This document shows positions 1 through 64,000 of a stretch of DNA of 64,000 bases, one piece after another. The stretch comes from Gammaproteobacteria bacterium (GTDB lineage: Bacteria; Pseudomonadota; Gammaproteobacteria; Tenderiales; Tenderiaceae). The stretch covers positions 4,499-68,498 of the forward strand of contig JAJRUN010000052.1 of the NCBI GenBank assembly GCA_024277755.1. Direction: 5' to 3'. The position numbers and the translations under genes were made by a program. The notes below the pieces were generated by a model. It did no database searches. It had not been told where the DNA came from and saw only the letters and a list, made by a program, of their open reading frames with translations. Numbering within the stretch: the stretch's first letter is position 1; every line of letters starts with the position of its first letter.

Positions 1-172
1 TTGATGTAGCCCATATTGGCAAGATTGTGCACTACTTTAACCAAATGGTTCCGCGACACACCATAGCTCTTTGCAATTTCGGTAATAGTCGCCTGCTGGT
101 TTGGACGAATGCCAAGATAAATCAGCACCCGCAGTGAATAATCGGTATAAAGAGTCAGTTGCATATCAACAC
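1..172 (-). CDS. Rrf2-family transcriptional regulator (NsrR/IscR-like), N-terminal part; gene runs off window start
   Basis: Reverse complement of 1-172 translates MQLTLYTDYSLRVLIYLGIRPNQQATITEIAKSYGVSRNHLVKVVHNLANMGYI, a typical Rrf2 winged-helix N-terminus. ATG at about 172; C-terminus outside window. Confidence 0.7.
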
Positions 173-199
173 CGCGCCGTCAGTAAACCTCATAACACT

Positions 200-595
200 C
201 TATACCTGATCCACGGGTTCAATCAACATTGCGGCAGACAAAATCACCAGGCCTCTGGCAATCAAAATTCCTTTACCCTGATTACGGTGCTCACCCCGCG
301 CTTCCTCATCACCCCGCATCAGTTTAATTGCCGATTGAACCTGTAAAAAATAAAGTGCATACAGCACCAGCACCAGTATAAAGTGCATCCAGATCATGAA
401 CGAGAGGATCTCCTCCTGCTCAATCAAACGCCTGTACCAATCCTTGTTCATCACCAGATAAACAGGAAAACCAATATCGATCAACATCACCGACACCACA
501 ACCGGAATATGAAAAATACGGTTTTTAGCCCAAAGAAAGGCCCAGACCATTACGGCATAGGTGGCAATTACAAATATTAACGTTCCACTTATCAC
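200..595 (-). CDS. small integral membrane protein (hypothetical, about 4 TM helices)
   Basis: 131-aa ORF, strongly hydrophobic segments; no recognisable catalytic motif. Confidence 0.4.
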   Translation of the reverse strand: MISGTLIFVIATYAVMVWAFLWAKNRIFHIPVVVSVMLIDIGFPVYLVMNKDWYRRLIEQEEILSFMIWMHFILVLVLYALYFLQVQSAIKLMRGDEEARGEHRNQGKGILIARGLVILSAAMLIEPVDQV

Positions 596-611
596 ACAGC
601 TCTCCTTGCGA

Positions 612-1208
612 CTAAATCAGTTGACGGCTAGTCATGGCGTGTGAAAGTGTGCCACCATCAATATATTCCAGCTCGCCACCCATGGGAACCCCTCGGGCAA
701 TACGACTGGCACTAACCTCATAGGCACGCGCCAATTCAGCAATGTAATGAGCTGTTGCATCCCCTTCCACTGTCGAGTTGGTGGCCAAAATAACTTCACT
801 CACCTCACCTTCTGCCAAGCGAGTAGACAATACATCCAAACCAATTTGATCAGGTCCAATCCCATCAAGTGGTGATAAGTGCCCCATCAAGACAAAATAA
901 AGCCCCTTGAAAATATTAGACTGCTCAATTGCTGCCACGTCAGTCGGCATTTCAACCACACACAACAATGAACGATCACGGCTGAGGCTGGCACAAATCG
1001 AGCACAATTCATGCTCCGTCAGGGTGCGGCAGGAAGCACAGTGACCAACATGCTCAGCAGCCTGATCCAGCGCAGTTGCCAAACATCTGGCGCCATCACG
1101 ATCACGTTCAAGCAAGTGATAGGTCATCCGTTGTGCCGATTTCGGGCCAACACCTGGCAAACAACGCAACGCCTCTATCAGATCAGCAATTAGGGAGGAT
1201 TCTTTCAT
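612..1208 (-). CDS. recR: recombination protein RecR
   Basis: 198 aa. N-terminal [24 protein letters not shown] helix-hairpin-helix, C4 zinc finger (CASC...CSIC), Toprim C-terminus. Conserved dnaX-ybaB-recR order. Confidence 0.9.
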
Positions 1209-1289
1209 TCAAAACTCGCTGCGATAGCGGCATATTAATGTTTAAGGGTTGTCAAAAGCAGAGGCATTGCCCCCTCTCTTGCATTCAAT

Positions 1290-1622
1290 CTAGAAAGGAA
1301 GTTTCATTCCCGGTGGCAATCCCATGCCGTCGGTCATTCCCGACATTCTTTCCTGTGACATTTTCTCCACCAGACGAACCGCATCATTGACCGCCGCAGC
1401 CAGCAGATCTTCTACAATTTCTTTGTCATCCTTCATTAAGCTTGGATCAATGGAAACGCGGCGCACATCATGACGTCCCGTCATCACCACACTCACCAGA
1501 CCACCACCCGCTTCACCGGTTACTTCCATATTGGCCAGTTCTTCCTGGGCCTTTTGCATGTTTTCCTGCATCTTCTGGGCCTGTTTCATCAGCCCACCTA
1601 AACCACCTTTTAACATAATCAA
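1290..1622 (-). CDS. ybaB: nucleoid-associated protein YbaB/EbfC
   Basis: About 108 aa with [24 protein letters not shown] signature; sits between dnaX and recR. True start probably the third Met (about 1616). Confidence 0.9.
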
Positions 1623-1651
1623 CCTCTTTCAGTATTTGTCGTGATAAATGA

Positions 1652-3286
1652 TTACTCAATCGGTCGCACAGAGTCAGTCACAACCTGCGCATTAAAACTT
1701 TCCTGAATACGGCGCACATTTGGATCCGCATTAATGGCATCAACTGCCGCCTGCTGCTTATTCTCGGCCTGGCGTTTGTCTATCACGGCAGGCGTATGTT
1801 GCGTTTGAGTGCCTGCTGCAATGCTAAATTCCAATTTAATCGGCTCGCCAAAATACGTTTGCAAGGCCGCTTGCAACTGCATCTCCAATGATTTTCTACG
1901 CAACGAGGCATGCTGAGATGACAAGGCCAGCCGGATAACACCATTATCACGACTAATCATTTCTGAATTGGCAGCCAGTTGTTGCGCCATTCCCTTCAGC
2001 CCCAACTGGGCGACAATTTTATGCCATGACCCTGTCACTGCTGGACCGCGCTCCGCTATAGCAGATTTAACCGGTGCTGCAGAAGCCGTATTAGAATAAG
2101 CCTTAGAGGTAACGACCGGGGGCTGAGAGTTTTTCTGTGAAACCTGCTTCGGTGCGGTGTTTGAGGTTTGTATTTGTGTTTGTTGCAGACCGGATTGACT
2201 GCTGGCATCTGGACGAAAAGCCAGCATGCGCAACATAATCATCTCAAAACCGCTGCGCAGCTCAGGCGCAAAAGGCAAGTCGCGTCGACCAATCAAGCCA
2301 ATTTGATAATAAAGTTGGATATCTTCCTGCGGAATAGCTTGTGCAAGCGCGGTAATCGCCTCTTGTTCAGCGAGCCCTTCAGCCGTTTGTGGCACCACCT
2401 GTGCCAACGCTAATTTATGCAGTTGCGACACCAGCTCTGCCAGTACAGCAGTGAAATCAACCCCCTGCTGGGCCAGACCATTAATCGTCTCCAGAATGCT
2501 GGCGGCATCAGCATCAGCCAGTCCCTGCAATAATTTATAGACATGGCGGCGATCGACCGTGCCAAGCATGGCCCGCACCTCGTCGTCTACCAGCTTACCA
2601 CCGCCATAGGCAATGGCCTGATCCAGCAGGCTCAGAGCATCACGCATACTGCCATCAGCGCCTTCCGAAATCTGAGCAATGGCAGGTTTATCGAAACTAA
2701 TCCCCTCTTCACCCAGCACATATTCAAGGTGGCCGGCAATCATTTCCGGCGCCATGCGCTTTAGATTGAACTGCAGGCAACGAGACAAAATAGTCACAGG
2801 CAACTTCTGAGGATCGGTGGTCGCAAGCAGAAATTTCACATGTGGCGGAGGCTCTTCCAAGGTCTTCAATAAGGCATTGAAACTGTGGGTTGAGAGCATA
2901 TGCACCTCATCGATCAGATAGACCTTGAAGCGACCACGGGTCGGGGCATACTGGACATTTTCCAGCAGTTCACGGGTATCTTCAACTTTAGTGCGAGAAG
3001 CCGCATCCACCTCGATCAGATCAACAAAACGACCCTGATCAATCTCGGTACAGGCACTACACACACCGCATGGGCTGTAAGTAATCCCTTTTTCACAGTT
3101 CAATGATTTGGCAAAGATGCGCGCCACCGTGGTTTTGCCAACCCCACGAGTACCCGTGAAGAGATAGGCATGATGCAAGCGGTCATTGTCCAGGGCATTA
3201 ATCAGGGCACGCAGCACATGTTCCTGCCCAATCATGGCCGGAAAGCTCTTCGGCCGCCACTTTCGTGCCAGAACCTGGTAACTCAT
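1652..3286 (-). CDS. dnaX: DNA polymerase III subunit gamma/tau
   Basis: 544 aa. AAA+ clamp-loader motifs (GTRGVGKTT Walker A, DEVHML Walker B, SRC motif), zinc-binding cysteines, C-terminal tau-like low-complexity region. Confidence 0.9.
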   Translation of the reverse strand: MSYQVLARKWRPKSFPAMIGQEHVLRALINALDNDRLHHAYLFTGTRGVGKTTVARIFAKSLNCEKGITYSPCGVCSACTEIDQGRFVDLIEVDAASRTKVEDTRELLENVQYAPTRGRFKVYLIDEVHMLSTHSFNALLKTLEEPPPHVKFLLATTDPQKLPVTILSRCLQFNLKRMAPEMIAGHLEYVLGEEGISFDKPAIAQISEGADGSMRDALSLLDQAIAYGGGKLVDDEVRAMLGTVDRRHVYKLLQGLADADAASILETINGLAQQGVDFTAVLAELVSQLHKLALAQVVPQTAEGLAEQEAITALAQAIPQEDIQLYYQIGLIGRRDLPFAPELRSGFEMIMLRMLAFRPDASSQSGLQQTQIQTSNTAPKQVSQKNSQPPVVTSKAYSNTASAAPVKSAIAERGPAVTGSWHKIVAQLGLKGMAQQLAANSEMISRDNGVIRLALSSQHASLRRKSLEMQLQAALQTYFGEPIKLEFSIAAGTQTQHTPAVIDKRQAENKQQAAVDAINADPNVRRIQESFNAQVVTDSVRPIE

Positions 3287-3401
3287 TCGTTACCCCGAAT
3301 AAAGGGGGTGATGTCAGAAATAGTAATTAACATGGGGCACGATTCTACCCCAAAAAAGGGCTAATCACACGATTGGAAATAACTGAAAATACAGTCAATT
3401 A

Positions 3402-3518
3402 GGTGGCGGCCCACGCCCGCCGCTCCCCGGCACACGAGTCTGTTACTACCGTTGCTCCCTTCCAGGCCTGGCGGAGTTCGTAACGTATCGTTGCGGGGTG
3501 ACCGACGCGAGCCACCAT
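3402..3518 (-). ncRNA. ffs: signal recognition particle RNA (4.5S RNA, small bacterial type)
   Basis: Minus-strand transcript GGUGGCUCGCG...CCCCGCAACG...CCAGGCCUGGAAGGGAGCAACGG...CUCGUGUGCCGGGGAGC...GGGCCGCCACC. It aligns block-by-block with E. coli 4.5S RNA (CCCGCAACG, CCAGGUCAGGUCCGGAAGGAAGCAGC, GCGUGUGCCGGGA; 5' and 3' ends pair). Typical position immediately upstream of dnaX. Confidence 0.85.
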
Positions 3519-3577
3519 AAACTGGGTTCATCTGAAACAACTGCTAAGTTCAAACGAAGACGAATTCTAGCACAGCC

Positions 3578-3607
3578 AAACAAAAAAAGGGCTGTTTAGC
3601 CCCTTCG
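3578..3607 (-). terminator. putative rho-independent terminator after the cNMP-binding protein gene
   Basis: On the minus strand a GC stem (GGGCU/AGCCC with extensions) is followed by UUUUUUUG, directly 3' of the ORF ending at 3626. Confidence 0.45.
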
Positions 3608-3625
3608 ACTGTCATCACCCGGCAA

Positions 3626-4108
3626 TCAGTACCTGCCGTGGGTCTTGTTAATGTAGTTAGATAACTGATCTTTTTCCTGATTCATACGTAACAGGTTTGA
3701 ATGGGTAATGCGAAAGATAGAGCGCATCACTTTATAAACAATGCCGGGATGCTTTTCCAACAGTGACTCGAAGGCATCCGGTTCAAGGGTATAAACAACT
3801 GAATCGCCCTCTGCTTCCAGGGTTGCCTTACGCGGGCTGCGATCAACAAAGGCACGAGTACCTGCTACTTCCCCTACTTTCATGGTGTAGACGTGTTGTT
3901 GCTCACCCTCGGTCTCACTCACTACCTTTAGTTTGCCTTCCACTAAAACAAACAAGGTGTGCTCTGTGCCACTCTCATCAACCAGGCGTTCCCCCGCCTT
4001 TAGCTCACGTACATTCATAATACTGCTCAAAATTTCACATTCCTTGAGGGTCAACTCACCACCAAGAACAGATGAGCCAATCTTTTCAAAGTCTGGTTTA
4101 CGGGCCAT
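3626..4108 (-). CDS. stand-alone cyclic-nucleotide-binding (cNMP/CAP-effector) domain protein
   Basis: 160 aa. Beta-roll signature (GE..AL...RSATA-like: VGEVAGTRAFVDRSPRKATLEA) and a C-terminal helix, but no HTH DNA-binding domain. Confidence 0.75.
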   Translation of the reverse strand: MARKPDFEKIGSSVLGGELTLKECEILSSIMNVRELKAGERLVDESGTEHTLFVLVEGKLKVVSETEGEQQHVYTMKVGEVAGTRAFVDRSPRKATLEAEGDSVVYTLEPDAFESLLEKHPGIVYKVMRSIFRITHSNLLRMNQEKDQLSNYINKTHGRY

Positions 4109-4299
4109 TGTTAGTACTCTCCTTGTTTATTGTTTGATTATTGTAGCGAGCAATTGTTACATTTCTTTACTTTTAGCCATTTAAATCACATGGTTATAGC
4201 TTGATTTAATAAATATGCTTGGCAATAGCATATAATGCATTACATTATTTTGTCGTCACTAAATCATAGTAAATGACAATTAATCACACCAACATATGA

Positions 4300-4605
4300 A
4301 TGGAGATTAAGAAAATGGCTGCAACAGTAGACGAACTAACCATTGAGTATTCTGAAGATGATCAGACCCTGGTCAAAGAGCTGGATAAAAAAATCCTGAC
4401 CAAAGGTGCCTGGGCGACGTTGATCTATCGTTATCAGGACTGGGATGCCAAAAAAGAGGAATTTGCTAAAGAAAAATATACTATCCGTCGCTATCAAAAG
4501 CGCAATGGTGAATACATGCAGAAGTCAAAATTCAATATTTCCAGCGCCGATCAGGCCAAGGCCATCATTGAAGCGCTTCAGGGCTGGGTTGACGAAGTAG
4601 AATAG
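4300..4605 (+). CDS. hypothetical small acidic/basic cytoplasmic protein
   Basis: 101-aa ORF (start may be Met6 at 4315); no recognisable family. Followed by a strong terminator. Confidence 0.4.
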   Translation: MEIKKMAATVDELTIEYSEDDQTLVKELDKKILTKGAWATLIYRYQDWDAKKEEFAKEKYTIRRYQKRNGEYMQKSKFNISSADQAKAIIEALQGWVDEVE

Positions 4606-4625
4606 GCAACAGCACTATTCAACGC

Positions 4626-4651
4626 AAAAACCGCCGTAACGGCGGTTTTTT
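4626..4651 (+). terminator. rho-independent terminator
   Basis: AAAAACCGCCGTAACGGCGGTTTTTT: perfect 8-bp GC-rich stem, 4-nt loop, T-tract. Confidence 0.7.
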
Positions 4652-4753
4652 AATGTCTGTAACCACACTCTTGCATATACTGCTGTATGTATAATACGAA
4701 AGACAAAGCATTAACCCTCCTCCAACAACCCCGGCAATGAATATTCAACAGCC

Positions 4754-6469
4754 ATGAACAAATCAAAAAGTATCCTGCCAATCATGGACTGGTTACCAAC
4801 ATACCGGCGTGAACTGCTTGCCGGGGATATCAATGCCGGAATTATTGTCACTATCGTACTCATCCCCCAGGCGATGGCTTATGCAATGCTTGCTGGCCTG
4901 CCTCCACAGGTTGGCCTTTACTCATGCTTATTGCCAATCATGCTCTATGCCTTGTTTGGCAGCAGCCGCAGCTTGGCGATTGGCCCCGTGGGGTTAGTCT
5001 CACTCATTGTTGGCTCTACCATTATAGAAATGAATCTGCAGGGACAGGCGCAAACGCTGACTGTAGCTGTCACGCTGGCATGTATGTCCGGGATCTTACT
5101 GCTATTGATGCGGATATTAAAACTGGGCTCTGTGATCAATTTTATCAGCCATCCAGTGCTATCCGGTTTTACTAGCGCCGCCGCCATACTCATCATTTTA
5201 AGCCAACTCAAGCACCTGCTTGGCCTGGAGACACCCAGGGCAATACATCTGCCAGAAGCGCTGACCACCATTACCACCCATCTGAATGAAACAAATCTGA
5301 CAACTGCCATGCTTGGAATTGGCGGCATTGCCATTATGTGGCTGCTGCGAAGACTTGCTGACTCAAAACAATCAACCAACCTCATTAACATTCTCGCTCG
5401 CACAGGGCCGTTAATTATTGTTAGCAGCGGAATCGTTATTGTCTGGTGGCTAGCGCTGGACAAGACAGCCAACGTCAACATTGTGGGTGCCATACCCGCT
5501 GGTCTACCGACCTTATCCATTCCAAGCATAGACATCGCTATGATCAGAGAGTTGTTTCCTGCCGCTTTTATCATCGCCATCGTCGGTTATTTAGGAAACA
5601 TCTCTGTAGCCAAAACATTGGCAACACGAAAACGACAAAAGATCGATGCCGATCAAGAATTGTTGGCACACGGCATCTGCAACCTTGGTGCCTCGATCTC
5701 AGGTGGTTATCCAATCGCTGGCGGCTTTGGCCGCTCAATGGTCAACTACGAGTCCGGCGCTAATACACCGATGGCATCAGTCATCACGGCTGCCCTGATG
5801 TCCGTGGCATTATTATTTTTAACACCACTGCTATATTTTCTGCCACACAGCGTACTTGCAGCCATCATCATTGTCTCGGTCAGTACATTAATTGACTACA
5901 GGGCATTCAAACATGCCTGGTTATATGATAAGGCCGATGCACTGGCACTGCTAGTGACATTTTTTATGGTATTAACACTGGGCGTCGAGGTCGGCATTCT
6001 GACCGGGGCAAGTCTTTCAATTGGTATTTATTTACACCGCAGCAGCAAACCTCATGTTGCAGTGATTGGCCGTGTTGGCGACAGCGAACACTTTCGTAAT
6101 GTAGATAGATTTAAAGTTAAAACCTGTGAGCACGTCATCGCCATGCGTGTTGATGAAAATCTCTATTTTTCCAACACCAATTTTATTGAAGACGCCATCA
6201 TTAATCTAATTGCCGAAAACCAACAGGCTAAACATCTGGTGATTGTCTGCAGCTCGGTGAATATGATTGATGCCAGCGCCCTGGAAGCATTGGATAGCAT
6301 TGTAGATCGCCTTAGACAAGCCGGTGTCACCATGCACCTGGCAGAGGTTAAAGGGCCGGTGATGGATCGTCTGGAAAAGTCGCCCTTTCTACAACGTCTT
6401 CAGCCTGGGCAGGTATTTCTCAGCACACACGAGGCGATGATGAAGCTCGGTTGTGGCTTGGGCAATTAA
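4754..6469 (+). CDS. SulP-family inorganic anion (sulfate/bicarbonate) transporter with C-terminal STAS domain
   Basis: 571 aa; about 10-12 TM helices then a STAS domain (VIAMRVDENLYFSN...). Typical SulP architecture. Confidence 0.85.
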   Translation: MNKSKSILPIMDWLPTYRRELLAGDINAGIIVTIVLIPQAMAYAMLAGLPPQVGLYSCLLPIMLYALFGSSRSLAIGPVGLVSLIVGSTIIEMNLQGQAQTLTVAVTLACMSGILLLLMRILKLGSVINFISHPVLSGFTSAAAILIILSQLKHLLGLETPRAIHLPEALTTITTHLNETNLTTAMLGIGGIAIMWLLRRLADSKQSTNLINILARTGPLIIVSSGIVIVWWLALDKTANVNIVGAIPAGLPTLSIPSIDIAMIRELFPAAFIIAIVGYLGNISVAKTLATRKRQKIDADQELLAHGICNLGASISGGYPIAGGFGRSMVNYESGANTPMASVITAALMSVALLFLTPLLYFLPHSVLAAIIIVSVSTLIDYRAFKHAWLYDKADALALLVTFFMVLTLGVEVGILTGASLSIGIYLHRSSKPHVAVIGRVGDSEHFRNVDRFKVKTCEHVIAMRVDENLYFSNTNFIEDAIINLIAENQQAKHLVIVCSSVNMIDASALEALDSIVDRLRQAGVTMHLAEVKGPVMDRLEKSPFLQRLQPGQVFLSTHEAMMKLGCGLGN

Positions 6470-6471
6470 GT

Positions 6472-6891
6472 CTATGGGTTGCGTTCGAATATCAGTCGAT
6501 GAACCATAAAACCGGCAATCATGGCAATCATGGCAAACAGTGGATATGTCAAACCAAACCCCAATGCTGTGATAACAGGCCCAGGACAATAACCAATCAA
6601 ACCCCAGCCGACACCAAACAGCGATGCTCCCAACAGTAAACGGTTATCGACAGATGAACTGCCCGGCAATTTAAAATCAGCGGAGAAGATGGGGGTCTGG
6701 CGTTTCAATACCAGACGAAAGGCCAACATGGTGACACCAACAGCCCCCCCCATCACCAGCATCAGACTGGGATCCCAATTACCGCTAATATCCAGAAAAT
6801 TAAACACCTTGGTTGGTGAAGCCATCTCTGACACACACAATCCCAAACCAAACAACAAACCAGAAATTAACGCTAAAATGTTGTGTTTCAT
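6472..6891 (-). CDS. YeeE/YedE-family (DUF395, sulfur-compound transport-related) membrane protein, half 2
   Basis: Likely starts MKHNILALISGLLFGLGL (ORF track gives a longer upstream extension); 4 TM helices with GxGxGLxGYCPG-type motif. Confidence 0.7.
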   Translation of the reverse strand: MKHNILALISGLLFGLGLCVSEMASPTKVFNFLDISGNWDPSLMLVMGGAVGVTMLAFRLVLKRQTPIFSADFKLPGSSSVDNRLLLGASLFGVGWGLIGYCPGPVITALGFGLTYPLFAMIAMIAGFMVHRLIFERNP

Positions 6892-6893
6892 GC

Positions 6894-7319
6894 CTAGCCT
6901 CCAAACACATGGCGCATAACGTAAACCGTCACAAACCCTGCAGCCATAAATACGCAGGTTGCAACAATAGAGCGCAGAGAGATAAAACCAATCCCGCAAA
7001 CGCCATGGCCACTAGTGCAACCTCCGCCCATCCGAGTGCCAAATCCGACCAGAAAAGCGCCTATGACCAAGACCAGCAACGACACCTCGGTGCTATTTTC
7101 AAAGCCTCCTGGGCCAAAAAACTGATACAAGGCACCACTCATAATCATGCCAACCACAAACATCAGGCGCCACAAACGATCACCAGCAGGCTGAACAAAA
7201 ATACCGCTGAGAATACCGCTGACACCGGCTATTCGACCATTGAACAGCAACAGCAACGTCGCACTCAAACCAATTAGAACGCCGCCTATCAGTGCGGAAA
7301 CGGGGGTGAAGTTTTCCAT
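6894..7319 (-). CDS. YeeE/YedE-family (DUF395) membrane protein, half 1
   Basis: 141 aa with the hallmark GGGCTSGHG motif in a TM region. Adjacent to its partner with a 2-nt gap. Confidence 0.75.
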   Translation of the reverse strand: MENFTPVSALIGGVLIGLSATLLLLFNGRIAGVSGILSGIFVQPAGDRLWRLMFVVGMIMSGALYQFFGPGGFENSTEVSLLVLVIGAFLVGFGTRMGGGCTSGHGVCGIGFISLRSIVATCVFMAAGFVTVYVMRHVFGG

Positions 7320-7507
7320 CTATAATTCCAAATATCTATTAAGTTTATGCTTTATATGTATTTTTATTATTTATAAATCACGTAGAATCAAACAGAAATA
7401 TACAATCTGCCAGCCATTGGCCTCGGGATTATACGCATTTTCATCAGATACTAATATTCTATTCACCATTTAGATCGCATGTAACGCCACAACAATCGGA
7501 CAAAACC

Positions 7508-8041
7508 ATGTCAAAATTTAAACAAATTCTTTTTGTACTAGCGCTTTTTTCCATTTCAATAAATGTATCCGCCTACACCCTGGAACTCAGCAAGGCTGAA
7601 CTGGAGCATTATGCTCAGGCATACTTCCCGGTTACCCAGCAAACACCTTTTTCAAGGGTTCGTTATTCCAGCCCTAAAGTTGTATTAGATGAAAAAACCA
7701 ATCGAATCGGCCTTGAAGTAACCGTTCATGCAGAAATGCCAGGAATGATGGCTATCGCAGGGCGCGGCCAGATTGATGGCCAACTGGAATACCGGCAACA
7801 AAGCCATCAGTTTTATCTTCATGACCCTAAACTCAAAAATGTACGCTTTGCCAATACCAGCTATGAACTGGCAAACAGCATTCAACAGCTGGTAAACAGT
7901 ATGAGCCAGCAAACATTGCCAATGATTTTTGTTTATGAACTAACAGACCATGATCTGCGCCAGAAAATGGCAAAGAGTGTTCTCAAGTCGGCGACAGTCC
8001 AACAAGGGAAGTTGCACCTGGAAATGGATTTGCCTTTTTAA
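7508..8041 (+). CDS. DUF1439/YceB-like secreted lipoprotein-type protein
   Basis: 177 aa, signal peptide MSKFKQILFVLALFSISINVSA. Size and motif pattern resemble the YceB/DUF1439 family. Confidence 0.5.
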   Translation: MSKFKQILFVLALFSISINVSAYTLELSKAELEHYAQAYFPVTQQTPFSRVRYSSPKVVLDEKTNRIGLEVTVHAEMPGMMAIAGRGQIDGQLEYRQQSHQFYLHDPKLKNVRFANTSYELANSIQQLVNSMSQQTLPMIFVYELTDHDLRQKMAKSVLKSATVQQGKLHLEMDLPF

Positions 8042-8076
8042 GTTTTATTTTTAACGGTGGTATACGGTGAAAAAAC

Positions 8077-8475
8077 ATGAACTATAAAGCTGCATTCGTA
8101 ACAGCCTTGATTGTTAGCCTTACAGCCTTAGTGATGCCTGGTTCTGTATTAGCCTTGGCACTGGCTGATATAGAAATTCACTCGACACTCAATCAACCCT
8201 TGCATGCCACTATCCCTGTTACAGCAACTAAAGCAGAGCTAGATTTATTGGACCTAGGTCTTGCTTCAAAAAAGACATTTCTACGCACAGATATTGAGCG
8301 TAAAAAAATATTGAATTCCTTGATCATTGAATTAATCAGAACAGGCCAATCACCTTATATTAAGGTCACCTCAAAAAAGTTAATTCGTGAACCCTTACTG
8401 GAATTTATACTCTCCATTGACTCTGGCAATGGTCGTATGTTTCGCAGTTATTCGATATTTCTTTCACCCCGATAA
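8077..8475 (+). CDS. FimV N-terminal-domain-like secreted protein (truncated or stand-alone)
   Basis: Signal peptide, then LALADIEIHSTLNQPLHATIPV and IKVTSKKLIREPLLEFILSIDSGNGRMFRSYSIFLSPR. These match the two conserved blocks of the FimV periplasmic N-terminal domain (LGLGEITLKSALNQPLDAEIEL ... IRVTSSKPVQEPYLNFLVQV..NGRLLREYTVLLDPP). No LysM, TM or TPR parts follow. Confidence 0.6.
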   Translation: MNYKAAFVTALIVSLTALVMPGSVLALALADIEIHSTLNQPLHATIPVTATKAELDLLDLGLASKKTFLRTDIERKKILNSLIIELIRTGQSPYIKVTSKKLIREPLLEFILSIDSGNGRMFRSYSIFLSPR

Positions 8476-8547
8476 TCGATCATCAACAGACATAAAAACA
8501 CCGTCCGTCTGGCACTATGTTTTATAAACCAAGATCTAAAAAAGGCT

Positions 8548-9138
8548 TTATGATTTCTTCAAAAAACAGGTCAACAAAACAATTCGCATACCATTAACAC
8601 GACCTTCAATCTGCTCAGGGTTGGAGGTCAAAGAAATACCCCGTACCGCTGTTCCACGTTTAGCAGTAAAGCCAGCGCCCTTAACATCAAGGTCTTTGAT
8701 GAGCGTAACTGTGTCACCATCCTGCAATATATTGCCATTACTGTCTTTGGTTGGCACTACGTCATCATAACTTTCATCAGACACAGCCTCAGCCCACTCT
8801 CTTAGTTTATCATCAAGATAGAGCATTTCAAACAGATCCTGCGCCCAACTCTCGGTTGAAAGACGCTTTAAAAGACGCCAGGCCATGACCTGAACGACAG
8901 GCACCTGACTCCACATGCTGTCATTCAAACAACGCCAGTGATTGACATCCATATCGCCAGGATTATTGATTTGCCCATGACAGGCATCGCAAATCATGAT
9001 GCTGCTATCTGCATTAGGGGTGCTAACAGGCGGCACTTCATAAACCGTCAGATTTGAGTCAGAAGAGCAGAGCTCACACTTTGAGCCACAGCGCTGCATT
9101 AATGTCTGTTCGGTATTCATTCGAGCGGATTCCTTCAA
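8548..9138 (-). CDS. PhnA-domain protein (zinc-ribbon N-terminus plus PhnA/YjdC C-terminal domain)
   Basis: C-terminus KDSNGNILQDGDTVTLIKDLDVKGAGFTAKRGTAVRGI...RIVLLTCFLKKS matches the PhnA C-terminal domain; N-terminal Cys4 ribbon (CELC...CDAC). Confidence 0.7.
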   Translation of the reverse strand: MKESARMNTEQTLMQRCGSKCELCSSDSNLTVYEVPPVSTPNADSSIMICDACHGQINNPGDMDVNHWRCLNDSMWSQVPVVQVMAWRLLKRLSTESWAQDLFEMLYLDDKLREWAEAVSDESYDDVVPTKDSNGNILQDGDTVTLIKDLDVKGAGFTAKRGTAVRGISLTSNPEQIEGRVNGMRIVLLTCFLKKS

Positions 9139-9218
9139 GTCTTGTGCGCGGGGATTATGCCTTTATATCCCAATAAAAAATAGCGTATTACACGGATTTC
9201 TGCGGCCAAATGGCAAGC

Positions 9219-11243
9219 TTAGACTGCACCATGCTCAACCAGCCCCATACCAGCTTCCTGCACCCGTTTAATTTTGTCACGCAGTTGGGCGGCTTCTTCA
9301 AATTCAAGATTCTGGGCATGCTCATACATTTGCTGTTCAAGCTGTTTAACTTCCTTGTTCAGCTCCGCTGCTGGCATAGCTGCGTATTCCAACACCTCTT
9401 CTGCCACCTTGGCATATTTTTTGGCATCACCATGGGCACTGGCATAAACACCCTCCATAACATCAGTCACTTTGCGGATGATGCTTTGCGGTGTAATGCC
9501 ATGCTCTTTGTTATGGGCGATCTGTTTGACACGGCGGCGTTCGGTTTCGTCCAATGCACGCTTCATGGAGCCGGTGATCTTATCGGCATACAAAACCGCC
9601 CGGCCATGAACATTGCGAGCAGCGCGCCCCATAGTCTGGATCAATGAACGTTCCGAACGCAGAAAACCTTCTTTATCGGCATCGAGAATAGCCACTAATG
9701 AAACCTCGGGAATGTCCAGCCCTTCACGCAGCAGATTGATGCCCACCAGCACGTCGAACACCCCCAGGCGCAGGTCACGAATGATTTCCACCCGCTCAAC
9801 AGTGTCGATGTCGGAATGCAGATATCGAACTCGCACGCCGTGTTCAGTCAAATAGTCAGTTAGGTCTTCGGCCATACGTTTAGTCAAGGTAGTCACCAGC
9901 ACTCGTTCCCCAGCAGCGGCTCGTTTATTAGCCTCCGACAGCAGATCATCCACTTGGGTGGCTACCGGGCGAATATCAACCTCAGGATCAATAAGACCGG
10001 TTGGACGCACCACCATCTCGACCACCTTGTCACCATGTTCCTCTTCGTAATTTCCGGGGGTGGCCGAGACATAGATGGATTGCGGCGCAATACGCTCAAA
10101 CTCTTCAAACTTCATTGGCCGATTGTCCAGCGCCGAGGGCATGCGAAAACCGTATTCCACCAAATTCTGCTTGCGTGAACGCTCGCCCTTATACATGCCA
10201 CCAATCTGAGGAATGGTGACGTGGCTTTCATCAATCACCAGAATGGCATTGTCAGGCAGGTAATCGAACAGGGTGGGTGGTGGCTCGCCCGGATTGCGGC
10301 CAGAGAGATAGCGAGAGTAGTTTTCAATGCCGGAGCAATACCCCAGCTCTAAAATCATTTCAATATCGAAGATAGTGCGCTGTTCCAGCCGCTGCGCCTC
10401 CACCAGTTTGTCATTGTCACGCAGATATTTCAGTCGCTGTTTTAATTCGTCCTTGATCAGGTCAATGGCATCAAGCAGGGTTTGACGGCCAGTGACGTAG
10501 TGGCTTTTGGGATAGATGGTGAGGCGCGGCACACGGCGCAGCACCTCACCGGTGAGCGGGTCAAAATAGGCCAGTGATTCCACCTCATCATCAAACAACT
10601 CAATCCGTACTGCTTCACTATCTGATTCAGCCGGATAGACATCAATCACATCACCACGCACCCGATAGGTCGCGCGCGACAGTTCAAGATCATTGCGGGT
10701 ATATTGCAGCTCGGCCAGACGTTGCAAGATCTGACGTTGATCAATGCTATCCCCCTTTACCAGATGCAACACCATGCTCAGATAGGAACGCGGATCACCC
10801 AGACCGTAGATACAAGAAACAGAAGAAACAATAATAGTGTCTTCACGTTCAAGGATGGCCTTGGTGGCCGACAACCGCATCTGTTCAATGTGTTCATTGA
10901 TGGAAGAATCTTTTTCAATGAAGGTGTCCGACGACGGCACATAGGCCTCGGGCTGGTAGTAGTCGTAATAAGAGACAAAATACTCCACCGCATTATTGGG
11001 GAAAAACTCCTTCATCTCGCCATACAGCTGTGCTGCCAGGGTCTTGTTAGGTGCCAGAATCAAGGCCGGGCGTTGCACTTCCTGTATCACATTGGCGATG
11101 CTAAAGGTCTTGCCTGAGCCAGTCACTCCCAGCAACACCTGATGCATCAGACCATCTTGCAAGCCTTCAACCATCGCGGCAATTGCACTGGGCTGATCAC
11201 CTGCGGGGTTAAAGGGTGAATTAATTGTAAAAGGCTTGCTCAT
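9219..11243 (-). CDS. uvrB: excinuclease ABC subunit B
   Basis: 674 aa. Walker A GVTGSGKT, helicase motifs, C-terminal UVR domain ([15 protein letters not shown]). Confidence 0.95.
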
Positions 11244-11389
11244 AGGGATTCTGCAACAGGGATTAATCGAGTAATATTAACATTTAGTACCTTATAAATA
11301 ATTCTTTCACAAAACGAAGAAAATTATTGGGTGAAGATTTTATCCAGTTTACTGGGTTAGACATACTTAAAGCATGCTGTGAGGGCCTG

Positions 11390-12586
11390 ATGAGCAAAAA
11401 TTTCCGTCTTTCTGAACGTGTCCAGAATATCAAGCCATCACCGACCCTGGTTATTACCGCTCGCGCCAAGGAGCTGCGCGCAGCAGGAAAAGACATTATT
11501 GGCCTCGGGGCCGGCGAACCGGATTTTGATACTCCGGATCACATCAAAAATGCTGCCATCGAAGCTATCAAGAATGGCTTCACCAAATACACCGCCGTCG
11601 ATGGCACCCCAGAGCTGAAACAGGCCATCATCACCAAATTCAAACGTGACAATGGCTTTGACTATCACGCCGATCAGGTGCTGGTTTCTTGCGGTGGCAA
11701 ACAAAGCTTTTTCAATCTAACCCAAGCCATTCTCAATCCTGGCGACGAAGTAATCATTCCGGCCCCTTACTGGGTGTCATACCCGGACATGGTCATTCTT
11801 GCGGGTGGTAGCCCGGTTGTGGTTGAGGCGGGCATTGAACAGGGGTTTAAGATCACGCCTGAGCAACTGGAAGACGCCATTACCGATGATACCCGCCTGT
11901 TTGTCATCAACAGCCCCTCCAACCCTACCGGGGTGGCTTACACCAAGGCAGAGCTGGAAGCACTGGGTGAGGTACTGCGTCGCTATCCACAAGTAATCAT
12001 CGCAACGGATGACATGTACGAACATATTCTCTGGGCAGATGAGCCATTCTGCAACATCCTCAATGCCTGCCCTGATTTATACGACCGCATCATGGTTCTG
12101 AATGGCGTATCAAAGGCCTATTCCATGACCGGCTGGCGAATTGGCTATGCAGCAGGACCCAAGCCTCTCATCCAGGCGATGAAAAAGATTCAATCACAAA
12201 GCACATCGAATCCCACCTCTATTTCACAGGTAGCCGCACAAATGGCGCTGGAAGGTGATCAAGACTGTATCGGTGAAATGCTCAAGGCCTTTAAACAGCG
12301 CCATGACTTTGTCGTCAAAGAATTAAATACCATGCACGGTGTGCAGTGCATCGAATCGCAGGGCACGTTCTACGCCTTCCCTTCCATGCATGGCGTCATT
12401 AACTGTCATAGCGAAGCTAAGGATGATGTGGCCCTGGCTGATTTTTTCTTGAATGAAGCTGATGTAGCCCTGGTTCCGGGTTCTGCCTTTGGTGCCCCGG
12501 GTTATATGCGTTTATCATATGCAACCAGCATGGAAAATCTTACTGAAGCACTCAAACGCATCAAGACCGTCCTGGGCACTGATTAA
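11390..12586 (+). CDS. PLP-dependent aspartate/aromatic aminotransferase (class I)
   Basis: About 398 aa from MSKNFRLSERVQNIKPSPTLVITARAKELRAAGKDIIGLGAGEPDFDTP; SKAYSMTGWRIGY PLP-lysine motif. The ORF track extends 21 codons upstream. Confidence 0.85.
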   Translation: MSKNFRLSERVQNIKPSPTLVITARAKELRAAGKDIIGLGAGEPDFDTPDHIKNAAIEAIKNGFTKYTAVDGTPELKQAIITKFKRDNGFDYHADQVLVSCGGKQSFFNLTQAILNPGDEVIIPAPYWVSYPDMVILAGGSPVVVEAGIEQGFKITPEQLEDAITDDTRLFVINSPSNPTGVAYTKAELEALGEVLRRYPQVIIATDDMYEHILWADEPFCNILNACPDLYDRIMVLNGVSKAYSMTGWRIGYAAGPKPLIQAMKKIQSQSTSNPTSISQVAAQMALEGDQDCIGEMLKAFKQRHDFVVKELNTMHGVQCIESQGTFYAFPSMHGVINCHSEAKDDVALADFFLNEADVALVPGSAFGAPGYMRLSYATSMENLTEALKRIKTVLGTD

Positions 12587-12606
12587 AATTGCGGGGAGCT
12601 AAATCC

Positions 12607-13152
12607 ATGAAGCAAAGCAATACTTGGCAGACCAAAAACAAAGCTTCATATGGCTTTACTCTGGTTGAAGTTCTGGTGGTGCTATCAATATCAGCAATTA
12701 TTATTGGTGCTGCAACCCCCTCCTTCATGAATATTATCGCCAACAATCGTGTCGCCATGGCTAGCAATGAGCTGATAACTACTTTGAACCTTGCCAAGGC
12801 TGAGGCCGTTCGTTCAGGTATGGACACCGTATTGTGCGCAAGCCAGACGGCCAGCCAATGCAGTGATTCAGCAAACTGGAGCGATGGCCTGATATTGTTT
12901 CAGGATAACGACAACGACGGCATTATCAGTAATAACGAAAGAATTATCAAGGTCATGCCTGCCAGTAACGACAGCCTTCAGTTTGCCTATATTCTAGACA
13001 ACACTAAAAAAATCAACTTTAAAGCCAATGGCAGAATAAACCTAAACGGCCACTTTTGTTTTAAGAATTCTTATGCAGAGAACAATAGCCGCGCGGTGAT
13101 CATCACGCAAACAGGACGGATTCGTTCTGAAAAAATAACATATGACTGCTAG
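12607..13152 (+). CDS. type IV pilin-like / T2SS pseudopilin (FimT/GspH family) protein
   Basis: Prepilin leader ending ...SYG/FTLVEVLVVLSISAIIIGAA (N-methylation site motif G-F-T-L-V-E). About 180 aa, GspH/FimT-like size. Confidence 0.7.
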   Translation: MKQSNTWQTKNKASYGFTLVEVLVVLSISAIIIGAATPSFMNIIANNRVAMASNELITTLNLAKAEAVRSGMDTVLCASQTASQCSDSANWSDGLILFQDNDNDGIISNNERIIKVMPASNDSLQFAYILDNTKKINFKANGRINLNGHFCFKNSYAENNSRAVIITQTGRIRSEKITYDC

Positions 13153-13338
13153 TGGTTCATGCGGAAGCCCAGGTAACTAGATCCCAAATAAAGCACTGAC
13201 AAGCTATTGAAAAGCGCCTATACGGCACGATACGGTGTTAAAATTCAACTCAAAATACTCATTTATCATCTATACACTGCTCATTTTCGCTGAATTTTTC
13301 CTTATATCGCACTCGCCTACGAGTTTTCCAACAACCTG

Positions 13339-14001
13339 CTAAGCAGTTTTAGGCACCATATAACCAACACCTCGTACGGTGACTATTAGCTCTTTTCCAA
13401 GTTTCTTTCTAATATGATGAATATGAACTTCGGTGGCGTTACTCTCCACTGCATCATTCCAGCTATAGAGTTTTTCTTCAATCTGTTCGCGCGACATTAC
13501 CCTGCCCGCATTTTCAAGTAACAAAAACAAAATTGAGAACTCTTTTGATGGCAGAAAAACGGGTTTGCCATTCAGTGTGACTGTGCGTGCAGCCGGGTCA
13601 AGAATAATAGAACCATAGCTTATGGCTGGCGACGCACGATCCATTCTGCGTCTGAGCAAAGCACGGATACGGGCATAGAACTCTTCAAGATCAAAGGGTT
13701 TGATCATGTAATCATCAGCACCGCAGTCTAGGCCCGAAACTCTATCAGCGGTTGTGTCATGAGCACTCAAGATCAAGACGGGGATTTTATTGCCCTCTTC
13801 ACGAATCTCTTTGAGTAAGCTTATCCCGCTTAAGGAAGGCAGACCAAGATCCAACACCATCAAATCAAATGGGGCAGTCGTTAATGCATTACGGGCATCA
13901 AGACCGTCCGTCAGCCAATCCACGGTATAGCCCACCTGTTCAAGCGCAGCACGCATACCCTGTCCCAACTGCGGATCATCTTCTACCAATAAAATTCGCA
14001 T
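13339..14001 (-). CDS. OmpR/PhoB-family response regulator (REC plus winged-helix), orphan
   Basis: MRILLVEDD...DLMVLDLGLP (phospho-Asp), KIPVLILSA, C-terminal trans_reg_C (VTVRGVGY). No histidine kinase gene adjacent. Confidence 0.85.
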   Translation of the reverse strand: MRILLVEDDPQLGQGMRAALEQVGYTVDWLTDGLDARNALTTAPFDLMVLDLGLPSLSGISLLKEIREEGNKIPVLILSAHDTTADRVSGLDCGADDYMIKPFDLEEFYARIRALLRRRMDRASPAISYGSIILDPAARTVTLNGKPVFLPSKEFSILFLLLENAGRVMSREQIEEKLYSWNDAVESNATEVHIHHIRKKLGKELIVTVRGVGYMVPKTA

Positions 14002-14309
14002 AACTTATTCTTATATGAATATAAATAATATGAGCGCAATAGTAACAAAATTAGCTAATAATAAAATAATAGTGGACACTGCTTTGAAGTTCATGAACAA
14101 ATATATTCCCTTTGAGAAATCAATTTAAGGGTTAGTTAAGGATTTATCATTAGAATTGAATATACCTTCAGAGGGGAATGCAAACTCCCGAGAGAGGGCT
14201 TAGACCAGTAGAGTGGTTTAGTTAGGCGGTGGTCATTATTCACGGGGATTATGGGACTAATGGACTGCCAACTATGTAATTTTATATTTTTATCATAGGA
14301 GATATTGTC

Positions 14310-14411
14310 ATGGGTGGAATGGGCGGAAGAGGCGGAAGAGGCGGCATGGGTGGTGGACGCGGTGGACGCGGTGGACGCGGTGGACGCGGTGGTGGTGGCG
14401 GTCGTCGTTAA
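14310..14411 (+). CDS. 33-codon Gly/Arg-repeat micro-protein (MGGMGGRGGRGGMGGGRGGRGGRGGRGGGGGRR)
   Basis: ATG at 14310, preceded by AGGAGA (14297-14302) at 7-nt spacing; stop TAA 14409-14411; strong terminator 50 nt downstream. Below the ORF-track size cut-off. Confidence 0.45.
   Translation: MGGMGGRGGRGGMGGGRGGRGGRGGRGGGGGRR
14352..14387 (+). repeat. 4 x perfect 9-bp tandem repeat GGTGGACGC (encodes GGR x4) inside the micro-ORF
   Basis: Directly visible: ggtggacgc ggtggacgc ggtggacgc ggtggacgc, followed by ggtggtggtggcggtcgtcgt. Confidence 0.9.
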
Positions 14412-14461
14412 TCGACTGACACATCACACACTATCCATGTGGCCTAGCGCCATATGATAAA

Positions 14462-14493
14462 AACGGGGAACTTCGGTTCCCCGTTTTGCATTT
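14462..14493 (+). terminator. rho-independent terminator
   Basis: AACGGGGAAC-TTCG-GTTCCCCGTT hairpin followed by TTGCATTT. Confidence 0.7.
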
Positions 14494-14525
14494 AAAGCCT
14501 CAGCATCCCAAAATAATCTACAGTT

Positions 14526-16292
14526 TCAGCTTTCCGCCTGCCGACCATTATCCGACTGCCACGCCACTGATGCCTGATAGGCGGGGTGGCAAGCCATCAA
14601 CTCTTCGTGTGTGCCCACCATAATCGAACCATCACCATTCAGATAAACAACACGATCAGCATTGCGAATGGAAGAAAAGCGATGCGCAATCACAAATGTC
14701 GTCCGCCCCAGTCGCAACGACTCCAACGCTCCCACCACCAACTGTTCAGACTCACTATCCAGCGCTGAAGTCGCTTCATCCATAATCAAAAATGGCGTAT
14801 TGCGTAACATTGCCTGGGCAATGGCGATACGTTGGTACTGCCCACCCGATAGCTCCACCCCAACTGAGCCAATACGGGTATTCAGACCACCCTCCAGTGA
14901 TTCGATAAAGACCCAGGCGCCACTAGACTCACAGGCCATGAGCAGCTGCTCTTCCGTTGCATCCGGCTGAGCCAGTAGCAGATTGGCACGAATTGTATCG
15001 TTAATTACCAACGGGCTTTGCCACACCACGCAAAAATGATCACGCAAAGAGGCCAGTGTCACTTTTGCTATGTCAACATTATCGATCAGAATACGGCCTT
15101 GCTGCGGGTCATGAAAGCGCATCAAAAGCTTCGCCAGTGTTGACTTACCTGCCCCGCTTGGCCCAACAAGAGCAATGGTTTCCCCTGCCTTAATCTTCAA
15201 GTCCACTTTATCCAGAATTGGCTCATTCTCCTCTGCGTAAGCAAAACTGACACCTTCAAAACAAATATCAGCTTTATTAATTTTTAGTGGTTTAGCATCT
15301 GCCGCATCACGGGTTTCAGGTTCAAGCGCAAAGACAGCTAAGACTCGCTCCGCCGCACCGAGATCCCCCTGCCACTGCATCGGTGCCTGGGTAAAACCTC
15401 GCACCGGCACAGATAAATAACCGAGGTAAATCAAAAAACTCACTAACTCGCCAATCCCCAGTCCTTGTGCATCGATCCGTTCAATGCCAACAAAGACAAT
15501 AGAGATGCCGCAAAGATAGATTAAGCCGGTCAAGGTAACTTCAAACGTTTCATCCAACCAGCGCGACTTCATTCCCCAATAGCGTGCCCGTTCAAACGCG
15601 CTGCCATGCTGATTAGAGATTCTTTCCTCAGCCCTGACCGAACTGATGCCACGCATATTGGCTAGCGTCTGTTCTTCAAACGCCAATAGTTCGCCGTTTT
15701 CATGAAAAAAATGCTGTGAAGCCTTACGTTTACGCGGCCCAAACAATGCCTGATGAATGATAAACAAGGGCACAAATAGCAACGCCACCAAAGCCAGATA
15801 CCAGTCGATCCAGAAAAGCATGCCGCAATAAAAGACCAGGGTGAGTAAATGAGATACCAGATAGAATGGCACCTCTAGCGCCATATCCTGAACACTATCA
15901 ACATCATTACTGAGACGTGCTAGCAGATCACCACGGTGCAGTGAAGAGGCCACCGAATCAGAGACAAAAAGCAAATGGCTCATGAGCGCCAATCTAACCC
16001 GGCCCACAAACCGCAGCCCGAGCCAACTGACCGACATAGTCGATGCCAACTGAAAAAGCTGATTAACAACAACGATGAGAATCAGCCACAGTAATACTTG
16101 CTTGACCTCTTCAAAGCGGCCAGCATGCAAGTGATCAAAGGGAATACCAATCAACCACACCATCACTGTGTTGGTGAGCGTTAATCCGAGAATAGCAAGC
16201 ACCACCAGGCCGATGAATCTTGCGTCAGGGCGAATATAAGGTATGAAATGCCGATATATCTGCCAAAAACCGGCTTCCTTAGCAATATTCAT
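14526..16292 (-). CDS. ABC exporter, fused permease/ATPase (MsbA/type I exporter-like)
   Basis: 588 aa: six-TM domain, then NBD with Walker A GPSGAGKST, signature LSGGQYQRIAIAQA, Walker B LIMDEATSALD. Confidence 0.85.
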   Translation of the reverse strand: MNIAKEAGFWQIYRHFIPYIRPDARFIGLVVLAILGLTLTNTVMVWLIGIPFDHLHAGRFEEVKQVLLWLILIVVVNQLFQLASTMSVSWLGLRFVGRVRLALMSHLLFVSDSVASSLHRGDLLARLSNDVDSVQDMALEVPFYLVSHLLTLVFYCGMLFWIDWYLALVALLFVPLFIIHQALFGPRKRKASQHFFHENGELLAFEEQTLANMRGISSVRAEERISNQHGSAFERARYWGMKSRWLDETFEVTLTGLIYLCGISIVFVGIERIDAQGLGIGELVSFLIYLGYLSVPVRGFTQAPMQWQGDLGAAERVLAVFALEPETRDAADAKPLKINKADICFEGVSFAYAEENEPILDKVDLKIKAGETIALVGPSGAGKSTLAKLLMRFHDPQQGRILIDNVDIAKVTLASLRDHFCVVWQSPLVINDTIRANLLLAQPDATEEQLLMACESSGAWVFIESLEGGLNTRIGSVGVELSGGQYQRIAIAQAMLRNTPFLIMDEATSALDSESEQLVVGALESLRLGRTTFVIAHRFSSIRNADRVVYLNGDGSIMVGTHEELMACHPAYQASVAWQSDNGRQAES

Positions 16293-16376
16293 GCGGTTAC
16301 ACCAATCAATAGATAGATATCAAAAACTCTCAACAAGTAGAAGGCTAGCATTCAAACAGACAGGGAAACCTGAATG

Positions 16377-16407
16377 CAAAAAAAAGGAGCCACTAAAGGC
16401 TCCTTTT
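16377..16407 (-). terminator. rho-independent terminator downstream of pnp (hairpin also readable on plus strand)
   Basis: AAAAAAAGGAGCC-ACTAAA-GGCTCCTTTT. Confidence 0.6.
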
Positions 16408-16432
16408 CATACCAGAAAAAGATTAAAACAAC

Positions 16433-18526
16433 TTAAGCTTCTTCAGTCACCGCCTTCATGCTCAAACGAATGCGGCCCTGTTTGTCAATTTCGAGTACCT
16501 TGACCTTAACCGTCTCACCTTCGGTGAGCTTGTCAGCCACATTCTCAACCCGTTCGTTTGAAATCTGTGAGATGTGAACCAGACCATCCTTGCCAGGCAG
16601 AACAGTCACAAAAGCACCAAAGTCCATCAGCTTGGCAACCAAACCATCATAGATCTTGCCAACTTCAACATCGGCAGTCAGCTCATTGATACGGCGTTTG
16701 GCTTCTTCACCTGCGGCCTTGTCGACAGAAGCAACCTTAACCGTGCCATCATCATCGAGATCAATTGTAGTACCCGTCTCTTCAGTCAGGGCGCGAATGG
16801 TTGCGCCACCCTTGCCGATAACATCACGAATCTTGTCAGGGTTGATCTTGAAGGTAATGATGCGCGGTGCGAATTCAGACAGCTCCTCGCGAGGACTGGA
16901 AATTACCTTGGCCATTTCACCAAGAATATGGATACGACCACCCTTTGCTTGAGTCAATGCAGCTTCCATGATCTCACGGGTAATACCTGTAATTTTGATA
17001 TCCATCTGCAATGCAGTGATGCCGTCAGAGGTACCTGCAACCTTGAAGTCCATATCACCGAGATGATCTTCATCACCAAGGATGTCAGACAGAACAGCAA
17101 AACGTTCACCTTCCTTGATCAGCCCCATCGCAATACCCGCAACAGGCGCCTTCAATGGGATACCTGCATCCATCATCGCCAGACTGGAACCACATACAGA
17201 GGCCATTGAGCTTGAGCCATTTGATTCTGTGATTTCAGAAACAACACGTACCACATATGGATACTCCTCCATGTCCGGCATAACAGCCTGAACACCACGT
17301 TTAGCCAAACGACCATGGCCGATTTCACGACGCTTGGGGCTACCTACAAAACCGGTTTCACCAACGCAGAACGGAGGAAAATTATAGTGCAGCATGAAAG
17401 GGTCTTTACGACTGCCTTCCACGGCATCAATCAGCTGTGCATCTTTGCCGGTACCCAAAGTGGTCACCACCAAAGCCTGCGTTTCACCACGGGTGAACAG
17501 GGCTGAACCATGTGTGCGTGACAAAACACCAACACGAATATTAATCGGACGCACAGTGCTGTTGTCACGGCCATCAATACGCGGCTGGCCTTCGATAATA
17601 CGATTACGAACAACACTCTTTTCCAGACTGCCAACTGCAGCACTGACATCGGCATCGCTCCATTTGGCATCATCACCACTTGACAGAGCTTCAACAACCT
17701 GACTGCGAACATCAGACAACTGGCTATAACGGCTTTGCTTTTCTTTAACCTGATAAGCAGCATCAATCTGAGCCTGAGCCTTATCACTGACCGCAGCGGC
17801 AAGGGCTTCGTCTTTAGCTTCTGGCTGCCAGTCCCAGGCTTCAACATCCGCTTCAGCAACAAACTCGCTGATTGAGTTAATAACGACCTGCAACTGCTCA
17901 TGACCAAACATGACCGAATCAAGCATGACCTGCTCGGACAGCTCTTTTGCTTCAGACTCAACCATCAACACGGCATCAGCCGTACCGGCAACAACCAGAT
18001 CAAGCTGTGAATCACCCAGTTGGGAGATACCCGGGTTCAGCAGGAACTGACCATCTTTATAACCAACACGAGCGGCACCGATTGGCCCCTGAAAAGGAAC
18101 GCCAGCCAACATCACAGCAGCAGAAGCACCAATCATGGCCGGAATATCAGGATCAATATCTGTATCTAATGAAACGACGGTGGCAATAATTTGGACTTCG
18201 TTTACAAACCCCTTAGGAAAAAGCGGGCGGATCGGTCTATCGATCAGACGGCATGTCAGAGTTTATTTTTCAGACGGACGACCTTCACGCTTGAAAAAGC
18301 CACCCGGAATCTTGCCTGCCGAGTAAGTACGCTCCTGGTAGTTAACCGTCAGTGGAAAGAAGTCACGCCCAGCGTCAGCCTCTTTCTTGGCCACACAAGT
18401 CACCAGCACAGCAGTATCGCCCATGCTACACATTACGGCACCAGATGCCTGACGGGCTATTTCACCGGTTTCCAGAGTGACTGTGTGGTCACCGTATTGA
18501 AAGACCTTTTTAATGGATGTCATCAA
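16433..18526 (-). pseudogene. pnp: polynucleotide phosphorylase interrupted by an in-frame TAA (two ORFs: 87 aa N-terminal, 567 aa C-terminal)
   Basis: ORF 18263-18526 = PNPase residues 1-86 ([20 protein letters not shown]...[11 protein letters not shown]). The same frame continues after TAA with [50 protein letters not shown] into ORF 16433-18136 (RNase PH domains, KH, S1). The stop replaces the conserved Glu of ...GRPSEGETLI... Confidence 0.85.
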
Positions 18527-18601
18527 TAATCCTTAAGATTTTTGGCTGAGATTAACGAAGTCGAAATCGTCGAATATTCTTGGCTAAAGCTAACGCCGCT
18601 C

Positions 18602-18871
18602 TTAGCGACGCAAACCCAGACGTGAAATCAGGTCACGGTAACGAGTGAGGTCTTTCTTTTTCAGATAATCCAGCAGTTTACGACGCTGACTTACCATGCG
18701 CAGCAGACCTTGGCGTGAATGGTGATCATGTGAATGTTCTTTGAAGTGACCAGACAACTGATCAATACGGGCACTCAATAGCGCTACTTGAACTTCTGGA
18801 GAACCAGTGTCTCCTTCAGCACGTTGATAATCAGAAACAACCTTCTGTTTGGCTTCTGCATTTAATGACAT
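18602..18871 (-). CDS. rpsO: 30S ribosomal protein S15
   Basis: 89 aa [36 protein letters not shown]... Confidence 0.95.
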
Positions 18872-18981
18872 TTATCTCTCCCAAGATTTTACTAAAAGCT
18901 TAAAGCGGCACATTTTACAGCCGCAAAGGACCTGAAACAAGCGTGGAATCACCTCAATCCCCATAAAAACAGGGATTTGGC

Positions 18982-19908
18982 TCATTCTGAGCAATTTATC
19001 AGGCGTTTTGGTGCGACACGACCATCTTCTAGAATATAGCCCATGCCCAAAAAATCATTTTCACTGGCATATAGTCTAACCAGCCCCTCGGTTGGCGCCT
19101 TTGGTACCAGCACCGCCTGACCTTGGCGTACATAGAAGGCCATATCCGTATTCAGGCTGACAGCGGGGAAATCCTGAACCACCAAATCCATTGGCAGCAG
19201 AAGTTCATCCAAGGCTTCAGCCGGTGCCTGATCGCGAAGTTCTTCGAGTTTTTCCATCGTAATGGCAGCATCAATATCAAACATACCACTCAATATCCGA
19301 CGTAATTCCTGAACATGTCCGCCACAGCCTAGCTTTTCGCCAATATCTTCAGCCAGGGTGCGAATATAGGTGCCTTTAGAACAAATCACTTCAAGATCGA
19401 TTTCATCGTCATTGATTGCCAGCAGCTTAATGGAAAAAATGGTGATTAAACGAGGTTTGCGCTCAACCTCTATGCCCTGACGTGCCAGTTTATAAAGCGG
19501 TTGGCCGTCTTTCTTGAGCGCAGAATACATCGGCGGGATCTGCGAGATTTCACCAACAAAACCAGCGAGGACAGGTTCAAGCAGTGCTTGACTCAACTCA
19601 GGTAGCTGTCGGCTTTGAACAACATCACCTTCAATATCACCTGTGGTGGTGGTTTGACCCAGTTTAATGATGACCTGGTAACCCTTATCGGCATCAAGTT
19701 GATAGCCAGATACTTTGGTTGCCTCACCAAGACAAATTGGTAACAGACCAGTGGCAATAGGATCGAGACTGCCAGTGTGCCCTGCCTTTTTAGCAAAAAA
19801 CAGGCGTTTAACACGCTGCAACACAGCATTGGAGGTCATCCCTGCCGGTTTATCAAGCAACAGGATACCGCTGACGTCTCGACCTTTTTTTATCCGATTA
19901 CGAGCCAA
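18982..19908 (-). CDS. truB: tRNA pseudouridine(55) synthase
   Basis: 308 aa; GILLLDKPAGMTSNAVLQRVKRL...KKAGHTGSLDPIATGLLPICLGEATK catalytic motif. Confidence 0.9.
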   Translation of the reverse strand: MARNRIKKGRDVSGILLLDKPAGMTSNAVLQRVKRLFFAKKAGHTGSLDPIATGLLPICLGEATKVSGYQLDADKGYQVIIKLGQTTTTGDIEGDVVQSRQLPELSQALLEPVLAGFVGEISQIPPMYSALKKDGQPLYKLARQGIEVERKPRLITIFSIKLLAINDDEIDLEVICSKGTYIRTLAEDIGEKLGCGGHVQELRRILSGMFDIDAAITMEKLEELRDQAPAEALDELLLPMDLVVQDFPAVSLNTDMAFYVRQGQAVLVPKAPTEGLVRLYASENDFLGMGYILEDGRVAPKRLINCSE

Positions 19909-19940
19909 CTTAAAACAATCTCAACACAGGACTCAAATAA

Positions 19941-20306
19941 TTATTCTTTATTGTCGGAACTGGAAATAGCTTTATCGATCAAGGCGCTTAAATTAGCCCC
20001 ATTTTCAACCGAAGCATCATATAGAAATGTCAGCTGTGGCGTGACACGAATACTCAGTCGCTTACCTAGTTCTCGACGCAGAAAACCTGCGGCTTTATTG
20101 AGCCCCTCTAATGCCTTTTCCACTTCATTATCGACAGAAAGAACCGTTACGTAAATTTTGGCATAAGATAAATCACGTGATAGATCGACAGCAGAAACAG
20201 TAACCATTCCAACACGCGGATCTTTAACTTCAAACTGAATCAACTGCGCTAGTTCACGCTGAACTTGCGCGGCGACTCGTTTTGTACGACTAAATTCTTT
20301 TGGCAT
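19941..20306 (-). CDS. rbfA: ribosome-binding factor A
   Basis: 121 aa; RTKRVAAQVQRELAQLI...DPRVGMVTVSAVDLSRDLSYAKIYV. Confidence 0.9.
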   Translation of the reverse strand: MPKEFSRTKRVAAQVQRELAQLIQFEVKDPRVGMVTVSAVDLSRDLSYAKIYVTVLSVDNEVEKALEGLNKAAGFLRRELGKRLSIRVTPQLTFLYDASVENGANLSALIDKAISSSDNKE

Positions 20307-20327
20307 TATTTTCCGGCTCTTAAAAAA

Positions 20328-22928
20328 TTAGTCGATAGTTTTAGCTACTTCGAAACGTTCATAAACTTCAACCTGGTCACCTGCTTGAATGTCATTGTAA
20401 TCTTTAACACCGATACCACACTCAGTACCCGATTTAACTTCATTGACATCATCTTTATAACGACGTAGAGACTCAAGCTCACCCTCATAGATAACCACGT
20501 TGTCACGCAGTACACGAATCGGATTACTACGTTTGATCGTCCCTTCAACAACCAGACAACCCGCGATGGCGCCCAACTTCTGTGACCGGAAGACATCTTT
20601 AACTTCAGCCAAACCAATAATTTCTTCACGAATTTCTGGTGATAACAGACCAGACATGGCTTGCTTAACATCATCAATAATGTCGTAGATAACACTGTAG
20701 TAACGCAGATCAACGTTATTGTCTTGAGCGGCACGCTTGGCCGAACCATCGGCTCTAACATTAAAGCCAACCATAATCGCCTGCGATGCCAAAGCCAGGT
20801 TGATATCTGACTCCGTAATTCCACCGACACCACTGGAAACAATCTTAACCCTGACCTCATCAGTAGAAAGATTAAGCAGTGCGTCACTTAATGCTTCAGA
20901 ACTACCTTGAACATCAGTTTTGATCAACAGGTTAACAACACCAACATCACCCTGAGTCATTTGCGAGAATATATTCTCAAGCTTGGCTGCTTGCTGCTTG
21001 GCCAGCTTAGCATCACGCAATCGTCCTTGACGGAATCCGGCAATTTCACGCGCCTTGCGCTCATCAGCAACAACTGCCGCACTGTCTCCAGCATCAGGTG
21101 TGCCAGACAAACCCAGCACTTGAACAGGTATCGATGGACCAGCGGTATCTATCGGCTTGCCGTTTTCGTCAAACATGGCACGTACACGGCCATACTCTTT
21201 ACCCACAAGCAGGATATCACCTTTATTCAAGGCACCGTTTTGCACCAGAATAGTGGCAACTGCACCACGGCCCTTATCCAAAGATGACTCAACCACCAGA
21301 CCTGTTGCCGGCCCTTCCTCAACAGCTTTAAGCTCCAACACTTCCGCCTGCAACAAAATAGCATCCAGCAGCACGTCAATGCCCTCACCTGTTTTGGCAG
21401 AAACATGAACGAAAATGGTATCACCGCCCCACTCTTCGCAGATAACTTCATGAGCAGTCAATTCCTGCTTGACTCTATCTGGATCAGCTTCGGGCTTGTC
21501 GACCTTATTAACCGCGACAATCAAAGGCACCTCTGCCGCCTTTGCATGCTTAATTGCTTCAATCGTTTGCGGCATAACACCATCATCCGCGGCAACAACC
21601 AATATGACGATATCCGTAACCTTCGCACCGCGGGCACGCATGGCAGAAAATGCAGCATGGCCAGGCGTATCGAGAAAGGTAATCATGCCACGCTCTGTTT
21701 CAACATGATAAGCACCAATGTGCTGGGTAATACCACCCGCCTCACCAGAAGCAACCTTGGCACGACGAATATGGTCAAGCAATGATGTCTTACCGTGGTC
21801 AACATGTCCCATAATGGTAACAACAGGCGCACGATGTACTTCATCGCCCGTCAGTTCAATAGTTTCCCCCAGCAATTCTGTCTCGAGAGCGTCTTCACGC
21901 ACCAACTTGACTGTATGCCCCATCTCTTCAACCACAATAGAAGCGGTCTCCTGATCAAGCACCTGATTGATGGTAACCATAGAACCCATGCCCATCATCA
22001 CCTTGATTACTTCACCCGCTTTCACAGACATTTTTTGCGCTAATTCTGCAACGGTAATGATATCCGGAAGGCTGACCTCTCTGACAATGGGTGCAGTTGG
22101 CATTTGAAAACCATGCGGTCCTTCTTCAACAACCACTTTTCCACGTCTGGCAGGTTTCTTTTTACGACGTCCCGATTTGCCAGCAGAAACATGCAGTTCT
22201 TCGCGCCCGGCACCTTTCTTTTTCCTGCCTCGACCATGGTCGGCTGCCGGCTTCGCGGCACGCATACGTCCTTTAGGGCCTTCTTTCTTGGCTGCCTCCT
22301 TAGCAGCAGGTGCTGCTGGGGAGGCAGCAGGCATGGCAACCGCCGCTTTTTGTGCTTTTTCAATCGCCTTCTTGGCAGCCTCTTGAACTTCACTGTGAGC
22401 CGCAGCTACTGCAGCAGCAACCACAGCCTCAGCAGCCGCTTTTTGCTGCTCTTCTTCTGCCTTAATGCGTTGCGCCTCTTCAGCAGCAAGCCTTTCTTCT
22501 TTCTGCTCTGGGCTTTCAACCACAACTGGCTCAGCCTCAACCTTTACGATCTCGACAACCGGTTCTGGCTCATCAACTGGTTTGACGGATGCAGATTCAA
22601 CAGTTTCATCAGCAACAACACCGCGCTTTACATAGGTTCGACGTTTACGAACTTCTACGCTAACTGTTTTAGTTTTACCGGAACTGCTCTGTTTAAGTTC
22701 GCTAACTGTTTTACGTTTAAGAGTGATTTTTCTTGATGTTGATGCGGCAACGCCCGAGCTTTCATTACCCTCACGCAAATGCTTCAACAACGTCATTTTA
22801 TCAGTATCACTGATAGTTGCATCAGCATCTGAAGGTACGCCAACACCCGCTTCACCCAATTGAGTAAGCAAGCGATCGACAGAAACCCCTACTGCCTCGG
22901 CTAGTTGTTTGACTGTTACTTCTGACAT
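20328..22928 (-). CDS. infB: translation initiation factor IF-2
   Basis: 866 aa; Ala/Glu/Lys-rich N-terminal region; GTP-binding domain ([25 protein letters not shown]). Confidence 0.95.
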
Positions 22929-22957
22929 ATTGACAGTACCTCCAGACGGCTGCGTTG

Positions 22958-24457
22958 TTATCCTTGCTGCTCTTCAGCAAACCAGGGAGCACGCGCTTCC
23001 ATAATTAATTTACTGGCTCGTTCTTCATCCAGACCTTCGATATCACTGATCTCATCAAGAGACTGCTCAGCAAGATCCTCACGACAAACGATACCTTTTG
23101 CTACAAGTGCAGCGGCCAGGCTTTTATCCATACCCTCAAGCTCAAGCAAATCTGCATCAGCCTCATTAGCATGTTCTTCACCGGCAATAGCCGAGGTCAA
23201 TAAGAAATCACGGGCGCGATTGCGTAATTCTTCGACAATTTCTTCATCGAACTCTTCAATTTCAAGCATTTCTTCGACAGGCACATAGGCAACCTCTTCA
23301 ATTGAGCTAAAACCTTCCTGAACAAGAATAGTGGCGACCTCTTCATCGACATCAAGCTGCTCCATCAAAGTACTGAGTACAGCCGCAGACTCTTGCTCAT
23401 TCTTCTGCTCTGCATCAGATTCGTTCATCACATTCAGTTTCCATCCCGTTAACTGACTTGCCAAGCGAATATTCTGACCACCACGACCAATGGCTTGTGA
23501 CAAATTGTCTTCATCAACAGCGATATCCATGGTGTTGCTGTCTTCATCAACAACAATAGAAGCAACTTCAGCTGGTGACATGGCGTTGATAACAAACTGG
23601 GCTGAATTATCATCATAAAGAATGATATCAACACGCTCACCACCCAGCTCGTTAGATACAGCCTGTACACGTGAACCACGCATACCAACACAAGCACCCA
23701 CTGGGTCAATACGTTGATCATTGCTCTTAACTGCAATCTTGGCACGCACGCCAGGATCACGAGCAGCAGAACGGATTTCAATCAAACCTTCGCCAGCTTC
23801 TGGGACTTCGAGTTTAAACAATTCAATCAATAATTCAGGCGCAGTACGACTAACAAATAACTGCGGGCCACGCTGCTCTGAACGCACATCACGCAAATAG
23901 CCACGCACTCGATCACCAGGCCGCAGCGATTCACGTGGAATCATATCTTCACGTGTAACAACAGCCTCAGCATTACCTCCCAGATCCAAGATGACATTGC
24001 CACGATCAACACGCTTAACAACCCCCATCACCAACTCGCCAATGCGATTGAGATAGGCTTCAACTACCTGCGCACGTTCCGCCTCACGAACCTTTTGTAC
24101 AATTACCTGTTTGGCCGCCTGTGCCGAGATGCGGCCAAATTCAGCCACTTCAAGCGGCTCTTCAATAAATTCACCAACACTGATGCCGGGCTGTTTCTCT
24201 TGTGCATCTTCAAGCCAATATTGAGCATCCGGATTTTCAAGTACATCGTCACCGTCTTCGCTTATTGCTTCCCAGCGACGAAAAGCCCCATAGTCACCCG
24301 TTTCCCGGTCAATTGAGACACGCACATCGATCTCACCACCATGGCGTTTCTTGGTCGCCATCGCCAACGCAGCTTCCATAGCATCGAAAATGATCTCTTT
24401 TGAGACACCCTTCTCGTTGGCCACTGCATCTACAACTAACAATACCTCTTTGCTCAT
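22958..24457 (-). CDS. nusA: transcription termination/antitermination factor NusA
   Basis: 499 aa; S1, two KH and C-terminal acidic repeat domains; classic position. Confidence 0.95.
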
Positions 24458-24501
24458 CGCTCAGCCTCTCGCAACACTAATCAATTTGACCCGCAGGACC
24501 A

Positions 24502-24961
24502 TCAATCAAACACAGGCACTAAATGTGCCTTTTCAATATTTTCGAAATCAATCTCAATTGCCTTACCCTCAAGCTCGGCATGCACAATTCCAGTATTAAT
24601 TTGCTTTAATGTCACCGTCATCTTACGACGCTTATCAAGCGGTGTGGACAACAACAACTTTACATCACGGCCAATGAATCGTTCAAAATGTTCTAGGCTG
24701 AACAACGGTCTGTCCATTCCCGGGGATGACACCTCAAGACTATAGATTCCGGTAATTGGATCCTCCACATCAAGCATACTGCTGATCTGGCGACTTACCG
24801 CCTCACAATCCTCAACCAAAATACCTTCTGCCCGATCTATAAATACACGCAGGACAGAATGTTTGCCCTGCGACAAATACTCCGCACCAACAAACTCATA
24901 ACCCAAACCTTCAACTATTGGCTCTAGCAGTTTCAGCAACTTTGCAGGGGCTTGCCGGATC
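24502..24961 (-). CDS. rimP: ribosome maturation factor RimP
   Basis: About 153 aa from MIRQAPAKLLKLLEPIVEGLGYEFVGAEY... (ORF track extends 13 codons upstream). Confidence 0.85.
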
Positions 24962-25060
24962 ATCACATCACCTATTAAACGAAAAATGGGCCTACGGCCC
25001 ACTTTTATAAATTCTAAAACTTTAAACCACTGTCGCTGGCCTTTTCACCAAACTTCAGTT

Positions 25061-25088
25061 AACAAAAAGCCCCGAATACGGGGCTTCC
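25061..25088 (-). terminator. hairpin/T-tract between tRNA-fMet and rimP (partial terminator/attenuator, as for E. coli metY)
   Basis: Minus strand reads AAGCCCCG-UAUU-CGGGGCUU followed by UUUGUU. Confidence 0.5.
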
Positions 25089-25103
25089 TGCAACAACAAA
25101 TAT

Positions 25104-25180
<77 letters not shown>

Positions 25181-25308
25181 ACAACTGCGCAGTATATTAC
25201 CCAAACCCCCCCACTAGATCAAGCCTTAATTTACTAATTAATACAATCAATGGGCCTTACTCAGTATTTTTCTTGTTGAGGCCACCTTTAACCAACAAAC
25301 CACAGCAA

Positions 25309-25692
25309 TCACTGACACTTCATAAGGGTCACAAAGGCAATGGCATAGTCTTTTTCATCCGACAAGCTAAGATGAGCATCACCAATACCCAGGTCTGCAC
25401 AAACATTTAGCGCTTGCCCTGAGAAACATAAATCCGGCTTACCATAAACATCATTACTAACAGCAATCTGCCCCAAACTGATGCCATTGCGAAAACCTGT
25501 ACCCAAGGCTTTGACCGCAGCTTCCTTTGCGGCAAAACGTTTGGCCAGAAAGCTAGCTGGACTAACACTATCTTCGAACCCCTGTAATTCCCGAGGCGCA
25601 AGTATGCGCCGAGCAAACTTATCGCCAAAGCGTGCTAAACCCGCCTCAATTCTGGCAACAGCAACAATATCGGTGCCAATACCGTGAATCAC
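25309..25692 (-). CDS. acpS: holo-[acyl-carrier-protein] synthase
   Basis: 127 aa MIHGIGTDIVAVARI... Confidence 0.85.
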   Translation of the reverse strand: MIHGIGTDIVAVARIEAGLARFGDKFARRILAPRELQGFEDSVSPASFLAKRFAAKEAAVKALGTGFRNGISLGQIAVSNDVYGKPDLCFSGQALNVCADLGIGDAHLSLSDEKDYAIAFVTLMKCQ

Positions 25693-26414
25693 TAGACTCT
25701 CGCCTCCAACATCAGACGCTTTATTTCTTTGACCGCCTGCTGCAGACCAGTAAAAACTGCCCTGGCAATAATTGCATGACCTATATTCAATTCTTTTATC
25801 TGTGTGATAGCCGCAATCTGACCGACATTCTGATAATTGAGGCCGTGTCCAGCATTGACATGCAACCCCAAAGAATCGCCATGCCTGATCGCCGCCACAA
25901 TCCGCTTAAATTCAGCATCACGTGCCTGACAATCTTTGGCGTCGGCAAAATGACCTGTGTGAATTTCAATCACCGGGGCACCTACCTCAACAGCCGCATC
26001 AATCTGGGCAAGATCAGCATCAATAAACAGGGATGCGCGTACACCGGCCGCTGCCAGACGCTGACAGGCATCGCCAACCCTGTCTTTTTGCCCCAACACA
26101 TCCAGACCACCCTCGGTCGTCAGTTCTTCCCGGCTTTCAGGCACCAAACAACATTCTTCAGGTTTGATTCGTTCGGCAATAGCCAGCATCTCATCGGTGA
26201 CAGCCATTTCCAGGTTCATACGTGTCTGCAAAATGTGTTTCAACATTTCTACATCACGCTCTTGAATATGACGCCTGTCTTCACGCAAATGTAGAGTAAT
26301 TGCATCAGCGCCAGCTTGCTCTGCCTCAATTGCAGCCTGAACAGGGTCTGGATAACGGGTACCCCTAGCCTGTCTCAGCGTTGCAACATGATCAATATTT
26401 ACACCCAATAACAT
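25692..26414 (-). CDS. pdxJ: pyridoxine 5'-phosphate synthase
   Basis: 240 aa [24 protein letters not shown]...; overlaps acpS start (translational coupling). Confidence 0.9.
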
Positions 26415-26417
26415 TTC

Positions 26418-27182
26418 TTACTCCATTTCCTGCTTTCTATTCAGTACAGCTGCCTCGGTAGTGCGCTGCAAATCTATCAATAACTGACGACTATGTAGCT
26501 TTTTACCCCCCAGATAATGGTCAAGCACCAGACGAGTCAGGCGTCTTGCATCTCTCAGAAACTGTGGATGCCCCAGATCTTCTTCTGCAAACGCAAGCAG
26601 AGAGCTGCCTTTGAACAACAAAGCCTGACTTGCATCATCTCGTATTACCAGCATCGGTCCCTGCCCTGGCTGATAGCGATAAACACGATTAGGATCAATT
26701 GGCTCACCCTGTTCCAATTCAGACCCAAGCACCAGACCATAACCAATTTCTTGCAATAGTTTCTTTTCAAACAAACGCAGATAACGTTGCAGCTGTTGGG
26801 GCTGATTCAGACGATCTAATTGAGTGAAAGTATATCGATAATATTCAAACAAATCAGGATGTGGATCATGGCGATGCAACAGATGAATCAACAATTCATT
26901 GATATAAAAGCCACTCAGCAATACCGGCCCAATCAGCCGATGCGCGGCAGCACTCGCCTCGGCATCCGTTAGCGTGGCCAACTCACCGCGACCAGTCCAA
27001 GACAATTGTAGCGGCATAAATGGCTGCAACAGGGCCTGGCGCTGTTTGCGCTTTCCCTTGACACCCCGGGCAACCAAACCAACACGGCCATACGTTTGCG
27101 AAAAAACCTCAAGAATAAGGCTACTATCGCGGTATGGGCGCTGATGCAGCACATAGGCAGGCTCGAGTAATACCTTGGCCAT
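26418..27182 (-). CDS. recO: DNA repair protein RecO
   Basis: 254 aa; PAYVLHQRPYRDSSLILEVF... OB-fold N-terminus. Confidence 0.85.
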   Translation of the reverse strand: MAKVLLEPAYVLHQRPYRDSSLILEVFSQTYGRVGLVARGVKGKRKQRQALLQPFMPLQLSWTGRGELATLTDAEASAAAHRLIGPVLLSGFYINELLIHLLHRHDPHPDLFEYYRYTFTQLDRLNQPQQLQRYLRLFEKKLLQEIGYGLVLGSELEQGEPIDPNRVYRYQPGQGPMLVIRDDASQALLFKGSSLLAFAEEDLGHPQFLRDARRLTRLVLDHYLGGKKLHSRQLLIDLQRTTEAAVLNRKQEME

Positions 27183-27199
27183 GGTTGCGCCCAGGCAAT

Positions 27200-28123
27200 C
27201 TAGTCGTCAGTGTACCCAAGGCTTCTCAGTGCACGCTCATCCGCCGCCCAGCCTTCTTTAACCTTGACCCAGAGCTTCAACAACACCTTCTGCTCCAATA
27301 AATTTTCCAGATCAATACGCGCATCCTGACCGACTTTTTTAAGCCCCGCCCCACCCTTGCCAATGACAATAGCCTTTTGCCCCGGCCGGGCAACCCAGAT
27401 CAAGGCATGAATAGTCACCAGATTACCTTCGGTTTCATAGGCCTCGATCTCAACTGACATCTCATATGGCAGCTCTTGACCAAGCGTACGTGTCAATTTT
27501 TCACGCACAATTTCGGCGGCGATGAAGCGCATACTGCGATCGGTTATTTGATCATTCGGATAATAAGGGGCTGCTATCGGTAATAATTTTTCAACTTCAG
27601 CCTCAAGATTATCAACACTCTCTCCAGTCTGGGCTGACAGAGGCACGATAGTATGAAAATCCATCAAACCAGAAAGGCGGGCAAGATGAGGCAATAGCAC
27701 CTCTTTCTGTAAACGGTCAATTTTATTCACCACCAGAATCACAGGCACCTTACTATATTTGAGGCGCTCAAGGACAGCTTGATCCTCATCTGTCCACCTC
27801 ACTCCCGAGACCACAAATAGGATCACATCGACATCCTTTAGCGCCGTCGAGGCAGCCTGATTCAGATAACGATTCATGGCCTTTTTGCCGTTGGTATGCA
27901 AACCGGGGGTATCAACATAAATTGCCTGAGATGTTTCGCTGCTATTGATACCTAAAATTCTATGGCGGGTAGTTTGTGGTTTCCTGGATGTAATACTAAT
28001 TTTCTGCCCCAAAATCCGGTTCATCAATGTTGACTTGCCAACATTTGGACGTCCGATAATGGCAGCAAAACCACAGCGATAATTTTCTTTTTCATCTTGC
28101 ATATGAGACATGTTTTCTTTCAA
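27200..28123 (-). CDS. era: GTPase Era
   Basis: CGFAAIIGRPNVGKSTLMN G1, DTPG, NKID; C-terminal KH domain. Confidence 0.9.
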   Translation of the reverse strand: MKENMSHMQDEKENYRCGFAAIIGRPNVGKSTLMNRILGQKISITSRKPQTTRHRILGINSSETSQAIYVDTPGLHTNGKKAMNRYLNQAASTALKDVDVILFVVSGVRWTDEDQAVLERLKYSKVPVILVVNKIDRLQKEVLLPHLARLSGLMDFHTIVPLSAQTGESVDNLEAEVEKLLPIAAPYYPNDQITDRSMRFIAAEIVREKLTRTLGQELPYEMSVEIEAYETEGNLVTIHALIWVARPGQKAIVIGKGGAGLKKVGQDARIDLENLLEQKVLLKLWVKVKEGWAADERALRSLGYTDD

Positions 28124-28798
28124 TTATTTAGCAATGACCTGATAGGCCTTACGTGCGGCATCTTGCTCAGCCCGACGACGACTGGTTCCTTTACCCCTGA
28201 CAGGCTCATTCAAACCGTCGGCCCGACAGATAATACGAAAAACTTGATCATGGGATTCTCCTTCAACAGCCATCAACTCATAAACAGGAAGTGCCTGCTT
28301 ACGTGATTGCAACAATTCCTGCAAGCGCGTTTTAGGATCTTTGTCAGCCGCTTCTGGGGAGACCGTTTCGAGGCGTTGTTTATAAAGGCGAAGAATCAAA
28401 CCCTTGCATGCATCAAAACCACCATCGACATAAACAGCGCCAAGGATCGCTTCAACGCCGCAGGCAAGAATTGAATCACGGCGAAAACCACCACTTTTCA
28501 ATTCGCCAGAACCGAGTATCAGGCAATCCCCCAGATTCAGTTCACGACCGATCATAGCAAGTGTGTCACCCTTGACCAGACTGGCACGCAAACGGGTCAA
28601 TTCACCCTCAGTTGCCTTTGGGAATCGTTGAAATAACTCATCAGCGATAACGCAGCCCAGAATCGCATCACCAAGAAATTCCAGACGTTCGTTATTTTTA
28701 CTACCGATACTTCGGTGTGTCAGTGCCTGAACGATGAGTTGAGGGTCTTTGAACTGATAGGCTAAAGCCTGACAAAGTTTTTTCTGGGGCGACAACAA
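28124..28798 (-). CDS. rnc: ribonuclease III
   Basis: ERLEFLGDAILG catalytic signature plus C-terminal dsRBD. Confidence 0.9.
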   Translation of the reverse strand: MLSPQKKLCQALAYQFKDPQLIVQALTHRSIGSKNNERLEFLGDAILGCVIADELFQRFPKATEGELTRLRASLVKGDTLAMIGRELNLGDCLILGSGELKSGGFRRDSILACGVEAILGAVYVDGGFDACKGLILRLYKQRLETVSPEAADKDPKTRLQELLQSRKQALPVYELMAVEGESHDQVFRIICRADGLNEPVRGKGTSRRRAEQDAARKAYQVIAK

Positions 28799-28802
28799 CC
28801 AA

Positions 28803-29189
28803 TCAGCGCTCTATCTCGACGGCTTTATCGCCAAACACCACCACCGCATCAAGGTTGCCCACCATGTGTACTCGGGCTTCGTATTCAATGGAGACTATAC
28901 GCTTTTTGCCAGATGATTCAATTTTAATATGGTCGGAAGTGACCGTATCAACATCATCAATCTGAAGTTTCTTCAGAATCAATTCTTTAACCTCTCGATC
29001 TGAGGCCCCCTCAACCCGGCTATCGCTGGCCAAGCCCTTTAAGGTTGAACTCACTTTAAACCCTTCCAGATAAAAAGGGAAAAGTTTAAATGCCATCGCC
29101 AGCACAAAACCTGCCAACGCCAGTATCATCATGATACTAATGCCAGTCATGCCCCGTTGTAATTTTGGAGTTTTCAACATTATTTTCAC
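28803..29189 (-). CDS. small single-TM protein (DUF4845-like) conserved between lepB and rnc
   Basis: 128 aa; N-terminal TM helix, then a soluble domain. Same position as the uncharacterised gene between lepB and rnc in pseudomonads. Confidence 0.5.
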   Translation of the reverse strand: MKIMLKTPKLQRGMTGISIMMILALAGFVLAMAFKLFPFYLEGFKVSSTLKGLASDSRVEGASDREVKELILKKLQIDDVDTVTSDHIKIESSGKKRIVSIEYEARVHMVGNLDAVVVFGDKAVEIER

Positions 29190-29205
29190 CTACAGTTAAG
29201 AGCTG

Positions 29206-30036
29206 TTACTCAATAAAGCTACCAAGGCGTTCCCACGAAATTCGGTTTTGTATGCCATCCCAGTTCATCCAGATCATGAATGCCCTGCCCACAAGGTTCT
29301 CATCTGGGACAAACCCCCATACCCGACTATCGTTACTATTATCACGATTATCGCCCATGACAAAATACTGCCCCTCGGGAACAATAAACTCAACCTTATT
29401 CTCAGGGTTTGAACCACGTCCCCGCACCACCAGAATCTGATGTTCAACACCCGCCAGATTCTCTATACGCCGGTCAGCACCCGTCATGTGCAGCCCTTCG
29501 CCTGTGGTGGTGTATGTTCCAAGACTAGTTTGCTTAGCTACCACACCATTTACATAGACCTGTTTGCCCAAATAACTAATAGTGTCTCCGGGAAGTCCAA
29601 CCACACGTTTGATGTAATCAACCGATGGATTCTTTGGATACCGAAACACCACCACATCACCCCGCTCAGGGTCGCCTAAGGCAAGTACTTTTTTGTTCAA
29701 CACAGGTAAACGAATGCCATAGGTATATTTATTCACCAGAATAAAATCACCCGACAACAAGGTTGGCATCATTGAGCCCGATGGAATCCTGAATGGTTCA
29801 ACCAGAAATGAACGCAAGATCAACACAGCAAGAATGACAGGAAAAAATGAACGCGCATACTCCACCATCAGCGGTTCTTTATAGGCGTTTGAAATCACCT
29901 TTGGCTCAATACCCTGCTGCTGCAAATTATCAGCGGCTTGAATACGCTTTGGTTTCCAGACGGAAATATCGATTAACCAAATCACACCAGTGACCAGGAC
30001 AGCAATAACCATTACGGTTGCAAAGTCAAAATTCAT
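29206..30036 (-). CDS. lepB: signal peptidase I
   Basis: 276 aa; catalytic Ser box (IPSGSMMPTL) and Lys box (YIKRVVGLPGD). Confidence 0.9.
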   Translation of the reverse strand: MNFDFATVMVIAVLVTGVIWLIDISVWKPKRIQAADNLQQQGIEPKVISNAYKEPLMVEYARSFFPVILAVLILRSFLVEPFRIPSGSMMPTLLSGDFILVNKYTYGIRLPVLNKKVLALGDPERGDVVVFRYPKNPSVDYIKRVVGLPGDTISYLGKQVYVNGVVAKQTSLGTYTTTGEGLHMTGADRRIENLAGVEHQILVVRGRGSNPENKVEFIVPEGQYFVMGDNRDNSNDSRVWGFVPDENLVGRAFMIWMNWDGIQNRISWERLGSFIE

Positions 30037-31829
30037 TATTTTTTACCCACATCCAGCACAGCCAGAAATGCCTCTTGAGGTATATCGACATTACCCACCG
30101 ATTTCATACGTTTTTTACCCCTTTTTTGTTTTTCCAGCAGTTTGCGCTTACGACTGAGATCACCGCCGTAACATTTAGCGATAACATTTTTACGCAGTGC
30201 CTTGACCGTACTTCGGGCGATGATCTTGGTGCCAATCGCCGCCTGAAGGGCAACATCAAACATCTGCCGAGGAATAACTTCCTTCATGCGATCAACCAGC
30301 GCCCGCCCCTGAAACTCAGATTTGTCACGATGGACAATGACCGCCAGGGCATCAACCACATCACCACCGATGAGAATATCCAATTTGACCAGTTCGGCAA
30401 CTTGATAACGTTTGAATTCATAATCCAAAGAGGCGTAACCACGTGAAACTGACTTTAGTTTGTCAAAAAAATCTAACACTACTTCGTTCAGCGGTAATTC
30501 ATACGTCAGTTGAACCTGCGTTCCAGCATATTGCATATTCTTTTGTACACCGCGTTTTTCCACACACAGACCAATCACGTTGCCCAAATATTCTTGCGGC
30601 AGCAGAATATGAGCTTCGATGATAGGTTCACGAATTTCGGCCATTTTATTAGGGGGTGGCAGCTTGGCGGGGTTATCCACCAGAATCACATCGCCATCTG
30701 TGGTTGCCACTTCGTAAATCACCGTAGGTGCTGTTGTGATCAAGTCGAGATCATATTCACGCTCAAGCCGCTCTTGAACAATTTCCATGTGCAACATACC
30801 GAGAAAACCACAACGAAAGCCAAACCCCAGGGCAGTCGATGTTTCGGGCTCAAAAAACAGAGCAGAGTCATTCAATTTAAGCTTGGCCAGCGCTTCACGC
30901 ATATCCTCGTAATCATCTGAGCTGCTAGGAAACAAACCGGCAAAGACCCGCGGCTGAACCTCTTTGAAACCAGGCAGGGATTCAACAGCAGAATTTTTAA
31001 CCGTGGTGATAGTGTCCCCCACTGGTGCGCCATAGATATCTTTAATGCCCGCGATCATAAAACCAACTTCACCCGCCTTAAGCTCCCCAGTATCTAGCCT
31101 TTTAGGGGTGAATACACCCACATGCTCAACCTGGTGCTCACCATTTGTCGTCATGATTTTGATTTTGTCTTTTTTGCGCATGCGGCCATTCACCACCCGT
31201 ACCAAAGACACCACACCGACATAACTATCAAACCAGGAATCAACAATAAGCGCCTGCAACGGTGCATTCGGATCACCCTCTGGTGGCGGTATATTTTTGA
31301 CCAAGGCTTCCAATACCTCATCAATACCAATCCCCGTCTTGGCACTACAGTGAGGCGCATCTTGAGCCTCAATACCGATGATATCTTCAATTTCCTTAGC
31401 GACACGATCAGGCTCTGCGGCTGGCAGATCAATTTTATTCAGCACAGGCATCACTTCCAGACCTTGCTCAATGGCGGTATAGCAATTGGCCACACTCTGG
31501 GCCTCAACCCCCTGCGAGGCATCCACCACCAGCAAAGCGCCTTCACAAGCCGCAAGCGAGCGCGATACTTCATAGGAAAAATCCACATGCCCAGGCGTAT
31601 CAATAAAATTCAACTGATAGGTTTCACCATCATTTGCCTCATAATTGAGCGTCACGCTCTGAGCCTTGATAGTAATACCCCGCTCACGCTCAATATCCAT
31701 GGAATCAAGCACCTGCTCTGCCATGTCGCGCTCTTCCAGACCACCACATGTCTGGATTAGCCTATCTGACAAGGTGGATTTACCGTGATCAATGTGGGCA
31801 ATGATGGAAAAATTTCGAATATGCTTCAT
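30036..31829 (-). CDS. lepA: elongation factor 4 (LepA)
   Basis: 597 aa; [21 protein letters not shown]..., [12 protein letters not shown]; overlaps lepB start. Confidence 0.95.
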
Positions 31830-31911
31830 TAAGATAGTGACTTCGTCTGTTCAAATACCAATATGGCATTGATTTGGAGCGCAATTCTAGCGAATTTCAG
31901 CTTCGGTATAA

Positions 31912-31945
31912 ACAAAAAAGAAGGGGCTGAATTCAGCCCCTTGAT
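31912..31945 (-). terminator. rho-independent terminator after the mucD/degP-like gene
   Basis: Minus strand AAGGGGCUGAAUUCAGCCCCUU followed by CUUUUUUG. Confidence 0.6.
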
Positions 31946-31964
31946 TTACTCAACGATTAACAGC

Positions 31965-33425
31965 CTATTCATCTGGCAATCTAACCGCCAAAAACAACGA
32001 GCCGTCACGCCGTTTAACCAGCACAGCCACAGGTTTCCCTCCCGGCAATTCAGCGGTTATTTTACGGAAGTGTTTGGCATCATTGATGTTTTTATTGTCT
32101 ATCATGACAATCACATCACCCTCCCTAATACCCGCGTCACTGGCTGGCCCAGCCTTCACAGCCGTTACCAAAACCCCTTTATCACTCAAATCCAACTCAT
32201 CACGCTGTTCCTCAGTGAGATCAGCAACATCGATTTTAAAACGTTGATCCTTGGCGCTATCTGGCTCGACAGATGCCACTTCCAGTTCATCAGAACCTGG
32301 TAATTCACCAATACTGACTTTCAGCGTTTTTAGTTTGCCATTGCGAATGACCTTAACAGGGACATCCTTATTAATGGGTGTAACACCCACCATTGGTGGC
32401 AACGAGGCTGAAGTCTGCACCTCTTTACCATTAAATTCGATAATGATATCCCCCACCTCAAAACCGGCAGCAACAGCAGGGCTATCAGGCAAGATTTGAG
32501 AAACCAGGGCACCAATGGGCTTATCCATTTCAAATGATTCCGCCAGCTCACGTGTGACATCCTGGATTAACACCCCTAACCAGCCACGAGTAACATGCCC
32601 AACGTCCTTGAGCTGATCAACCACGTCCATGGCCAAGTCAATAGGAATGGTAAACGACAAGCCCATAAAACCACCGGTGCGACTATAAATTTGAGCATTC
32701 ACACCAACCACTTCACCCGCCATATTAAACAAAGGCCCGCCTGAGTTACCCGGATTGATCGCAACATCAGTCTGGATAAATGGCACATAGTTTTCATTTG
32801 GCAGACTGCGACGTAGCGCACTGACAATCCCTGACGTCACTGTGTGATCAAAATCAAACGGCGAACCAATCGCCACAACCCACTCGCCAACCCTCAACTT
32901 GGTAGAGTCACCTATCTTAACCACAGGCAGATTATTGGCATCAACCTTGAGCAGCGCAACATCACTACGTTTATCGCTACCGACCACTTCAGCCACCAGC
33001 TCGCGACGATCACTCAAACGAACAATAATTTCATCCGCATCACGAATGACGTGATGATTAGTCAATATGTAACCATCTTTTGAAATGATAAACCCGGAAC
33101 CCAGAGAGTAAGAATCATATTCACGTGGCGGCATTTCCGGACCTTTGTGCGGGGGACGCTGCTGTTCAAAAAACCGGCGAAAAAACTCATCAAAAGGAGT
33201 GCCATCCGGCATATTTGGCAACATCCCGTGTGGAAAACCACGCTGTTGATTCACTTGAACCTTTTGACTGGTACTAATATTAACAACGGCAGCGCTATTG
33301 GCATCAACGATAGAGACAAAGTCAGGCAAATCAGTGGCAGCACTCAACCTCGGCACAACACCGGCAATCACGCTCAATAAAACTGCAAATACGATACTTA
33401 CTGATTTATGTTTAACCCTCATCAA
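31965..33425 (-). CDS. periplasmic serine endoprotease DegP/MucD (HtrA family, two PDZ domains)
   Basis: 486 aa; signal peptide; catalytic triad context (TNHHV..., D..., GNSGGPL); two PDZ domains. Position after rseC, as mucD is in Pseudomonas. Confidence 0.9.
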   Translation of the reverse strand: MMRVKHKSVSIVFAVLLSVIAGVVPRLSAATDLPDFVSIVDANSAAVVNISTSQKVQVNQQRGFPHGMLPNMPDGTPFDEFFRRFFEQQRPPHKGPEMPPREYDSYSLGSGFIISKDGYILTNHHVIRDADEIIVRLSDRRELVAEVVGSDKRSDVALLKVDANNLPVVKIGDSTKLRVGEWVVAIGSPFDFDHTVTSGIVSALRRSLPNENYVPFIQTDVAINPGNSGGPLFNMAGEVVGVNAQIYSRTGGFMGLSFTIPIDLAMDVVDQLKDVGHVTRGWLGVLIQDVTRELAESFEMDKPIGALVSQILPDSPAVAAGFEVGDIIIEFNGKEVQTSASLPPMVGVTPINKDVPVKVIRNGKLKTLKVSIGELPGSDELEVASVEPDSAKDQRFKIDVADLTEEQRDELDLSDKGVLVTAVKAGPASDAGIREGDVIVMIDNKNINDAKHFRKITAELPGGKPVAVLVKRRDGSLFLAVRLPDE

Positions 33426-33462
33426 TGCTTCTCTCCTTCTGTAAATATTTCAACACAAACGG

Positions 33463-33945
33463 TCACTTTATACCCGTAATCGTGTACTCAAGGGCCTGAT
33501 CGCAATAACGCAAAACGATTAGTTGATAGCGCTCATCATTGGAAATTCGACGGCTGAACAGTCTGACTAGATAAAACCCTAATAACAAACCTGCAATACC
33601 AAAGATAGCAATCAAGCCATCTGCCTGCTCAAACGCCATCTTGTTCGCCAGCACATCACCCAACATCGCCATCAAAAACAACCCCAGCAAAGGCAATCCA
33701 TAAACAGCCAATGAGCCTCGTACCAGCGCCTCTTCCTGCAAGCCAAGCACGACCGTTTCACCCGGGGTGGCATTCAGTTGATTCAAGGCTTTTACACGAC
33801 TGAAGCGATTGGCGTAGACCTTAGACAAGGCCCCGGTGCCACAGCCTTTATTAGCCGAGCAACTGGAGCAGGCACTACTGCGCTCTGTCTCAACCCAGGC
33901 ATAATCACCATCGCAAGAAATAATCTGCCCTGTTTCTTCAATCAT
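33463..33945 (-). CDS. rseC: sigma-E regulatory protein RseC/MucC
   Basis: 160 aa; N-terminal Cys cluster (CSSCSANKGCG), two C-terminal TM helices. Confidence 0.8.
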   Translation of the reverse strand: MIEETGQIISCDGDYAWVETERSSACSSCSANKGCGTGALSKVYANRFSRVKALNQLNATPGETVVLGLQEEALVRGSLAVYGLPLLGLFLMAMLGDVLANKMAFEQADGLIAIFGIAGLLLGFYLVRLFSRRISNDERYQLIVLRYCDQALEYTITGIK

Positions 33946-34880
33946 TGAGACGCGGTTACCAACTTAATCGATTGACCAATGGTTGTCACAGTCACCTCAG
34001 GCACATCACCAACCACTGTGATTTGATAACCAGCATCAACATTGCCAAAAGCACTGACTGCCCCCATCTGCGAAAGCCCAACAAAGGCCTCTCCTTCAGA
34101 TTTTACCCGTTCTATAAAGACAGAAACAGATGCCAGGCCATCACTATAAACGCTGTGATCAAAACCTTTATTAGGATTATTTGAATAGGCATCCAGCAGA
34201 ACAAATCCCTTTGGCAAACCGCCAACTACCCATCTGCTTTTTGGCATAACCGGTTCAATATTGGCCGCGGGATCTGGCATAGCAAAACTATTTTCAACAC
34301 CTGTGGCATCGGCAATTTTCTCCGGCGGCAGCAATTCCAGTGAAGTAAACATTACCTGCTCAATAACATCACCCTTCTGATCCAGTAAATCAGATTTAAG
34401 CAACAGGCCTGTCGCCTGGTCCAGCCAGAGACGATAGCCATAACGGTATTCATCCTTGGGCATAACCGACACTAACTGCGTAACGCGCCCCGCAGCACGG
34501 TCATTACCAAGCAGTTTGAGAGTGTAATAATGATCTATATTTGCAAGCTGGCTTGCAGCATCAGCCTTAACCAGCGGGGTAACACGCATCTCACTACGGG
34601 CCTCACCGGTTAGCGTCTCAAGCACCTCCCGAGTCCCTTGCCCATCAACCACATGAGTAACCTTCATAGCCGCCAAGTCTTCATCGCGACGATAAATAAA
34701 AACCCCTTGGTAATTTTGTTCCTGCAGAGCAACAGACATCCTTTCTAACCACTGGCCAGGTGAGACAGTTTCACCTGCGCCAGCGCAGACAGTGAAAAAC
34801 AGCGCCAGAAACGCAACGCAATAACGGTTCAACACTTTAAAATCTGCTTTATTAATGACTACCATCGGGGAAGAATCCAC
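33942..34880 (-). CDS. rseB: sigma-E regulatory protein RseB/MucB
   Basis: 312 aa periplasmic protein with signal peptide; position between rseA and rseC; 4-nt overlap with rseC. Confidence 0.8.
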   Translation of the reverse strand: MDSSPMVVINKADFKVLNRYCVAFLALFFTVCAGAGETVSPGQWLERMSVALQEQNYQGVFIYRRDEDLAAMKVTHVVDGQGTREVLETLTGEARSEMRVTPLVKADAASQLANIDHYYTLKLLGNDRAAGRVTQLVSVMPKDEYRYGYRLWLDQATGLLLKSDLLDQKGDVIEQVMFTSLELLPPEKIADATGVENSFAMPDPAANIEPVMPKSRWVVGGLPKGFVLLDAYSNNPNKGFDHSVYSDGLASVSVFIERVKSEGEAFVGLSQMGAVSAFGNVDAGYQITVVGDVPEVTVTTIGQSIKLVTASQ

Positions 34881-34929
34881 ATTACAACAAAAACCTTACC
34901 ACCAATGTGACTGAATGGCATTTTAATAA

Positions 34930-35559
34930 CTATTCACCATTGACCGGGCGACTAACCACCAAACGCGCTTGGGGAATGAACGCTGGCCGCACCGCCCCGG
35001 CCACATTGCGATGACTGTAGAGGTAATTATTCAGTTTGGATTCAAGTGCGGGTTTACTGGTACTCCACTGCTGCCCCTGTACTGTCTGAATCCCAGGCTG
35101 ATGACTTGGATTGGACGCAAATTGCTGGGCAGACGGCATAACAATGCTGGGGGCGCTGGCCATTCGCGAACCGGCTGCCTGCTCATCAACGGCAATCATC
35201 CCCACGCCAACATAGGCCACCATAGCCACCGACGCGGCAAGGGCAAAACCGGTAAAAGGATTGGCAATCGGGTGACGATGCTTGGCAACACTACGACTCG
35301 TTTTTGGTTTTAGTGTGGTTGCCTCAGGTGCTGACAGGTCTTCGTTAGCAATCGCCTGACTAACATTTTTGACAAAATCTCGATTCAGGGTGGTCGGCAG
35401 GTTATTTCTCAGGGCGTCACCAATAATGTGATATTGCTCCCAGCAGTCGCGTTGTTCAGGGTCATTACGCATTTCGCGCAGAGACCGCTGCATTTCCTGC
35501 TCGTCGAGTTCACCATCCATTAATGCCGAAATGTCTTCTTTCATAGTTGTTTCCGCCAT
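34930..35559 (-). CDS. rseA: anti-sigma-E factor RseA/MucA
   Basis: 209 aa; N-terminal ALMDGELDE...W..YHLIGD motif of the RseA sigma-E-binding domain; central TM helix. Confidence 0.8.
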   Translation of the reverse strand: MAETTMKEDISALMDGELDEQEMQRSLREMRNDPEQRDCWEQYHIIGDALRNNLPTTLNRDFVKNVSQAIANEDLSAPEATTLKPKTSRSVAKHRHPIANPFTGFALAASVAMVAYVGVGMIAVDEQAAGSRMASAPSIVMPSAQQFASNPSHQPGIQTVQGQQWSTSKPALESKLNNYLYSHRNVAGAVRPAFIPQARLVVSRPVNGE

Positions 35560-35582
35560 GTGTCTCTTGATTGGATACTATT

Positions 35583-36155
35583 TTACAACAATGGTTCCAA
35601 TTGTTTCTGAATCGCTTCACGCGCCCTAAAAATACGTGACCTTACCGTGCCCACGGGACACCCCATGGCCTCCGCAATCTCATCGTAGCTCAGACCTTCC
35701 AATTCACGCAGAGTAATCGCAGTCCGCAAATCCTCTGGTAGCTTTTGTATTGTCTCCACCACGACCCGCTCAACTTCACTCTTTTGCAGCAAACCTTCTG
35801 GCGTCTCATAATCCTTAAGATCATCATAATTGCCATATTGTTCCGCATCCTGAATATCAACATCCGTCTTTGGTGGCCTGCGCCCCTGTGCCACCAGGTG
35901 GTTTTTTGCCGTGTTAATGGCTATTCGATACAACCAGGTATAAAAGGCGCTATCGCCCCTGAAGTTTGGCAGCGCCCGATAAGCCTTGATAAATGCCTCT
36001 TGCGCCACATCATAAACCTCCGCTGAATCATAGACATAGCGCGAGATGAGATTAACCACCCGATTTTGGTATTTAAGCACCAACAAATCAAAGGCAGCCT
36101 TATCTCCTCCCTGCACACGCTCCACTAACGCCTGGTCCGCTTTATAATCTGTCAT
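35583..36155 (-). CDS. rpoE: RNA polymerase sigma factor RpoE (sigma-24/AlgU)
   Basis: Starts MTDYKADQALVERVQGGDKAAFDLLVLKYQNRV (ECF region 2), region 4 present. ORF track adds 3 upstream codons. Confidence 0.9.
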   Translation of the reverse strand: MTDYKADQALVERVQGGDKAAFDLLVLKYQNRVVNLISRYVYDSAEVYDVAQEAFIKAYRALPNFRGDSAFYTWLYRIAINTAKNHLVAQGRRPPKTDVDIQDAEQYGNYDDLKDYETPEGLLQKSEVERVVVETIQKLPEDLRTAITLRELEGLSYDEIAEAMGCPVGTVRSRIFRAREAIQKQLEPLL

Positions 36156-36463
36156 GCAGACCACCCATACTGTTATTATTAGTCTTCATTATTTGCCAAC
36201 GAATAGACCGTCCAATCCTCCCGGGGTTCAGTTCAGCGAAAAAAAACATATTATGAGACCTTTGCACGTCACAATCACGAGTAAAAATGGCTAATATTCT
36301 CCTGCTTTTCGTTAGAAAACTTGTCAATAGCTCGCTATTAACTGCATTTTCTGCCTCAATCAGAAAAATATTAGCTCATTTTTCTTTCGCGCCTGGATCG
36401 TGCAAAGATCCCATTATATGATAAGTCTTTGAAAATATTTATTCTTATTGCACTCCAACTGAC

Positions 36464-38134
36464 ATGACACAATTACACTATGACGCCATCATCATTGGCG
36501 GAGGGGCTGCGGGCCTGAGCCTGGCATTACACTTAGCCAGCAAAGCAAAGATCGCAGTCATCACCAAAGGGGCACTGCACGAAGGTGCCACCTATTATGC
36601 CCAAGGTGGCATATCTGCTGTATTGGATGCCAAAGACTCGGTTGAATCACACATTGAAGATACCCAGCAGGCTGGTGCAGGCCTATGCGACCCTGATGTG
36701 GTGCGCTACACCGTTGAACATGGCCGTGAGGCCATTGACTGGCTAGTGGAATGCGGCGTCGATTTTGACCGCAAAACCCAGGCAGATGGCAGTTATGATT
36801 TCCACCTGACTCGTGAAGGCGGACACAGCCACCGCCGCGTACTGCACGCCTCTGATGCGACCGGCAAAGAAATCCAAAATAGCCTTGTCAGTCAACTCAA
36901 AAATCACGCCAATATTGATGTCCTGGAAAACCATATCGTCATCGATCTCATCACAGATGAAAACAATCGCAATCAAGGCTGCTATGTACTAGACAGACAA
37001 AACCAGCAAGTCACCACGCTTGCCTGCCGCTTTACTGTGCTCGCCACTGGCGGAGCCGGCAAGGTATATCTCTACACCAGCAACCCGGATGTATCCACCG
37101 GCGACGGCATTGCCATGGCCTGGCGCGCCGGTTGCCAAGTCGCCAACATGGAATTCGTGCAATTCCACCCCACCTGTCTTTATCATCCCAAGGCAAAGTC
37201 GTTTTTGATCACCGAAGCCATCCGCGGTGAAGGAGGCATTCTTAAGCTCCCAGACGGCACACGTTTCATGCCCAGTTTTCATCCCGACGCCGAACTGGCA
37301 CCACGTGACGTCGTCGCCCGCGCCATCGATCATGAAATGAAGCGCCTGGGTATCGACTGTGTTTATCTTGATATAAGCCACCAGGCGGCTGACTTCATTC
37401 GTACACACTTCCCCAACGTCTACACCAAATGTCTGACGTTCGGCATCAACATCACCCAAGAACCTATTCCTGTGGTTCCAGCAGCACACTACACCTGTGG
37501 AGGCGTCATCACCAACATGCATGGGCAAACCGATATAGCCAACCTCTACGCCATTGGTGAAACCGCCTTTACCGGGCTGCATGGTGCCAACCGTATGGCC
37601 AGCAACTCCCTACTTGAATGTTTGGTATTCGCCAAGGCCGCCGGACAGGACATAGCCAAACGCCTTAATGAGACCTATGCCCCCCCTAAACTACCCGAAT
37701 GGGATGCCAGCCGGGTAACCGAATCACCCGAAGAGATAGTCATCGCCCATGATTGGGACGAACTACGCCGTGTCATGTGGAATTATGTCGGTATCGTCCG
37801 TACCAACAAACGCTTGCAACGCGCATATAAACGAATACAGGTACTGCAAAAAGAGATCGACGAATACTACGCCAGCCATACCGTTAACAACGACTCACTG
37901 GAACTACGCAACCTGGTGCTTGTTGCAGAATTAATCGTACGTTCAGCCATACAACGTAAAGAAAGTCGTGGTCTGCATTACACGCTGGATTATCCTATGA
38001 CGGATAACAACAACCTACACAACACTATTCTAATCCCAGAAAACCCACATCATGCCCCACAACAATCAATAGAACCGATTAGGGATGACGCCGCTTCAGA
38101 TCAGCCAACCATAACGCCACCCGCTCCTTGTTGA
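36464..38134 (+). CDS. nadB: L-aspartate oxidase
   Basis: 556 aa; FAD-binding [13 protein letters not shown]; divergent from rpoE as in E. coli and Pseudomonas. Confidence 0.9.
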
Positions 38135-38630
38135 GTTCACTCATGCCTAAATAGTACTGATAATATTTAATTGCCACCACAGGCTGCTGTAAATAAAGGT
38201 CATACAAAACAGCCAGATTCAAAACCGGATCAGAATAGCCAGCATCCTTATCAACGGCTTGAAGATAAGCTGACTCCGCATCCTTAAAACGCCCCACAGA
38301 ACGATAAAAAATGGCGGCAGCATTATAAATTTTTGCACTTTCTGGCTGCAATTGAATTGCCTCATCAAAGGCAGCCGCCGCTTGTTCTGTCAAACCCTGG
38401 CGCTGATACAACAAGCCAAGATTGGCATACGGACCAGCGAGCCCAGGGTAGTCCAGAGTCATTTTTAAAAACTGCTCAATCGCCGTATCATCCTGACCAG
38501 CCTGCATAACAGCCAGTGAAAGCCGGTAATCATCTTCGGCCACAGCACTCTGGTGCTGCTTAGGTATAGCAGTACAGGCAGCCAAGATCAGAATCAGCAA
38601 TAAACATAAAATTCGCTTAATGCAAATCAT
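38079..38630 (-). CDS. TPR-repeat lipoprotein (small)
   Basis: Likely start [19 protein letters not shown] (lipobox LAAC); TPR-like helices. Overlaps the 3' end of nadB convergently. Last gene of a 7-gene minus-strand operon. Confidence 0.55.
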
Positions 38631-41415
38631 CAACCACCTCAATAATCAATTCCTGCTTGGCGTATTTCACCGGCAATAATTTTGCCAAGGTAGCAAACGA
38701 TTTGGCCACCCATTCGGTATACACCCCATCTCCAACACGATCAATATTCGACTCAAGAAACTTGATCGCCTGCTCTTCAAACGGATAAGCCTGTTCCTCA
38801 AGCATCATCTCATACTGCTCCATCTCTTCATCATCAAGCCCGGCAGGACGCGATGACTCAAGCAGGGCAATACTTAACTTAAAATATACCTCACCGATTC
38901 TACGATTTGCCGCCGTGACAAACTCAGCATAACCATAGCGGCTTGTTTTATCATAGGCCGCCAAAGCAAGTTCCATCTTCTTTTTCTTATTGGCAAGGTT
39001 TTTACGTAGCGGTTCAACCAATTTAATTAAATCAAACTCGATAAAACTTGCTTCAGCCAATATTAATGATGCACTGGCTGCATAGTATTGAATCACCTCA
39101 TTTTGCTGCGCCGCAACAAGTCCAGCGTTTTTAACAATCTGGTTCAGCCAATAATCACGCTTATCAAATTGACCAAGCTGTGTATAAATTTCCGACAACT
39201 GTGAACGCACATAAAACTTCTGCTCAGAGACACCGGGATATCGATACACATAGCGTTTATAAACAGCAATAGCCTTGAGTAAATGATTTACCTGTCGATA
39301 CAACTGGCCAGACTGTAGCAAGGCTTCTTGCTGGACGTCAGTATCCCGGCTACGATTGGCAATCTGCTCATAGGCATTAGCTGCATCCGCAGTCCTTTCC
39401 AATTTTAAATAGACATAAGCAAGCTTAACCGGAACCTCAGACTGTAATTCATGCCCTGGATAAGCCGTTTGAAATTTTTCCAGCAAGCCTGCTGCCTGAC
39501 GCCACTCTTCCATACCAATCAGCGCAGCTGCCGCATCATATTTTGCCTGGGCAACAAGTTTACTATTGGCCGCAACGGCCTCTATTCTAAGCAGATGTTC
39601 TACAGCCAGGCGCATCTCACCGCGTTCCAGAAAAGCCTCTGCCTGTTTATAAATAGAGGATGCCAGCCATTCCTCAGACTCGAGTGTCTGGCCACCCAAT
39701 TCACTCTGATAATTGAGTGCCCGCTGATAGGCCATTTCGGCCTGAAGAAAATCCTGATTCTGAAAACTGATATGCCCCACCATCATCCAGGCAGAAAAGG
39801 CATCCTCAGATACAAGTTCTTGAGGGCCATCTAGCAACAACTTAAGCAGCAACATCGCTTTGTCATTATCACCCCGATCAAAATCATCACTGGCAAGTGA
39901 CAACACTGTATTCGGCACACGCCGGTCATCAGGAAAATGAGAGATAAATTTCTGCGCACTCTGATGTAATCGTTGACGCCAACTATCTGCCTCACTCTCT
40001 ACACCGACCTCTAACTGTTTTTGATAGCTTAAAATGGCGCTATAAGCCGCCCCTGCTGCCCACTCATTATTTGGATAAAAATAAGCAACCTGTTCAAATT
40101 CGTCACCCGCTTCCTGATAGTGTCGGTTATCAAATAAAATTTCAGCAAATAAAAAGTGTTTTTCAACCGCATTAGCTTGCGAATGAAAATTTTTAAGATA
40201 GACCTGATACCAATTAACCGCTGCATTAAAGTCTGACTCCAGCTTGGCCTTCTGAAAACGCGCATGATAAAAGTCAGTCAAGTCATTCAAATAAGCCATG
40301 GCAAAATCAGAAATATAGACAGCATACTCAATAGAAAAACCAATCACTGTCTCGCCACGATACCAATGTTGATTAAGAAATTCTTCCTTGGCCTTTATCA
40401 CTTGCGTTTGATCATTAAGAACCCGATAAGCATCCACCAGCCTCAATTGAAATATAGCAGCACTGTAGGACTTCGGATAACGGGCGATATAGGCAGCATA
40501 GGTCTGCACTTCATCCAGATAACGCTCATCTTTATGATATAGCTCCGCCAGACTCTGAAAGATTAAATGAATGTGCTCTGCCTGAGCATATTTATGACTG
40601 AAATATTCTAACTCGTGAATATCATTTTTCAAGGCGAAAATTAAAGTCATACCACGCAGAATATCAGTCAGAATTTCTAGATCTGCCTTGCCAATATCAA
40701 TAGGTTTACCGTTGATCTGATCAAATTCAACCTGATCAAGTTTCAAATCAAGCAACTGAAAAAATGATTCCAGAGCATCATCAAATCGATCCTGTTTAAA
40801 AGCAGCCCAACTGAATTTGAGCAGGCTTTGTTCATAAAACGGCCTACCCTTACCCTTCTCAACCACAACTGAATATAAGGTCGCTGCCTGATCGTAATTG
40901 CCATCCAGAAAGTTTAATTCTGCAATCCTGAAATTGGCTTCAGAAAAATAGCGACTATTTTGATGCTGGCTAACCAACCTTAATAACAGCTGAGCAGTCT
41001 TATCAATTTCACCCCGCTTGTCATAGACCCGGGCAAGTTGATAGAGAACCAAATCAGTCTCTGAATAATTAGGATAACTATTTAGCAACTCTTCGTAAAT
41101 TAAAATGGCCTCAGGGTATTCATTGATTTTCTCAACACCACTGCCATCTGCCTGTTTTATTTCACGCTGCTCACCATAATCCAGCAACAAATCAGCAAGC
41201 CGATGCATGGCTTGTGGCCGAAACGGGTTATCAACAGAAAACACCAACAACTGCCGATAAGATTTAATTGTTTCAAGTGGCGAAATTTGCAACGGTTGTT
41301 GCCTATCAGGCTTTACATCAGTACCTTCAAGCTCAGACAGTGTCACACCAGAATATTTTGAACTGCTGCAAGCAACAAGAAAGAGAACCATCATCCCAAT
41401 GAACAAGGGTTTCAC
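38617..41415 (-). CDS. large TPR-repeat lipoprotein (932 aa)
   Basis: Signal/lipobox MMVLFLVACSS; numerous TPR-like repeats throughout. Size and architecture resemble PEP-CTERM-type TPR lipoproteins, but no exosortase is present here. Confidence 0.6.
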   Translation of the reverse strand: MKPLFIGMMVLFLVACSSSKYSGVTLSELEGTDVKPDRQQPLQISPLETIKSYRQLLVFSVDNPFRPQAMHRLADLLLDYGEQREIKQADGSGVEKINEYPEAILIYEELLNSYPNYSETDLVLYQLARVYDKRGEIDKTAQLLLRLVSQHQNSRYFSEANFRIAELNFLDGNYDQAATLYSVVVEKGKGRPFYEQSLLKFSWAAFKQDRFDDALESFFQLLDLKLDQVEFDQINGKPIDIGKADLEILTDILRGMTLIFALKNDIHELEYFSHKYAQAEHIHLIFQSLAELYHKDERYLDEVQTYAAYIARYPKSYSAAIFQLRLVDAYRVLNDQTQVIKAKEEFLNQHWYRGETVIGFSIEYAVYISDFAMAYLNDLTDFYHARFQKAKLESDFNAAVNWYQVYLKNFHSQANAVEKHFLFAEILFDNRHYQEAGDEFEQVAYFYPNNEWAAGAAYSAILSYQKQLEVGVESEADSWRQRLHQSAQKFISHFPDDRRVPNTVLSLASDDFDRGDNDKAMLLLKLLLDGPQELVSEDAFSAWMMVGHISFQNQDFLQAEMAYQRALNYQSELGGQTLESEEWLASSIYKQAEAFLERGEMRLAVEHLLRIEAVAANSKLVAQAKYDAAAALIGMEEWRQAAGLLEKFQTAYPGHELQSEVPVKLAYVYLKLERTADAANAYEQIANRSRDTDVQQEALLQSGQLYRQVNHLLKAIAVYKRYVYRYPGVSEQKFYVRSQLSEIYTQLGQFDKRDYWLNQIVKNAGLVAAQQNEVIQYYAASASLILAEASFIEFDLIKLVEPLRKNLANKKKKMELALAAYDKTSRYGYAEFVTAANRRIGEVYFKLSIALLESSRPAGLDDEEMEQYEMMLEEQAYPFEEQAIKFLESNIDRVGDGVYTEWVAKSFATLAKLLPVKYAKQELIIEVVDDLH

Positions 41416-43295
41416 TGACCGTCCTCATCAATCTTCAGATTAATATCGTAAATATGCGCGACTGAGAGCAGTGCTTGAGAACGATATATTTCAATTTTTT
41501 CTTTAACTACAACCAGCTCATCAACAAGCATGGAATGCAAATAAGCATCATACTGTTGCAGTAAAGAATCAACCTGATCCGCTGCTGTTTTCAGCTGCTG
41601 GGCGACAGTCGCCAACCGCTGCCTATGGCCATCGTAGTTCTGCGGCAGGGACTTTATGATTTCTTTTATATTTCTTTTATATTGATCAGCGTGACTGTTT
41701 TTCTTTTCTAACTCAGACAGATTATTTTTTATATTTCTAAGTCGAATTTTATAACGGGTCATCAAATCCCACTTTAACAACCCAGCCAGCAGACGATTTT
41801 TATGCTGCAGATCCGCCATTCGACCAAGCAGTTCTGCAGGTTTTAGTTTTCCTTCGAAATTTTCAAGGCTATATGTAATCCGCTCATTTACACGACGAAA
41901 CTGATGCAAGTTTTTCAGCTCAGTAGAATCAGCAAGCGCCAGGGCGTCCTCATCCATTTCTATCACCGAAATTCTGGCAGAAAACACCTGAATGGCCTTA
42001 CTGTGATTCTGCTCTGACAACTGTTTAAGCCTGTCCATGGCCCTTGGCTTAAGTTCGGAATTGGCCGAAACTTTCACATCAACAATATCATCAAAGACAT
42101 GAATGCTTGTCAGCCATTTACCCAGGTTTTTTTTAATAAACAGTAAATCCCGATAATTTTTCAGGCTCTCCTGAAATTTATGACTAGAGATAAATTCCAG
42201 AATATATGGGCTCTGCAATACCCCCTCCAACACATCATGCTGCCAGTACCAACCGATCTCATCGTCAGAATCAAGTTCGACCATAGCCAAAATCAATTCA
42301 GAAAAATCTGTTATTTCAAGCTGCTGATCAATCGAATTCAACTGCTGATGATACACATCAATGGCCTTTTTATATTCAGCCAACGAGTCCGAATAGTTCC
42401 CGGTTTGATATAACAAATATGGTTTGGCCAGATAGGCTTCAAGTATATTGACATCAATAGGCTCACGATCTGCCAGTTCAGACCAGGCCGTATTGGCAAT
42501 GGCAAACTCATTGATACCGAATGCCGACCAGCCTAGCCCTAACAAGGCTGGATTTGAAAATCGGCCATGCAATTCAATCTGGCCAAAATACTGACTAGCC
42601 AGCTCAAACTGTTGGTTTTTCAGGTGCAGGTTTGCTAACAACAAATTGACCCTATCAATCAAAGCTGCAGACTCCGCATCTTGCCTCGGCACTGCCGCAA
42701 CCTTATTCAGCAGCGTTATGGCTAATGCCTGATCACCCTGTTTGAGAAGTGAAATGGCTAGATTTGAACGGGCATAAACAGAGTTTTTATTTCCTTTGAT
42801 CTGTTTTTCTAAAAACTCAATGGCTTGCTCAACCTTGTTAATCTTCATCAAGCTAAGCGCCGTCAAGGTCAGGCGTTCATCTTCAAGCTTTCCAGGCAAT
42901 GGTAAAGTTATTTTTTCAAGATGATCATAGGCTAACTGATAATAGCCTCGCTGAAATTGAATCTTCGCCAGATAAAACCAGGCACGATCTCGCGACTGCT
43001 TATCAACCGCGGTCTCAAGAACACGATTGAATATCTGTTCTGCATTTCGCTGCAGGCCATATCCCAGATATAAGCTGCCAAGCAAGGCCTTAGCCTCAAG
43101 AGCATCAACCGCCAACGTGCCTTGGCTCAGTCCCTTTTCAAGTTGAATAATGGCGCTAAAGAACTTTTGCTGGTTGAAATTAAACAGCACCTCGCCATAA
43201 AAAGGGCTGTTGACTCGTTGAACATCTGCCTTAATCGGAGTAATGAATAAACAGAATAACGTCAGCAGCAATACAAAAAACTGAATAACACCCAT
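41412..43295 (-). CDS. secreted TPR-repeat / coiled-coil protein (627 aa)
   Basis: Signal peptide; N-terminal TPR repeats; C-terminal long coiled-coil-like region (K/E/L-rich). Confidence 0.55.
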   Translation of the reverse strand: MGVIQFFVLLLTLFCLFITPIKADVQRVNSPFYGEVLFNFNQQKFFSAIIQLEKGLSQGTLAVDALEAKALLGSLYLGYGLQRNAEQIFNRVLETAVDKQSRDRAWFYLAKIQFQRGYYQLAYDHLEKITLPLPGKLEDERLTLTALSLMKINKVEQAIEFLEKQIKGNKNSVYARSNLAISLLKQGDQALAITLLNKVAAVPRQDAESAALIDRVNLLLANLHLKNQQFELASQYFGQIELHGRFSNPALLGLGWSAFGINEFAIANTAWSELADREPIDVNILEAYLAKPYLLYQTGNYSDSLAEYKKAIDVYHQQLNSIDQQLEITDFSELILAMVELDSDDEIGWYWQHDVLEGVLQSPYILEFISSHKFQESLKNYRDLLFIKKNLGKWLTSIHVFDDIVDVKVSANSELKPRAMDRLKQLSEQNHSKAIQVFSARISVIEMDEDALALADSTELKNLHQFRRVNERITYSLENFEGKLKPAELLGRMADLQHKNRLLAGLLKWDLMTRYKIRLRNIKNNLSELEKKNSHADQYKRNIKEIIKSLPQNYDGHRQRLATVAQQLKTAADQVDSLLQQYDAYLHSMLVDELVVVKEKIEIYRSQALLSVAHIYDINLKIDEDGQ

Positions 43296-43301
43296 GCCCC
43301 A

Positions 43302-43844
43302 TCATTCCCACTCTTTAACTAGAAACTTGGGCTGGTTTTTTTCTTGTGACTCTGAAATTTTCAGTTCAATGTATTTCGGATCAAATGTTTTTACAAAGAT
43401 ATAACTCGCTCCACGGCGATAGTCCCGACCATTGGGGCCTGTACCGGTAAAAATCACCACCACTTCATGCTCACCCTTTTTAAGGTTCTCAACATGAAGT
43501 TTCTGTACACCTCCTTTACTCAAGGCTTTGACCTCCCTGTCTGTATAGAGATAATTGCTCACAACTTTGCCATCGAGCGTCAATTTAATTGAATCCAGTT
43601 TGAAATAAGTATCACCTTCCATCGAAAGAAAAAAGAAGGTTTGCGTATTAACAGGAAACAGCAGCTCTTCTTCAAGGATAAACAGTTCTCGATTGATGGA
43701 AATAACGTCCTTTTTCAGGGCTTCAACTTGTTCATCAAGACTTTGAAATTCTTGTGTATCGGCAGCGGCGCCTATCACTGGCAACACAAGCATGCTCATC
43801 AAGCCAATTCCCAACCACCTCTTTTTATAAAACCAACTCATCAC
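43302..43844 (-). CDS. small secreted protein of unknown function (180 aa)
   Basis: Signal peptide MMSWFYKKRWLGIGLMSMLVLPVIGAAA; no recognisable family. Operonic with flanking genes (gaps 7-10 nt). Confidence 0.45.
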   Translation of the reverse strand: MMSWFYKKRWLGIGLMSMLVLPVIGAAADTQEFQSLDEQVEALKKDVISINRELFILEEELLFPVNTQTFFFLSMEGDTYFKLDSIKLTLDGKVVSNYLYTDREVKALSKGGVQKLHVENLKKGEHEVVVIFTGTGPNGRDYRRGASYIFVKTFDPKYIELKISESQEKNQPKFLVKEWE

Positions 43845-43853
43845 CAGAACTTC

Positions 43854-45440
43854 CTAAATCGTGCCATTAACTATCGGGGCAAAGGCGGTCAAACTATCCA
43901 GCATAGTGCTATTACCCAATCCATGGTTTGAAAATTGTGTTGCAAAACTACCCTGTTCACCATGCAGAGCCATGTAATTCAACGCGATGGTTTCAACAAG
44001 CAGATTGACATTATTGGCCGCCGGGCTTGAGGCCGTTTCTACCGAGGCGTCTGAACGAAAATAACCGATTTGCTGATGCCGCGCCTGCTGATCAGCATTG
44101 GCTCCGAGCAAGGAGGGTCGGCCACCTGGATTATAAACCAGAAAAAACGATGCGGCGGTGGATGAGTTATCCCCGGTCCAGACACCTTTTCCCCGCCCTT
44201 CAACTGAGTCATCAATCGTACCATTGCTCGCCACAGAACCATCACTGAAAACGTAAATCATCAATGGCATGCCAAGCCGTGCGGCATATTCAAGGCAGGC
44301 ACCAATACAACGACCGGCACGAAGATCACGTATTTCACCAACTGAGCGATTACCGGTATGGTAATCATAACCGCCCATGGTAATAGTGCCCGCACCTGCA
44401 AAACCGTTAACTACCAGTTTCATTACTGCAGCAGTTTTACGAAACTCGGCATCGCTATCCAGTTCAGCCTGCGAAAATATAGCACCAATAATATTGGGAT
44501 CAATATTCGGATTGAGTGCCGCCGGATCACCATAGCGATCCACCAGATCAGCCGCTTTAACGTAACCACAGTTGATCATATCTTTCAGCACAGCATCAGC
44601 AGTTATCTTGCTATCGACTCGCCCCAGTTTTTTAGCACTGATACGCTGAATTGATTCCAGCACCGCCACAGCATCATCCTGACTCAGCAAGCCAACCAGT
44701 TTTCCGGTATCAACCAGCCCCGTCACATCGCTGGGACGATCTATTTTGGTCGGCCGCACCGCACTGTTAATCATTGCCGCAGGTGCAACTGAGTTACCGC
44801 CAGAGTCAGAGCTGCGCGAACCAATCAGTGTCAACAATTCACCATCGGCTCCAGCCCTGTTAATGGCGTACATGGGGTTATGCGGATTATTGCCCGTATC
44901 ATTATCAGAGCGTGCCGGGATCACTGCACCATTAACACCGGCATGGGTCGACACTGACGTTCTCTCCAAAATTCCGCGCAAGAAAGCGCTGTCAGAGTGA
45001 AACGCCAAACCAAGATCGGTATTAATAAAATCGCGTGTACCGCTGTCTGCATTGGCGATGAATGGCGCCATGTCACCCGGCAGACCAAGCTTGTTGTAAC
45101 CCGCCGTAGAAAGAAAATCGAGCTGCCCTCCTTGTTGTCCCACCAGCACATTTGAACCACTGATGTTTGCGCCACCCGCCAGATCAAAACAGATAAACGG
45201 GATTTTTCCTGCCCCCTGAGCAGCAATGCCGCAACTCCCCTTCAAGGTCTCAAGATCAGCCGACAAGGCCGCCTGGGCTGTGCGTGGATTAGCAAACAAG
45301 CTGAAAATTGTCGGCCCCATGGCAAGCCCCAGCCCCGCGGTCAAACCTTGGGCAAGAAAGTCACGTCGTGTAACCGGCCGTTTGTGATTAGCGTGCAACA
45401 GTGGTGCATCAGGTGAAAGTAATCTGGATTTTCTCGACAT
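43854..45440 (-). CDS. TAT-exported DUF1501-like protein (sulfatase/alkaline-phosphatase-superfamily-like partner of PSCyt/PSD proteins)
   Basis: 528 aa; twin-arginine signal VTRRDFLAQGLTAGLGLAMG...AQA. Size and position immediately downstream of a multi-CXXCH PSCyt-like protein are typical of DUF1501. Confidence 0.55.
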   Translation of the reverse strand: MSRKSRLLSPDAPLLHANHKRPVTRRDFLAQGLTAGLGLAMGPTIFSLFANPRTAQAALSADLETLKGSCGIAAQGAGKIPFICFDLAGGANISGSNVLVGQQGGQLDFLSTAGYNKLGLPGDMAPFIANADSGTRDFINTDLGLAFHSDSAFLRGILERTSVSTHAGVNGAVIPARSDNDTGNNPHNPMYAINRAGADGELLTLIGSRSSDSGGNSVAPAAMINSAVRPTKIDRPSDVTGLVDTGKLVGLLSQDDAVAVLESIQRISAKKLGRVDSKITADAVLKDMINCGYVKAADLVDRYGDPAALNPNIDPNIIGAIFSQAELDSDAEFRKTAAVMKLVVNGFAGAGTITMGGYDYHTGNRSVGEIRDLRAGRCIGACLEYAARLGMPLMIYVFSDGSVASNGTIDDSVEGRGKGVWTGDNSSTAASFFLVYNPGGRPSLLGANADQQARHQQIGYFRSDASVETASSPAANNVNLLVETIALNYMALHGEQGSFATQFSNHGLGNSTMLDSLTAFAPIVNGTI

Positions 45441-45454
45441 TATCTTCTCACCCT

Positions 45455-47959
45455 CTACTGAATCAACATCACAGCACTACCCAGCATGGCAGCACAGCTT
45501 GCTTTAACCACCACCTCAGTACGACCCTCAGCACAATTACCACCACAGGCAGTCAGTTTTGTGATTAAAGCATCGAGTTCAGATGTCATATCCGCAACCA
45601 GTGGCTGGCTGTTCAAACCGTTACCGGCAATATTATTCAACAACGGCATAATCACCTTACTTCTGCCGCTGGTATCGAAGGCTACATTGACCCCGGCACT
45701 GAAATCAAAACCTGGAAAATAACTGGCACGCAGACCAGCATCATTAACCAGGGCATTACAGTATTCTATCGCCAGTTGCGAAATCGCTACCTGATGCGCA
45801 GAAAGAAATCCATCAATCGATTCAACCGTCGGCAACTGCTGTTTAACGGTTTCGTAGGTGGTCTGAACATCCGTCTGTGTCGTCGCAATGCCGGTCACAG
45901 CAGACATAGTGGCATTAATCTCAGAAAAGATGCGCAGACCAATATCAGCTTTAGCCTCACTGCTTGCTGATGGCGCCGGCTGTAACGGTTGCGACTCGAC
46001 ATAGACATTGCTTTTGCCAGCCAGCGTCTCAAAACTAAGAAAAAACTCATCCGCCGCAATTCCCTTTTCCAGCGGAATGATCGTCCCCAGCTCAGACAGC
46101 AGCTGTGCCTTGGCATTGAACTGGTCACTTTGAACAAACGAACCATTGCTAATGGTCGTATTCAAATTGGCATAGGCCTGACCAACCGCCGACTCTTTAC
46201 CGTTAATGCCAATACGCAAGCCAGCAATATTAAAACTGCCGGGTTCTACCCCAGTATCCAGACTGATAAACATGGGCCGACTAAACAGATAACTGTAACT
46301 ATCAAACTGACTCACTTCAAACAGAACATAACTTTCAGACACATCAACAACATGACCAACACTGAACAACAGAAAAAACTTTTCGCCCACACCAGCCTTA
46401 AAGTTCTTTTGAATCTGCGCCAAACTGAGGGCACGATTATGCACCGCTACCAGCCGCAGCTTACCCTGCCATGGGTGATCATTCGTGACCTCATTGGCCA
46501 GAATAAAAGCAAAAGTTTCATCCCAGTCGTTCAGGTTTCCCGGCTGCTGATCATCCAGGTCATCGGTAAAGACACCATTAACAAAGATACTGCGACCATT
46601 AACCGGATCATAGGTAATCACCACATGCTGTTCAGTGGCCTGCAAGTCTTCATCAGCATCAGCACTGGACAGAGCCGGTTCACCATTGGCATCAGTGCTG
46701 CTGCTACGATTTAAAAAATCATAGTTATATAAAGTCTGACCCAAGGTAAAGTTTCTGTCATTTGTCCCAGCTGAATAACTGATAATACGTGCAGGGCCTT
46801 CCTGATTGACATTGGCTGGCACCATCCAGGCCTCTATCGAGTATTCACCCGAGGCCTTGATAAAATCACTGAGTTTTTTACTGTCGCTAGTGGTGCCCTG
46901 AGCCTTGCTATTGACAAAATCAACCCCCCAACCACCCACCCATTTGTAATCAACACCTTCAGTACCCGATAACTGCAAATGCAAGGAAGGCGAGATACCG
47001 CTAACATCATAGATGGTGTTACCACTCCCCTGCTTAAATTCATACAGGGCAATGACATTCGCTTCATGACGACTGCCACCACTGGCGATACTGCCATCAG
47101 CAAGGGTTAAAGCTTTACTCAATACCAATTGTGGATCAACCTGCGTCAGTGCAATACCATTGGTAAAGTCATTGACGGCCTGTTCAATCTCGCTGGCATT
47201 GGCCTGGCAGTCGTTCCAGCAATTATGAAATTCATTACGCAAACGAACCACCAACCTGGAATTGGCCGGTGTGTCCAGATCTAACTTATAGCTGGTTTTA
47301 AGTGCATCATAGGCTGCCTCAACATCACTGCTTGAAAAATAAGGAGCCTGCGGAATCTGCGCTGACTCGGCATGACAATCGGCACAGTATTGCGTTAGTA
47401 AAGGATAAACCGTGGTTGAAAATAAACTGCTATCCGCAGGAAAACTTTTACTGTCACCGGCATCTTTGATCTGTGGTGCCAGCAGCACAATCTGTTTGCC
47501 AAGGCTGTCGCCAGCCCCCCCCAACCAGTTTTCAATATAGGCCGTCATAATCACAGCGCAGGCATTGCTGCTTGTCTCCCAGCAATTATGCCCGCCGGCC
47601 ACCTTGCTCACCAATCTTGAATTTGCCGGCACATCTAAATCAACAACACTAATCGCATCGCTATAGGCCAGATTAATATCATCACTGCGAACAAAGGTCG
47701 GCGATTGACCATTGCCGCCATGACAGTTGCCACACTTGGCCAGCAGATTGTCCCAAAGATTGGTTTTGAAACTTTGCACATCAGTGGTTGCCGGCTCTGG
47801 GCCGCTATAATTTCTAAGGCTGGTGTTTTCCGTCGCAACACCGGGTTCCAGCGGCACGTTATCACAAGCCATCAATAACAAACCAAACCACACAAACAGC
47901 AATGAGCGTATCAATTTATTCATCTTAATCGCCCTTGCAGTAGTCTGCGGTTTCGGCAA
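45455..47959 (-). CDS. secreted multidomain lipoprotein: two tandem CXXCH (planctomycete-cytochrome-C-like) domains + LamG/ConA-like domain + C-terminal domain
   Basis: Likely start MNKLIRSLLFVWFGLLLMAC (lipobox). Two about 110-aa repeats, each with CXXCH (CGNCH, CADCH), PANSRLV and HNCW motifs, then a LamG-like segment (EAWMVPANVNQEGPARIISYSAG...FVNGV). The DUF1501 gene follows. Confidence 0.55.
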   Translation of the reverse strand: MPKPQTTARAIKMNKLIRSLLFVWFGLLLMACDNVPLEPGVATENTSLRNYSGPEPATTDVQSFKTNLWDNLLAKCGNCHGGNGQSPTFVRSDDINLAYSDAISVVDLDVPANSRLVSKVAGGHNCWETSSNACAVIMTAYIENWLGGAGDSLGKQIVLLAPQIKDAGDSKSFPADSSLFSTTVYPLLTQYCADCHAESAQIPQAPYFSSSDVEAAYDALKTSYKLDLDTPANSRLVVRLRNEFHNCWNDCQANASEIEQAVNDFTNGIALTQVDPQLVLSKALTLADGSIASGGSRHEANVIALYEFKQGSGNTIYDVSGISPSLHLQLSGTEGVDYKWVGGWGVDFVNSKAQGTTSDSKKLSDFIKASGEYSIEAWMVPANVNQEGPARIISYSAGTNDRNFTLGQTLYNYDFLNRSSSTDANGEPALSSADADEDLQATEQHVVITYDPVNGRSIFVNGVFTDDLDDQQPGNLNDWDETFAFILANEVTNDHPWQGKLRLVAVHNRALSLAQIQKNFKAGVGEKFFLLFSVGHVVDVSESYVLFEVSQFDSYSYLFSRPMFISLDTGVEPGSFNIAGLRIGINGKESAVGQAYANLNTTISNGSFVQSDQFNAKAQLLSELGTIIPLEKGIAADEFFLSFETLAGKSNVYVESQPLQPAPSASSEAKADIGLRIFSEINATMSAVTGIATTQTDVQTTYETVKQQLPTVESIDGFLSAHQVAISQLAIEYCNALVNDAGLRASYFPGFDFSAGVNVAFDTSGRSKVIMPLLNNIAGNGLNSQPLVADMTSELDALITKLTACGGNCAEGRTEVVVKASCAAMLGSAVMLIQ

Positions 47960-49130
47960 ACACCTGTTTCAGATTGTAGTTACTGGCTTTAAACGAGCTA
48001 ACCGTGGCCTCGAACTGGGGCAAATCCGTATTAACAGGTTCACGCAGACAGACTGCCTTGAACACCTTTTTTACCTGACAACTGGCAAAGGCCTCAGAGT
48101 TAGCCAATTCAACGCCCATTGACTTGGCACCGCTGCCACTGGCCGCCAGACCTTGAGACTGAGTATCCCAACCCAATACAGCATTCGGACCATTACGCCA
48201 GTAGTTATCCCAACGATCATCAGGCGTGACGTAACCATATTTAAAGTTGTTAGCATTGATATGGTATTTTTTCTTTACTCGCGTCCCCGTATCAGGATCA
48301 ATCACACCAACATCGTTGTAGCTTAAGCGACCATTCTCAGCATCAGGATCCGCTTCACTGTCATATTCAAAGTTGTAATAGGCATAGGCCTGGGTCAATG
48401 GGTCCATACCGGCATGGCAACCAAGACAGGCATTGATAAAGAGACGGCTGTCACCCCCAGGACTGCGGGAAACATCCTGACGAACCCGGTCTGCCGCACG
48501 GGTAGCATCCTTGATCTGTTCAAGGTCGGTGCAAAGATGATTGAGAATAGTAAAGCGAAACATGGCACGGTTAGTGCCATCGATAAAAAAGGCCTTAGCC
48601 GCCGCACGTGTGGAAATCACCCCAGCAGTGGCATTCGCTGTTAAACCTGTTACCGATGATTGAGCCTTCTGCACCAAACCATTCGCTAGATTGACACCGT
48701 TTTTTTCCATGGCTTCATAGTGATCATTATTGGTATTTGAATATGCAGGCAGAGCCAGACTGTTATCACCAACATAAATCAAGTCGGCAGACAGTATCTG
48801 GCGAAAATCGATATCATCGCGCACCATACCGATGACTGTGGCACTGTAATCATTCAAAGGGGCAAATACAGTCTGCGCTTCATTGGTCCAGGGGGTAACA
48901 AGGTTTTTCAAGGTCACACTATAAAAGGCAGGGTGCTGCATGGCCTTATAGGCAGCCGAAATTGCATCACCTGCGTTAATATCTGCCGCCATACTTACTA
49001 GCGTTTCCTCATCAGCAGGCACCCCGGCAACTCGATCATGAATCCGTTTTGCCTGGTCACGGCTATCCGCCAGTGCGGACAAACTGATTGCAAAAGAAGC
49101 CATCAAAAAATATTTTAAATACGACGTCAT
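47925..49130 (-). CDS. secreted protein with single CXXCH motif (PSCyt-like)
   Basis: 401 aa, signal peptide; FINACLGCHAGMDPL heme-c-binding-type motif. First gene of the minus-strand operon. Confidence 0.5.
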   Translation of the reverse strand: MTSYLKYFLMASFAISLSALADSRDQAKRIHDRVAGVPADEETLVSMAADINAGDAISAAYKAMQHPAFYSVTLKNLVTPWTNEAQTVFAPLNDYSATVIGMVRDDIDFRQILSADLIYVGDNSLALPAYSNTNNDHYEAMEKNGVNLANGLVQKAQSSVTGLTANATAGVISTRAAAKAFFIDGTNRAMFRFTILNHLCTDLEQIKDATRAADRVRQDVSRSPGGDSRLFINACLGCHAGMDPLTQAYAYYNFEYDSEADPDAENGRLSYNDVGVIDPDTGTRVKKKYHINANNFKYGYVTPDDRWDNYWRNGPNAVLGWDTQSQGLAASGSGAKSMGVELANSEAFASCQVKKVFKAVCLREPVNTDLPQFEATVSSFKASNYNLKQVFAETADYCKGD

Positions 49131-49369
49131 TTATTTGTAACAACTAAGTTTAAAAAGATATTTACATCCATCATTCCTGCGTATTCTATACCAAAGACTC
49201 GCCCTAATGTGTTACACAAATCACATAAAAAACATCGACCATAAACCGTTCATTATTCGTCGCCAATTAGCGACAAATAAATTAAATGTGAAACTGTTCA
49301 AACATTACTGACGCCATAACTTATAATATTCATCTTTACGGGCAATGCAGTATTGATGCAGGACTAACA

Positions 49370-52033
49370 ATGAGTTTCAGAATTTACCGAAACGAAAAAA
49401 ATATAGCAGTGATTTTTACACTTTGCTTAAGCAGCCTGCTGTACGGCTGTCTTGACCAGGCACAACAGCAGGATGATCCCATTGCTGTACTGCTTGATTA
49501 CCCTATTGCCTACGTCAAACGTCCCCTGCTATTGAACAGCCAAGGTGAACCAGCACAAATTGACCTGCTCGACCTGCAAGACTTCAACCCCGGTGCCGAC
49601 CTCTTTCTGCGTGATCGTGCCTCACCCAGCGCACCGGAACAAAATATTACCTTTCGTTTTACTAATGGCCAAGGCGATGTAAAAGACCTCGAAAGCAGCG
49701 CCGATGGCAGCAAACTTATATTTTCAATGCGTGCAGCTGAGATCGAAAATGCCGATGAGGACGAACAACCCAGCTGGAATATTTGGCAATACGAAATTGC
49801 AACAGACACACTGACACGCATCATTGGTTCTGACATCACTGCCGAGGCTGGCGACGATATTTCGCCCGCTTATCTGCCTGATGGAAAAATTGTTTTTTCA
49901 TCCACACGCCAACGCAATGCAGGCGCTATTCTGCTTGATGAAGGCAAGCCACGCTTCACTGCCGAAACAGAGAGTCGTAATGGCCCCGCCTTTGTATTGC
50001 ACGTTATGGATGAAGATGGAGCCAACATAAAACAAATTTCATTTAACCAGAGCCATGACATTGACCCAACCGTGTCGCCAAACGGCGACATCATATTCAG
50101 CCGTTGGGACAACATGGGCAGCCGTAACAATATCAACCTTTATAAAATCAATGCCGACGGTACCGGACTGGAAATTTTGTATGGGGCACACAGCCATAAC
50201 AACGGCAGTGGTAATTCAAGCGTTCAATTGACACAAGCGCGTGAAATGACAGATGGCAAGATTGCCGTTCGCCTGACCCCCTTCCGTGGCACAAATGGCA
50301 GCGGCAACTTTGTTGCCATTGATATCGACAACTATCTCGATGCTGAGTTTACAAAACACAGCAACACCGCCAACACCGCAGGCTCAGGACAAACAAACCT
50401 GACAGGGCTAAATCTTTTTAGCGACAACAGCATCAGTCGCGATGGCTATGTCAGCGCCTTTTACCCGCTTTGGGATAACAGCAATCGCGCCCTGATTAGC
50501 TGGAGCCCTTGTCGTCTTATTGAGACAAATACCAATCAAACAGAAATAATTGTCCCCTGCACCAGCGAACGGCTGGCTGCTGCCGAGCCAGTCGCCGCCG
50601 CCCCCTTGTATGGCATCTACATCTACGATATGAACAACAACACCCAGCTACCCATTGTTACACCAGAGGAAGGCATCATCATTCATGACGTAGTGGCCAC
50701 CGATGAACGGCTGAGTTATACCCTGCTCAGCACCACCCTGCTTAACAGTGGCTTTGCCGATGAAGGTGTGGGCGTGCTTGATATTCGCAGTGTCTATGAT
50801 ATTGATGGTTTTGACACCACCACCAACAGCATCACCAGTATGGCTGATCCGGCACAAACAATGGCAGCACAACGCCCGGCCCGGTTTCTGCGCATCATCA
50901 AGGCCGTGCCCTTACCTGACCGTGACAGTCTCGACTTTGACAACAGCGCCTTTGGCCGCAGCAATCAATTGATGCGCGAAATCATTGGCTATGCGCCGGT
51001 TGAACCCGATGGTTCGGTCAAAGTAAAAGTTCCGGCCAATATGCCACTAGCCATCAGCATTGTAGATGCGAATGGTCGCCGCATCAGCGCCCGACATCAA
51101 AACTGGTTGCAGCTGCGTGCCGGTGAAAACAAACAATGCAATGGCTGCCATGACCACAACAGCGGTATTCCTCACGGCAATAGCGAAGGCCCCAACAGTG
51201 TGTATGGCGGTGCAGCACAAACCGGCAGCGCCTTTAAAAATACAGATAATTCTATAAGAGCTGAAGCCAACGAAACCATGGCCCAAACACTGGCACGCAT
51301 CAGCTGTGCGTCTGACTGTGCCTACCTGACACCAAGCGTCAATCCCCGCTTTATCGACAACTGGACTGACAGCAATATCCAGGCCAAGGATGAACCATTT
51401 TCATACCTCTATTCAGATATGACCACCACAGCGCCAACCACGGCAGCCTGCCAAACCAGCTGGACCCCCCTATGCCGTATCATCATCAATTACGAAACTC
51501 ACATCCACCCGCTTTGGTCCGCACCGCGCAGCATTTTAAATACGAACACTCTGCTCGATGAAGACCGCAGATGCAGCAGCTGCCACACCAACCAGGATCT
51601 TGCAGGCAATCCAATGCTGCCTGATGCCCAGCTTGATTTAAGTGATGGCCCATCAACTGACGAACCCGATCACTTCAAGTCTTACCGCGAATTATTGTTT
51701 GCAGACAACCTGCAAGAGTTGGTCAACAACAGCCTGCAAGACGTTATAATTCAAGACACTGACAATCAAGGCAATCTATTATTTGAAACTGACACAGAAG
51801 GAAACCTGATCCTGGGGCCGGATAACAACCCTGTACCGGTGATGGTAGCGGTGCCTGCAAACGGCCCCGCCATGTCAGCCAATGGCGCCAACAGCAGTTA
51901 TTTTTTCGATCGCTTTGATGCTGGCGGCAGTCACGCTGGCTGGCTCAGCAATGCCGAGCTACGCCTGCTATCGGAATGGCTGGATATCGGCGGCCAGTAT
52001 TACAATAACCCGTTTGACATTCCGCAGCCCTGA
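49370..52033 (+). CDS. lipoprotein with PD40/TolB-like beta-propeller repeats and two C-terminal CXXCH motifs (887 aa)
   Basis: Signal plus lipobox LLYGC; repeated (L/S)P(D/N)G(K/D)I(V/I)F(S)S(T)R-type PD40 motifs; CNGCH and CSSCH in the C-terminal third. Confidence 0.55.
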   Translation: MSFRIYRNEKNIAVIFTLCLSSLLYGCLDQAQQQDDPIAVLLDYPIAYVKRPLLLNSQGEPAQIDLLDLQDFNPGADLFLRDRASPSAPEQNITFRFTNGQGDVKDLESSADGSKLIFSMRAAEIENADEDEQPSWNIWQYEIATDTLTRIIGSDITAEAGDDISPAYLPDGKIVFSSTRQRNAGAILLDEGKPRFTAETESRNGPAFVLHVMDEDGANIKQISFNQSHDIDPTVSPNGDIIFSRWDNMGSRNNINLYKINADGTGLEILYGAHSHNNGSGNSSVQLTQAREMTDGKIAVRLTPFRGTNGSGNFVAIDIDNYLDAEFTKHSNTANTAGSGQTNLTGLNLFSDNSISRDGYVSAFYPLWDNSNRALISWSPCRLIETNTNQTEIIVPCTSERLAAAEPVAAAPLYGIYIYDMNNNTQLPIVTPEEGIIIHDVVATDERLSYTLLSTTLLNSGFADEGVGVLDIRSVYDIDGFDTTTNSITSMADPAQTMAAQRPARFLRIIKAVPLPDRDSLDFDNSAFGRSNQLMREIIGYAPVEPDGSVKVKVPANMPLAISIVDANGRRISARHQNWLQLRAGENKQCNGCHDHNSGIPHGNSEGPNSVYGGAAQTGSAFKNTDNSIRAEANETMAQTLARISCASDCAYLTPSVNPRFIDNWTDSNIQAKDEPFSYLYSDMTTTAPTTAACQTSWTPLCRIIINYETHIHPLWSAPRSILNTNTLLDEDRRCSSCHTNQDLAGNPMLPDAQLDLSDGPSTDEPDHFKSYRELLFADNLQELVNNSLQDVIIQDTDNQGNLLFETDTEGNLILGPDNNPVPVMVAVPANGPAMSANGANSSYFFDRFDAGGSHAGWLSNAELRLLSEWLDIGGQYYNNPFDIPQP

Positions 52034-52035
52034 CC

Positions 52036-52766
52036 ATGCCATTCATCCTCATCATGCTGCTATCACTCTGCACTGGTTATGCCCAGGCAGAAGACCGCTA
52101 TCGCAAGGCTCAAATAACAGAACCCTATATTGAATTGCACACCGGCCCTGGCCGTGGCTACCCGGTGTTTCATGTGATCGACCGTGGCGAATGGATTGAA
52201 TCCAGCAACGCAGAACCGACTGGTTCAAGGTCGTTGCCAGCAACGGCATCACAGGCTGGACCCATCAAGATCAACTACTACAGACACTAAACCCGCAAGG
52301 CCAACAGACCCGCTTTGAACAAATCGACCAGAATCAATTCAGCAAACGCAAAACGGAAGCCGGTGTACTCGGCGGTGATATGGATGGCGCTCAAACCATA
52401 ACGCTTTACGCTGCTTACCGGTTCACCCAAAACCTGTCCAGCGAGTTTTCATTTATGCAAGCAGTGGGCAACTACTCCAACAACCTGATCACCAATATCA
52501 ACCTGCTCAACCAGCCCTTTCCAAACTGGCGAATATCGCCATATTTTGCCCTAGGCATGGGCAATATCAAGACCACACCAAGAGCAACCCTGGTACTGGC
52601 CAAAGACCGCAGCGATCTGCTGGCCCATTTCGGCATCGGTGCATACGGCTACATATCCAGCCGCTTTGCCCTGCGCGCCGAATATAATCGCTACGTGGTC
52701 TTTTCCAGCAATGATGACAATGAGGACATAAACGAATGGAAAATCGGACTGGTCACTTTTTTCTAG
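52036..52766 (+). CDS. SH3b-domain + outer-membrane beta-barrel protein, apparently split by a 1-nt frameshift near 52200
   Basis: ORF 52036-52290 gives signal peptide + SH3b start (YIELHTGPGRGYPVFHVIDRGEWIE). The SH3b end (TDWFKVVASNGITGWTHQDQL) continues in the -1 frame from about 52200 with no stop, into ORF 52380-52766, an OMP barrel ending in GLVTFF. Confidence 0.5.
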
Positions 52767-53383
52767 CCTCAGTGCTGCTCATCGTCAGCCTGATGCCCGG
52801 CACAGCCAGGGCCGAAACAGACACGCCTATTCAAGTGATCAATCCCAGTCTCGAACGGGAGCCTGTCAAACCTGCCCGTATCGACACGGAAAATTTCGAG
52901 CTAGGCGTCTATGTCGGCACACTCAGCATTGAGGACTTTGGCACCAGCACTGTCACCGGGGCGCGGCTGGCCTATCATTTCAGTGAAGACTTTTTTGCCG
53001 AAGCCGTTTATGGTCAGGCCACTGCCGGCGACACCAGCTTCGAACGTCTTAGCGGCTCGGTACAACTGCTCACCGATGCAGAACGCGATCTAAGCTATTA
53101 CAATATCTCCTTTGGTTTTAATATCCTGCCCGGCGAAGCCTTTGTGGGCAGTGGCCGCGCCTTTTACACCGCACTCTATCTGGTAGCAGGCACCGGCAGC
53201 ACCAAATTCGGTGGTGATAAGCGTCACACCCTAAACATGGGGTTTGGCTATCGTTTCATTTTTAATGACTGGCTTGCCGGACACCTGGATGCCCGTGACC
53301 ATATCTTCGACATCGACCTGCTGGGCAGCAACAAGACCAGCCACAACCTTGAAGTCAGCACCGGTCTGACACTGTTTTTCTAA
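52736..53383 (+). CDS. outer-membrane beta-barrel protein (OmpA-N/OmpW-like small barrel)
   Basis: 215 aa; signal peptide ...MPGTARA; alternating amphipathic beta-strands; C-terminal GLTLFF. Confidence 0.55.
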   Translation: MENRTGHFFLASVLLIVSLMPGTARAETDTPIQVINPSLEREPVKPARIDTENFELGVYVGTLSIEDFGTSTVTGARLAYHFSEDFFAEAVYGQATAGDTSFERLSGSVQLLTDAERDLSYYNISFGFNILPGEAFVGSGRAFYTALYLVAGTGSTKFGGDKRHTLNMGFGYRFIFNDWLAGHLDARDHIFDIDLLGSNKTSHNLEVSTGLTLFF

Positions 53384-53397
53384 TCCTGGAGTTAGAC

Positions 53398-53901
53398 ATG
53401 AATTTATTTCGCACCCTTGGCATTACATTGTTATCCCTGACGCTTGGACTGGCAGCACTGCCCAGTCAGGCCGAAGACAAAATGCCCGCCCCGGACTTCA
53501 CCCTGAAAAGCCATAGCGGCAAAAACATCAAACTCAGTGAATTACGCGGTGATGTGGTGATGATCAATTTTTGGGCCTCGTGGTGTGGCCCCTGCTTGCT
53601 GGAAATGCCTGCCCTGGAACAAATTCATCAACGCTACAAAGACCTTGGTTTTACCCTGTTAGGCGTTAATGTTGAGCAAGATATCAGCGAGGCAAAGGCC
53701 TATTTGAAAAAGGTCAATGTCAGCTTTCCGATTTTGTTTGATATCACCAATCAGGTCAGCGACGAATATGAAATCAGTGGTATGCCGACCACCTACCTGG
53801 TTGACCGTGACGGTAATCTGCGAAAACTTTACATTGGCTACCAACCCGGTACCTCAGAAGAGGTTTACATGCGAGAAATCAAAACCTTGCTAAAAGAATA
53901 A
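53398..53901 (+). CDS. periplasmic TlpA/ResA/DsbE-like thiol:disulfide oxidoreductase (redoxin)
   Basis: 167 aa; signal peptide; WASWCGPC active site; redoxin-fold layout. Confidence 0.8.
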   Translation: MNLFRTLGITLLSLTLGLAALPSQAEDKMPAPDFTLKSHSGKNIKLSELRGDVVMINFWASWCGPCLLEMPALEQIHQRYKDLGFTLLGVNVEQDISEAKAYLKKVNVSFPILFDITNQVSDEYEISGMPTTYLVDRDGNLRKLYIGYQPGTSEEVYMREIKTLLKE

Positions 53902-53902
53902 A

Positions 53903-54121
53903 ATGGCCAGAACCATCGCCACAACCTGCCTATTGCTAGTGCTTGGTGGCTGCTCAATTCAGCCCTGGGTCAAGCCTTATGAACGGGCCAGGTTAGCCGA
54001 CCCCATCATGAGTTTTAATCGTGACCCTATTTCATCAAGTTATATCAATCATGTCTATCAAGCACGTGAAGGTGCCCGCGGTGCAGAAAACGGACAAGGT
54101 GGTGGCTGTGGCTGTAATTAG
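53903..54121 (+). CDS. DUF4266-family small lipoprotein
   Basis: 72 aa; lipobox LVLGGC; P-W-x-(K/R)-P-x-E-R motif; diagnostic C-terminus GQGGGCGCN. Confidence 0.7.
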   Translation: MARTIATTCLLLVLGGCSIQPWVKPYERARLADPIMSFNRDPISSSYINHVYQAREGARGAENGQGGGCGCN

Positions 54122-55277
54122 AATCAACAACAAACATCTCAGTAAAATTGTTGCCGCTACCATCGCACTTGGCATCACCTTTCCATTGATGGCCGCTATT
54201 CTGCCCGCTGATCGTTTCGATGCCCTGGTGCACTCCTATAATGGCGGCGGCATGGAGATTAATGGCCCCTCACTATTGATTCGCAAAATGCTTGGCACCA
54301 GCACCTCGGTGTCGGCCAATTATTATATCGACTCCATCAGCAGCGCATCGATTGATGTCATCACCTCCGCCAGCCCCTATAAAGAAGAACGCAAGGAGCA
54401 CTCGGTCGGTATCGAATATTTGCATGATAAAAGCATCATGAGCTTTAACTACAGCAACAGTAAAGAAAATGACTACCAGGCAAAAACCTACAGCGTAAGC
54501 ATATCGCAGGATTTTTTTGGCGACCTGACCACCCTGTCCATGGGTTATGCCCGTGGCGATGACATAGTGCAACGCATCGTCAACACCCCCACGGGAAAAA
54601 CCCTTGACCTGAACTTTGGCAGCAAAAATACAGACCGGCAAAACTTCCGTCTCGGACTGTCACAAATACTCAGCAAACAAATGATACTGGGGCTGAACTA
54701 CGAGTTAATCACCGACAAGGGTTTTCTCAACAACCCCTATCGTCAGGTTCGTTTTGCCGATGGCAGTAAGGCCTTTGAAATCTATCCCAACACTCGCTCA
54801 AGCAATGCAGTATCAGCACAACTTAAATACTACCTCCCCTACCGCGCCGCACTCACGGGCGAGTTAGGGGTTTTTAATGATACTTGGTCCATTAACGCCA
54901 GCCACCTGAAATTAGCCTACAGTCACCCCCTTAAAAACGATTGGCTCATCGACCTGCGCTATCGTTATTATGACCAAAGTCGTGCCAGCTTTTACAGCGA
55001 CCTCTTTAGCGCGCCAGGGGCACAAACCTATATGGCACGAGATAAAGAACTCAGCAGTTTCAACAATCAAACCATTGGCTTTAGTGTCAGTTATGATCTG
55101 TCTCAACATGGCTGGAAACGGGTAGACAAAGGCAGCATCAACCTTGCCTTTGATCACATGATATTTGATTATCAGGACTTCAGGGATGCCTCGGTCGAGG
55201 GTGGCGAGATTGGCGCAGAACCGCTCTACAGCTTTTCCAGCAACGTGATACAGATGTACCTATCCATCTGGTATTGA
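54104..55277 (+). CDS. DUF3570-family protein (predicted outer-membrane beta-barrel), partner of DUF4266
   Basis: About 390 aa. Probable GTG start overlapping the DUF4266 stop gives a signal peptide (...KHLSKIVAATIALGITFPLMAA); ORF track shows the longer 54021 start. Beta-strand-rich; C-terminal aromatic residues. Confidence 0.55.
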
Positions 55278-55380
55278 GTTTTCCTGCCTGGCTGGCGGCA
55301 ACCTGAAGAATTAATACCTTACAATTAACCCATGATCTTCACTGTTAAATAAATTCCAGCCTCAGCCGTTAACGGTTAAC

Positions 55381-56181
55381 ATGAATTCAATATCGATCAA
55401 TGAACTTTCAATTTTGATTGTCGAACCGTCAATGACGTCGACACGATTCATTGTAAATCAGCTGAAAAACCTTGATGTTAGAAATATCGAAAGCTGCCGC
55501 AACGGCGCCGAGGCCCTGGCCAGCATGCGCAGAAGTCCGCCTGATCTGGTGGCAAGTTCAATGTATCTGCCAGACATGACCGCAACCGAGCTGATTAAAA
55601 CCATGCGCACTGACCCTGAGTTGGAAGAGGTCTCATTCATGCTCATTTCCACTGAAACCTCCTTCGCCAGACTGGACCCTATTCGTCAGGCTGGCATTGT
55701 TGCCATTTTACCCAAACCCTTTACCAGTGATGACATGCGCAGGGCGCTGGTAGGCACCACAAGGTTTATAGACACAGACAGGGCTGAAATTGAAGAGATG
55801 GGCTTGGATGAATTAAAGGTTCTGGTGGTTGATGACAGTGCCATGGCCCGCAAGCACATAGGTCGTGTACTAAGAAATCTGGGGATTGAAAACATCACCG
55901 AGGCAGAAAATGGCCGTGAGGCTGTCGCCATCCTTGAAAGAAGTTTTTTCGACATGGTCTTCACCGATTACAATATGCCGGAAATGGATGGCGAAGAACT
56001 GACCCGTCATATCCGTGAAAACAGCATGCAACGCAGTGTTCCAGTGTTGATGGTCACGAGTGAAGAAAATGGCAGCCGCTTGGCGGCGGTGCAACAGGCT
56101 GGTGTCTCTGGCATCTGCGACAAACCCTTTGAAACAGACACCGTTTTGAAAATGATTCAGGACATTCGCGCAACGGCATAA
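55381..56181 (+). CDS. response regulator with two receiver domains (N-terminal degenerate pseudo-receiver + canonical REC), no output domain
   Basis: REC2: KVLVVDDSAMAR...MVFTDYNMPEMDG...K. REC1 has ILIVEPS instead of the DD pocket and Ser at the phospho-Asp position (DLVASSMYLPDM). Confidence 0.8.
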   Translation: MNSISINELSILIVEPSMTSTRFIVNQLKNLDVRNIESCRNGAEALASMRRSPPDLVASSMYLPDMTATELIKTMRTDPELEEVSFMLISTETSFARLDPIRQAGIVAILPKPFTSDDMRRALVGTTRFIDTDRAEIEEMGLDELKVLVVDDSAMARKHIGRVLRNLGIENITEAENGREAVAILERSFFDMVFTDYNMPEMDGEELTRHIRENSMQRSVPVLMVTSEENGSRLAAVQQAGVSGICDKPFETDTVLKMIQDIRATA

Positions 56182-56199
56182 GTTGTCATGACCCACACA

Positions 56200-56241
56200 T
56201 AAAAAGGCCGGGCAACTCAGTGTTGGCCGGCCTTTTATTTT
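56200..56241. terminator. bidirectional rho-independent terminator between the response regulator and catalase genes
   Basis: AAAAAGGCCGGGCAACTCAGTGTTGGCCGGCCTTTTATTTT: GC-rich stem flanked by A-tract and T-tract. Confidence 0.6.
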
Positions 56242-56253
56242 CCAGCTTATGGA

Positions 56254-57717
56254 TTAGGCAATCTTAGACATCACCTGCTTTACCCGCTCGGCATAGTCTG
56301 CATCAGCTTGGGCAAACTGTGCCAGCATCCTTTCCTGGGCAGACGCCGATGCATGTACCAGACCACCAGCAATCGTGTCTGCCAGCGCATCCTTTTGCCC
56401 ATCACTCATCAAACGGTACAGATCACCAGCCTGACTGTAGTGATCATACTCAGCCGTGTCATGGGGTTTGATCCAGGCATCAGCTTCCACTGGCATGGGC
56501 GGCGCTCCTACTTGCGGTGCTGGTACCGCTGCGCCCTGGTCAGCGCGATCATTGGGATAGAAATTCACCCCACTGCCCTGGTTATTGCCACCACCATGAG
56601 CAGGACACATACCCGCCATTGCGCCGTCACGCTGATAATGATTCACCGGACACTTGGGCGCATTAACCGGAATCTGATTAGCGTTGGCACCAATACGATG
56701 ACGATGGGCATCCTGATAGGCCAGCAAACGCGCTTGCAACATACGATCAGGTGAAGCACCAATCCCCGGCACCAGATTACTTGGGGCAAAGGCGGCCTGC
56801 TCGGTCTCGGCAAAATAGTTGTCAACATTGCGATTCAACTCCATCTGGCCAATTTCAATCAACGGGAAATCACTGTGTGACCAGACCTTGGTCAGATCAA
56901 ACGGGTTGATGCGATAGCTCTTTGCTTCAGCCTCCGTCATAATCTGCACCTTCACCGCCCAGCTGGGGTAGTCGCCCTTATCAATGGCTTCGATCAAATC
57001 CTGCTGCGCACCGAAAGATGGCAAACTCGCCGCCTCGGCATCGCTGACATTCTTGATGCCCTGGTTGGTCTTCAGGTGCCACTTAACCCAAAAACGCTCA
57101 CCCTTGTCATTCCAAAAGCTCAGTGTGTGCGAGCTAAAGCCATGCATGTGGCGGTAAGAAGCCGGAATCCCCCGATCCGACATCAGGATGGTCATCTGAT
57201 GCAGTGAGTTTGGATGGTTGGCCCAAAACTCAAACATGGCGGCAGGATTGGGCAGATTGGTACGCGGGTCTTTCTTCTGCGAATGAACAAAATCAGGGAA
57301 GTTGATCGGGTCATTCAAAAAGAACACCGGCGTGTTGTTGCCCACCAGATCAAAATTGCCCTGCCCGGTATAAAACTTGATGGCAAAACCACGTGGGTCA
57401 CGGGCATAGTCGCTGGAATCCTGACCACCGCCGACAGTGGAAAAACGCACAAACACATCGGTCTGCTGGCCTTCCGTTTGCAGGAACCTGGCAATGGTGT
57501 GTTCGCTCATGTCTTTGCTTGCAGTAAAGGTACCGTACGCACCCGTGCCACGGGCATGCACTACACGCTCTGGAAGCCGCTCACGATTAAAATGAGCCAG
57601 CTTTTCAAACAAATAATGATTATCAAAGGTCAACGGCCCCCGTTCACCCACACTGATACTGTTGTTGTCTTCTGATACCGGGGCACCGCTTGAAGTCGTC
57701 AAGGTAGTCTTGCTCAT
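56254..57717 (-). CDS. katA: monofunctional heme catalase (small-subunit, clade 3)
   Basis: 487 aa; RERIPERVVHARG, FDRERIPERVVHA-like motifs (FNRERLPERVVHARGTGAYG), distal His and proximal Tyr regions. Confidence 0.95.
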   Translation of the reverse strand: MSKTTLTTSSGAPVSEDNNSISVGERGPLTFDNHYLFEKLAHFNRERLPERVVHARGTGAYGTFTASKDMSEHTIARFLQTEGQQTDVFVRFSTVGGGQDSSDYARDPRGFAIKFYTGQGNFDLVGNNTPVFFLNDPINFPDFVHSQKKDPRTNLPNPAAMFEFWANHPNSLHQMTILMSDRGIPASYRHMHGFSSHTLSFWNDKGERFWVKWHLKTNQGIKNVSDAEAASLPSFGAQQDLIEAIDKGDYPSWAVKVQIMTEAEAKSYRINPFDLTKVWSHSDFPLIEIGQMELNRNVDNYFAETEQAAFAPSNLVPGIGASPDRMLQARLLAYQDAHRHRIGANANQIPVNAPKCPVNHYQRDGAMAGMCPAHGGGNNQGSGVNFYPNDRADQGAAVPAPQVGAPPMPVEADAWIKPHDTAEYDHYSQAGDLYRLMSDGQKDALADTIAGGLVHASASAQERMLAQFAQADADYAERVKQVMSKIA

Positions 57718-57960
57718 CGTGTTGCTCCTTTATGGTGAAATAAAATTTAATCTTGTTTCTTGAAGTTTAGAATAGATGAAATACAAAATAATATGAAATT
57801 TATTATTTACAAATTAATAATTGATTTTTTCGATTTATGTGCAGCGTGTAGAAAATATAATCATTAGCCGCATCATGTTGCATCTGAAACCACAGGCTGC
57901 CAGATCTGTTAAATTGGACGTTGAACCTGGAAAAATCATTGATAGATGAGAGTCATGTAA

Positions 57961-58353
57961 ATGAAAACAATTCGGATATTTTTTTTAATCACCGTCGCCC
58001 TGTTTGCAAACACTGTCCATAGCCAGTCCGAGCCTGTTGAATCAGAGCAGATAACCCAGTTAATCATCACCCTGGCAAAACTTAGCGACATGGCTGAGGC
58101 CTGTGGTGAACACATGAACTATTTCGGTAAAAAGGCATTAGACGGTGCCGTCTGCAAGGAATTCAAACAAGCGTTTTTTGACCACTGGAGCAGTCGAAAG
58201 GCATTGGAACGTGAAGTCATTGATCATGCCGACCGACTTGAATCAGGCCAGCTGATATGTGAGCGCTGTGCACTTATGCTGGAACGTATCGACGAGTTAC
58301 GAGTCACGGTTACCTACCATCTTGATTACATGGACTTTATCGCTGAATTTTAA
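57961..58353 (+). CDS. hypothetical secreted Cys-containing protein (130 aa)
   Basis: Signal peptide; six Cys; no family recognised. Confidence 0.4.
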   Translation: MKTIRIFFLITVALFANTVHSQSEPVESEQITQLIITLAKLSDMAEACGEHMNYFGKKALDGAVCKEFKQAFFDHWSSRKALEREVIDHADRLESGQLICERCALMLERIDELRVTVTYHLDYMDFIAEF

Positions 58354-58355
58354 GA

Positions 58356-61300
58356 CTAAGATTGCTCAGACCGCAGTAAACCTTGAACAATATTCCTGGC
58401 CACATCAATATCGAAATTATTTAGCGCACGTTCTAAATCTTTTAGAGGCACAACATATTCACTGCCAGCAGCACACTGCTGTAAAGTCACCAGCTGTTTC
58501 TGCGCTGCGCCCAAGTCACTATCCAGAGATTGCAGCAGCTCATTCAGCAACTCAGGCACACTGGCGAGATCATGCCCGGCCGATGAGACCGACGACTCCA
58601 GCTCTTGTGTCTCCAGTGCGGCAAGGGCATCAATTACCTGTGTCAGGCTTTTGCGAAGAGTTTCAAATTCCGTCTTCACCGCGTCTGCGTCAGCCTGACG
58701 ACAAGCCTGCTCCATGGCGGCAGCCCTTTCATACAACTGCTTTGCCCCAAGGTTGCCGCCACTGCCCTTTAAGGTATGGGCCAGACGTTCGGCTTCGCGC
58801 CAGGCCTCCTGTTGAATCAACTGTTCAAATCGTGTTGCTGTCTCTGTGTGCCTGTCACGAAAATTGAGCAGAATACGCTTATAGGCCACCCCGTTACCGT
58901 TCAGACGTTGCAGGCCATCGGCGATATCGATGCCTGCCAGACTCTCAGGCATCGCCTCTGTCATCACGTCCTGTGTTTGTGTTGTTTCTGGTTTTTTGCC
59001 TGCTTGAACCCAGTCAGACAACTCTCTGAACAGCACACCTGGATCAATCGGTTTTGTCACATGGCCATTCATACCCGCCGCACGACTCTTTTCAGCATCA
59101 CCACTCAAGGCATGGGCAGTCATGGCAATGATAGGCAGTTTTTTGAAACGACTACCAAGGCTGCGAATTTTATCCGTGGCCAGAAAACCATCCATGACCG
59201 GCATTTGGATGTCCATCAAAACAACGTCGTAGTCATTTTCCTGCACTGCCTGCACTGCCTTTTCACCGTTGTCGCGGATGTCGACATCAAAACCCGCCGC
59301 GCTGAGTATCTCCTTCGCCACCTCCTGGTTGATGTCATTATCATCCACCAGCAGCAGTTTACGGCCGCCAAACCATCGCGCCTGACTACTATCATCAGCA
59401 TGATGTTCACCTGCATCACGGCTTCGCTCGCCCAGCATTTGCAACAGAACATTAAACAGCTCAGTGTGCCGAACTGGCTTGGTCATCCAGGCATCCAGAT
59501 CCGCCGCTGGAGCCATTTGCTGGTTGCCGGTGAGCATCATCAATTTCATACCACGCAAGCTGTTATCGCTGCGTATGGCACGTGCCAGTGCCAGGCCATC
59601 CATGTCTGGCATCATTAAATCAAGTATGGCAATGTCATATGGCTCGCCGCCCTTAGCCGCTGCTAGCAATTGCGCCAACGCCTCTTTGCCATTCGAGGAA
59701 AACCAAGTATGTGAAACCTGCCACAGCGTCAGGGTTCTCTTCATTAATATCCGCAGTGTTTCGTTATCATCAACCACCAGAATACGCTGCCGTGTCAACA
59801 GGTCAGAGACATGTTTCGTCGGTTTTCTATCAGTCACAATTTCAAGTGAAAGGTCAAAATTAAAGTCCGATCCCAAACCAGGTGAACTCGCCACACGAAT
59901 TTTGCCACCCATGGCCATGATCAACTTCTGGCTGATGGCCAGCCCCAGGCCAGTGCCACCATATTTTCGAGTATGAGAGCTATCCACCTGACTAAAGGCC
60001 TTGAACAAGTATTGCTGTTGCTCATACGTCATGCCAATACCACTATCCCTGACGCCAAACCGGACCAGGCCACTCTCAAGCCTTGCGGCATAGACCACAA
60101 TATCGCCTTGCTCCGTGAATTTAATGGCATTATTGATCAGGTTGGTCAACACCTGACGCAGACGGGTAGGATCTCCGTTGAGTGTTCGTGGCAAATCGGG
60201 ATCAACCGAACTAATCAGCTCTACCCCCTTCGCTTGCGCCCCATGAGCAAGCAGGGTTGCCGTATGTTCAAGCATGCTTTCCAGATCAAACGGGATAGAC
60301 TCTAAATCAAGTTTTTCTGCCTCCAGTTTGGAAAAATCAAGCACATCATTGATGACAGTCAACAGCATTTCACCGGAGTGTACCGCGGTCTCAGCAAAAC
60401 GTCGTTGCTTGTCATCCAGCCCACTCTTGCCTAACAAATGCAGCATGCCCAACACACCGTTCATAGGTGTACGCAACTCGTGACTCATAGTGGCTAGAAA
60501 CTGGCTTTTGGCCGTTGTCGCGGATTCTGCGGTCACCACCGCCTGTTTCAGTTGCCCTTGAATTTTCTTGTGCTCGCTAATGTCACGATAGCTCCATAAA
60601 TTTCTGCGATGCGTCTGACCTTGTTCATCCTCGAAAAAAACAGGCACATAATCCTGTTCATAGACACGGCCATCATTCAGTCGCAACTCTCTGCCGGCAA
60701 CAACAGACACACCATTCAAACACTCCTGACGCAACGACATAAACGCCTCGGGCTGACTAATCAGAGCCTGGTTCATTTTAAATTCAGTTTCGCAATCCTC
60801 GCCTTCGATCATCAACGGCATTTGATGCTTGTCAAACATATCGCAATAGGTTTGATTCAATACACTGACCTTGCCTGCGTCATCCTCCACCAGCAGCCCT
60901 GCGCGCAGATTCTCGATCAAACCTGTCATGAAACTGTTGTTGCTTTTCAATTCCGAAGCGATGTTGCGTTGCTCATCTTCCTTGTTAATGGCGTTGAAAA
61001 TCTGAGCGCAGGTGCCCAGAATCGGAGTTAACAATTCGACCACCGACTCATCATAGCCACCCTGACGATTGGCCAGCCCTACCATCCCCAGCAACCGTGT
61101 TCCGAGATATATAGGAATCCCGAGAAAACTGTTCAGTGGCGGATGGCCACCAGGCACACCTGAACTACGAGAATCATGTGCCGGGTCATTACTGATCACT
61201 GCCTCACCACTATGAATCACATGGCCAAACAAATTATTCAGATTATGAAACTCCAGGCCGTCGGCCACATTTTCCTCAAAAAATGCACGGCTGGCATCAT

Positions 61301-62924
61301 CCCAGGTGATATTGGTCTGGGCAAAGAGCTTTAAATACGGATTACCAGAATCATCCAGTCGCTTTTCTGCAATAAAACCAAATTCACTATCAGCCAAATC
61401 AAGAATGTTCGGCAACATCCCTTTAAAAAATTTTAGCGGATCAACGCCCGCTATATAACTTGATTGAGCATGACTGATGGTTTCAATCAGATGACGCTGC
61501 CTCGCCATCTGCGCTTCATCCTGTTTGCGTCTTGTGACATCACGCATCACCGCAGTAAAAAGGCGCTCCCCTCTTACCTCAGTCGAGCTCACCGTCAGCT
61601 CGATAGGAAAAACATGACCATCCTTGTGCCGGCCATATATCTCTCGCCCTATGCCGATAATCCGTGTATCGCCACTCTTACTAAAATGTCTGAGATAACC
61701 TTCATGTTTGGCCCGAGATGATTCCGGCACAAGGGTGTTAACATTCTGACCAATAATCTTTTCAGCACGGTAACCAAAAATCTGTTCTGCACTCGGATTG
61801 AATGTCCTGATCAGCCCCGCCTCATCAATCACCACAAGGCCATCCTCCACTGTTTTAAAAATACTGCTAAGGCGGCTCTCACTATCCTCCACTCGCATCA
61901 ATGAACGGGATAACCTAGCGAATATGATAGCTGCCAGAATAAAAATCAGCACTAGCACCGTGGCCGACAGAAACAAATCACGTTCAATTTGTTTTTTACG
62001 TTCCAGCAATGCTTCGTCTATTTGAAAAACAACATCGTCATAAAGCTGAAATATAGTGGCTACCGCATCACTGCCCACATCAAACAGTTGTCTGACTGAT
62101 TCTGCTTCGTGATTTTCAGTCAATTGATATGCAGTCACAAATACCTGGAACTTATCGATCATTTTTACAAGCGTATTGAAGGGCAACTCAAGTATATTTG
62201 CGCGCTGCGGATTTAGTTCACCCACTTTTTCAATCGCTTGCAGCAGCTTTACATTATTGCGTTTGACCTGGTCCATCAAAATTGCCAGCTCGACCCCTAT
62301 TTTTTCATCAGCCCGACTGATTTCAGTAGCGGCACTACTACGCCCACGAAGCTTGCCAAGCTCATCACTCAGCATTGGTAAATGGATAACCGCTATATCC
62401 ACCAATGAATGCACCCTCATGTTGGAGTCATATATCAGATTCGACTTTTCAGCAACAAGACGGAACAAGCTGATAACCTTGGCAATCAGGTGTGAATGTC
62501 TGGCAAACAGATCTTCCGGAGACAAGCTAAAGGTTTGCCCTTTGAGTCGCTGCCATTGCTCGCTGATGGTATCGACCTGTGCTCGAACCCCAAGCGCATC
62601 AACCTGTGAAAGCTGAGAAAGACTGCTATCCACCGCATCACCCGTTTCAATACAAGGGCCATAAAAACTGGACTTATTATCTTGCCTATAAACCGTGCAC
62701 AGCCCTCGATGCAGAGCCATTTTTTCCAGCAGGGGGCGCATCGAGTTAATCAATTCAACGCCTTGGCGTTCCTGTTCAATAATACGAAGCTCTTTGAAGT
62801 TGTCTGACAACAACAAGCTGCCCATAACCAGGATCATAAACAGGAAGGTGCCAAAAATGATGCTTAATTTTAATTGGCTACCTGGTCCGGGTAGAGAGTG
62901 TTTTTCACTCATCGGAGTTTTCAT
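58356..62924 (-). CDS. hybrid sensor histidine kinase/response regulator (periplasmic helical sensor-HAMP-PAS-GAF-PAS-HisKA-HATPase-REC-REC-HPt)
   Basis: 1522 aa; two TM helices flank an about 280-aa periplasmic all-helical domain (NIT-like). HisKA H-box [12 protein letters not shown]; HATPase G-boxes; REC1 [11 protein letters not shown]...DLMMPDMDG; REC2 [11 protein letters not shown]...DIQMPVMDG; HPt [12 protein letters not shown]. Confidence 0.9.
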
Positions 62925-62951
62925 TTGAAGGCGTCACTAAACCTGTGTGTA

Positions 62952-64000
62952 TCAGGCGAATGAAAAACGTTCGAGTGAACGGATAATATTTCTCATTTTC
63001 TCGTCAATTATCATACCTTGCTCAAAATTGGTCAGTGACTTGTCCACACCGTCCTGAACAACCTTTAATAATAAGGCCTCCTGATCTTCCGTCAGGCCAT
63101 AGCTCATAAATGACTCTTCCAGCTCTTTCATAACCCCATCCATGATTTGCATCGATGCCTGTTTTTGTTGCTGCTGCATGGTTTCAATGTCCTGGAGAGT
63201 CTGATTGGAATCAGCCACCAATTGAGCCAACTGTTGTTGCAGCTCTAACGCTTGTAGCCTGGCCTCCGCACCTTCAAGCAAAAGTGCCAGATGATCACGC
63301 AGTCGACCACGCTTTTCTTCATCTTCAGGCATATTTTTAATCAATTGCGTGACACCGCCAAAGTTACCGATAAAGCGTGCTCCACACTCTTTCAATCGTC
63401 CCACATCCTTCAGCTTTGAAAGCAGCTCCTGTTCCAGTGGTGGTATAGGCTCCTTGCTGCTGGCGTTAACAGCCCCAGCCGCTGTACGCAACTGAACGCT
63501 GCTCTCAAGGCCGTAGTTTGAGGTTGCCTCAACAACCAGCTGAGCCAGCTCTTCAATACAGGTGACTGAAAAACTGCTCTTCATAAAATTCACCACCACC
63601 CCTTGCTCACCGGCACTGGAGATAGCGGTCATGGCGGTTTCCATGGCCATGGTCATATCTGTTTCAGCTGCTGTACGTGACTCTTTGTCCTTGATGGCCA
63701 ATTTGACCTTCTGCAACAGTTCACTGGGCTGCACCGGCTTGATCAAATAATCACTGCCACCCGCATCGTAGCCCGCCAGTTTTTCATCGGTTGTGTCATG
63801 AGCAGAAACAAAGATCACATTGATGGCGCTGGTTTCCGGGGTATTTTTAATCAGACGGCAGGTGTCATAGCCATCCATTCCCGGCATTTCCACATCCATC
63901 AAAATCACATCCGGACGGGGTTCCTTATCCGCCAGCTCTAGCGCTTTCTCGCCACTGGTGGCAACCAAAACAGCATAATCCTGTTTCAAATTTTCAAGCA
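62952..64000 (-). CDS. response regulator (REC + about 220-aa C-terminal helical/coiled-coil output domain of unknown function); 5' end beyond window
   Basis: REC motifs DVILMDVEMPGMDG, NVIFVSAHD, DYLIKP. Frame stays open to the window edge (N-terminal about 25 aa missing). C-terminal domain Q/E/L-rich, no DNA-binding or enzymatic motif recognised. Confidence 0.75.
   Translation of the reverse strand, partial: LENLKQDYAVLVATSGEKALELADKEPRPDVILMDVEMPGMDGYDTCRLIKNTPETSAINVIFVSAHDTTDEKLAGYDAGGSDYLIKPVQPSELLQKVKLAIKDKESRTAAETDMTMAMETAMTAISSAGEQGVVVNFMKSSFSVTCIEELAQLVVEATSNYGLESSVQLRTAAGAVNASSKEPIPPLEQELLSKLKDVGRLKECGARFIGNFGGVTQLIKNMPEDEEKRGRLRDHLALLLEGAEARLQALELQQQLAQLVADSNQTLQDIETMQQQQKQASMQIMDGVMKELEESFMSYGLTEDQEALLLKVVQDGVDKSLTNFEQGMIIDEKMRNIIRSLERFSFA

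What the first reader, a model, noticed from the sequence alone, without database searches (positions are those of the whole stretch)
14297..14493. Expressed-looking 33-codon Gly/Arg-repeat micro-ORF built from a 4x 9-bp tandem repeat, divergent from an orphan response regulator
A strong Shine-Dalgarno site (AGGAGA, 7-nt spacer), ATG, 33 codons encoding MGGMGGRGGRGGMGGGRGGRGGRGGRGGGGGRR, TAA, then a near-perfect intrinsic terminator. This is the full signature of a small independent gene missed by the 60-aa ORF cut-off.

The coding sequence contains four perfect GGTGGACGC repeats, so it could expand or contract by slippage. RGG/GAR-like peptides bind nucleic acids in eukaryotes; a free-standing bacterial version is unusual.

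It is divergent (about 310 bp) from an orphan OmpR-type regulator and convergent with an ABC exporter. Alternatively the G-rich transcript could act as an sRNA.
Basis: seen in the sequence. Interest (0 to 1): 0.6.

Follow-up and report, generated by a model that had tools for sequence, protein, structure and literature searches.

The report
Conserved regulator-controlled glycine-rich micro-gene family
The 33-codon Gly/Arg ORF is one member of a conserved, mostly unannotated family of tiny bacterial genes encoding glycine-rich peptides studded with Met or Arg, apparently switched on by the neighbouring two-component response regulator, and their function is still unknown.

Summary

It is not a chance ORF. 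The same unit (AAGGAG, ATG-GGT-GGA-ATG, a GGY-rich frame interrupted only by Met or Arg, TAA, 3' hairpin, terminator) recurs in more than 20 loci from related Gammaproteobacteria. Ten lineages were found through neighbouring genes, independently of the ORF sequence.

Strains with identical flanks differ by in-frame repeat indels (33 vs 40 aa, 27 vs 24 aa).

Each unit carries an NTTAAK-N5-NTTAAK direct repeat (a PmrA-type box) 10-12 nt upstream of a -10 hexamer. The window's box is the only exact match in 64 kb. The adjacent orphan regulator is QseB/PmrA-like, and its homologues carry the same box upstream of their own operons.

A roughly 147-nt leader forms three helices supported by covariation and has no Rfam match.

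Most likely this is a regulator-activated gene for a leaderless, disordered peptide. The family is mostly Gly/Met, like the GroEL tail; the RGG tract here is a lineage-specific expansion. Translation and function are inferred, not shown. The ABC exporter link is frequent but not obligatory.

The parts
13339..14001 (-). Orphan OmpR-family response regulator (QseB/PmrA-like), divergent from the micro-ORF. It is the presumed activator.
   Evidence: Pfam finds Response_reg plus Trans_reg_C. The best NCBIfam hits are QseB (260 bits, cutoff 345) and PmrA (237 bits, cutoff 330). The phospho-acceptor motif (EDD, VLD51LG, K101P) is intact by direct reading. There is no adjacent kinase. It is a divergent neighbour of the micro-ORF in 10 lineages.
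14124..14140 (+). PmrA-type direct-repeat box TTTAAG-GGTTA-GTTAAG, the predicted binding site of the regulator.
   Evidence: It is the only exact TTAAK-N6-TTAAK in the 64-kb window. The same box sits at the same position in 17 of 21 micro-ORF units. The box also lies upstream of homologous regulator-kinase operons. It matches the published PmrA boxes TTTAAG-N5-TTTAAG and YTTAAK (PMC10927774).
14151..14156 (+). Predicted -10 hexamer TAGAAT, 10 nt downstream of the box. The inferred transcription start is near 14163.
   Evidence: A -10-like hexamer (TAGAAT, TACTAT, TAGTAT, TATATT and similar) lies 10-12 nt after the box in all box-bearing units. The start site is inferred, not measured.
14163..14309 (+). 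Structured 5' leader: P1 14165-14169/14194-14198, P2 14200-14207/14214-14221, P3 14225-14238/14258-14269, then conserved single-stranded AACUAUGUAA (14270-14279).
   Evidence: RNAalifold and single-sequence folds. Covariance model R1 finds three loci it was not built from: L133 at 84 bits, L145 at 100 bits, L140 at 98 bits. 92.5% of cells pair, against 35-55% when partners are slid. Twelve pairs show double changes, reached by 0 of 500 shuffles. No Rfam family matches.
14297..14302 (+). Shine-Dalgarno AGGAGA, 7 nt before the ATG.
   Evidence: AAGGAG at 6-8 nt from the ATG is also present in loci recovered independently of the ORF sequence.
14310..14411 (+). Micro-ORF of 33 codons plus TAA: MGGMGGRGGRGGMGGGRGGRGGRGGRGGGGGRR.
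   Evidence: Across the family, 357 Gly codons split into GGC 192, GGT 153, GGA 12 and GGG 0. Non-Gly residues are only Met (73), Arg (28, from five different codons) and Cys (1). The stop is always TAA. Gene callers called the orthologous ORF on six contigs.
14352..14392 (+). Perfect 9-bp tandem repeat (GGTGGACGC x 4.6) encoding (GGR)4. This is the slippage-prone tract.
   Evidence: TRF. In-frame length polymorphism occurs between strains with identical flanks: L140 33 aa vs L141 40 aa, and L137 27 aa vs L138 24 aa.
14436..14456 (+). Conserved 3'-UTR hairpin CAUGUGGC-loop-GCCAUAUG, followed by an A/U-rich spacer.
   Evidence: for the fold. It is conserved in all relatives, with one compensatory variant (GUGGC/GCCAC in L004).
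14460..14493 (.). Bidirectional intrinsic terminator shared with the convergent ABC exporter gene.
   Evidence: The hairpin is identical in L016, L056, L099 and L140.
14526..16292 (-). MsbA-like ABC half-transporter, convergent with the micro-ORF. It is a frequent but not obligatory neighbour.
   Evidence: Pfam finds ABC_membrane plus ABC_tran and no peptidase domain. It scores below the MsbA cutoff. The closest solved bacterial relatives are MsbA and Sav1866. It is convergent with the micro-ORF in 15 loci, down to 48% identity, but is replaced by P-II plus SCO1/SenC in L140 and L141.

Best explanation
This is a real, free-standing small gene. It belongs to an undescribed family of Gly-rich micro-proteins, (G2-7 [M/R])n, 21-63 aa long.

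**Inferred mechanism**
1. The phosphorylated QseB/PmrA-family regulator encoded next door binds the TTTAAG-N5-GTTAAG direct repeat. This repeat overlaps the -35 position of the micro-ORF promoter.
2. Binding activates transcription from about 14163.
3. The roughly 330-nt transcript has a three-helix 147-nt leader, a strong SD, the 33-codon ORF, a conserved 3' hairpin and a bidirectional terminator.
4. Translation gives a leaderless, Cys-free, non-hydrophobic peptide that is presumably disordered. In this genome it carries a net charge of +8.

**Evolution.** The repeat tract changes by in-frame slippage, while selection keeps Gly (GGY codons) and allows only Met or Arg between the Gly runs.

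**Function.** The peptide therefore most likely acts through bulk physicochemical properties as an effector of this two-component regulon. These properties are a flexible, GroEL-tail-like Gly/Met chain that has become polycationic in this lineage. It may be handled by the usually adjacent MsbA-like ABC exporter.

**Shown versus inferred.** Conservation, the box, the leader structure, the codon pattern and the strain polymorphism are shown. Regulator binding, the start site, translation and the peptide's role are inferred.
For: **Independent recovery**
- Loci found through the ABC exporter (L001-L005) carry the unit.
- Loci found through the regulator (L133, L137, L138, L140, L141, L145) carry it too.
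- So SD, start and frame conservation is not an artefact of the DNA pattern used.

**Codon signature**
- 345 of 357 Gly codons are GGY and none is GGG, against 13% GGG in the window's own genes.
- Arg is encoded by AGA, AGG, CGT, CGC and CGG.
- No Ala, Val, Asp, Glu, Ser or Trp occurs, although all are one mutation away from GGN.
- The stop is TAA in every member.

**Strain polymorphism.** Indels are in frame despite identical flanks.

**Promoter**
- The box plus a -10 hexamer is present in 17 of 21 units.
- The window's box is unique in 64 kb.
- The same box lies upstream of homologous regulator-kinase operons.
- It matches published PmrA boxes.

**Regulator.** It is QseB/PmrA-like. Orphan copies of the regulator sit next to the micro-ORF in 10 of 10 lineages.

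**Leader.** The structure is supported by covariation.

**Independent transcription unit.** No co-directional downstream gene occurs in any locus.

**Gene calling.** Gene callers called the ORF on six contigs.
Against: - There are no expression, ribosome-profiling or proteomic data.
- The sequence is low-complexity, so homology statistics cannot be applied.
- Triplet periodicity and in-frame indels could partly follow from slippage of triplet-based repeats. All three forward frames are open in G-rich DNA.
- GGG avoidance could also be an RNA- or DNA-level constraint.
- The regulator scores below the QseB and PmrA equivalog cutoffs. Its kinase and signal are unknown.
- The second half-site begins with G rather than Y.
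- Four family members lack an exact box.
- The ABC exporter link is broken in the closest relatives, L140 and L141.
- The Met-to-Arg shift shows that no single chemical property (metal binding, nucleic-acid binding) is conserved.
- The conserved leader and the 3' hairpin with an A/U-rich spacer would equally suit a regulatory RNA.
Confidence: 0.65

Rival explanations
1. Regulatory RNA, either purely non-coding or dual-function. The functional entity would be the roughly 330-nt transcript: the structured leader, the G-rich core, and a 3' hairpin plus A/U spacer plus terminator that resembles an Hfq-binding module. Translation of the ORF would be incidental or would only stabilise the RNA.
For: - The leader helices are supported by covariation, and there are conserved single-stranded motifs.
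- The 3' hairpin is conserved next to the terminator.
- The peptide sequence and length are hypervariable even between strains.
- No function can be assigned to the peptide.
Against: - A strong SD at optimal spacing, the ATG, the Gly frame and the TAA stop are kept in every member, including those found independently of the ORF.
- Amino-acid-level constraint is visible: only G, M and R occur, with Arg from five codons.
- A G-rich core is an unlikely seed for purine-rich translation-initiation regions.
- GGA (CsrA-type) motifs are not conserved across the family.
- No Rfam family matches.
Confidence: 0.2
2. Exported peptide. The micro-protein would be the cargo of the convergent MsbA-like ABC exporter, acting as a leaderless secreted, envelope-acting or bacteriocin-like peptide. 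Where the asparagine-synthase-like gene precedes the exporter, the peptide might be C-terminally amidated.
For: - The micro-ORF and exporter are convergent in 15 loci, down to 48% exporter identity, while other neighbours change.
- Tandem paralogous copies occur.
- Lineages with the asnB-like plus ABC operon have Arg-poor peptides ending in Met. Most lineages without it have peptides ending in Arg.
Against: - The exporter is replaced by P-II plus SCO1/SenC in the closest relatives.
- It is absent near L085, L053 and L012.
- The exporter has no peptidase domain and the peptide has no leader.
- The asnB-like protein passes the genuine asparagine synthase model.
- The C-terminus correlation may simply reflect phylogeny, and L039 is an exception.
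- Convergent genes sharing one terminator can stay linked without any functional tie.
Confidence: 0.2
3. RGG/GAR-type nucleic-acid-binding or condensate-forming peptide.
For: The window peptide has six RGG motifs and a net charge of +8.
Against: - Orthologues in same-genus relatives have 2-5 Arg. More distant members have 0-1 Arg and are Gly/Met instead.
- The (GGR)4 tract is a perfect, hence recent, 9-bp expansion.
Confidence: 0.1
4. Leader peptide or attenuator that senses glycyl- or methionyl-tRNA supply. Alternatively, a chance ORF inside a GGN microsatellite.
For: Extreme codon bias towards Gly. All three frames are open in G-rich DNA.
Against: - Every unit ends in its own terminator and is followed by a convergent gene, never a co-directional one.
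- Conservation of the SD, ATG, TAA, box, leader and 3' hairpin across more than 20 loci excludes chance.
Confidence: 0.03

Closest known systems
PmrA/BasR-activated promoters and two-component-controlled small proteins (e.g. PmrR, MgrB; recalled from the literature, not tested here)
   Same: The promoter architecture matches: a hexamer direct repeat with 11-bp period next to a -10 element (for the published boxes). A very small ORF appears to be a direct target of an OmpR-family regulator.
   Different: PmrR and MgrB are hydrophobic membrane peptides with defined protein targets. This peptide has no hydrophobic segment, is 67% Gly and is hypervariable. The regulator is not an equivalog of PmrA or QseB.
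GroEL/Hsp60 C-terminal Gly-Met tail, (GGM)4M
   Same: The composition and repeat logic match (GGM, GGGM). Such tails are flexible with polyproline-II propensity (PMC12571646) and matter for chaperonin function (PMC11978752). The DNA pattern for the micro-ORF start also hit many groEL 3' ends.
   Different: The tail is covalently part of a 57-kDa chaperonin. Here the repeat is a free-standing gene with its own promoter, it contains Arg in many lineages, and it coexists with a normal GGM-tailed GroEL (L039).
Eukaryotic RGG/GAR motifs
   Same: There are six RGG repeats in this window's version.
   Different: The trait is not conserved in the family. There is no accompanying folded domain, and the context is bacterial and free-standing.
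Dual-function sRNAs (SgrS/SgrT, RNAIII/hld; recalled, not tested)
   Same: A short structured transcript with an embedded micro-ORF and an intrinsic terminator.
   Different: No base-pairing target or seed has been identified. The ORF occupies the middle of the RNA and carries the strongest sequence constraint.
Leaderless peptide plus dedicated ABC exporter systems (e.g. the microcin J25 cluster with an Asn-synthase-like cyclase and the McjD exporter)
   Same: A small peptide gene lies next to an MsbA-like ABC half-transporter. In some relatives an Asn-synthase-family gene is present as well.
   Different: - There is no leader, no protease gene, and no Asp or Glu for lactam formation.
- The Asn-synthase homologue keeps the N-terminal Cys and passes the true AsnB model.
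- The genes are convergent and the linkage is not universal.

Membership tests
PmrA/BasR-type regulated promoter | Direct repeat YTTAAK-N5-YTTAAK (TTTAAG-N5-TTTAAG in A. baumannii) | tested here: met
   TTTAAG-GGTTA-GTTAAG at 14124-14140. The second half-site starts with G rather than Y. It is unique in the window and conserved in 17 of 21 units. Published consensus.
PmrA/BasR-type regulated promoter | Box placed at or near the -35 position, with a -10 hexamer a fixed short distance downstream | tested here: met
   A -10-like hexamer lies 10-12 nt after the box in all box-bearing units. The start site itself was not measured.
PmrA/BasR-type regulated promoter | The cognate regulator is a PmrA (or QseB) orthologue and binds the box | tested here: inconclusive
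   The best NCBIfam hits are QseB (260 bits) and PmrA (237 bits), both below their equivalog cutoffs of 345 and 330. The same box lies upstream of homologous regulator operons. Binding cannot be tested with these tools.
Chaperonin C-terminal GGM tail | Gly-Met repeat at the C-terminus of a Cpn60/GroEL polypeptide | tested here: not met
   The ORF starts at its own SD and ATG, with an upstream in-frame stop. It lies between the regulator and ABC exporter genes. The resemblance is compositional only.
RGG/GAR motif proteins | Clustered RGG repeats conserved among orthologues | tested here: not met
   There are six RGG motifs in the window. Orthologues replace most Arg with Met or Gly.
Transcription-attenuation leader peptides | A co-directional regulated gene lies downstream of the leader ORF and terminator | tested here: not met
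   The downstream gene is convergent in every locus examined.
Class II microcin / double-glycine bacteriocin systems | N-terminal double-glycine leader on the peptide, and a C39 peptidase domain on the ABC exporter | tested here: not met
   The exporter is 588 aa with only ABC_membrane and ABC_tran domains. The peptide has no leader distinct from its repeat.
Lasso peptide clusters | Precursor with Asp or Glu at core position 7-9, a leader protease, and an Asn-synthase-like cyclase | tested here: not met
   - No Asp or Glu occurs in any family peptide.
- No protease gene is present.
- The asnB-like gene is absent from the window.
- In relatives that gene matches true asparagine synthase above its cutoff and the lasso cyclase model far below its cutoff.
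Known RNA families (Rfam 15) | A match at or near a family's gathering score | tested here: not met
   Only chance-level hits occur in 13900-14600. The whole-window gathering scan finds only SRP RNA, a tRNA and the S15 leader.
Known protein families (Pfam, NCBIfam) | A profile match | tested here: not met
   No families matched the peptide at E <= 1. Large-database searches returned nothing because of low complexity.
Intrinsic (Rho-independent) terminator | A GC-rich hairpin followed by a U tract | tested here: met
   It is bidirectional.

The most novel reading that the evidence does not exclude
The family would be a new class of ribosomally made low-complexity effector peptides. These would be free-standing, GroEL-tail-like (Gly-Met) or polycationic (Gly-Arg) chains, produced on command of a PmrA/QseB-type two-component system. 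They would act in trans, either as soluble anti-aggregation or antioxidant 'tails', or as exported envelope-modifying peptides. In asnB-bearing lineages the exported form would be C-terminally amidated. Repeat length would be tuned by slippage.
Probability: 0.15. Interest if true: 0.8.

Novelty: new variant of a known kind. Interest (0 to 1): 0.62.

Why it matters
- **A blind spot in annotation.** Low-complexity micro-proteins like this escape homology searches and protein family databases, and gene callers pick them up only on some contigs. Here, synteny, promoter and RNA-structure evidence rescue one such gene and show it is a conserved family across sulfur-oxidiser-like Gammaproteobacteria.
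- **A compact experimental system.** An orphan regulator, its box, a structured leader and a 33-codon target all lie within about 1.2 kb. This is convenient for studying what this two-component system senses.
- **A question about function.** It asks what a free Gly/Met or Gly/Arg chain does in a bacterial cell. Until now this composition was known in bacteria mainly as the functionally important GroEL tail.
- **A natural example of repeat evolution.** It shows a coding microsatellite evolving under compositional rather than positional selection.

Tried and rejected
**Searches that gave nothing**
- A 13-member family profile gave 0 hits at E <= 10.
- Exhaustive phmmer against 1.84 billion representatives gave 0 hits.
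- Exact look-ups of 10 family peptides were not in the collection.
- Literature searches for GGM/GGR micro-ORFs, literal peptide strings, Tenderia, and small proteins linked to two-component systems found only GroEL-tail and eukaryotic RGG papers.

**Ideas considered and rejected**
- *CsrA/Rsm sponge.* The window has 7 GGA motifs in the ORF, but relatives have about one.
- *Start-codon hairpin (GUUUCGCC-AUG-GGUGGAAU).* It is -6.9 kcal/mol in L016 but only -0.5 in the window and shows no double changes, so it is not treated as functional.
- *Box-like matches at the pnp stop codon in L001 and L005.* These are coincidental, being TAA inside GCTTAAG in the wrong orientation.
- *Alternative frames.* The 50-aa TTG ORF (14305-14457) owes its start to a window-specific TTGTC. 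The antisense 39-aa ORF spans a 3' UTR that relatives have rearranged. Neither is conserved.

**Caveat on the metagenome scan.** Most hits of the DNA pattern were groEL 3' ends, DnaJ G/F regions and other Gly-rich proteins with an internal ATG, so these were discarded.

**Organism.** It was not identified. The 100%-identical regulator is on an unnamed NCBI contig of 72 kb.
Full report
**1. The observation**

Reading 13700-15000 and listing ORFs confirms the description.
- AGGAGA lies at 14297-14302, followed by a 7-nt spacer and ATG at 14310.
- The ORF has 33 codons, MGGMGGRGGRGGMGGGRGGRGGRGGRGGGGGRR, and ends in TAA at 14409-14411.
- Tandem Repeats Finder reports 4.6 perfect copies of GGTGGACGC at 14352-14392.
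- Downstream there are two hairpins. The second is a 12-bp stem with a UUCG loop and a T run (14460-14493).
- The 89-nt 3' region folds at -30.9 kcal/mol, z = -4.8.
- The terminator scores on both strands. It therefore also ends the convergent ABC exporter gene (14526-16292, minus strand).

The divergent gene (13339-14001, minus strand) is an OmpR-family response regulator. Its best NCBIfam matches are QseB and PmrA, both below their equivalog cutoffs. No kinase gene is adjacent; the only kinase motifs in the window are about 44 kb away. The peptide matches no Pfam or NCBIfam model, and the region matches no Rfam family.

**2. It is a conserved family, not a chance ORF**

*Loci found through the ABC exporter.* Using the exporter protein as bait in one-genome-per-species contigs gave five MAG loci (Ca. 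Tenderia and Chromatiaceae, 69% identity). Each has one or two micro-ORFs immediately downstream of, and convergent with, the exporter. They share the same start, AAGGAG-N6-ATG-GGT-GGA-ATG. Examples are MGGMNGGRGGMGGGGMGGGGGGGM and MGGMGGGGGGMGGGGGMGGGGGMGGGGGM.

*Loci found through a DNA pattern.* A pattern for the SD and start was scanned over metagenome contigs. Many hits were false positives, mostly groEL 3' ends encoding the ...GGMGGMGGMM tail. It also returned about a dozen true free-standing units.
- Three of these (L016, L056, L099) come from same-genus relatives of the window organism (UvrB 94-97% identical).
- They have identical synteny, uvrB-aspC-gspH-regulator-microORF-ABC, and an identical terminator.
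- Their peptides differ, for example MGGMGGMGGRGGMGGMGGMGGMGGGGRGR and MGGMGGRGGGGMGGGGMGGGGRGGMGGGGGGR.

*Loci found through the regulator.* Homologues of the regulator were traced to their contigs. This added L133, L137, L138, L140, L141 and L145, all carrying the unit.

The exporter- and regulator-derived loci were found without reference to the ORF sequence. Conservation of SD, ATG, frame and TAA in them is therefore not ascertainment bias. On six of these contigs the public gene callers had called the ORF at 29-40 aa.

**3. Evidence that the peptide frame matters**

The first six codons were constrained by my search pattern, so they are skipped. The remaining 459 codons of 17 members break down as follows:

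| Codon class | Count |
|---|---|
| Gly GGC | 192 |
| Gly GGT | 153 |
| Gly GGA | 12 |
| Gly GGG | 0 |
| Met | 73 |
| Arg (AGA, AGG, CGT, CGC, CGG) | 28 |
| Cys | 1 |

- GGG makes up 13% of Gly codons in the window's long genes, yet it is absent here.
- Ala, Val, Asp, Glu, Ser and Trp never occur, although each is one mutation away from a Gly codon.
- The stop is TAA in every member.

Strains with identical flanks and an identical regulator protein differ by in-frame indels:
- L140, MGGMGGGGGRGGGGMGGGGRGGRGGMGGGGGGR (33 aa), versus L141 (40 aa).
- L137 (27 aa) versus L138 (24 aa).

Caveats apply. Triplet-based repeats tend to slip in frame anyway. All forward frames are open in G-rich DNA. There are no expression data.

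**4. Promoter and regulator**

Aligning upstream regions shows one invariant block in otherwise poorly conserved DNA: NTTAAK-N5-NTTAAK. In the window this is TTTAAG-GGTTA-GTTAAG at 14124-14140.
- It is the only exact TTAAK-N6-TTAAK in 64 kb. About 0.73 would be expected anywhere in the window, so a chance match within the roughly 200 nt upstream of this ORF is very unlikely.
- The box occurs in 17 of 21 units.
- It is always followed 10-12 nt later by a -10-like hexamer (TAGAAT here, 14151-14156). This predicts a start near 14163.
- The motif equals the published PmrA boxes: TTTAAG-N5-TTTAAG in A. baumannii and YTTAAK repeats in Salmonella (PMC10927774).
- The same box lies upstream of operons encoding 66-69% identical regulators with their kinases (L127, L128, L130-L136). 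This is the usual autoregulatory position and ties the box to this regulator family.

In the Tenderia-type genomes the regulator-kinase operon sits about 7 kb from the micro-ORFs; L134 and L004 are the same contig. In the window's lineage the regulator has lost its kinase neighbour and sits directly beside the micro-ORF. This holds in 10 of 10 lineages with an orphan copy.

**5. The transcript**

The 147-nt leader (14163-14309) folds into three helices. A covariance model built from six sequences recovers three loci it was not built from: L133 at 84 bits, L145 at 100 bits and L140 at 98 bits.

On nine sequences:
- 92.5% of pair cells are standard pairs, against 35-55% when partners are slid by 1-3 columns.
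- Twelve pairs carry double changes, a value reached by 0 of 500 shuffles. Eight of these pairs are in P3.

The alignment was fitted to the model and the sample is small, so this is good but not definitive support.

A short conserved single-stranded element (CAAC-Y-AUGUAA) follows P3 in most members but not all; it is absent in L140. A hairpin that places the AUG in its loop is stable in relatives but not in the window, and I do not rely on it. The 3' UTR keeps a hairpin (AUGGC-loop-GCCAU, with one compensatory variant), then an A/U-rich spacer, then the terminator.

**6. Neighbours and what they say about function**

The exporter is an MsbA/Sav1866-like half-transporter without a peptidase domain.
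- It is convergent with the micro-ORF in 15 loci, including two where it is only 48-49% identical and the other neighbours differ (L039, L078).
- It is replaced by P-II and SCO1/SenC genes in L140 and L141, the closest relatives by regulator identity.
- It is absent near the long pure-GGM members L085, L053 and L012.

Tenderia-type loci and L137 have an asparagine-synthase gene fused in an operon with the exporter. The window lacks this gene. Lineages with it have Arg-poor peptides ending in Met. Most lineages without it end in Arg. This is an intriguing correlation but may be purely phylogenetic.

No unit is ever followed by a co-directional gene, which rules out an attenuator leader peptide.

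**7. Interpretation**

The best-supported reading is a two-component-activated, independently transcribed small gene. Its product is a leaderless, disordered Gly-rich peptide. The family norm is Gly/Met, which compositionally resembles the GroEL C-terminal tail. That tail is flexible, prone to polyproline-II conformation and functionally important (PMC12571646, PMC11978752). The Arg-rich, +8 version in this window is a lineage-specific variant produced by a recent 9-bp expansion.

What the peptide does is not determined. I favour an effector acting through bulk properties. Export by the ABC transporter is a weaker sub-hypothesis. The main rival is an RNA-level or dual function.

**8. Novelty**

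No protein or RNA family, database entry or paper describing such free-standing GGM/GGR micro-ORFs was found. The searchable literature is limited to open-access papers, and low-complexity peptides defeat homology tools.

I class it as a new variant of a known kind: small ORFs under direct two-component control. Its composition is unprecedented and it has an undescribed structured leader.

Noticed in passing
L004:5907-6032 (-): This is a divergent paralogue of the micro-ORF with a Pro-rich N-terminal half, MPVVIAPPIIPAPPAPAPGGMGMGGMGMGGMGGMGGGGMGM. It has its own ATTAAT-N5-CTTAAT box and a TACAAT -10 hexamer. It sits in tandem with a canonical GGM copy.
   Followed up: partly
L001-L005 (about 1959-3980, +) and L137:1-563: A 673-aa glutamine-hydrolysing asparagine synthase gene overlaps the start of the ABC exporter gene, forming an operon, in Tenderia-type relatives. 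It is absent from the window. Its presence correlates with micro-peptides that end in Met and are Arg-poor.
   Followed up: partly
L140:175-1378 and L141: In the closest relatives by regulator identity, the ABC exporter is replaced by P-II and SCO1/SenC (copper chaperone-like) genes. The breakpoint lies exactly at the shared terminator.
   Followed up: partly
L127, L130-L136 (regulator at about 3001-3663 with downstream genes): Homologous regulators form an operon with three further genes. These are a short histidine kinase of 242-265 aa without a recognisable sensor domain, a phosphonate-binding-like periplasmic protein, and a PAS-domain kinase. The PmrA-type box lies in their upstream region and matches the pattern on both strands in most of these loci.
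   Followed up: no
L082:50-1129: A GGQ/GGM-repeat micro-ORF (MGGMGGGMGGQGGMGGQGG...) lies divergent from a CpxR-like response regulator. This is the genomic position that cpxP occupies in E. coli. The contig ends inside the ORF.
   Followed up: no
L085:7608-7799 (-) and L017:1-85 (-): Long pure-GGM members (63 aa in L085) lie beside a fused MFS/spermidine-synthase gene and a pseudopilin cluster, with no ABC exporter nearby. L085 still has a perfect CTTAAG-N5-CTTAAT box.
   Followed up: partly
L039:1413-3056: A groEL gene with a normal ...GGMGGMGGMM tail lies immediately upstream of the ABC exporter, which in turn faces a micro-ORF. The free GGM peptide therefore does not replace a missing chaperonin tail.
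   Followed up: yes
window 18815-18931 (-), 3411-3507 (-), 25104-25180 (-): These are Rfam or ARAGORN matches of ordinary housekeeping RNAs: the S15 leader upstream of rpsO-pnp, the small SRP RNA, and tRNA-Met (CAT).
   Followed up: no
window 58356-62924 (-): This is a 1522-aa ORF carrying the only histidine-kinase motifs in the window (H-box HELRTP and G-box GTGLGLAIS). It is a possible but untested partner for the orphan regulator.
   Followed up: no

Follow-up and report, generated by a model that had tools for sequence, protein, structure and literature searches.

An in-frame TAA in pnp of a Tenderia-like gammaproteobacterium is an isolated G>T change private to one sequence record

Introduction

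Does the TAA at codon 87 of pnp, the gene for polyribonucleotide nucleotidyltransferase (PNPase), in a gammaproteobacterium related to Candidatus Tenderia reflect a defect of the sequence record, a real and very recent loss of function, or a stop codon that the cell bypasses? An initial annotation of this locus had offered all three explanations. We addressed the question with the window, by which we mean the whole 64-kb stretch of DNA that was analysed, and with homologous proteins and related contigs.

Results

A single lesion in pnp

Translation of the minus strand from 18526 to 16433 gave one internal stop and then the natural TAA terminator. This confirmed that pnp carries a single in-frame TAA, as the initial annotation had reported with correct transcription and coordinates; the 18136 given there as the start of the feature is the ATG of the downstream ORF. 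The coding strand reads GAA AAA TAA ACT CTG around the internal stop, and plus-strand position 18265 is an A where an intact gene would show C. The step from GAA (Glu87) to TAA is one G>T transversion on the coding strand. As a deterministic single-base feature, the internal TAA is not something to which a chance statistic applies. The features of the locus are collected in Table 1.

Table 1. Features of the pnp locus, in window coordinates
Feature	Position	Strand	Description
pnp (polyribonucleotide nucleotidyltransferase)	16433..18523	-	696 codons, colinear with full-length orthologues, one interruption at codon 87
In-frame TAA, codon 87 (counted from ATG at 18523)	18265..18263	-	plus strand reads TTA at 18263-18265
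N-terminal fragment ORF, 86 aa plus stop	18263..18523	-	ends in first RNase PH domain, profile position 73 of 130
Downstream ORF, 567 aa, from first in-frame ATG (Met130)	16433..18136	-	identical to gene-caller product P0047
rpsO (ribosomal protein S15)	18602..18871	-	intact, upstream in rpsO-pnp operon; protein identical to L001/L088
Ribosomal S15 leader RNA (Rfam RF00114)	18815..18931	-	47.2 bits against a gathering score of 39.5, full model matched
Terminator-like hairpin followed by T-run	16381..16408	-	25 nt past natural pnp stop

The uninterrupted frame expected of a full PNPase was thus absent, owing to this one TAA. No second lesion was found over the 696 codons, either by translation or by gap-free alignment to the related contigs L001, L002 and L003. 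Taken together, the two fragments displayed the complete PNPase architecture in Pfam: RNase_PH, RNase_PH_C, the PNPase alpha-helical domain, RNase_PH, (RNase_PH_C), KH and S1. The first core domain is complete in neither fragment; the 567-aa ORF starts within RNase_PH_C.

The genomic context was also that expected of pnp. On the minus strand the cluster runs rimP, nusA, infB, rbfA, truB, rpsO, pnp, in the same order as in L001-L003, with pnp downstream of rpsO. The S15 leader lies upstream of rpsO and overlaps its start. Since the full leader model was matched, S15 autoregulation is probably conserved in the Tenderia-like lineage. A 112-aa ORF on the plus strand (18191-18529), antisense to the 5' part of pnp, covers the position of the stop. 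It is almost certainly a spurious shadow ORF, which a gene caller could select because pnp is broken there.

Glutamate at codon 87 in the relatives of pnp

We searched 5.8 billion protein clusters with a query in which the stop had been changed to Glu; 8000 matches were scored and 120 listed. This returned thousands of full-length PNPases, the best with 99%, 97%, 97% and 96% identity and 695-699 aa, and pnp was full length in every relative retrieved. The 99% match is a 696-aa protein (P0001) with the same domains as the pnp product. Among the matches listed, the nearest named homologue was that of Candidatus Tenderia electrophaga (86%), and the close relatives all came from metagenomes (hydrothermal vent and JGI samples).

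Lys-Glu occupied positions 86-87 in all 120 listed homologues, which were 76-99% identical to the query. In the alignment at the stop, E. coli PNPase (PDB 3h1c) reads GRPSEGETLI and Coxiella PNPase (4nbq) GRPTEKETLT, each with Glu at the stop position. The proposal that the stop replaces a conserved Glu one substitution away was therefore borne out. The comparison with related genomes that had been suggested along with it gave the same picture in DNA: codon 87 was GAA (L001, L085) or GAG (L002, L003/L087, L084, L086) in all six related contigs read there, so that a stop was present in none of these six and in none of the 120 listed homologues. The nearest DNA relative, the hydrothermal-vent metagenome contig L001, is 91.7% identical over pnp at the nucleotide level and reads GAA AAA GAA ACC.

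For a metagenome scan we used a degenerate 29-mer spanning the stop, in which the first base of the stop codon was set to N; it recovered four contigs. All four had G at that position, and none of them came from the same population as the window. Across about 15 billion catalogued proteins, the truncated 567-aa product (100% identical) occurred on exactly one contig, an NCBI entry of 72,461 bp. The catalogue held no intact protein identical to the PNPase allele of the window, the closest differing at 8 residues, and look-ups of the 567-aa product, of the 86-aa fragment and of the product's cluster in the catalogue found no independent assembly of the source population. A look-up of the identical S15 protein pointed to L001 alone, and among the matches listed in a scan of genome contigs no relative exceeded 73% identity.

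Selection on pnp and the age of the change

Derived substitutions in pnp were polarised with four outgroup genes. Besides the stop, the lineage of the window had accumulated 51 synonymous changes and 4 replacements (V121T, P335S, A540V, T543S), and the sister lineage L001 40 synonymous changes and 3 replacements. Random substitution in pnp would be expected to give 73% missense, 24% synonymous and 3% nonsense changes, or about 25 missense changes for each nonsense change. Set against this expectation, the ratio of 51 to 4 indicates that strong purifying selection acted on pnp along virtually the entire branch. In the polarised substitutions of the pnp lineage we detected neither a phase of neutral decay nor a backdrop of unselected base changes, and the gene has thus spent essentially no time free of selection.

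An old, decaying pseudogene was rejected, as the gene carries a single lesion and its 51 to 4 resembles the 40 to 3 of the intact sister. The strength of selection and the intact surroundings together imply that the stop is either extremely recent or artefactual, and we estimate that any inactivation of pnp would be confined to the last 1-2% or so of the branch.

The flanking genes were examined in the same way. Derived changes numbered 7 synonymous to 0 nonsynonymous in rpsO (sister 4 to 0), 37 to 11 in truB (sister 28 to 11) and 70 to 22 in the ABC transporter gene (sister 63 to 30). None of these three genes showed an excess of unselected changes over the sister contig.

One of the four replacements in pnp lies at a mostly conserved site. 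Codon 335 (17519-17521, minus strand) encodes Ser in GVL-S-RTHGS through a lineage-private change of CCA to TCA, and the matched homologues have Pro in 109 of 115, Ala in 4 and Asp in 1. P335S is thus a second unusual lineage-private change, which may be genuine or may be a further oddity at the base level.

The rest of the window

A Pfam scan found full-length domain coverage in about 30 other genes of the window. These include genes for an ABC transporter, an OmpR-type regulator, a DegP-like protease, a catalase and a hybrid sensor kinase, as well as acpS, pdxJ, recO, era, rnc, lepB, lepA, uvrB and dnaX. A scan for in-frame stops found no other split gene in the window, where gene packing is tight and suspicious frame-switching pairs are absent. 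Within the 64 kb, the TAA in pnp thus stands alone.

Several other features of the window were recorded. The bacterial small SRP RNA (RF00169, 65.2 bits) was found at 3411-3507 on the minus strand, in a 339-nt gap between dnaX (1652-3286) and an ORF at 3626-4108. A stretch of 524 nt (14002-14525) with no ORF of at least 60 aa separates the OmpR-type response regulator from the ABC transporter gene; the equivalent gap in L001 and L002 contains just a tiny called ORF of 29-31 aa.

G+C content falls to 0.413 at 40001-44000, compared with 0.45-0.50 in the other 4-kb windows. This dip is located within a run of minus-strand ORFs (38079-49130) that encodes large TPR proteins (187, 932 and 627 aa), an 834-aa protein with a Laminin_G_3/ConA-like domain, and three products without a Pfam match (180, 528 and 401 aa). 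The run may be an acquired or surface-structure gene cluster.

On the plus strand (49370-52033), an 887-aa protein combines a hydrazine-synthase-alpha middle domain (PF18582) with PD40 beta-propeller repeats; 3' of its gene are several small ORFs and then a gene for a DUF3570 protein (54021-55277). In a relative of an electroautotroph the PF18582 domain is unusual, and it may have a connection with redox or outer-membrane functions. A 1522-aa hybrid sensor kinase (58356-62924, minus strand) has PAS, GAF, HisKA and HATPase_c domains, two receiver domains and Hpt, and is adjoined by a receiver-domain protein (62952-63989) that reaches the end of the window.

A defect of the record or a real allele

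The TAA is an isolated G>T change, private to one sequence record, in an otherwise intact pnp. We see about an even chance that it is an error, or an unfixed variant that was promoted into the consensus. The organism would then have a working pnp, and the T would be a defect of the record that arose as a base-call or consensus error, or as a rare variant promoted into the assembled consensus. The contig that carries it appears to be draft or metagenome-derived: a consensus assembly is likely for a 72-kb contig whose close relatives are all of metagenomic origin.

We infer an artefactual cause, rather than a real mutation, from the position of the stop, its relation to Glu, the relatives, the selection on the gene and the intact surroundings. 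The Glu in 120 of 120 listed homologues and the GAA or GAG in six of six contigs argue for it, as do the intact S15 leader, rpsO and terminator, the lack of a second lesion, and the restriction of the truncated product to one contig in the catalogue. PNPase has also been reported to be essential for low-temperature growth of E. coli and C. jejuni (PMC3417396). The relatives from marine and vent sites probably live in cold water, and a fixed pnp null allele would be costly there.

Against an error stands the quality of the sequence. The window has no signs of noisy assembly, with its roughly 30 full-length genes and no other split gene, and truB, rpsO and the ABC transporter gene show the same pattern of derived changes as their counterparts on the sister contig. 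With an error rate this low, any particular error is improbable.

The main rival is therefore a real and very recent loss of function, which we regard as a serious possibility, somewhat short of an even chance. Cells of this lineage would carry TAA at codon 87 and would be pnp-null or severely hypomorphic; they would make the 86-residue fragment and at most traces of an N-terminally deleted protein, and further decay would not yet have accrued. The base is in the record, within 64 kb that look accurately assembled, and one lesion unaccompanied by other decay is the look of a young pseudogene. In published work, pnp knock-outs of E. coli, Campylobacter, Pseudomonas and Rhodobacter have served as viable strains. 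Since many bacteria survive the loss of pnp and G>T mutations often arise spontaneously, we consider a real allele almost as probable as an error. However, this explanation has to accommodate a gene that is full length in every one of the relatives retrieved, very strong constraint on the same lineage (51 synonymous changes to 4 replacements), an allele seen in one assembly only, and the requirement for PNPase in cold growth (PMC3417396).

Bypass of the stop or a change of the genetic code

The remaining explanations keep the stop and have the cell cope with it. In the first, the TAA is real but is bypassed by an ochre-suppressor tRNA, by read-through, by re-initiation or by a two-piece enzyme. 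The frame does continue perfectly past the stop and still encodes a conserved protein, which is equally expected under the other explanations. However, none of the relatives has a stop at codon 87, so this is not a conserved recoding site. RNA structure in the 151 nt around and after the stop had a minimum free energy of -28.8 kcal/mol against a mean of -29.7 for shuffled sequences (z 0.27), and reading of the sequence found no in-frame slippery heptamer of the form X XXY YYZ near the stop. The window contains no suppressor tRNA, its sole tRNA being tRNA-Met. UAA is, moreover, the least leaky stop codon in bacteria. A programmed read-through or recoding site was rejected, given that the stop occurs in no relative and no stimulatory structure accompanies it; the TAA is not a programmed signal.

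Re-initiation fared no better. No in-frame ATG, GTG or TTG occurs between codons 88 and 129, where we found only weak near-cognates (CTG89, CTG93, ATC and ATT), and a Shine-Dalgarno-like sequence is absent from the 18 nt before the ATG at codon 130. A product begun at Met130 would have none of the first RNase PH domain (profile positions 1-130), which the stop itself cuts at position 73 of 130. We therefore regard bypass of a real stop as very improbable.

The three explanations offered initially thus part company: an error and a recent pseudogenisation both fit the evidence, whereas a suppressed stop finds no support, as the stop is absent from every relative, most often it is TAA that genuinely ends a gene in the window, and local RNA structure is lacking. 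The further suggestion that re-initiation downstream might give a useful truncated PNPase likewise finds no support, given the missing start codons at 88-129, the missing Shine-Dalgarno-like sequence and the loss of the first RNase PH domain.

That the TAA is real and fixed and that a functional PNPase is nevertheless made, whether by an ochre suppressor, by efficient read-through at GAA-AAA-UAA-A or as a two-piece enzyme of residues 1-86 plus a re-initiated C-terminal part, seems to us more improbable still. If true, this would be a naturally occurring example of a core enzyme of RNA decay that continues to function despite a nonsense codon.

Reassignment of TAA to a sense codon, for which nothing speaks beyond the in-frame TAA itself, is next to impossible. 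Of the 44 large ORFs in the window, 21 end in TAA, more than in any other stop; they include pnp, infB, nusA and rpsO, and their domain coverage is normal and full length. As an in-frame TAA interrupts no further gene, a code change is excluded.

Discussion

The lone stop in pnp is an everyday draft-genome situation, of a kind already known. It resembles the ordinary 'internal stop' pseudogene calls of draft genomes and metagenome-assembled genomes, in which one base has changed, the rest of the gene is colinear, and the product called by the gene finder is a shortened one that starts at the next ATG, here the 567-aa protein. We found no difference that would distinguish the pnp case from such calls. 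With programmed read-through and nonsense suppression it shares an in-frame stop beyond which a conserved frame stays open. Unlike those systems, the pnp stop is not conserved, has no stimulatory structure and is accompanied by no suppressor tRNA in the window, where TAA is the main terminator.

A further comparison is with laboratory null and truncation mutants of pnp in E. coli, C. jejuni, P. aeruginosa and R. sphaeroides. If the allele is real, its bearer would likewise be without PNPase activity. Those mutants were engineered or selected and their phenotypes tested, whereas the pnp of the window is known from its sequence alone. By analogy with them, cold sensitivity and altered sRNA and mRNA turnover would be expected of a real allele (PMC3417396).

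If the TAA is an error, the consequence is an annotation fix only: pnp is intact, and is neither a gene for a 567-aa protein nor a pseudogene. If it is real, it is one more young loss-of-function allele. Its modest interest would then lie in the absence of PNPase, an enzyme tied to cold growth and sRNA turnover, from a relative of Candidatus Tenderia that lives free in marine or vent habitats.

Follow-up and report, generated by a model that had tools for sequence, protein, structure and literature searches.

The closest described counterpart of the locus considered here is an ApbE-dependent flavinylation system composed of a TlpA-like protein, DUF4266 and DUF3570 (Meheust et al. 2021, eLife, PMC8238504). 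In that study, two tandem motifs of a Chlorobium DUF3570 protein were shown to be flavinylated, the CXC motif of DUF4266 was named as a likely redox motif, and clusters encoding DUF3570, DUF4266, a thioredoxin-like protein and ApbE, many of them together with DsbD, were found in many phyla. The portions of that study that deal with the DUF3570 system assign it no function and describe neither a barrel fold nor the partner genes present in our locus. A second point of reference is provided by homologues of the hydrazine synthase alpha subunit (HzsA) outside the anammox bacteria, which lack key residues (Hagglund et al. 2025, PMC12758564); in the sections of that paper devoted to such homologues, we found no description of gammaproteobacterial representatives in the gene context reported below.

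Here, we describe a pair of divergent operons within a 64-kb window, that is, the whole stretch of DNA analysed, and compare it with related loci in other genomes. Part of the locus, the TlpA-DUF4266-DUF3570 module, is already described as the above flavinylation system (PMC8238504), such that the original prediction of a locus with no assigned function does not extend to the whole of it. The HzsA homology, the flavinylation motifs, the association with ApbE and ExbB/ExbD/TonB seen in related loci and a frameshift, all presented below, did not figure in that prediction. Our preferred reading, to which we assign a probability of roughly 0.55, is that the locus encodes an outer-membrane-associated thiol-to-flavin-to-haem relay built from two modules that gammaproteobacteria keep together. 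The locus brings the DUF3570 module, the non-anammox HzsA homologues and haem/Tat-partner modules of the PSCyt type into one testable system.

Organization of the divergent locus

The two divergent operons originally proposed were confirmed with all 13 of their genes, coordinates included. By the ORF calls, the genes are tightly packed or overlapping, with intergenic distances of -41 to +14 nt and several overlaps instead of the 3-15 nt gaps first given. The operons diverge from a 239-nt intergenic region (49131..49369), the presumed promoter region of both. Promoter-like sites were no more frequent across the locus than in shuffled sequence, and Fur-box-like sites were found neither in this region nor in 53 orthologous regions. 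At the far end of the minus-strand operon, nadB converges on the last gene. We refer to the first three minus-strand genes (encoding C401, L834 and T528) as module A and to the plus-strand operon as module B.

Inspection of N-termini showed a Sec, Tat or lipoprotein signal on each locus product, as anticipated, with plausible Sec signals on the secreted ones. Lipobox cysteines are C32 of the 834-aa protein, C27 of the 887-aa protein, C17 of DUF4266, and C16 and C23 of two TPR proteins; the first three of these were checked in orthologues and are 100% conserved. HMM searches bore out the earlier domain calls, namely TPR (in three proteins), LamG (Laminin_G_3), PD40, OMP barrel (OMP_b-brl), a WCGPC thioredoxin (AhpC-TSA/Redoxin), DUF4266 and DUF3570. 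The five predicted CXXCH motifs are present and are 100% conserved among 66-70 orthologues; they reside in three proteins, not four, with one in C401 and two each in L834 and H887.

Module A: haem proteins and a Tat-exported enzyme

C401 (47925..49130, minus strand) is a Sec-exported monohaem protein of 401 aa whose CXXCH motif reads CLGCH (residues 235-239, nt 48414-48428); conservation across 69 sequences is 99-100% for this motif and for C200, C351, C361 and C398. Matches to PSD2 were obtained for 29 of 33 C401 orthologues (best E 1e-5) and to PSCyt3 for nine of the 33 (best E 0.006), all below the Pfam cut-off, with the window protein itself scoring 17 bits against PSD2 (cut-off 25.8). This sub-threshold similarity suggests a distant relationship between C401 and the PSCyt3-PSD2 architecture.

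The adjacent gene encodes L834 (45455..47959, minus strand), a lipoprotein of 834 aa defined by ORF call, HMM and orthologue alignment, for which M13 at 47923 is the likely true start. Its two CXXCH modules lie at nt 47720-47734 and 47372-47386; residues 357-517 form a Laminin_G_3 domain, and the C-terminal domain (about 673-834) is rich in Cys. Laminin_G_3 was recovered in all 33 orthologues, cytochrome c matches were weak and generic, and PSCyt1, PSCyt2 and PSD1 matched neither L834 nor any of its 32 orthologues (0/33). The proposed PSCyt/PSD Pfam membership is unsupported for L834 and stays below threshold for C401. L834 is a fusion: distant relatives encode the C-terminal domain as a separate lipoprotein of 232-252 aa and the dihaem part as a separate 564-aa protein.

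T528 (43854..45440, minus strand; 528 aa) bears the Tat motif TRRDFL, of which R25 and R26 are invariant in 70 family members, and adopts an alkaline-phosphatase-superfamily fold with a core alpha/beta domain and an Asp/His constellation. The invariant Asp/His positions are consistent with a metal site, and T528 is probably a metalloenzyme. Of the description of this protein as Tat-exported and DUF1501-like, the first half stands; for the second, hmmscan returned no match to DUF1501 (PF07394) at E<=0.01 for T528 or at E<=1 for ten diverged relatives (~30-40% identity), nor did T528 match DUF1552. DUF1501 itself is presumably a member of the alkaline-phosphatase-like superfamily, as is the T528 fold. 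The T528 family has no Pfam model and shows 70-80% identity across orders; public annotation mislabels it as 'GspF'. Enzymes of the alkaline-phosphatase superfamily are normally hydrolases or transferases and not redox enzymes, a point against the redox relay proposed below, since such a fold does not explain the haems around T528.

Accessory S180 and TPR proteins

The minus-strand operon continues with S180 (43302..43844), a Sec-exported protein of 180 aa for which no family match was obtained and which is the first gene product of an accessory TPR module. S180 is found in 27 of 81 related loci, mostly encoded directly upstream of the TPR genes. TPR627 (41412..43295, minus strand; 627 aa) is an exported protein with TPR family matches and a long helical C-terminal half, present in 24 related loci. 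TPR932 (38617..41415, minus strand), a lipoprotein (C16) of 932 aa found in 21 related loci, combines YbgF/CpoB-like and BamD-like TPR units (TIGR02795, 91.4 bits; TIGR03302, 87 bits; both above cut-off), and the operon ends with TPR187 (38079..38642, minus strand), a small TPR lipoprotein (C23) of 187 aa. Most carriers of the locus, for example the Alteromonadales, lack the TPR genes.

Module B: a hydrazine synthase-like lipoprotein

The plus-strand operon opens with H887 (49370..52033), a dihaem lipoprotein (C27) of outer-membrane type, 887 aa long, matching HZS_alpha (E 5.5e-16) and, in its beta-propeller, PD40. Haem I (CNGCH, nt 51137-51151) lies in the HZS_alpha middle domain and haem II (CSSCH, nt 51572-51586) in the C-terminal domain. 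The sole PDB match of the H887 family profile is 5c2v_A (E 8.5e-15), aligned in three collinear segments; against the equivalog model NF052339 (hydrazine_alpha), H887 scores 2e-15 and 55.8 bits vs a cut-off of 800. On these profile comparisons, H887 is a distant homologue of HzsA. Its invariant H855 aligns with HzsA His772, the distal ligand of the electron-transfer haem alpha-II. For Tyr591, the haem alpha-I ligand, H887 has no counterpart: Ser598 stands at position +4 after the CXXCH His, and the family consensus also lacks Tyr. Genes for HzsB/HzsC-like beta/gamma subunits (a CCP-like dihaem protein and a propeller) were found neither in the window locus nor in related loci.

Module B: small barrels, thiol proteins and DUF3570

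Downstream of H887, the gene for an SH3_3 domain joined to an 8-strand OMP_b-brl barrel (52036..52766, plus strand) is interrupted by a 1-nt frameshift near 52198-52203, so that the SH3b-OMP barrel first described is upheld in its domains and not as an intact reading frame, the ORF being split into 84 aa and 128 aa. About 60 related loci encode an uninterrupted version of 243-259 aa; should the frameshift prove genuine, the strain that carries the window may have an impaired complex. It is followed by the gene for a second small outer-membrane beta-barrel, OMP215 (52736..53383, plus strand), which has a weak OMP_b-brl match and the C-terminus ...LTLFF and is present in 65 related loci.

The next gene (53398..53901, plus strand) encodes a TlpA-type periplasmic thiol:disulfide oxidoreductase (AhpC-TSA 1.6e-29, Redoxin 2.5e-28) with a WCGPC motif, whose CxxC is 100% conserved in 63 sequences. 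The earlier recognition of a thiol-disulfide protein encoded within a co-conserved, exported envelope locus holds, and a redox role remains its best reading. The DUF4266 lipoprotein (53903..54121, plus strand; PF14086, 6e-22) ends in a C-terminal CGC; C17, C69 and C71 are invariant across 65 sequences.

The final gene, at 54081 (or 54021)..55277 on the plus strand, encodes DUF3570 (PF12094; E 2.1e-40, 139 bits vs cut-off 25). Tandem flavinylation motifs, DSISSAS and DVITSAS separated by a single I, are encoded at nt 54330..54374, with S90 and S98 (398-aa numbering) as the predicted attachment sites; both motifs carry Ser at the position that is Gly in the published logo. All 56 DUF3570 orthologues that cover the region contain the first motif, D-x-x-[ST]-[SG]-A-S; only four of the 56, the window protein included, match the second in its strict form, and the others keep [TS]-A-S. 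Among the locus proteins, DUF3570 alone carries a flavinylation motif, and from its sequence it is the only predicted ApbE substrate of the locus.

DUF3570 is modelled as a 16-strand outer-membrane beta-barrel in which residues 89-99, between strands 3 and 4, form the motif loop; with pLDDT <50, this loop is modelled with the lowest confidence of any region. Because all long connections run from odd- to even-numbered strands, standard outer-membrane-protein topology makes the motif loop L2 and predicted to face outward. In this model, the flavinylated loop would lie on the outer side of the barrel or inside it.

Conservation and linkage of the two modules

The divergent operon pair is real and widely conserved in marine gammaproteobacteria. 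H887 is divergent from T528 in all 65 related loci whose sequence extends 5.5 kb or more upstream of T528. All eight core genes are kept in 55 of the 61 loci that extend 9.5 kb or more; three of the other six run past the end of the locus sequence, and the remaining three are without TlpA at that position. The same gene order recurs in dozens of genera from several families, such that the locus organization reflects more than chance. Relatives of T528 were confirmed in at least 512 instances among species-representative genomes, and carriers include Alteromonas, Paraglaciecola, Colwellia, Shewanella, Microbulbifer, Woeseiaceae and sulfur-oxidising symbionts of clams and tubeworms; many carriers are aerobic heterotrophs. 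The adjacent hybrid kinase and response regulators, suggested earlier as controlling the locus, are not conserved with it: apart from three weak, non-adjacent kinase matches, none of the 81 related loci contains these genes or the catalase.

Relatives also supply genes that the window lacks. In 23 related loci, among them those of Alteromonas, Colwellia and Shewanella, ApbE either immediately follows T528 or closes the TPR operon, and ExbB/ExbD/TonB genes lie downstream of the TPR genes in ~12-13, the order after TPR187 being a small ORF, ExbB, ExbD, ExbD, TonB and ApbE. None of ApbE (sought by tblastn with two locus ApbE queries), DsbD, ExbB, ExbD or TonB is encoded within the 64-kb window; with no ApbE in it, flavinylation in the window organism is predicted only.

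The distribution of the modules bears on an alternative that we consider unlikely, namely that they are independent neighbours, with module A devoted to periplasmic glycan/ester binding and processing in the manner of the PSCyt/CBM proteins that are paired with Tat partners in PVC bacteria, module B a separate flavin/thiol system, and adjacency a product of shared regulation or history. Distant T528 relatives (31-39% identity) occur with a full-length C401 homologue (35-38% identity) and the L834 C-terminal-domain lipoprotein, and their 5-10 kb flanks contain no DUF3570 or HZS_alpha genes; these relatives have module A but not module B, so each module can function on its own. Ligand binding is suggested by the LamG domain, and the DUF3570/DUF4266/thioredoxin clusters described in PMC8238504 occur in many phyla without module A. 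Against independence, the divergent pairing in every informative locus persists across many genera and several families amid flanks that vary and are unrelated to each other, and ApbE, which serves module B, is usually encoded directly after T528 of module A.

Proposed mechanism

The results above establish which genes are present, how conserved they are, and what motifs, folds and homologies they have; we infer the order and direction of electron flow, the exposure of the loop, complex formation and the substrate of the preferred relay as follows. We take module B to be a version of the ApbE-dependent DUF3570 system in which the CxxC of periplasmic TlpA, presumably kept reduced by DsbD, may undergo thiol/disulfide exchange with the C-terminal CGC tail of DUF4266. 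Electrons reach the flavin of the thiol oxidase Erv2 by way of such a C-terminal CGC tail. DUF4266 would likewise exchange electrons with FMN covalently bound at S90 and S98 of DUF3570 and attached by an ApbE encoded elsewhere in the genome, the flavinylated loop being placed on the barrel's outward side or within the barrel. H887 and the two small barrels would complete an outer-membrane complex, H887 contributing a transfer haem, probably with bis-His ligation, and another haem adjoining the propeller. Module A would add three c-type haems through C401 and L834, the latter with its LamG binding domain, and T528 would probably carry out or prepare the last step on a bound substrate from the envelope or the exterior. 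S180 and the TPR proteins may form an accessory periplasmic scaffold, coupled in relatives to an ExbB-ExbD-TonB motor.

The same component set would also serve the opposite direction, in which electrons pass from periplasmic thiols via the DUF4266 CGC to FMN, the c-type haems and a terminal acceptor, making the complex an Erv/Ero-like sulfhydryl oxidase at the outer membrane. Transfer from a CGC tail to flavin to cytochrome c is the logic of Erv1/Erv2 and favours this direction. We nevertheless judge it distinctly improbable, as WCxxC proteins of the TlpA/ResA/CcmG type typically act as reductants supplied by DsbD, and DsbD, an electron importer into the periplasm, often accompanies the published clusters (PMC8238504).

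Highly unlikely, in our estimate, is a role in polymer or lipid export or modification, with DUF3570 as a PgaA/PelB/BcsC-like secretion barrel, the TPR proteins as its periplasmic scaffold and T528 as an EptC/BcsG-like phospho-group transferase acting on the exported molecule or on one of the envelope. No synthase, glycosyltransferase or inner-membrane exporter is encoded in the window or conserved in related loci; T528 is soluble, Tat-exported and devoid of the membrane domain found in pEtN transferases, and phosphatases and sulfatases score equal to or higher than these against it; the TPR genes are absent from most carriers, the Alteromonadales among them; and such a role would account for neither the flavin motifs nor the five invariant haem sites. 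A hydrazine synthase-like role in inorganic nitrogen chemistry (hydroxylamine, NO or hydrazine) is extremely improbable, for although H887 keeps both haem sites and the His772 equivalent, it has no HzsB/HzsC-like partner, Ser598 in place of Tyr591 and a score far below the equivalog cut-off, its carriers include many aerobic heterotrophs, and published non-anammox homologues are without key residues (PMC12758564).

A bolder extension of the preferred relay, which we advance tentatively and regard as rather doubtful, would make DUF3570 a 'flavo-porin': two covalent FMNs on an outward or lumenal loop would carry electrons across the outer membrane between the periplasmic thiol/haem relay of TlpA, the DUF4266 CGC tail and H887 and a substrate that is external or at the surface. 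Such a protein would occur in at least several hundred species of marine gammaproteobacteria, in linkage with a new family of Tat-exported metalloenzymes. If the flavin loop is surface-exposed, this would constitute a new route for electrons across the outer membrane.

Comparison with known systems

The exopolysaccharide secretins PgaA, PelB and BcsC are fused to TPR units and carry no flavinylation motifs; in the locus described here the TPR proteins are separate and optional, and synthase genes are missing. H887 shares with HzsA (PDB 5C2V) a collinear propeller, an HZS_alpha domain with the first CXXCH and a C-terminal domain with the second, along with the conserved His772 equivalent; it differs in being a lipoprotein, in the absence of beta/gamma partner genes and in the missing Tyr591 equivalent. 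Its partners are outer-membrane barrels, TlpA, DUF4266 and DUF3570, whereas the published non-anammox HzsA clades are accompanied by FG-GAP or ABC genes (PMC12758564).

In the PSCyt-PSD systems of planctomycetes and Verrucomicrobia with their Tat partners (DUF1501, DUF1552), a haem-motif protein, sometimes with Laminin_G_3, is likewise encoded beside a twin-arginine protein (Kamneva 2012, PMC3542564; He 2017, PMC5615132). The resemblance noted in the original prediction holds as an analogy, with a haem/LamG protein beside a Tat-exported protein of alkaline-phosphatase fold and with the sub-threshold PSD2 and PSCyt3 matches of C401 orthologues (PSD2 in 29/33). However, no locus member reaches a Pfam threshold for these families, L834 being without PSCyt1/2 or PSD1 and T528 without DUF1501 or DUF1552, and the window-type unit has three parts: haem protein, lipoprotein domain and Tat enzyme.

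The porin-cytochrome conduits (MtrAB, Cyc2) have no homology to the locus beyond a generic barrel, and the cofactor of the DUF3570 barrel would be covalent FMN, not haem; a flavo-porin, if it exists, would be their flavin-based counterpart. The nearest kin remains the ApbE-DUF3570 system, with which the window shares a DUF3570 bearing two tandem motifs, a DUF4266 with a C-terminal CXC and an adjacent thioredoxin-fold protein, as well as ApbE in the same locus in 23 relatives. The window departs from it in that its thioredoxin-fold protein is of the TlpA/Redoxin type, in that neither ApbE nor DsbD is encoded in the window, and in that the module lies in the same operon as H887, the HzsA-like dihaem propeller lipoprotein, and a pair of small outer-membrane barrels and is paired divergently with a haem/LamG/Tat-enzyme operon.

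Gene organization and integrity of the locus

The locus consists of two divergent operons separated by a 239-nt spacer, and our ORF map reproduced the gene list and coordinates of the original prediction. Read in its direction of transcription, the minus strand begins with the genes of module A, namely C401 (monohaem protein; 47925-49130), L834 (dihaem LamG lipoprotein; 45455-47959, with a likely start at M13, position 47923) and T528 (Tat-exported protein; 43854-45440), followed by the accessory TPR module of S180 (180-aa secreted protein; 43302-43844), TPR627 (41412-43295), TPR932 (38617-41415) and, last, TPR187 (38079-38642). On the plus strand, module B opens with H887 (887-aa dihaem propeller lipoprotein; 49370-52033) and continues with the SH3-OMP gene (52036-52766), OMP215 (52736-53383), TlpA (53398-53901), DUF4266 (53903-54121) and DUF3570 (54081-55277). 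The genes are tightly packed as predicted, although the spacings run from -41 to +14 nt, with several pairs overlapping, rather than from 3 to 15 nt. The TPR, PD40, OMP_b-brl, DUF4266, DUF3570, LamG and thioredoxin calls were recovered by HMM searches (TPR, Laminin_G_3, PD40, OMP_b-brl, Redoxin/AhpC-TSA, DUF4266, DUF3570), but hmmscan did not reproduce the DUF1501 and PSCyt labels. On inspection, each N-terminus has a plausible Sec signal, lipobox or twin-arginine motif, in keeping with the proposed export of all products. The five predicted CXXCH motifs are present, though in three proteins rather than four; each is 100% kept in 63-70 orthologues, as are the CxxC of TlpA, the CGC of DUF4266 and, where checked (L834, H887 and DUF4266), the lipobox cysteine.

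Within module B, the SH3_3 and OMP_b-brl gene carries a 1-nt frameshift near 52198-52203 that leaves two ORFs of 84 and 128 aa. In ~60 related loci the gene is unbroken, at 243-259 aa; here, either the assembly is in error or the gene has become a pseudogene. Elsewhere in the window, pnp (polynucleotide phosphorylase; 16433-18523, minus strand) contains an in-frame TAA at 18263-18265 (..RPSEK*TLT..), at a position that is Glu in E. coli. Together, these two lesions suggest sequencing errors or gene decay in the genome. The TPR genes (window 40001-44000) have a G+C content of 0.40-0.42, below the 0.45-0.51 of the remaining locus and window.

A promoter and terminator scan of the locus performed no better than on shuffled sequence, no Fur box was found in 54 intergenic regions (at least 5 mismatches of 19), and no Rfam family was detected inside the locus; the Rfam matches in the window are an SRP RNA (3411-3507), the S15 leader upstream of rpsO (18815-18931) and one tRNA (25107-25180). 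Just upstream of nadB are rpoE-rseA-rseB-rseC (31965-36164, minus strand) and a gene for a DegP-family protease (36464-38134), placing envelope-stress sigma-E regulon genes near the locus; these neighbors were not found in the related loci. Beside DUF3570, a 266-aa protein (55381-56181) has two receiver domains and no output domain, and a 1522-aa protein (58356-62924) is a PAS-GAF-HisKA-HATPase-REC-Hpt hybrid kinase.

Conservation across gammaproteobacteria

A scan of species-representative genomes confirmed at least 512 relatives of T528, the best 80 of which, all gammaproteobacterial judging by their record titles, were fetched for locus comparison, gene presence being scored by tblastn with the window proteins. 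Carriers among these best 80 of at least 512 include Sedimenticola, Thiodiazotropha, Chromatiaceae, Paraglaciecola, Alteromonas and Colwellia, as well as Shewanella, Microbulbifer, Kangiellaceae, Woeseiaceae and Steroidobacteraceae. Within the same best 80, the divergent C401-L834-T528 // H887 arrangement was present in 65/65 loci with ≥5.5 kb upstream of T528, and the eight core genes were complete in 55 of the 61 loci with ≥9.5 kb upstream; in three of the other six the locus sequence ends too early, and the remaining three have no TlpA at the expected position. Fewer related loci of this set, only ~20-27, carry S180 and the TPR trio. Past DUF3570 the neighbors differ between loci (yajC-secDF in one, moeA in another, and a response regulator, catalase and hybrid kinase in the window), and for this reason we place the end of the operon at DUF3570 and the regulators outside the conserved unit. 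The suggestion of the original prediction that the neighboring kinase and regulators may control the locus was rejected because these genes are not conserved with it among 81 related loci.

Clustering of all ORFs of the 81 loci, followed by Pfam assignment, identified additional accessory genes. ApbE is present in 23 of the 81, where it either immediately follows T528 or closes the TPR operon, and in TPR-bearing relatives the TPR operon leads into a small ORF, ExbB, ExbD, ExbD, TonB (a TonB_C protein) and sometimes ApbE, as at L002:17732-21507, L030:11572-12630 and other related loci. None of ApbE, ExbB, ExbD or TonB was found within the 64-kb window, where nadB converges on TPR187. Two Thiodiazotropha loci (L023:11733-13592 and L031:11786-13668) have lgt and a DUF3187 protein gene between T528 and S180, and insertion of lgt (prolipoprotein diacylglyceryl transferase) fits the many lipoproteins of the locus.

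Module B: a predicted flavinylation system and an HzsA-like protein

TlpA, DUF4266 and DUF3570 make up the gene set of an ApbE-associated system in which a DsbD link is frequent, the C-terminal CXC of DUF4266 is conserved, and flavinylation of a Chlorobium DUF3570 was demonstrated at two [S/T]GA[S/T] motifs (Meheust et al., PMC8238504). The window DUF3570 has a tandem DSISSAS-I-DVITSAS; the first motif is kept in 56/56 orthologues covering the region and the strict second motif in only 4/56, including the window, the rest keeping [TS]-A-S. A motif search of the locus found no flavinylation motif in its other proteins, and further ApbE substrates in the locus were rejected since the motif is confined to DUF3570.

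Porins and Omp85-type barrels were lower-placed matches for the DUF3570 barrel. In its model, the long connections are all odd-to-even (3-4, 7-8, 9-10, 13-14, 15-16) and the even-to-odd turns are short, except for a 10-residue 14-15 connection. From this pattern and the usual outer-membrane topology, the predicted flavinylation loop (residues 89-99, strands 3-4), which is modelled with the lowest confidence, would be extracellular loop 2 or would fold into the lumen. DUF3570 might even act as a flavo-porin whose loop-borne FMN moves electrons across the outer membrane, a more novel reading than the best-supported one and one that we advance tentatively.

H887 matches Pfam HZS_alpha (5.5e-16) and NCBIfam hydrazine_alpha (2e-15; 55.8 bits, where the cut-off is 800), and the sole PDB match of its family profile is hydrazine synthase alpha, HzsA (5C2V; E 8.5e-15, three collinear segments). 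The invariant H855 aligns to HzsA His772, the distal ligand of electron-transfer haem alpha-II; in the alignment, Tyr591, the unusual haem alpha-I ligand, has no counterpart, and no HzsB/HzsC-like gene was found at the locus. Judged by these profiles, H887 and hydrazine synthase alpha are distantly homologous. Hydrazine synthase function was rejected because both the partner subunits and the Tyr591 equivalent are absent, and H887 is best viewed as an HzsA-like dihaem propeller lipoprotein.

Module A: an older, separable unit

Neither T528 nor ten relatives (~30-40% identity) matched a Pfam or NCBIfam family. The T528 family is large and its conservation unusual, with >8000 close homologues (70-80% identity across orders) and 1370 clusters at 50% identity. 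Against PDB sequences, the T528 profile had no match beyond the Tat signal of nitrous-oxide reductase, and the L834 and C401 sequences had no match. In NCBI records, several T528 homologues (P0015, P0016, P0054) bear the name 'general secretion pathway protein GspF', apparently a propagated annotation error since T528 is a Tat-exported, alkaline-phosphatase-fold protein.

Distant T528 relatives (31-39% identity) adjoin a full-length C401 homologue and a lipoprotein of 232-252 aa with homology to residues 673-828 of L834, and one such locus (L085) encodes a separate 564-aa dihaem protein homologous to the L834 N-terminus (separate genes at L083:2745-6225 and L085:7997-13226); no module B genes were found nearby. 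Because the distant relatives split the parts of L834 and occur without module B, module A is, on this comparative evidence, an older, separable unit and L834 a gene fusion.

A putative outer-membrane redox relay

The reading that we consider best supported, with a probability of roughly 0.55, is that the locus encodes an outer-membrane-associated redox relay. Its components, their invariance, folds and genomic linkage are observed; what we infer concerns the sequence and direction in which electrons move, the physical contacts, the membrane side of the flavin and the substrate. TlpA, for which DsbD would be the probable upstream donor as in published clusters, would reduce the C-terminal CGC of the lipoprotein DUF4266 by thiol-disulfide exchange, and this tail would pass electrons to FMN bound covalently to the DUF3570 barrel. 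This flavin would in turn be coupled to the H887 haems and, by way of the divergent operon conserved alongside, to C401 and L834, with T528 as an associated metalloenzyme.

Alternatively, the operons could represent two independent modules, module A existing apart from module B in distant loci and the two being paired throughout the closer ones; we think this unlikely. A relay of the same components operating in the oxidising (Erv-like) direction, opposite to donation from DsbD, is less probable again. A polymer export or modification machine would account for the PgaA/PelB/BcsC-like barrel, the TPR proteins, which are accessory, and the EptC/BcsG-like fold of T528, and seems slightly more doubtful still. 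HZS-like nitrogen chemistry, despite the HzsA kinship of H887, is very improbable.

Comparison with known systems

Of the proposed redox relay, one sub-module (TlpA-DUF4266-DUF3570) has been described before and partly validated, and non-anammox HzsA homologues and PSCyt-type modules are known as unexplained families only. Literature searches on DUF1501, DUF1552 and HZS_alpha turned up no functional work on loci of this kind, and the searchable literature no description of these elements brought together in a single, strongly conserved locus of gammaproteobacteria, of a DUF3570 barrel model with loop-borne flavin sites, of the T528 family or of an ApbE/TonB association with the locus.

Against PSD2, C401 of the window reaches no more than 17 bits; among its orthologues, however, PSD2 is matched by 29/33 (best E 1e-5) and PSCyt3 by 9/33, and from these matches C401 is probably distantly related to the PSCyt3-PSD2 architecture of planctomycetes. 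For L834 and its orthologues, the searches gave LamG and, weakly, generic cytochrome c matches, and none to PSCyt1/2 or PSD1. In PVC bacteria, haem-motif proteins, some with Laminin_G_3, are encoded beside twin-arginine partners (Kamneva 2012, PMC3542564; He 2017, PMC5615132), and the likeness of these PSCyt-type modules to module A is one of architecture rather than of family membership.

Follow-up and report, generated by a model that had tools for sequence, protein, structure and literature searches.

The locus and its conserved gene neighbourhood

The window, that is, the whole stretch of 64,000 nucleotides analysed here (Gammaproteobacteria bacterium, contig JAJRUN010000052.1), carries the gene of a lipoprotein, g822, within a tightly packed operon (gaps between neighbours of +9 to -26 nt) on the reverse strand. 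A second, divergent set of conserved genes lies on the forward strand.

45455..47923 (-): g822, lipoprotein gene, 822 aa, ATG at 47923
47925..49130 (-): g401, secreted CLGCH protein of PSCyt3/PSD2 type, upstream partner, next to g822 in 80 of 82 loci
43854..45440 (-): g528, highly conserved Tat-signal (TRRDFL) protein, downstream partner, next to g822 in 78 of 82 loci
43302..43844 (-): 180-aa protein, operon member
41412..43295, 38617..41415 and 38079..38642 (-): three TPR proteins, operon members
49370..52033 (+): g887, divergent 887-aa lipoprotein with PD40 beta-propeller, HZS-alpha middle domain and two CxxCH, in 72 of 82 loci
52036..55277 (+): block that follows the HZS-like gene, in 56-64 of 82 loci
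within 52036..55277 (+): frameshifted SH3/OMP beta-barrel gene, 215-aa OMP-like protein
53398..53901 (+): TlpA/AhpC-type thioredoxin-fold protein
53903..54121 (+): DUF4266, with a CXC motif
ending at 55277 (+): DUF3570

The original prediction took g822 to be an 834-aa protein, the length of the listed TTG-start reading frame (45455..47959, reverse strand). That start overlaps the upstream gene, whose stop lies at 47925-47927, and the length had to be revised, as the ATG at 47923 yields 822 aa, the same length and sequence as the database entry (100% identity). The 822-aa numbering is used below; adding 12 gives the numbering of the 834-aa frame.

The stop of g401 lies 1 nt ahead of the g822 start, and g401 and g528 flank g822 at every one of the 82 loci where the contig permits, while the remaining operon genes (38079..43844) are present in 24-41 of them. 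The same trio is retained in a paralogous cluster with multi-copy HNCW cytochromes. These invariant partners are the strongest clue to the function of g822. Among g401 orthologs, PSD2 was matched by 35 of 37 (best E 3e-7) and PSCyt3 by 4 of 37 (best E 0.011); the window g401 itself scored 17 bits against PSD2 in the DUF1585/DUF1588 test, with a cutoff of 25.8. In g887, Pfam recognizes HZS_alpha (E 5.5e-16) and PD40 (E 9e-10). Its C-terminal haem domain had seemed HNCW-like by eye, a reading we dropped when the repeat HMM described below matched just its CxxCH region. No cytochrome-c maturation genes were found among the larger open reading frames of the window. A response regulator and a hybrid histidine kinase also lie near g822 in the window.

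The downstream partner g528 is harder to place. Its 40 orthologs gave no Pfam match, and no PDB sequence match was obtained. The AF2 model built from these close orthologs is poor (pLDDT 44.8), and the top 50 Foldseek matches of this model all belong to the alkaline-phosphatase superfamily (best E 5.4e-3), which hints weakly at a resemblance to that superfamily. For comparison with DUF1501, a verified PF07394 set was fetched using a DUF1501-like consensus as bait only. In hhalign the two aligned over the Tat region alone (E 1.7e-4), with an 11-column GG[YW]D.H motif at E 0.13; a diverse g528 profile aligned greedily to DUF1501 over 351 columns (42%, E 2.6e-4). Orthologs of g528 also occur in Alteromonas and Aliiglaciecola, and the 'GspF' label that g528 orthologs carry is unsupported here and should go.

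At least 547 species-level genomes keep the divergent PSCyt-type version described here, as part of a putative periplasmic redox gene cluster, and the 80 genomes listed are all Gammaproteobacteria or unclassified Pseudomonadota. The hosts include sulfur-oxidising symbionts as well as cultured heterotrophs (Pleionea mediterranea DSM 25350, Aliikangiella, Lentisalinibacter).

An old tandem duplication in a LamG lipoprotein

The features of g822 itself, all on the reverse strand, are as follows.

47864..47923 (-): signal peptide with lipobox, MNKLIRSLLFVWFGLLLMAC, Cys20 (sequence reading), Cys20 in 118 of 119 orthologs
47504..47788 (-): repeat 1, residues 46-140, PSCyt1-like HNCW-type domain, repeat HMM 127.6 bits
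47720..47734 (-): CGNCH haem-attachment motif of repeat 1 (Cys64, Cys67, His68), in 119 of 119 orthologs
47558..47590 (-): HNCW loop of repeat 1, His112 (candidate distal ligand), Cys114 to Cys122, predicted Cys114-Cys122 disulfide
47138..47440 (-): repeat 2, residues 162-262, second PSCyt1-like HNCW-type domain, repeat HMM 117 bits
47372..47386 (-): CADCH haem-attachment motif of repeat 2 (Cys180, Cys183, His184), in 119 of 119 orthologs
47207..47227 (-): HNCW loop of repeat 2, His233, Cys235 to Cys239, predicted disulfide
46409..46891 (-): LamG/concanavalin-A-like domain, residues 345-505, Pfam PF13385 (Laminin_G_3), E 9.1e-17
45458..46408 (-): C-terminal half, residues 506-822, no Pfam match, with conserved positions in orthologs

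From its signal peptide, which ends in a lipobox Cys, g822 reads as a bacterial lipoprotein. The lipobox is LLLMAC, with [AG]C across the alignment of 119 orthologs, and the +2 residue is not constant (Asp in g822, Gly in many orthologs), which is compatible with anchoring in either the inner or the outer membrane. The LamG/concanavalin-like domain that had been expected behind the repeats is indeed there, with 62 bits against a cutoff of 27.6, above the gathering score, and coverage of profile positions 3-151 of 151; PF13385 is carried by 120 of 120 homologs among the matches listed. In the C-terminal half, Cys 722, 793, 797 and 810 are invariant, and ...LGSAVMLxQ is conserved at the C-terminus. 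By sequence reading this half appears beta-rich and, further on, helical. When the full g822 profile was set by hhalign against a planctomycete-type cluster (its PSCyt2/PSD1, PPC, DUF1501 and PSCyt1/WD40 proteins) and against the g401 profile, this half found no match.

The N-terminal part begins with two ancient copies of a CxxCH domain of about 95 residues. The self-similarity check suggested with the original prediction was run, and the tandem paralogy that it proposed stands on significant alignment statistics. Repeat 1 and repeat 2 match in BLASTP with E 1e-14 to 2e-14 and 34-40% identity, and their Smith-Waterman score is 122 against 26.9 +/- 4.8 for 2000 shuffles (maximum 58; z = 20). 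In addition, profiles built from 17 orthologs each align in hhalign over 91 columns (99.3%, E 4.6e-20). The chance that this is mere compositional likeness is practically nil, given the shuffle statistics, the profile-profile match and motifs that stand in register in both repeats in 119 orthologs. All the motifs named beforehand were located in the sequence and the alignment: CGNCH, CADCH, AY, DLD(V/T)PANSRLV, HNCW(E/N) and the later Cys. The proposed unit size of about 110 aa was too large, since the HMM-defined bounds (residues 46-138 and 162-260, or 58-150 and 174-272 in the 834-aa numbering) give units of about 95-100 aa with a linker of about 20 residues. The duplication is old, as the repeats keep just 37 nt of DNA-level likeness, at 78% identity. 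The order of a repeat-1 type followed by a repeat-2 type is found in 110 of 150 distant family representatives.

Predicted haem sites and kinship of the repeats

Across 119 orthologs, both repeats keep CxxCH, three of the HNCW residues (His, Cys and Trp) and the later Cys at 100%; a conserved Met is absent from repeat 1 in the same set. Among 31 diverse family members, only the two Cys and the His of CxxCH and the HNCW His are invariant. In the wider family (317 domain instances), CxxCH is present in 303 of 304 ungapped instances and the HNCW His in 299 of 300. The two extra Cys occur together in 265 instances and are both missing, with the His kept, in 14 (Fisher p = 3.5e-17); because they come and go together, a disulfide between them is likely. 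The module had been described as 'heme or disulfide', and these conservation patterns suggest that it is probably both. Conserved CxxCH motifs in a Sec-exported protein (signal peptide and lipobox) are what is expected of a c-type cytochrome, and haem binding by the repeats is predicted with good confidence. His/Cys-ligated haem is known from TsdA and SoxA. For g822, a Cys axial ligand was set aside as the leading interpretation, since several lineages have lost both Cys of the pair and still keep the His.

The proposed PSCyt1 likeness stands as remote homology. The Pfam PSCyt1 model never matched, neither the whole protein (E <= 0.1) nor the 34 isolated repeats (E <= 10), and in Pfam and NCBIfam scans of the same sequences LamG alone rose above threshold, all cytochrome matches being sub-threshold. 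Remote profile homology to PSCyt1, on the other hand, is clear. Against a profile of 16 domains, each of them recognised by Pfam PSCyt1 (PF07635; best E 9.9e-18), the repeat profile aligned over 84 of about 97 columns (hhalign 96.2%, E 2.4e-9), with E 5.5e-6 for repeat 1 and 6.1e-8 for repeat 2 taken singly; 30 column-shuffled controls and one reversed control all gave E >= 0.018. Judged by these profiles, the repeat is a branch of the PSCyt1 family so far without a model of its own. The Met-Pro-Pro of PSCyt1, about 50 residues after CxxCH, is absent from the repeats, which have H-N-C-W instead; in the profile alignment the HNCW His is 3 columns off the PSCyt1 Met and sits in the loop that carries the axial Met in PSCyt1.

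PSCyt1 domains themselves match Cytochrome_CBB3 and Cytochrom_C (1e-6 to 1e-7), and 16 of 31 members of the repeat family reach Cytochrome_CBB3 (best E 2.7e-13). Every weak Pfam or PDB match of the repeat is a haem-c protein. Neither the protein nor the repeat profile found a significant match when searched against PDB sequences; the best match of the profile was a cytochrome c555 trimer (E 2.9e-4, the sum of three weak matches). The only solved relative reached was the di-haem cytochrome FoxE (PDB 5mab), by way of the PSCyt1 profile, which matched both tandem FoxE domains (E 2.1e-10). FoxE was missing from the PDB search with the repeat profile and from the Foldseek results. Compared with single sequences, the repeat profile matched FoxE domain 2 (E 0.003) and cytochrome c551 (E 0.0014) weakly, with probabilities of 10-17% (10% for FoxE).

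The AF2 model of the N-terminal part (pLDDT 85.8, about 90 per domain; pTM 0.50) shows two helical domains, each self-contained, and between them a linker with pLDDT <50. In each domain an N-terminal helix ends at CxxCH, two short helices come next and a long C-terminal helix closes the series; the HNCW His stands 7 residues ahead of this last helix. The order of these modelled elements is consistent with a cytochrome c fold. A Foldseek search of the model against the PDB returned no cytochrome, FoxE included (best E 4.7); as this was noise only (E > 4), the structure search does not support the fold claim. On balance, each repeat of about 95 residues, with four predicted helices, is probably a member of the c-type cytochrome superfamily, in its PSCyt1 branch.

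A possible di-haem arm and its known relatives

Our best reading, to which we assign a probability of roughly 60%, is that the repeats bind two c-type haems, probably bis-His, each held by a disulfide staple, and together form the electron-transfer arm of a LamG lipoprotein. Sec would export g822 and lipid would be added at Cys20. A cytochrome-c maturation system would then place one haem on each CxxCH (Cys64/Cys67/His68 and Cys180/Cys183/His184). The sixth ligand would be the HNCW His (His112, His233), just ahead of the C-terminal helix in the loop of the PSCyt1 'MPP' Met, and two low-spin bis-His haems would result; for this part of the reading the balance tips slightly in favour. The Cys after the HNCW His would pair with the Cys that opens the C-terminal helix, and this disulfide would staple the ligand loop. 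A disordered linker would tie the arm to the LamG domain and to the Cys-containing C-terminal half, which may bind a ligand or partner. More tentatively, the arm would relay electrons among the other cluster products, namely g401 (CxxCH, PSCyt3/PSD2-like) and the Tat-signal protein g528, with a possible extra supply from the HZS-alpha-like haem protein and a TlpA/DUF4266/DUF3570 thiol/flavin relay.

An alternative that we consider unlikely is that the tandem pair is itself the functional unit, intertwined as in FoxE, with His112 ligating haem 2 and His233 haem 1. FoxE has cross-wise CxxCH/Met ligation and a disulfide (PMC10654088), and it was both of its tandem domains that the PSCyt1 profile matched. 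Such ligation could also be why the apo AF2 model of two domains matched nothing in the PDB. The usual order of repeat types agrees with this arrangement, as do copy numbers (at least two in all of the best 150 family representatives and exactly two in 135), although this list is biased to multi-copy proteins because scores sum over copies. Against it stand the two self-contained domains and low-confidence linker of the AF2 model, the observation of PSCyt1 as a single domain per protein among the proteins examined here and the weak direct match of the repeat profile to FoxE.

A long shot extends the same idea. The HNCW pair would be a new type of di-haem unit in which a redox-active disulfide sits beside the axial His, possibly with FoxE-like cross-ligation; the TlpA/DUF4266/DUF3570 relay would reduce this disulfide and so gate haem ligation or potential, and the unit would serve g528, possibly alkaline-phosphatase-like, in an oxidative or reductive reaction on a LamG-bound ligand, as a proteobacterial counterpart of PSCyt/DUF1501 modules. 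If true, disulfide-gated haems would link haem electron transfer with a thiol pathway of the periplasm, and the function of PSCyt/DUF1501 modules might become open to experiment in culturable Gammaproteobacteria.

It is highly improbable that the module binds no haem and that its cytochrome likeness is a relic, each repeat using its four Cys and two His for two disulfides or a Zn/Fe/Cu site, with CxxC as a thiol-redox motif. The sub-threshold cytochrome models, the lack of cytochromes in the Foldseek results and the thiol-redox neighbours (the TlpA-like protein and the CXC motif of DUF4266) would fit such a module. However, the His after CxxC is invariant in >300 instances, and a CxxC redox or disulfide motif needs none. 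Whole-domain homology ties the repeats to PSCyt1, whose relative FoxE is a solved haem protein, and the four Cys do not form one site, since CxxCH and the His persist where the second Cys pair has been lost.

Equally hard to credit is a haem-binding sensor rather than a relay. Such a sensor would respond to redox state or to a small ligand through its haems or its disulfide, and would pass the signal on by way of the LamG and C-terminal parts. A disulfide beside the presumed axial His would suit a redox-controlled ligand switch, and the two regulatory genes lie close by in the window; yet regulators are not kept with the cluster (response regulator in 2 of 82 loci), the Cys pair is dispensable in several lineages, and the conserved partners are haem/redox proteins and a Tat-signal protein, none of them signalling.

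The di-haem arm that we favour can be set beside several known systems. The nearest is PSCyt1 (PF07635, 'planctomycete cytochrome c'), with which the HNCW repeat shares profile homology over the whole domain and, as read from aligned sequences, a collinear series of a helix, CxxCH, P-x-x-S-x-L, the ligand loop and a C-terminal helix ending in W-x-x-G. Some PVC proteins also resemble g822 in the fusion of the cytochrome domain to Laminin_G_3. The g822 domain differs in being tandem, in having HNCW and a second Cys in place of Met-Pro-Pro and in being invisible to Pfam. The HNCW domain merits a family model of its own, with about 1,800 clusters (50% identity) lacking cytochrome annotation, and the locus reveals a PSCyt-type variant that current Pfam models miss.

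FoxE of Rhodobacter ferrooxidans (PDB 5mab/5mvo) is similar in that two tandem PSCyt1-like domains and a disulfide occur in one secreted polypeptide; unlike g822, it has axial Met ligands and no LamG domain or C-terminal half, and its operon carries FoxY, a PQQ protein, and FoxZ (PMC10654088). Small class I cytochromes c (c551/c552/c555, the haem subunit of flavocytochrome c) are the best weak PDB matches of the repeat profile. They share its size, an N-terminal helix leading into CxxCH and a sixth-ligand loop before the C-terminal helix, but only the helix-CxxCH region aligns (E 3e-4 to 0.01); the repeat is without a Met ligand, has an extra predicted disulfide and found no fold match in Foldseek.

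At the level of the cluster, DUF3570/DUF4266/thioredoxin-like genes are known as an extracytosolic electron-transfer module whose flavinylated and cytochrome components differ among clusters (Meheust 2021, PMC8238504). The same three genes adjoin the g822 operon in 56-62 of 82 loci, and the g401/g822/g528 trio is not described in that work. Neither ApbE nor DsbD was found among the scanned open reading frames of the window, and DUF3570, read by eye, has SSAS and TSAS and no [S/T]GA[S/T] site.

In Planctomycetes and Verrucomicrobia, PSCyt/PSD proteins and their Tat-exported partners are abundant modules whose function has been unexplained since 2004 (Kamneva 2012, PMC3542564; He 2017, PMC5615132). 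Like these PVC-type PSCyt/PSD and DUF1501 modules, g822 is paired with a Tat-signal protein and a PSD2/PSCyt3-like protein. The g822 cluster differs in that no PSCyt2, PSD1 or DUF1501 was detected in it by HMM or hhalign, in its extra conserved HZS-alpha-like, TlpA/DUF4266/DUF3570 and TPR genes, and in its hosts, which are Gammaproteobacteria instead of PVC phyla. The locus physically joins a PSCyt-type module to an HZS-alpha-like haem protein and a DUF3570/DUF4266/thioredoxin cluster, and it is possibly a more tractable way into the function of the whole PSCyt/DUF1501 class.

The lipoprotein gene and its tandem duplication

The most likely reading of g822, from sequence comparison, is a lipoprotein that would carry two putative covalent c-type haems, probably bis-His, with a disulfide staple beside each, and whose di-haem part would act as an electron-transfer arm in a conserved redox system of the periplasm. 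The gene lies between two partners.

43854..45440 (-), g528, the downstream partner with a Tat signal
45455..47923 (-), g822, the 822-aa LamG lipoprotein with tandem CxxCH/HNCW domains (repeats 1 and 2)
47925..49130 (-), g401, the upstream CxxCH partner

The original prediction gave the protein 834 aa, the length of the mechanical ORF (45455..47959, (-)). The TTG start of that ORF lies inside g401, whose stop occupies 47925-47927, and the likely start is the ATG at 47923 (-), 1 nt past that stop. The ATG-started product has exactly the length (822 aa) and sequence of a database protein (P0001), so the longer length falls away; residues are numbered here on 822 aa, and the 834-aa numbering runs 12 higher. 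The position of the ATG suggests that g401 and g822 may be translationally coupled. The N-terminus (MNKLIRSLLFVWFGLLLMAC) is a lipoprotein signal, with Cys20 retained by 118 of the 119 orthologs. The LamG/concanavalin-like domain expected after the repeats was recovered by Pfam (PF13385, E 9.1e-17). The C-terminus (window 45458-45520) is invariant (...C-A-A-x-L-G-S-A-x-x-L-x-Q), the last 100 residues hold four invariant Cys, and no Pfam model matched this end in a scan of residues 664-834 (834-aa numbering).

Residues ~46-140 and 162-262 are indeed paralogous. BLASTP aligns them at 34-40% identity (E 1e-14 to 2e-14), and their self-similarity is significant by alignment statistics, with a Smith-Waterman score of 122 against 26.9 +/- 4.8 (maximum 58) for 2000 shuffles (z = 20). 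Profiles of 17 orthologs each match over 91 columns (99.3%, E 4.6e-20), and an HMM built from both repeats finds copies at 46-138 (127.6 bits) and 162-260 (117 bits). All motifs named beforehand are found in both copies, namely CxxCH (CGNCH / CADCH), AY, DLD(V/T)PANSRLV with its PANSRLV core, and HNCW followed by a Cys. At the DNA level the repeats share a single stretch of 37 nt (78% identity), and the repeat-1-type copy comes first and the repeat-2-type second in 110 of 150 distant representatives. Because DNA identity is so limited and the copy order is kept, we take the duplication to be ancient and kept by selection.

Lineage, conserved residues and predicted fold

Pfam and NCBIfam hold no recognised domain for the repeat, and PSCyt1 ('planctomycete cytochrome c', PF07635) was never among the matches. 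The sub-threshold matches at the CxxCH region were all to haem-c families (Cytochrome_CBB3, Haem_bd, GSu_C4xC__C2xCH, PccH and Cytochrom_C). For profile comparison, the PSCyt1 reference set comprised 16 domains: 15 from metagenomes and one from a planctomycete-type cluster (L085; DUF1501, PPC, PSCyt2/PSD1, PSCyt1/WD40) reached via DUF1501 proteins. All 16 pass the Pfam PSCyt1 model (best E 9.9e-18), and about half also match Cytochrome_CBB3 and Cytochrom_C. In hhalign, the repeat profile aligned with this set over 84 columns (96.2% probability, E 2.4e-9); 30 column-shuffled controls and one reversed control gave E >= 0.018. The PSCyt1 profile in turn reaches FoxE (PDB 5mab), the di-haem cytochrome of Rhodobacter ferrooxidans and the one solved haem-containing relative in the lineage, with both tandem domains matched (E 2.1e-10). 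The repeat profile matched the single FoxE or c551 sequence weakly (the c551 sequence was confirmed against the PDB). Because of the profile-profile match, its clean controls and the link from PSCyt1 to FoxE, the repeat is placed among the c-type cytochromes, as a divergent member of their PSCyt1 lineage. The earlier description of a PSCyt1-like module followed by LamG was thus essentially right, by profile homology and the PF13385 match.

Searched against 1.84 billion representative proteins, the repeat profile matched 1,797 clusters at E <= 1e-3, of which 930 reach E <= 1e-10 and 170 reach E <= 1e-30, with up to five matched stretches per protein. Among the best 150 proteins (domain E 1e-5), HNCW copies number two in 135, three in 13 and four in 2. 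In two database proteins (P0141, P0239) the HNCW domain stands alongside Big_9 and cadherin-like repeats.

In 119 orthologs both repeats keep CxxCH, three residues of HNCW (His, Cys and Trp) and the following Cys without exception (100%), and repeat 1 has no conserved Met. Across 31 diverse family members, invariance is confined to C, C, H and the HNCW His, which is present in 299 of the 300 ungapped cases (317 domain instances). Both extra Cys occur in 265 instances, and the 14 without the HNCW Cys also lack the downstream one; the pair is shifted in two instances, and a single Cys occurs in five, mostly at fragment ends. The co-occurrence (Fisher p = 3.5e-17) is indicative only, because the pair-less instances, from about ten different proteins, are related in sequence. 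This pattern fits an indispensable His and a predicted disulfide, Cys114-Cys122 in repeat 1 and Cys235-Cys239 in repeat 2, that would staple the ligand loop onto the C-terminal helix. It argues against Cys as a candidate axial ligand, since the Cys pair is gained and lost together and the His is retained. The original prediction had offered haem or disulfide; the conserved CxxCH and His, together with the covarying Cys pair, point to both rather than to either.

In hhalign, the HNCW His aligns within the loop holding the PSCyt1 Met-Pro-Pro, three columns off the Met. An AF2 model of residues 36-272 has pLDDT ~90 within each domain and a disordered linker. Each domain opens with an N-terminal helix that runs up to CxxCH, continues through two short helices and closes with a long C-terminal one, a predicted order compatible with a class I cytochrome. 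A Foldseek search with this model returned no solved cytochrome, FoxE included, which counts against the fold assignment or leaves it unsupported.

Operon, neighbourhood and distribution

The window is a piece of ordinary chromosome, with dnaX, uvrB, pnp, infB, nusA, lepA, degP, rpoE/rseA/rseB and a FAD-binding_2 flavoprotein gene. Within a tightly packed operon of seven genes (gaps +14 to -26 nt), g822 comes second, the order being g401, g822, g528, a 180-aa protein and three TPR proteins. In a scan over species-representative genomes, at least 547 had a g822 ortholog, and all 80 genomes listed are Gammaproteobacteria or unclassified Pseudomonadota. Hosts include Ca. Tenderia, Sedimenticola, Ca. 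Thiodiazotropha, a tubeworm symbiont, Woeseiaceae, Steroidobacteraceae, Cellvibrionaceae, Pleionea mediterranea DSM 25350, Aliikangiella and Lentisalinibacter. Next to g822, g401 is found in 80 of 82 loci and g528 in 78, the exceptions being contig ends.

Other genes accompanying g822 (loci of 82)
Divergent HZS-alpha-like gene: 72
OMP-like gene: 64
DUF3570: 62
Thioredoxin-fold (TlpA-like) gene: 56
180-aa gene: 41
TPR genes: 24-37

In a paralogous cluster (L108 4171-12383; L109 4321-12065), genes resembling g401 and g528 occur together with a 188-275-aa gene and one for a 1354-1460-aa multi-HNCW cytochrome. Its g401-like protein is 34% identical (E 5e-71) and its g528-like protein 32% identical (E 5e-60). 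Because this cluster retains the same trio, the functional link among g401, g822 and g528 is strengthened.

In g401 the CxGCH is invariant, and 35 of 37 orthologs match PSD2 (DUF1585), with PSCyt3 matched weakly in 4 of 37. The g528 protein carries a twin-arginine motif (TRRDFL) and is 72-100% identical among its best 120 matches; the region ahead of the twin arginines is unusually conserved, with Pro13, His19 and Pro22 invariant. It has no Pfam match and no PDB sequence match. NCBI and UniRef entries for its orthologs carry the name 'general secretion pathway protein GspF', with no basis seen; the label looks like a propagated misannotation. The AF2 model is poor (pLDDT 44.8), and all 50 best Foldseek matches belong to the alkaline-phosphatase superfamily (best E 5.4e-3), among them iPGM, TAB5 alkaline phosphatase, MCR-1/EptC, PorX and sulfatases. 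Comparison with verified DUF1501 proteins by hhalign gave no clear-cut match. Because of these structural matches, the poor model and the equivocal DUF1501 comparison, g528 is assigned, at roughly even odds, a weak alkaline-phosphatase-superfamily resemblance, possibly DUF1501-like.

Beyond the operon lie the following genes.

49370-52033 (+), g887, the HZS-alpha-like 887-aa lipoprotein, divergent from the g822 operon (PD40 beta-propeller, hydrazine-synthase-alpha middle domain, two CxxCH)
52036-52766 (+), SH3/OMP beta-barrel gene, 244 aa
53903-54121 (+), DUF4266, with C-terminal GCGCN
54021-55277 (+), DUF3570, which with DUF4266 adjoins a TlpA-like thioredoxin-fold gene
55381-56181 (+), double-receiver response regulator
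56254-57717, catalase
58356-62924 (-), 1522-aa PAS/GAF hybrid histidine kinase with Hpt domain
62952-63989 (-), another response regulator

The genome bears no sign of anammox. The g887 C-terminus (GGSHAGWLSNAELRLLSEWLDIGG) resembles the HNCW loop and C-terminal helix, and the repeat HMM matched its CxxCH region only. The SH3/OMP gene is split near 52200, with residues 1-56 in one frame and 57-244 in another, and is intact in a close relative (L001); the cause is a frameshift mutation or else an error in sequencing. No [S/T]GA[S/T] site was seen by eye in the window DUF3570, which has SSAS and TSAS, and neither ApbE nor DsbD was seen among the window ORFs scanned. Neither the double-receiver regulator (2 of 82 loci) nor the catalase (1 of 82) is conserved with the cluster.

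Comparison with known systems

Tat-signal DUF1501 proteins occur with PSCyt1/PSCyt2/PSD1 modules, some with Laminin_G_3, and electron transfer to unknown acceptors has been proposed for them (Kamneva et al. 2012, PMC3542564). PSCyt genes also carry carbohydrate-binding modules, including Laminin_G_3, and their function is entirely obscure (He et al. 2017, PMC5615132). ApbE flavinylates DUF3570, and DUF3570/DUF4266/thioredoxin clusters have been described as extracytosolic electron-transfer systems (Meheust et al. 2021, PMC8238504); the DUF4266/DUF3570/TlpA-like set in the window has the same neighbourhood as these flavinylation-associated clusters. In a few species, proteins bearing a JDVT-CTERM sorting signal are reported to adjoin DUF4266/DUF3570/TlpA genes (Haft, preprint, bioRxiv 10.1101/2023.06.07.544157). 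Our literature search found no paper on the gammaproteobacterial g401/g822/g528 cluster. Compared with PSCyt1, the g822 repeats have His in place of the axial Met and an added Cys pair. The g822 domain also differs from the known PSCyt1 kind in its tandem duplication, its gammaproteobacterial hosts and the new composition of its cluster. The g822 locus is a new variant, without an existing model, of a known yet uncharacterised kind.
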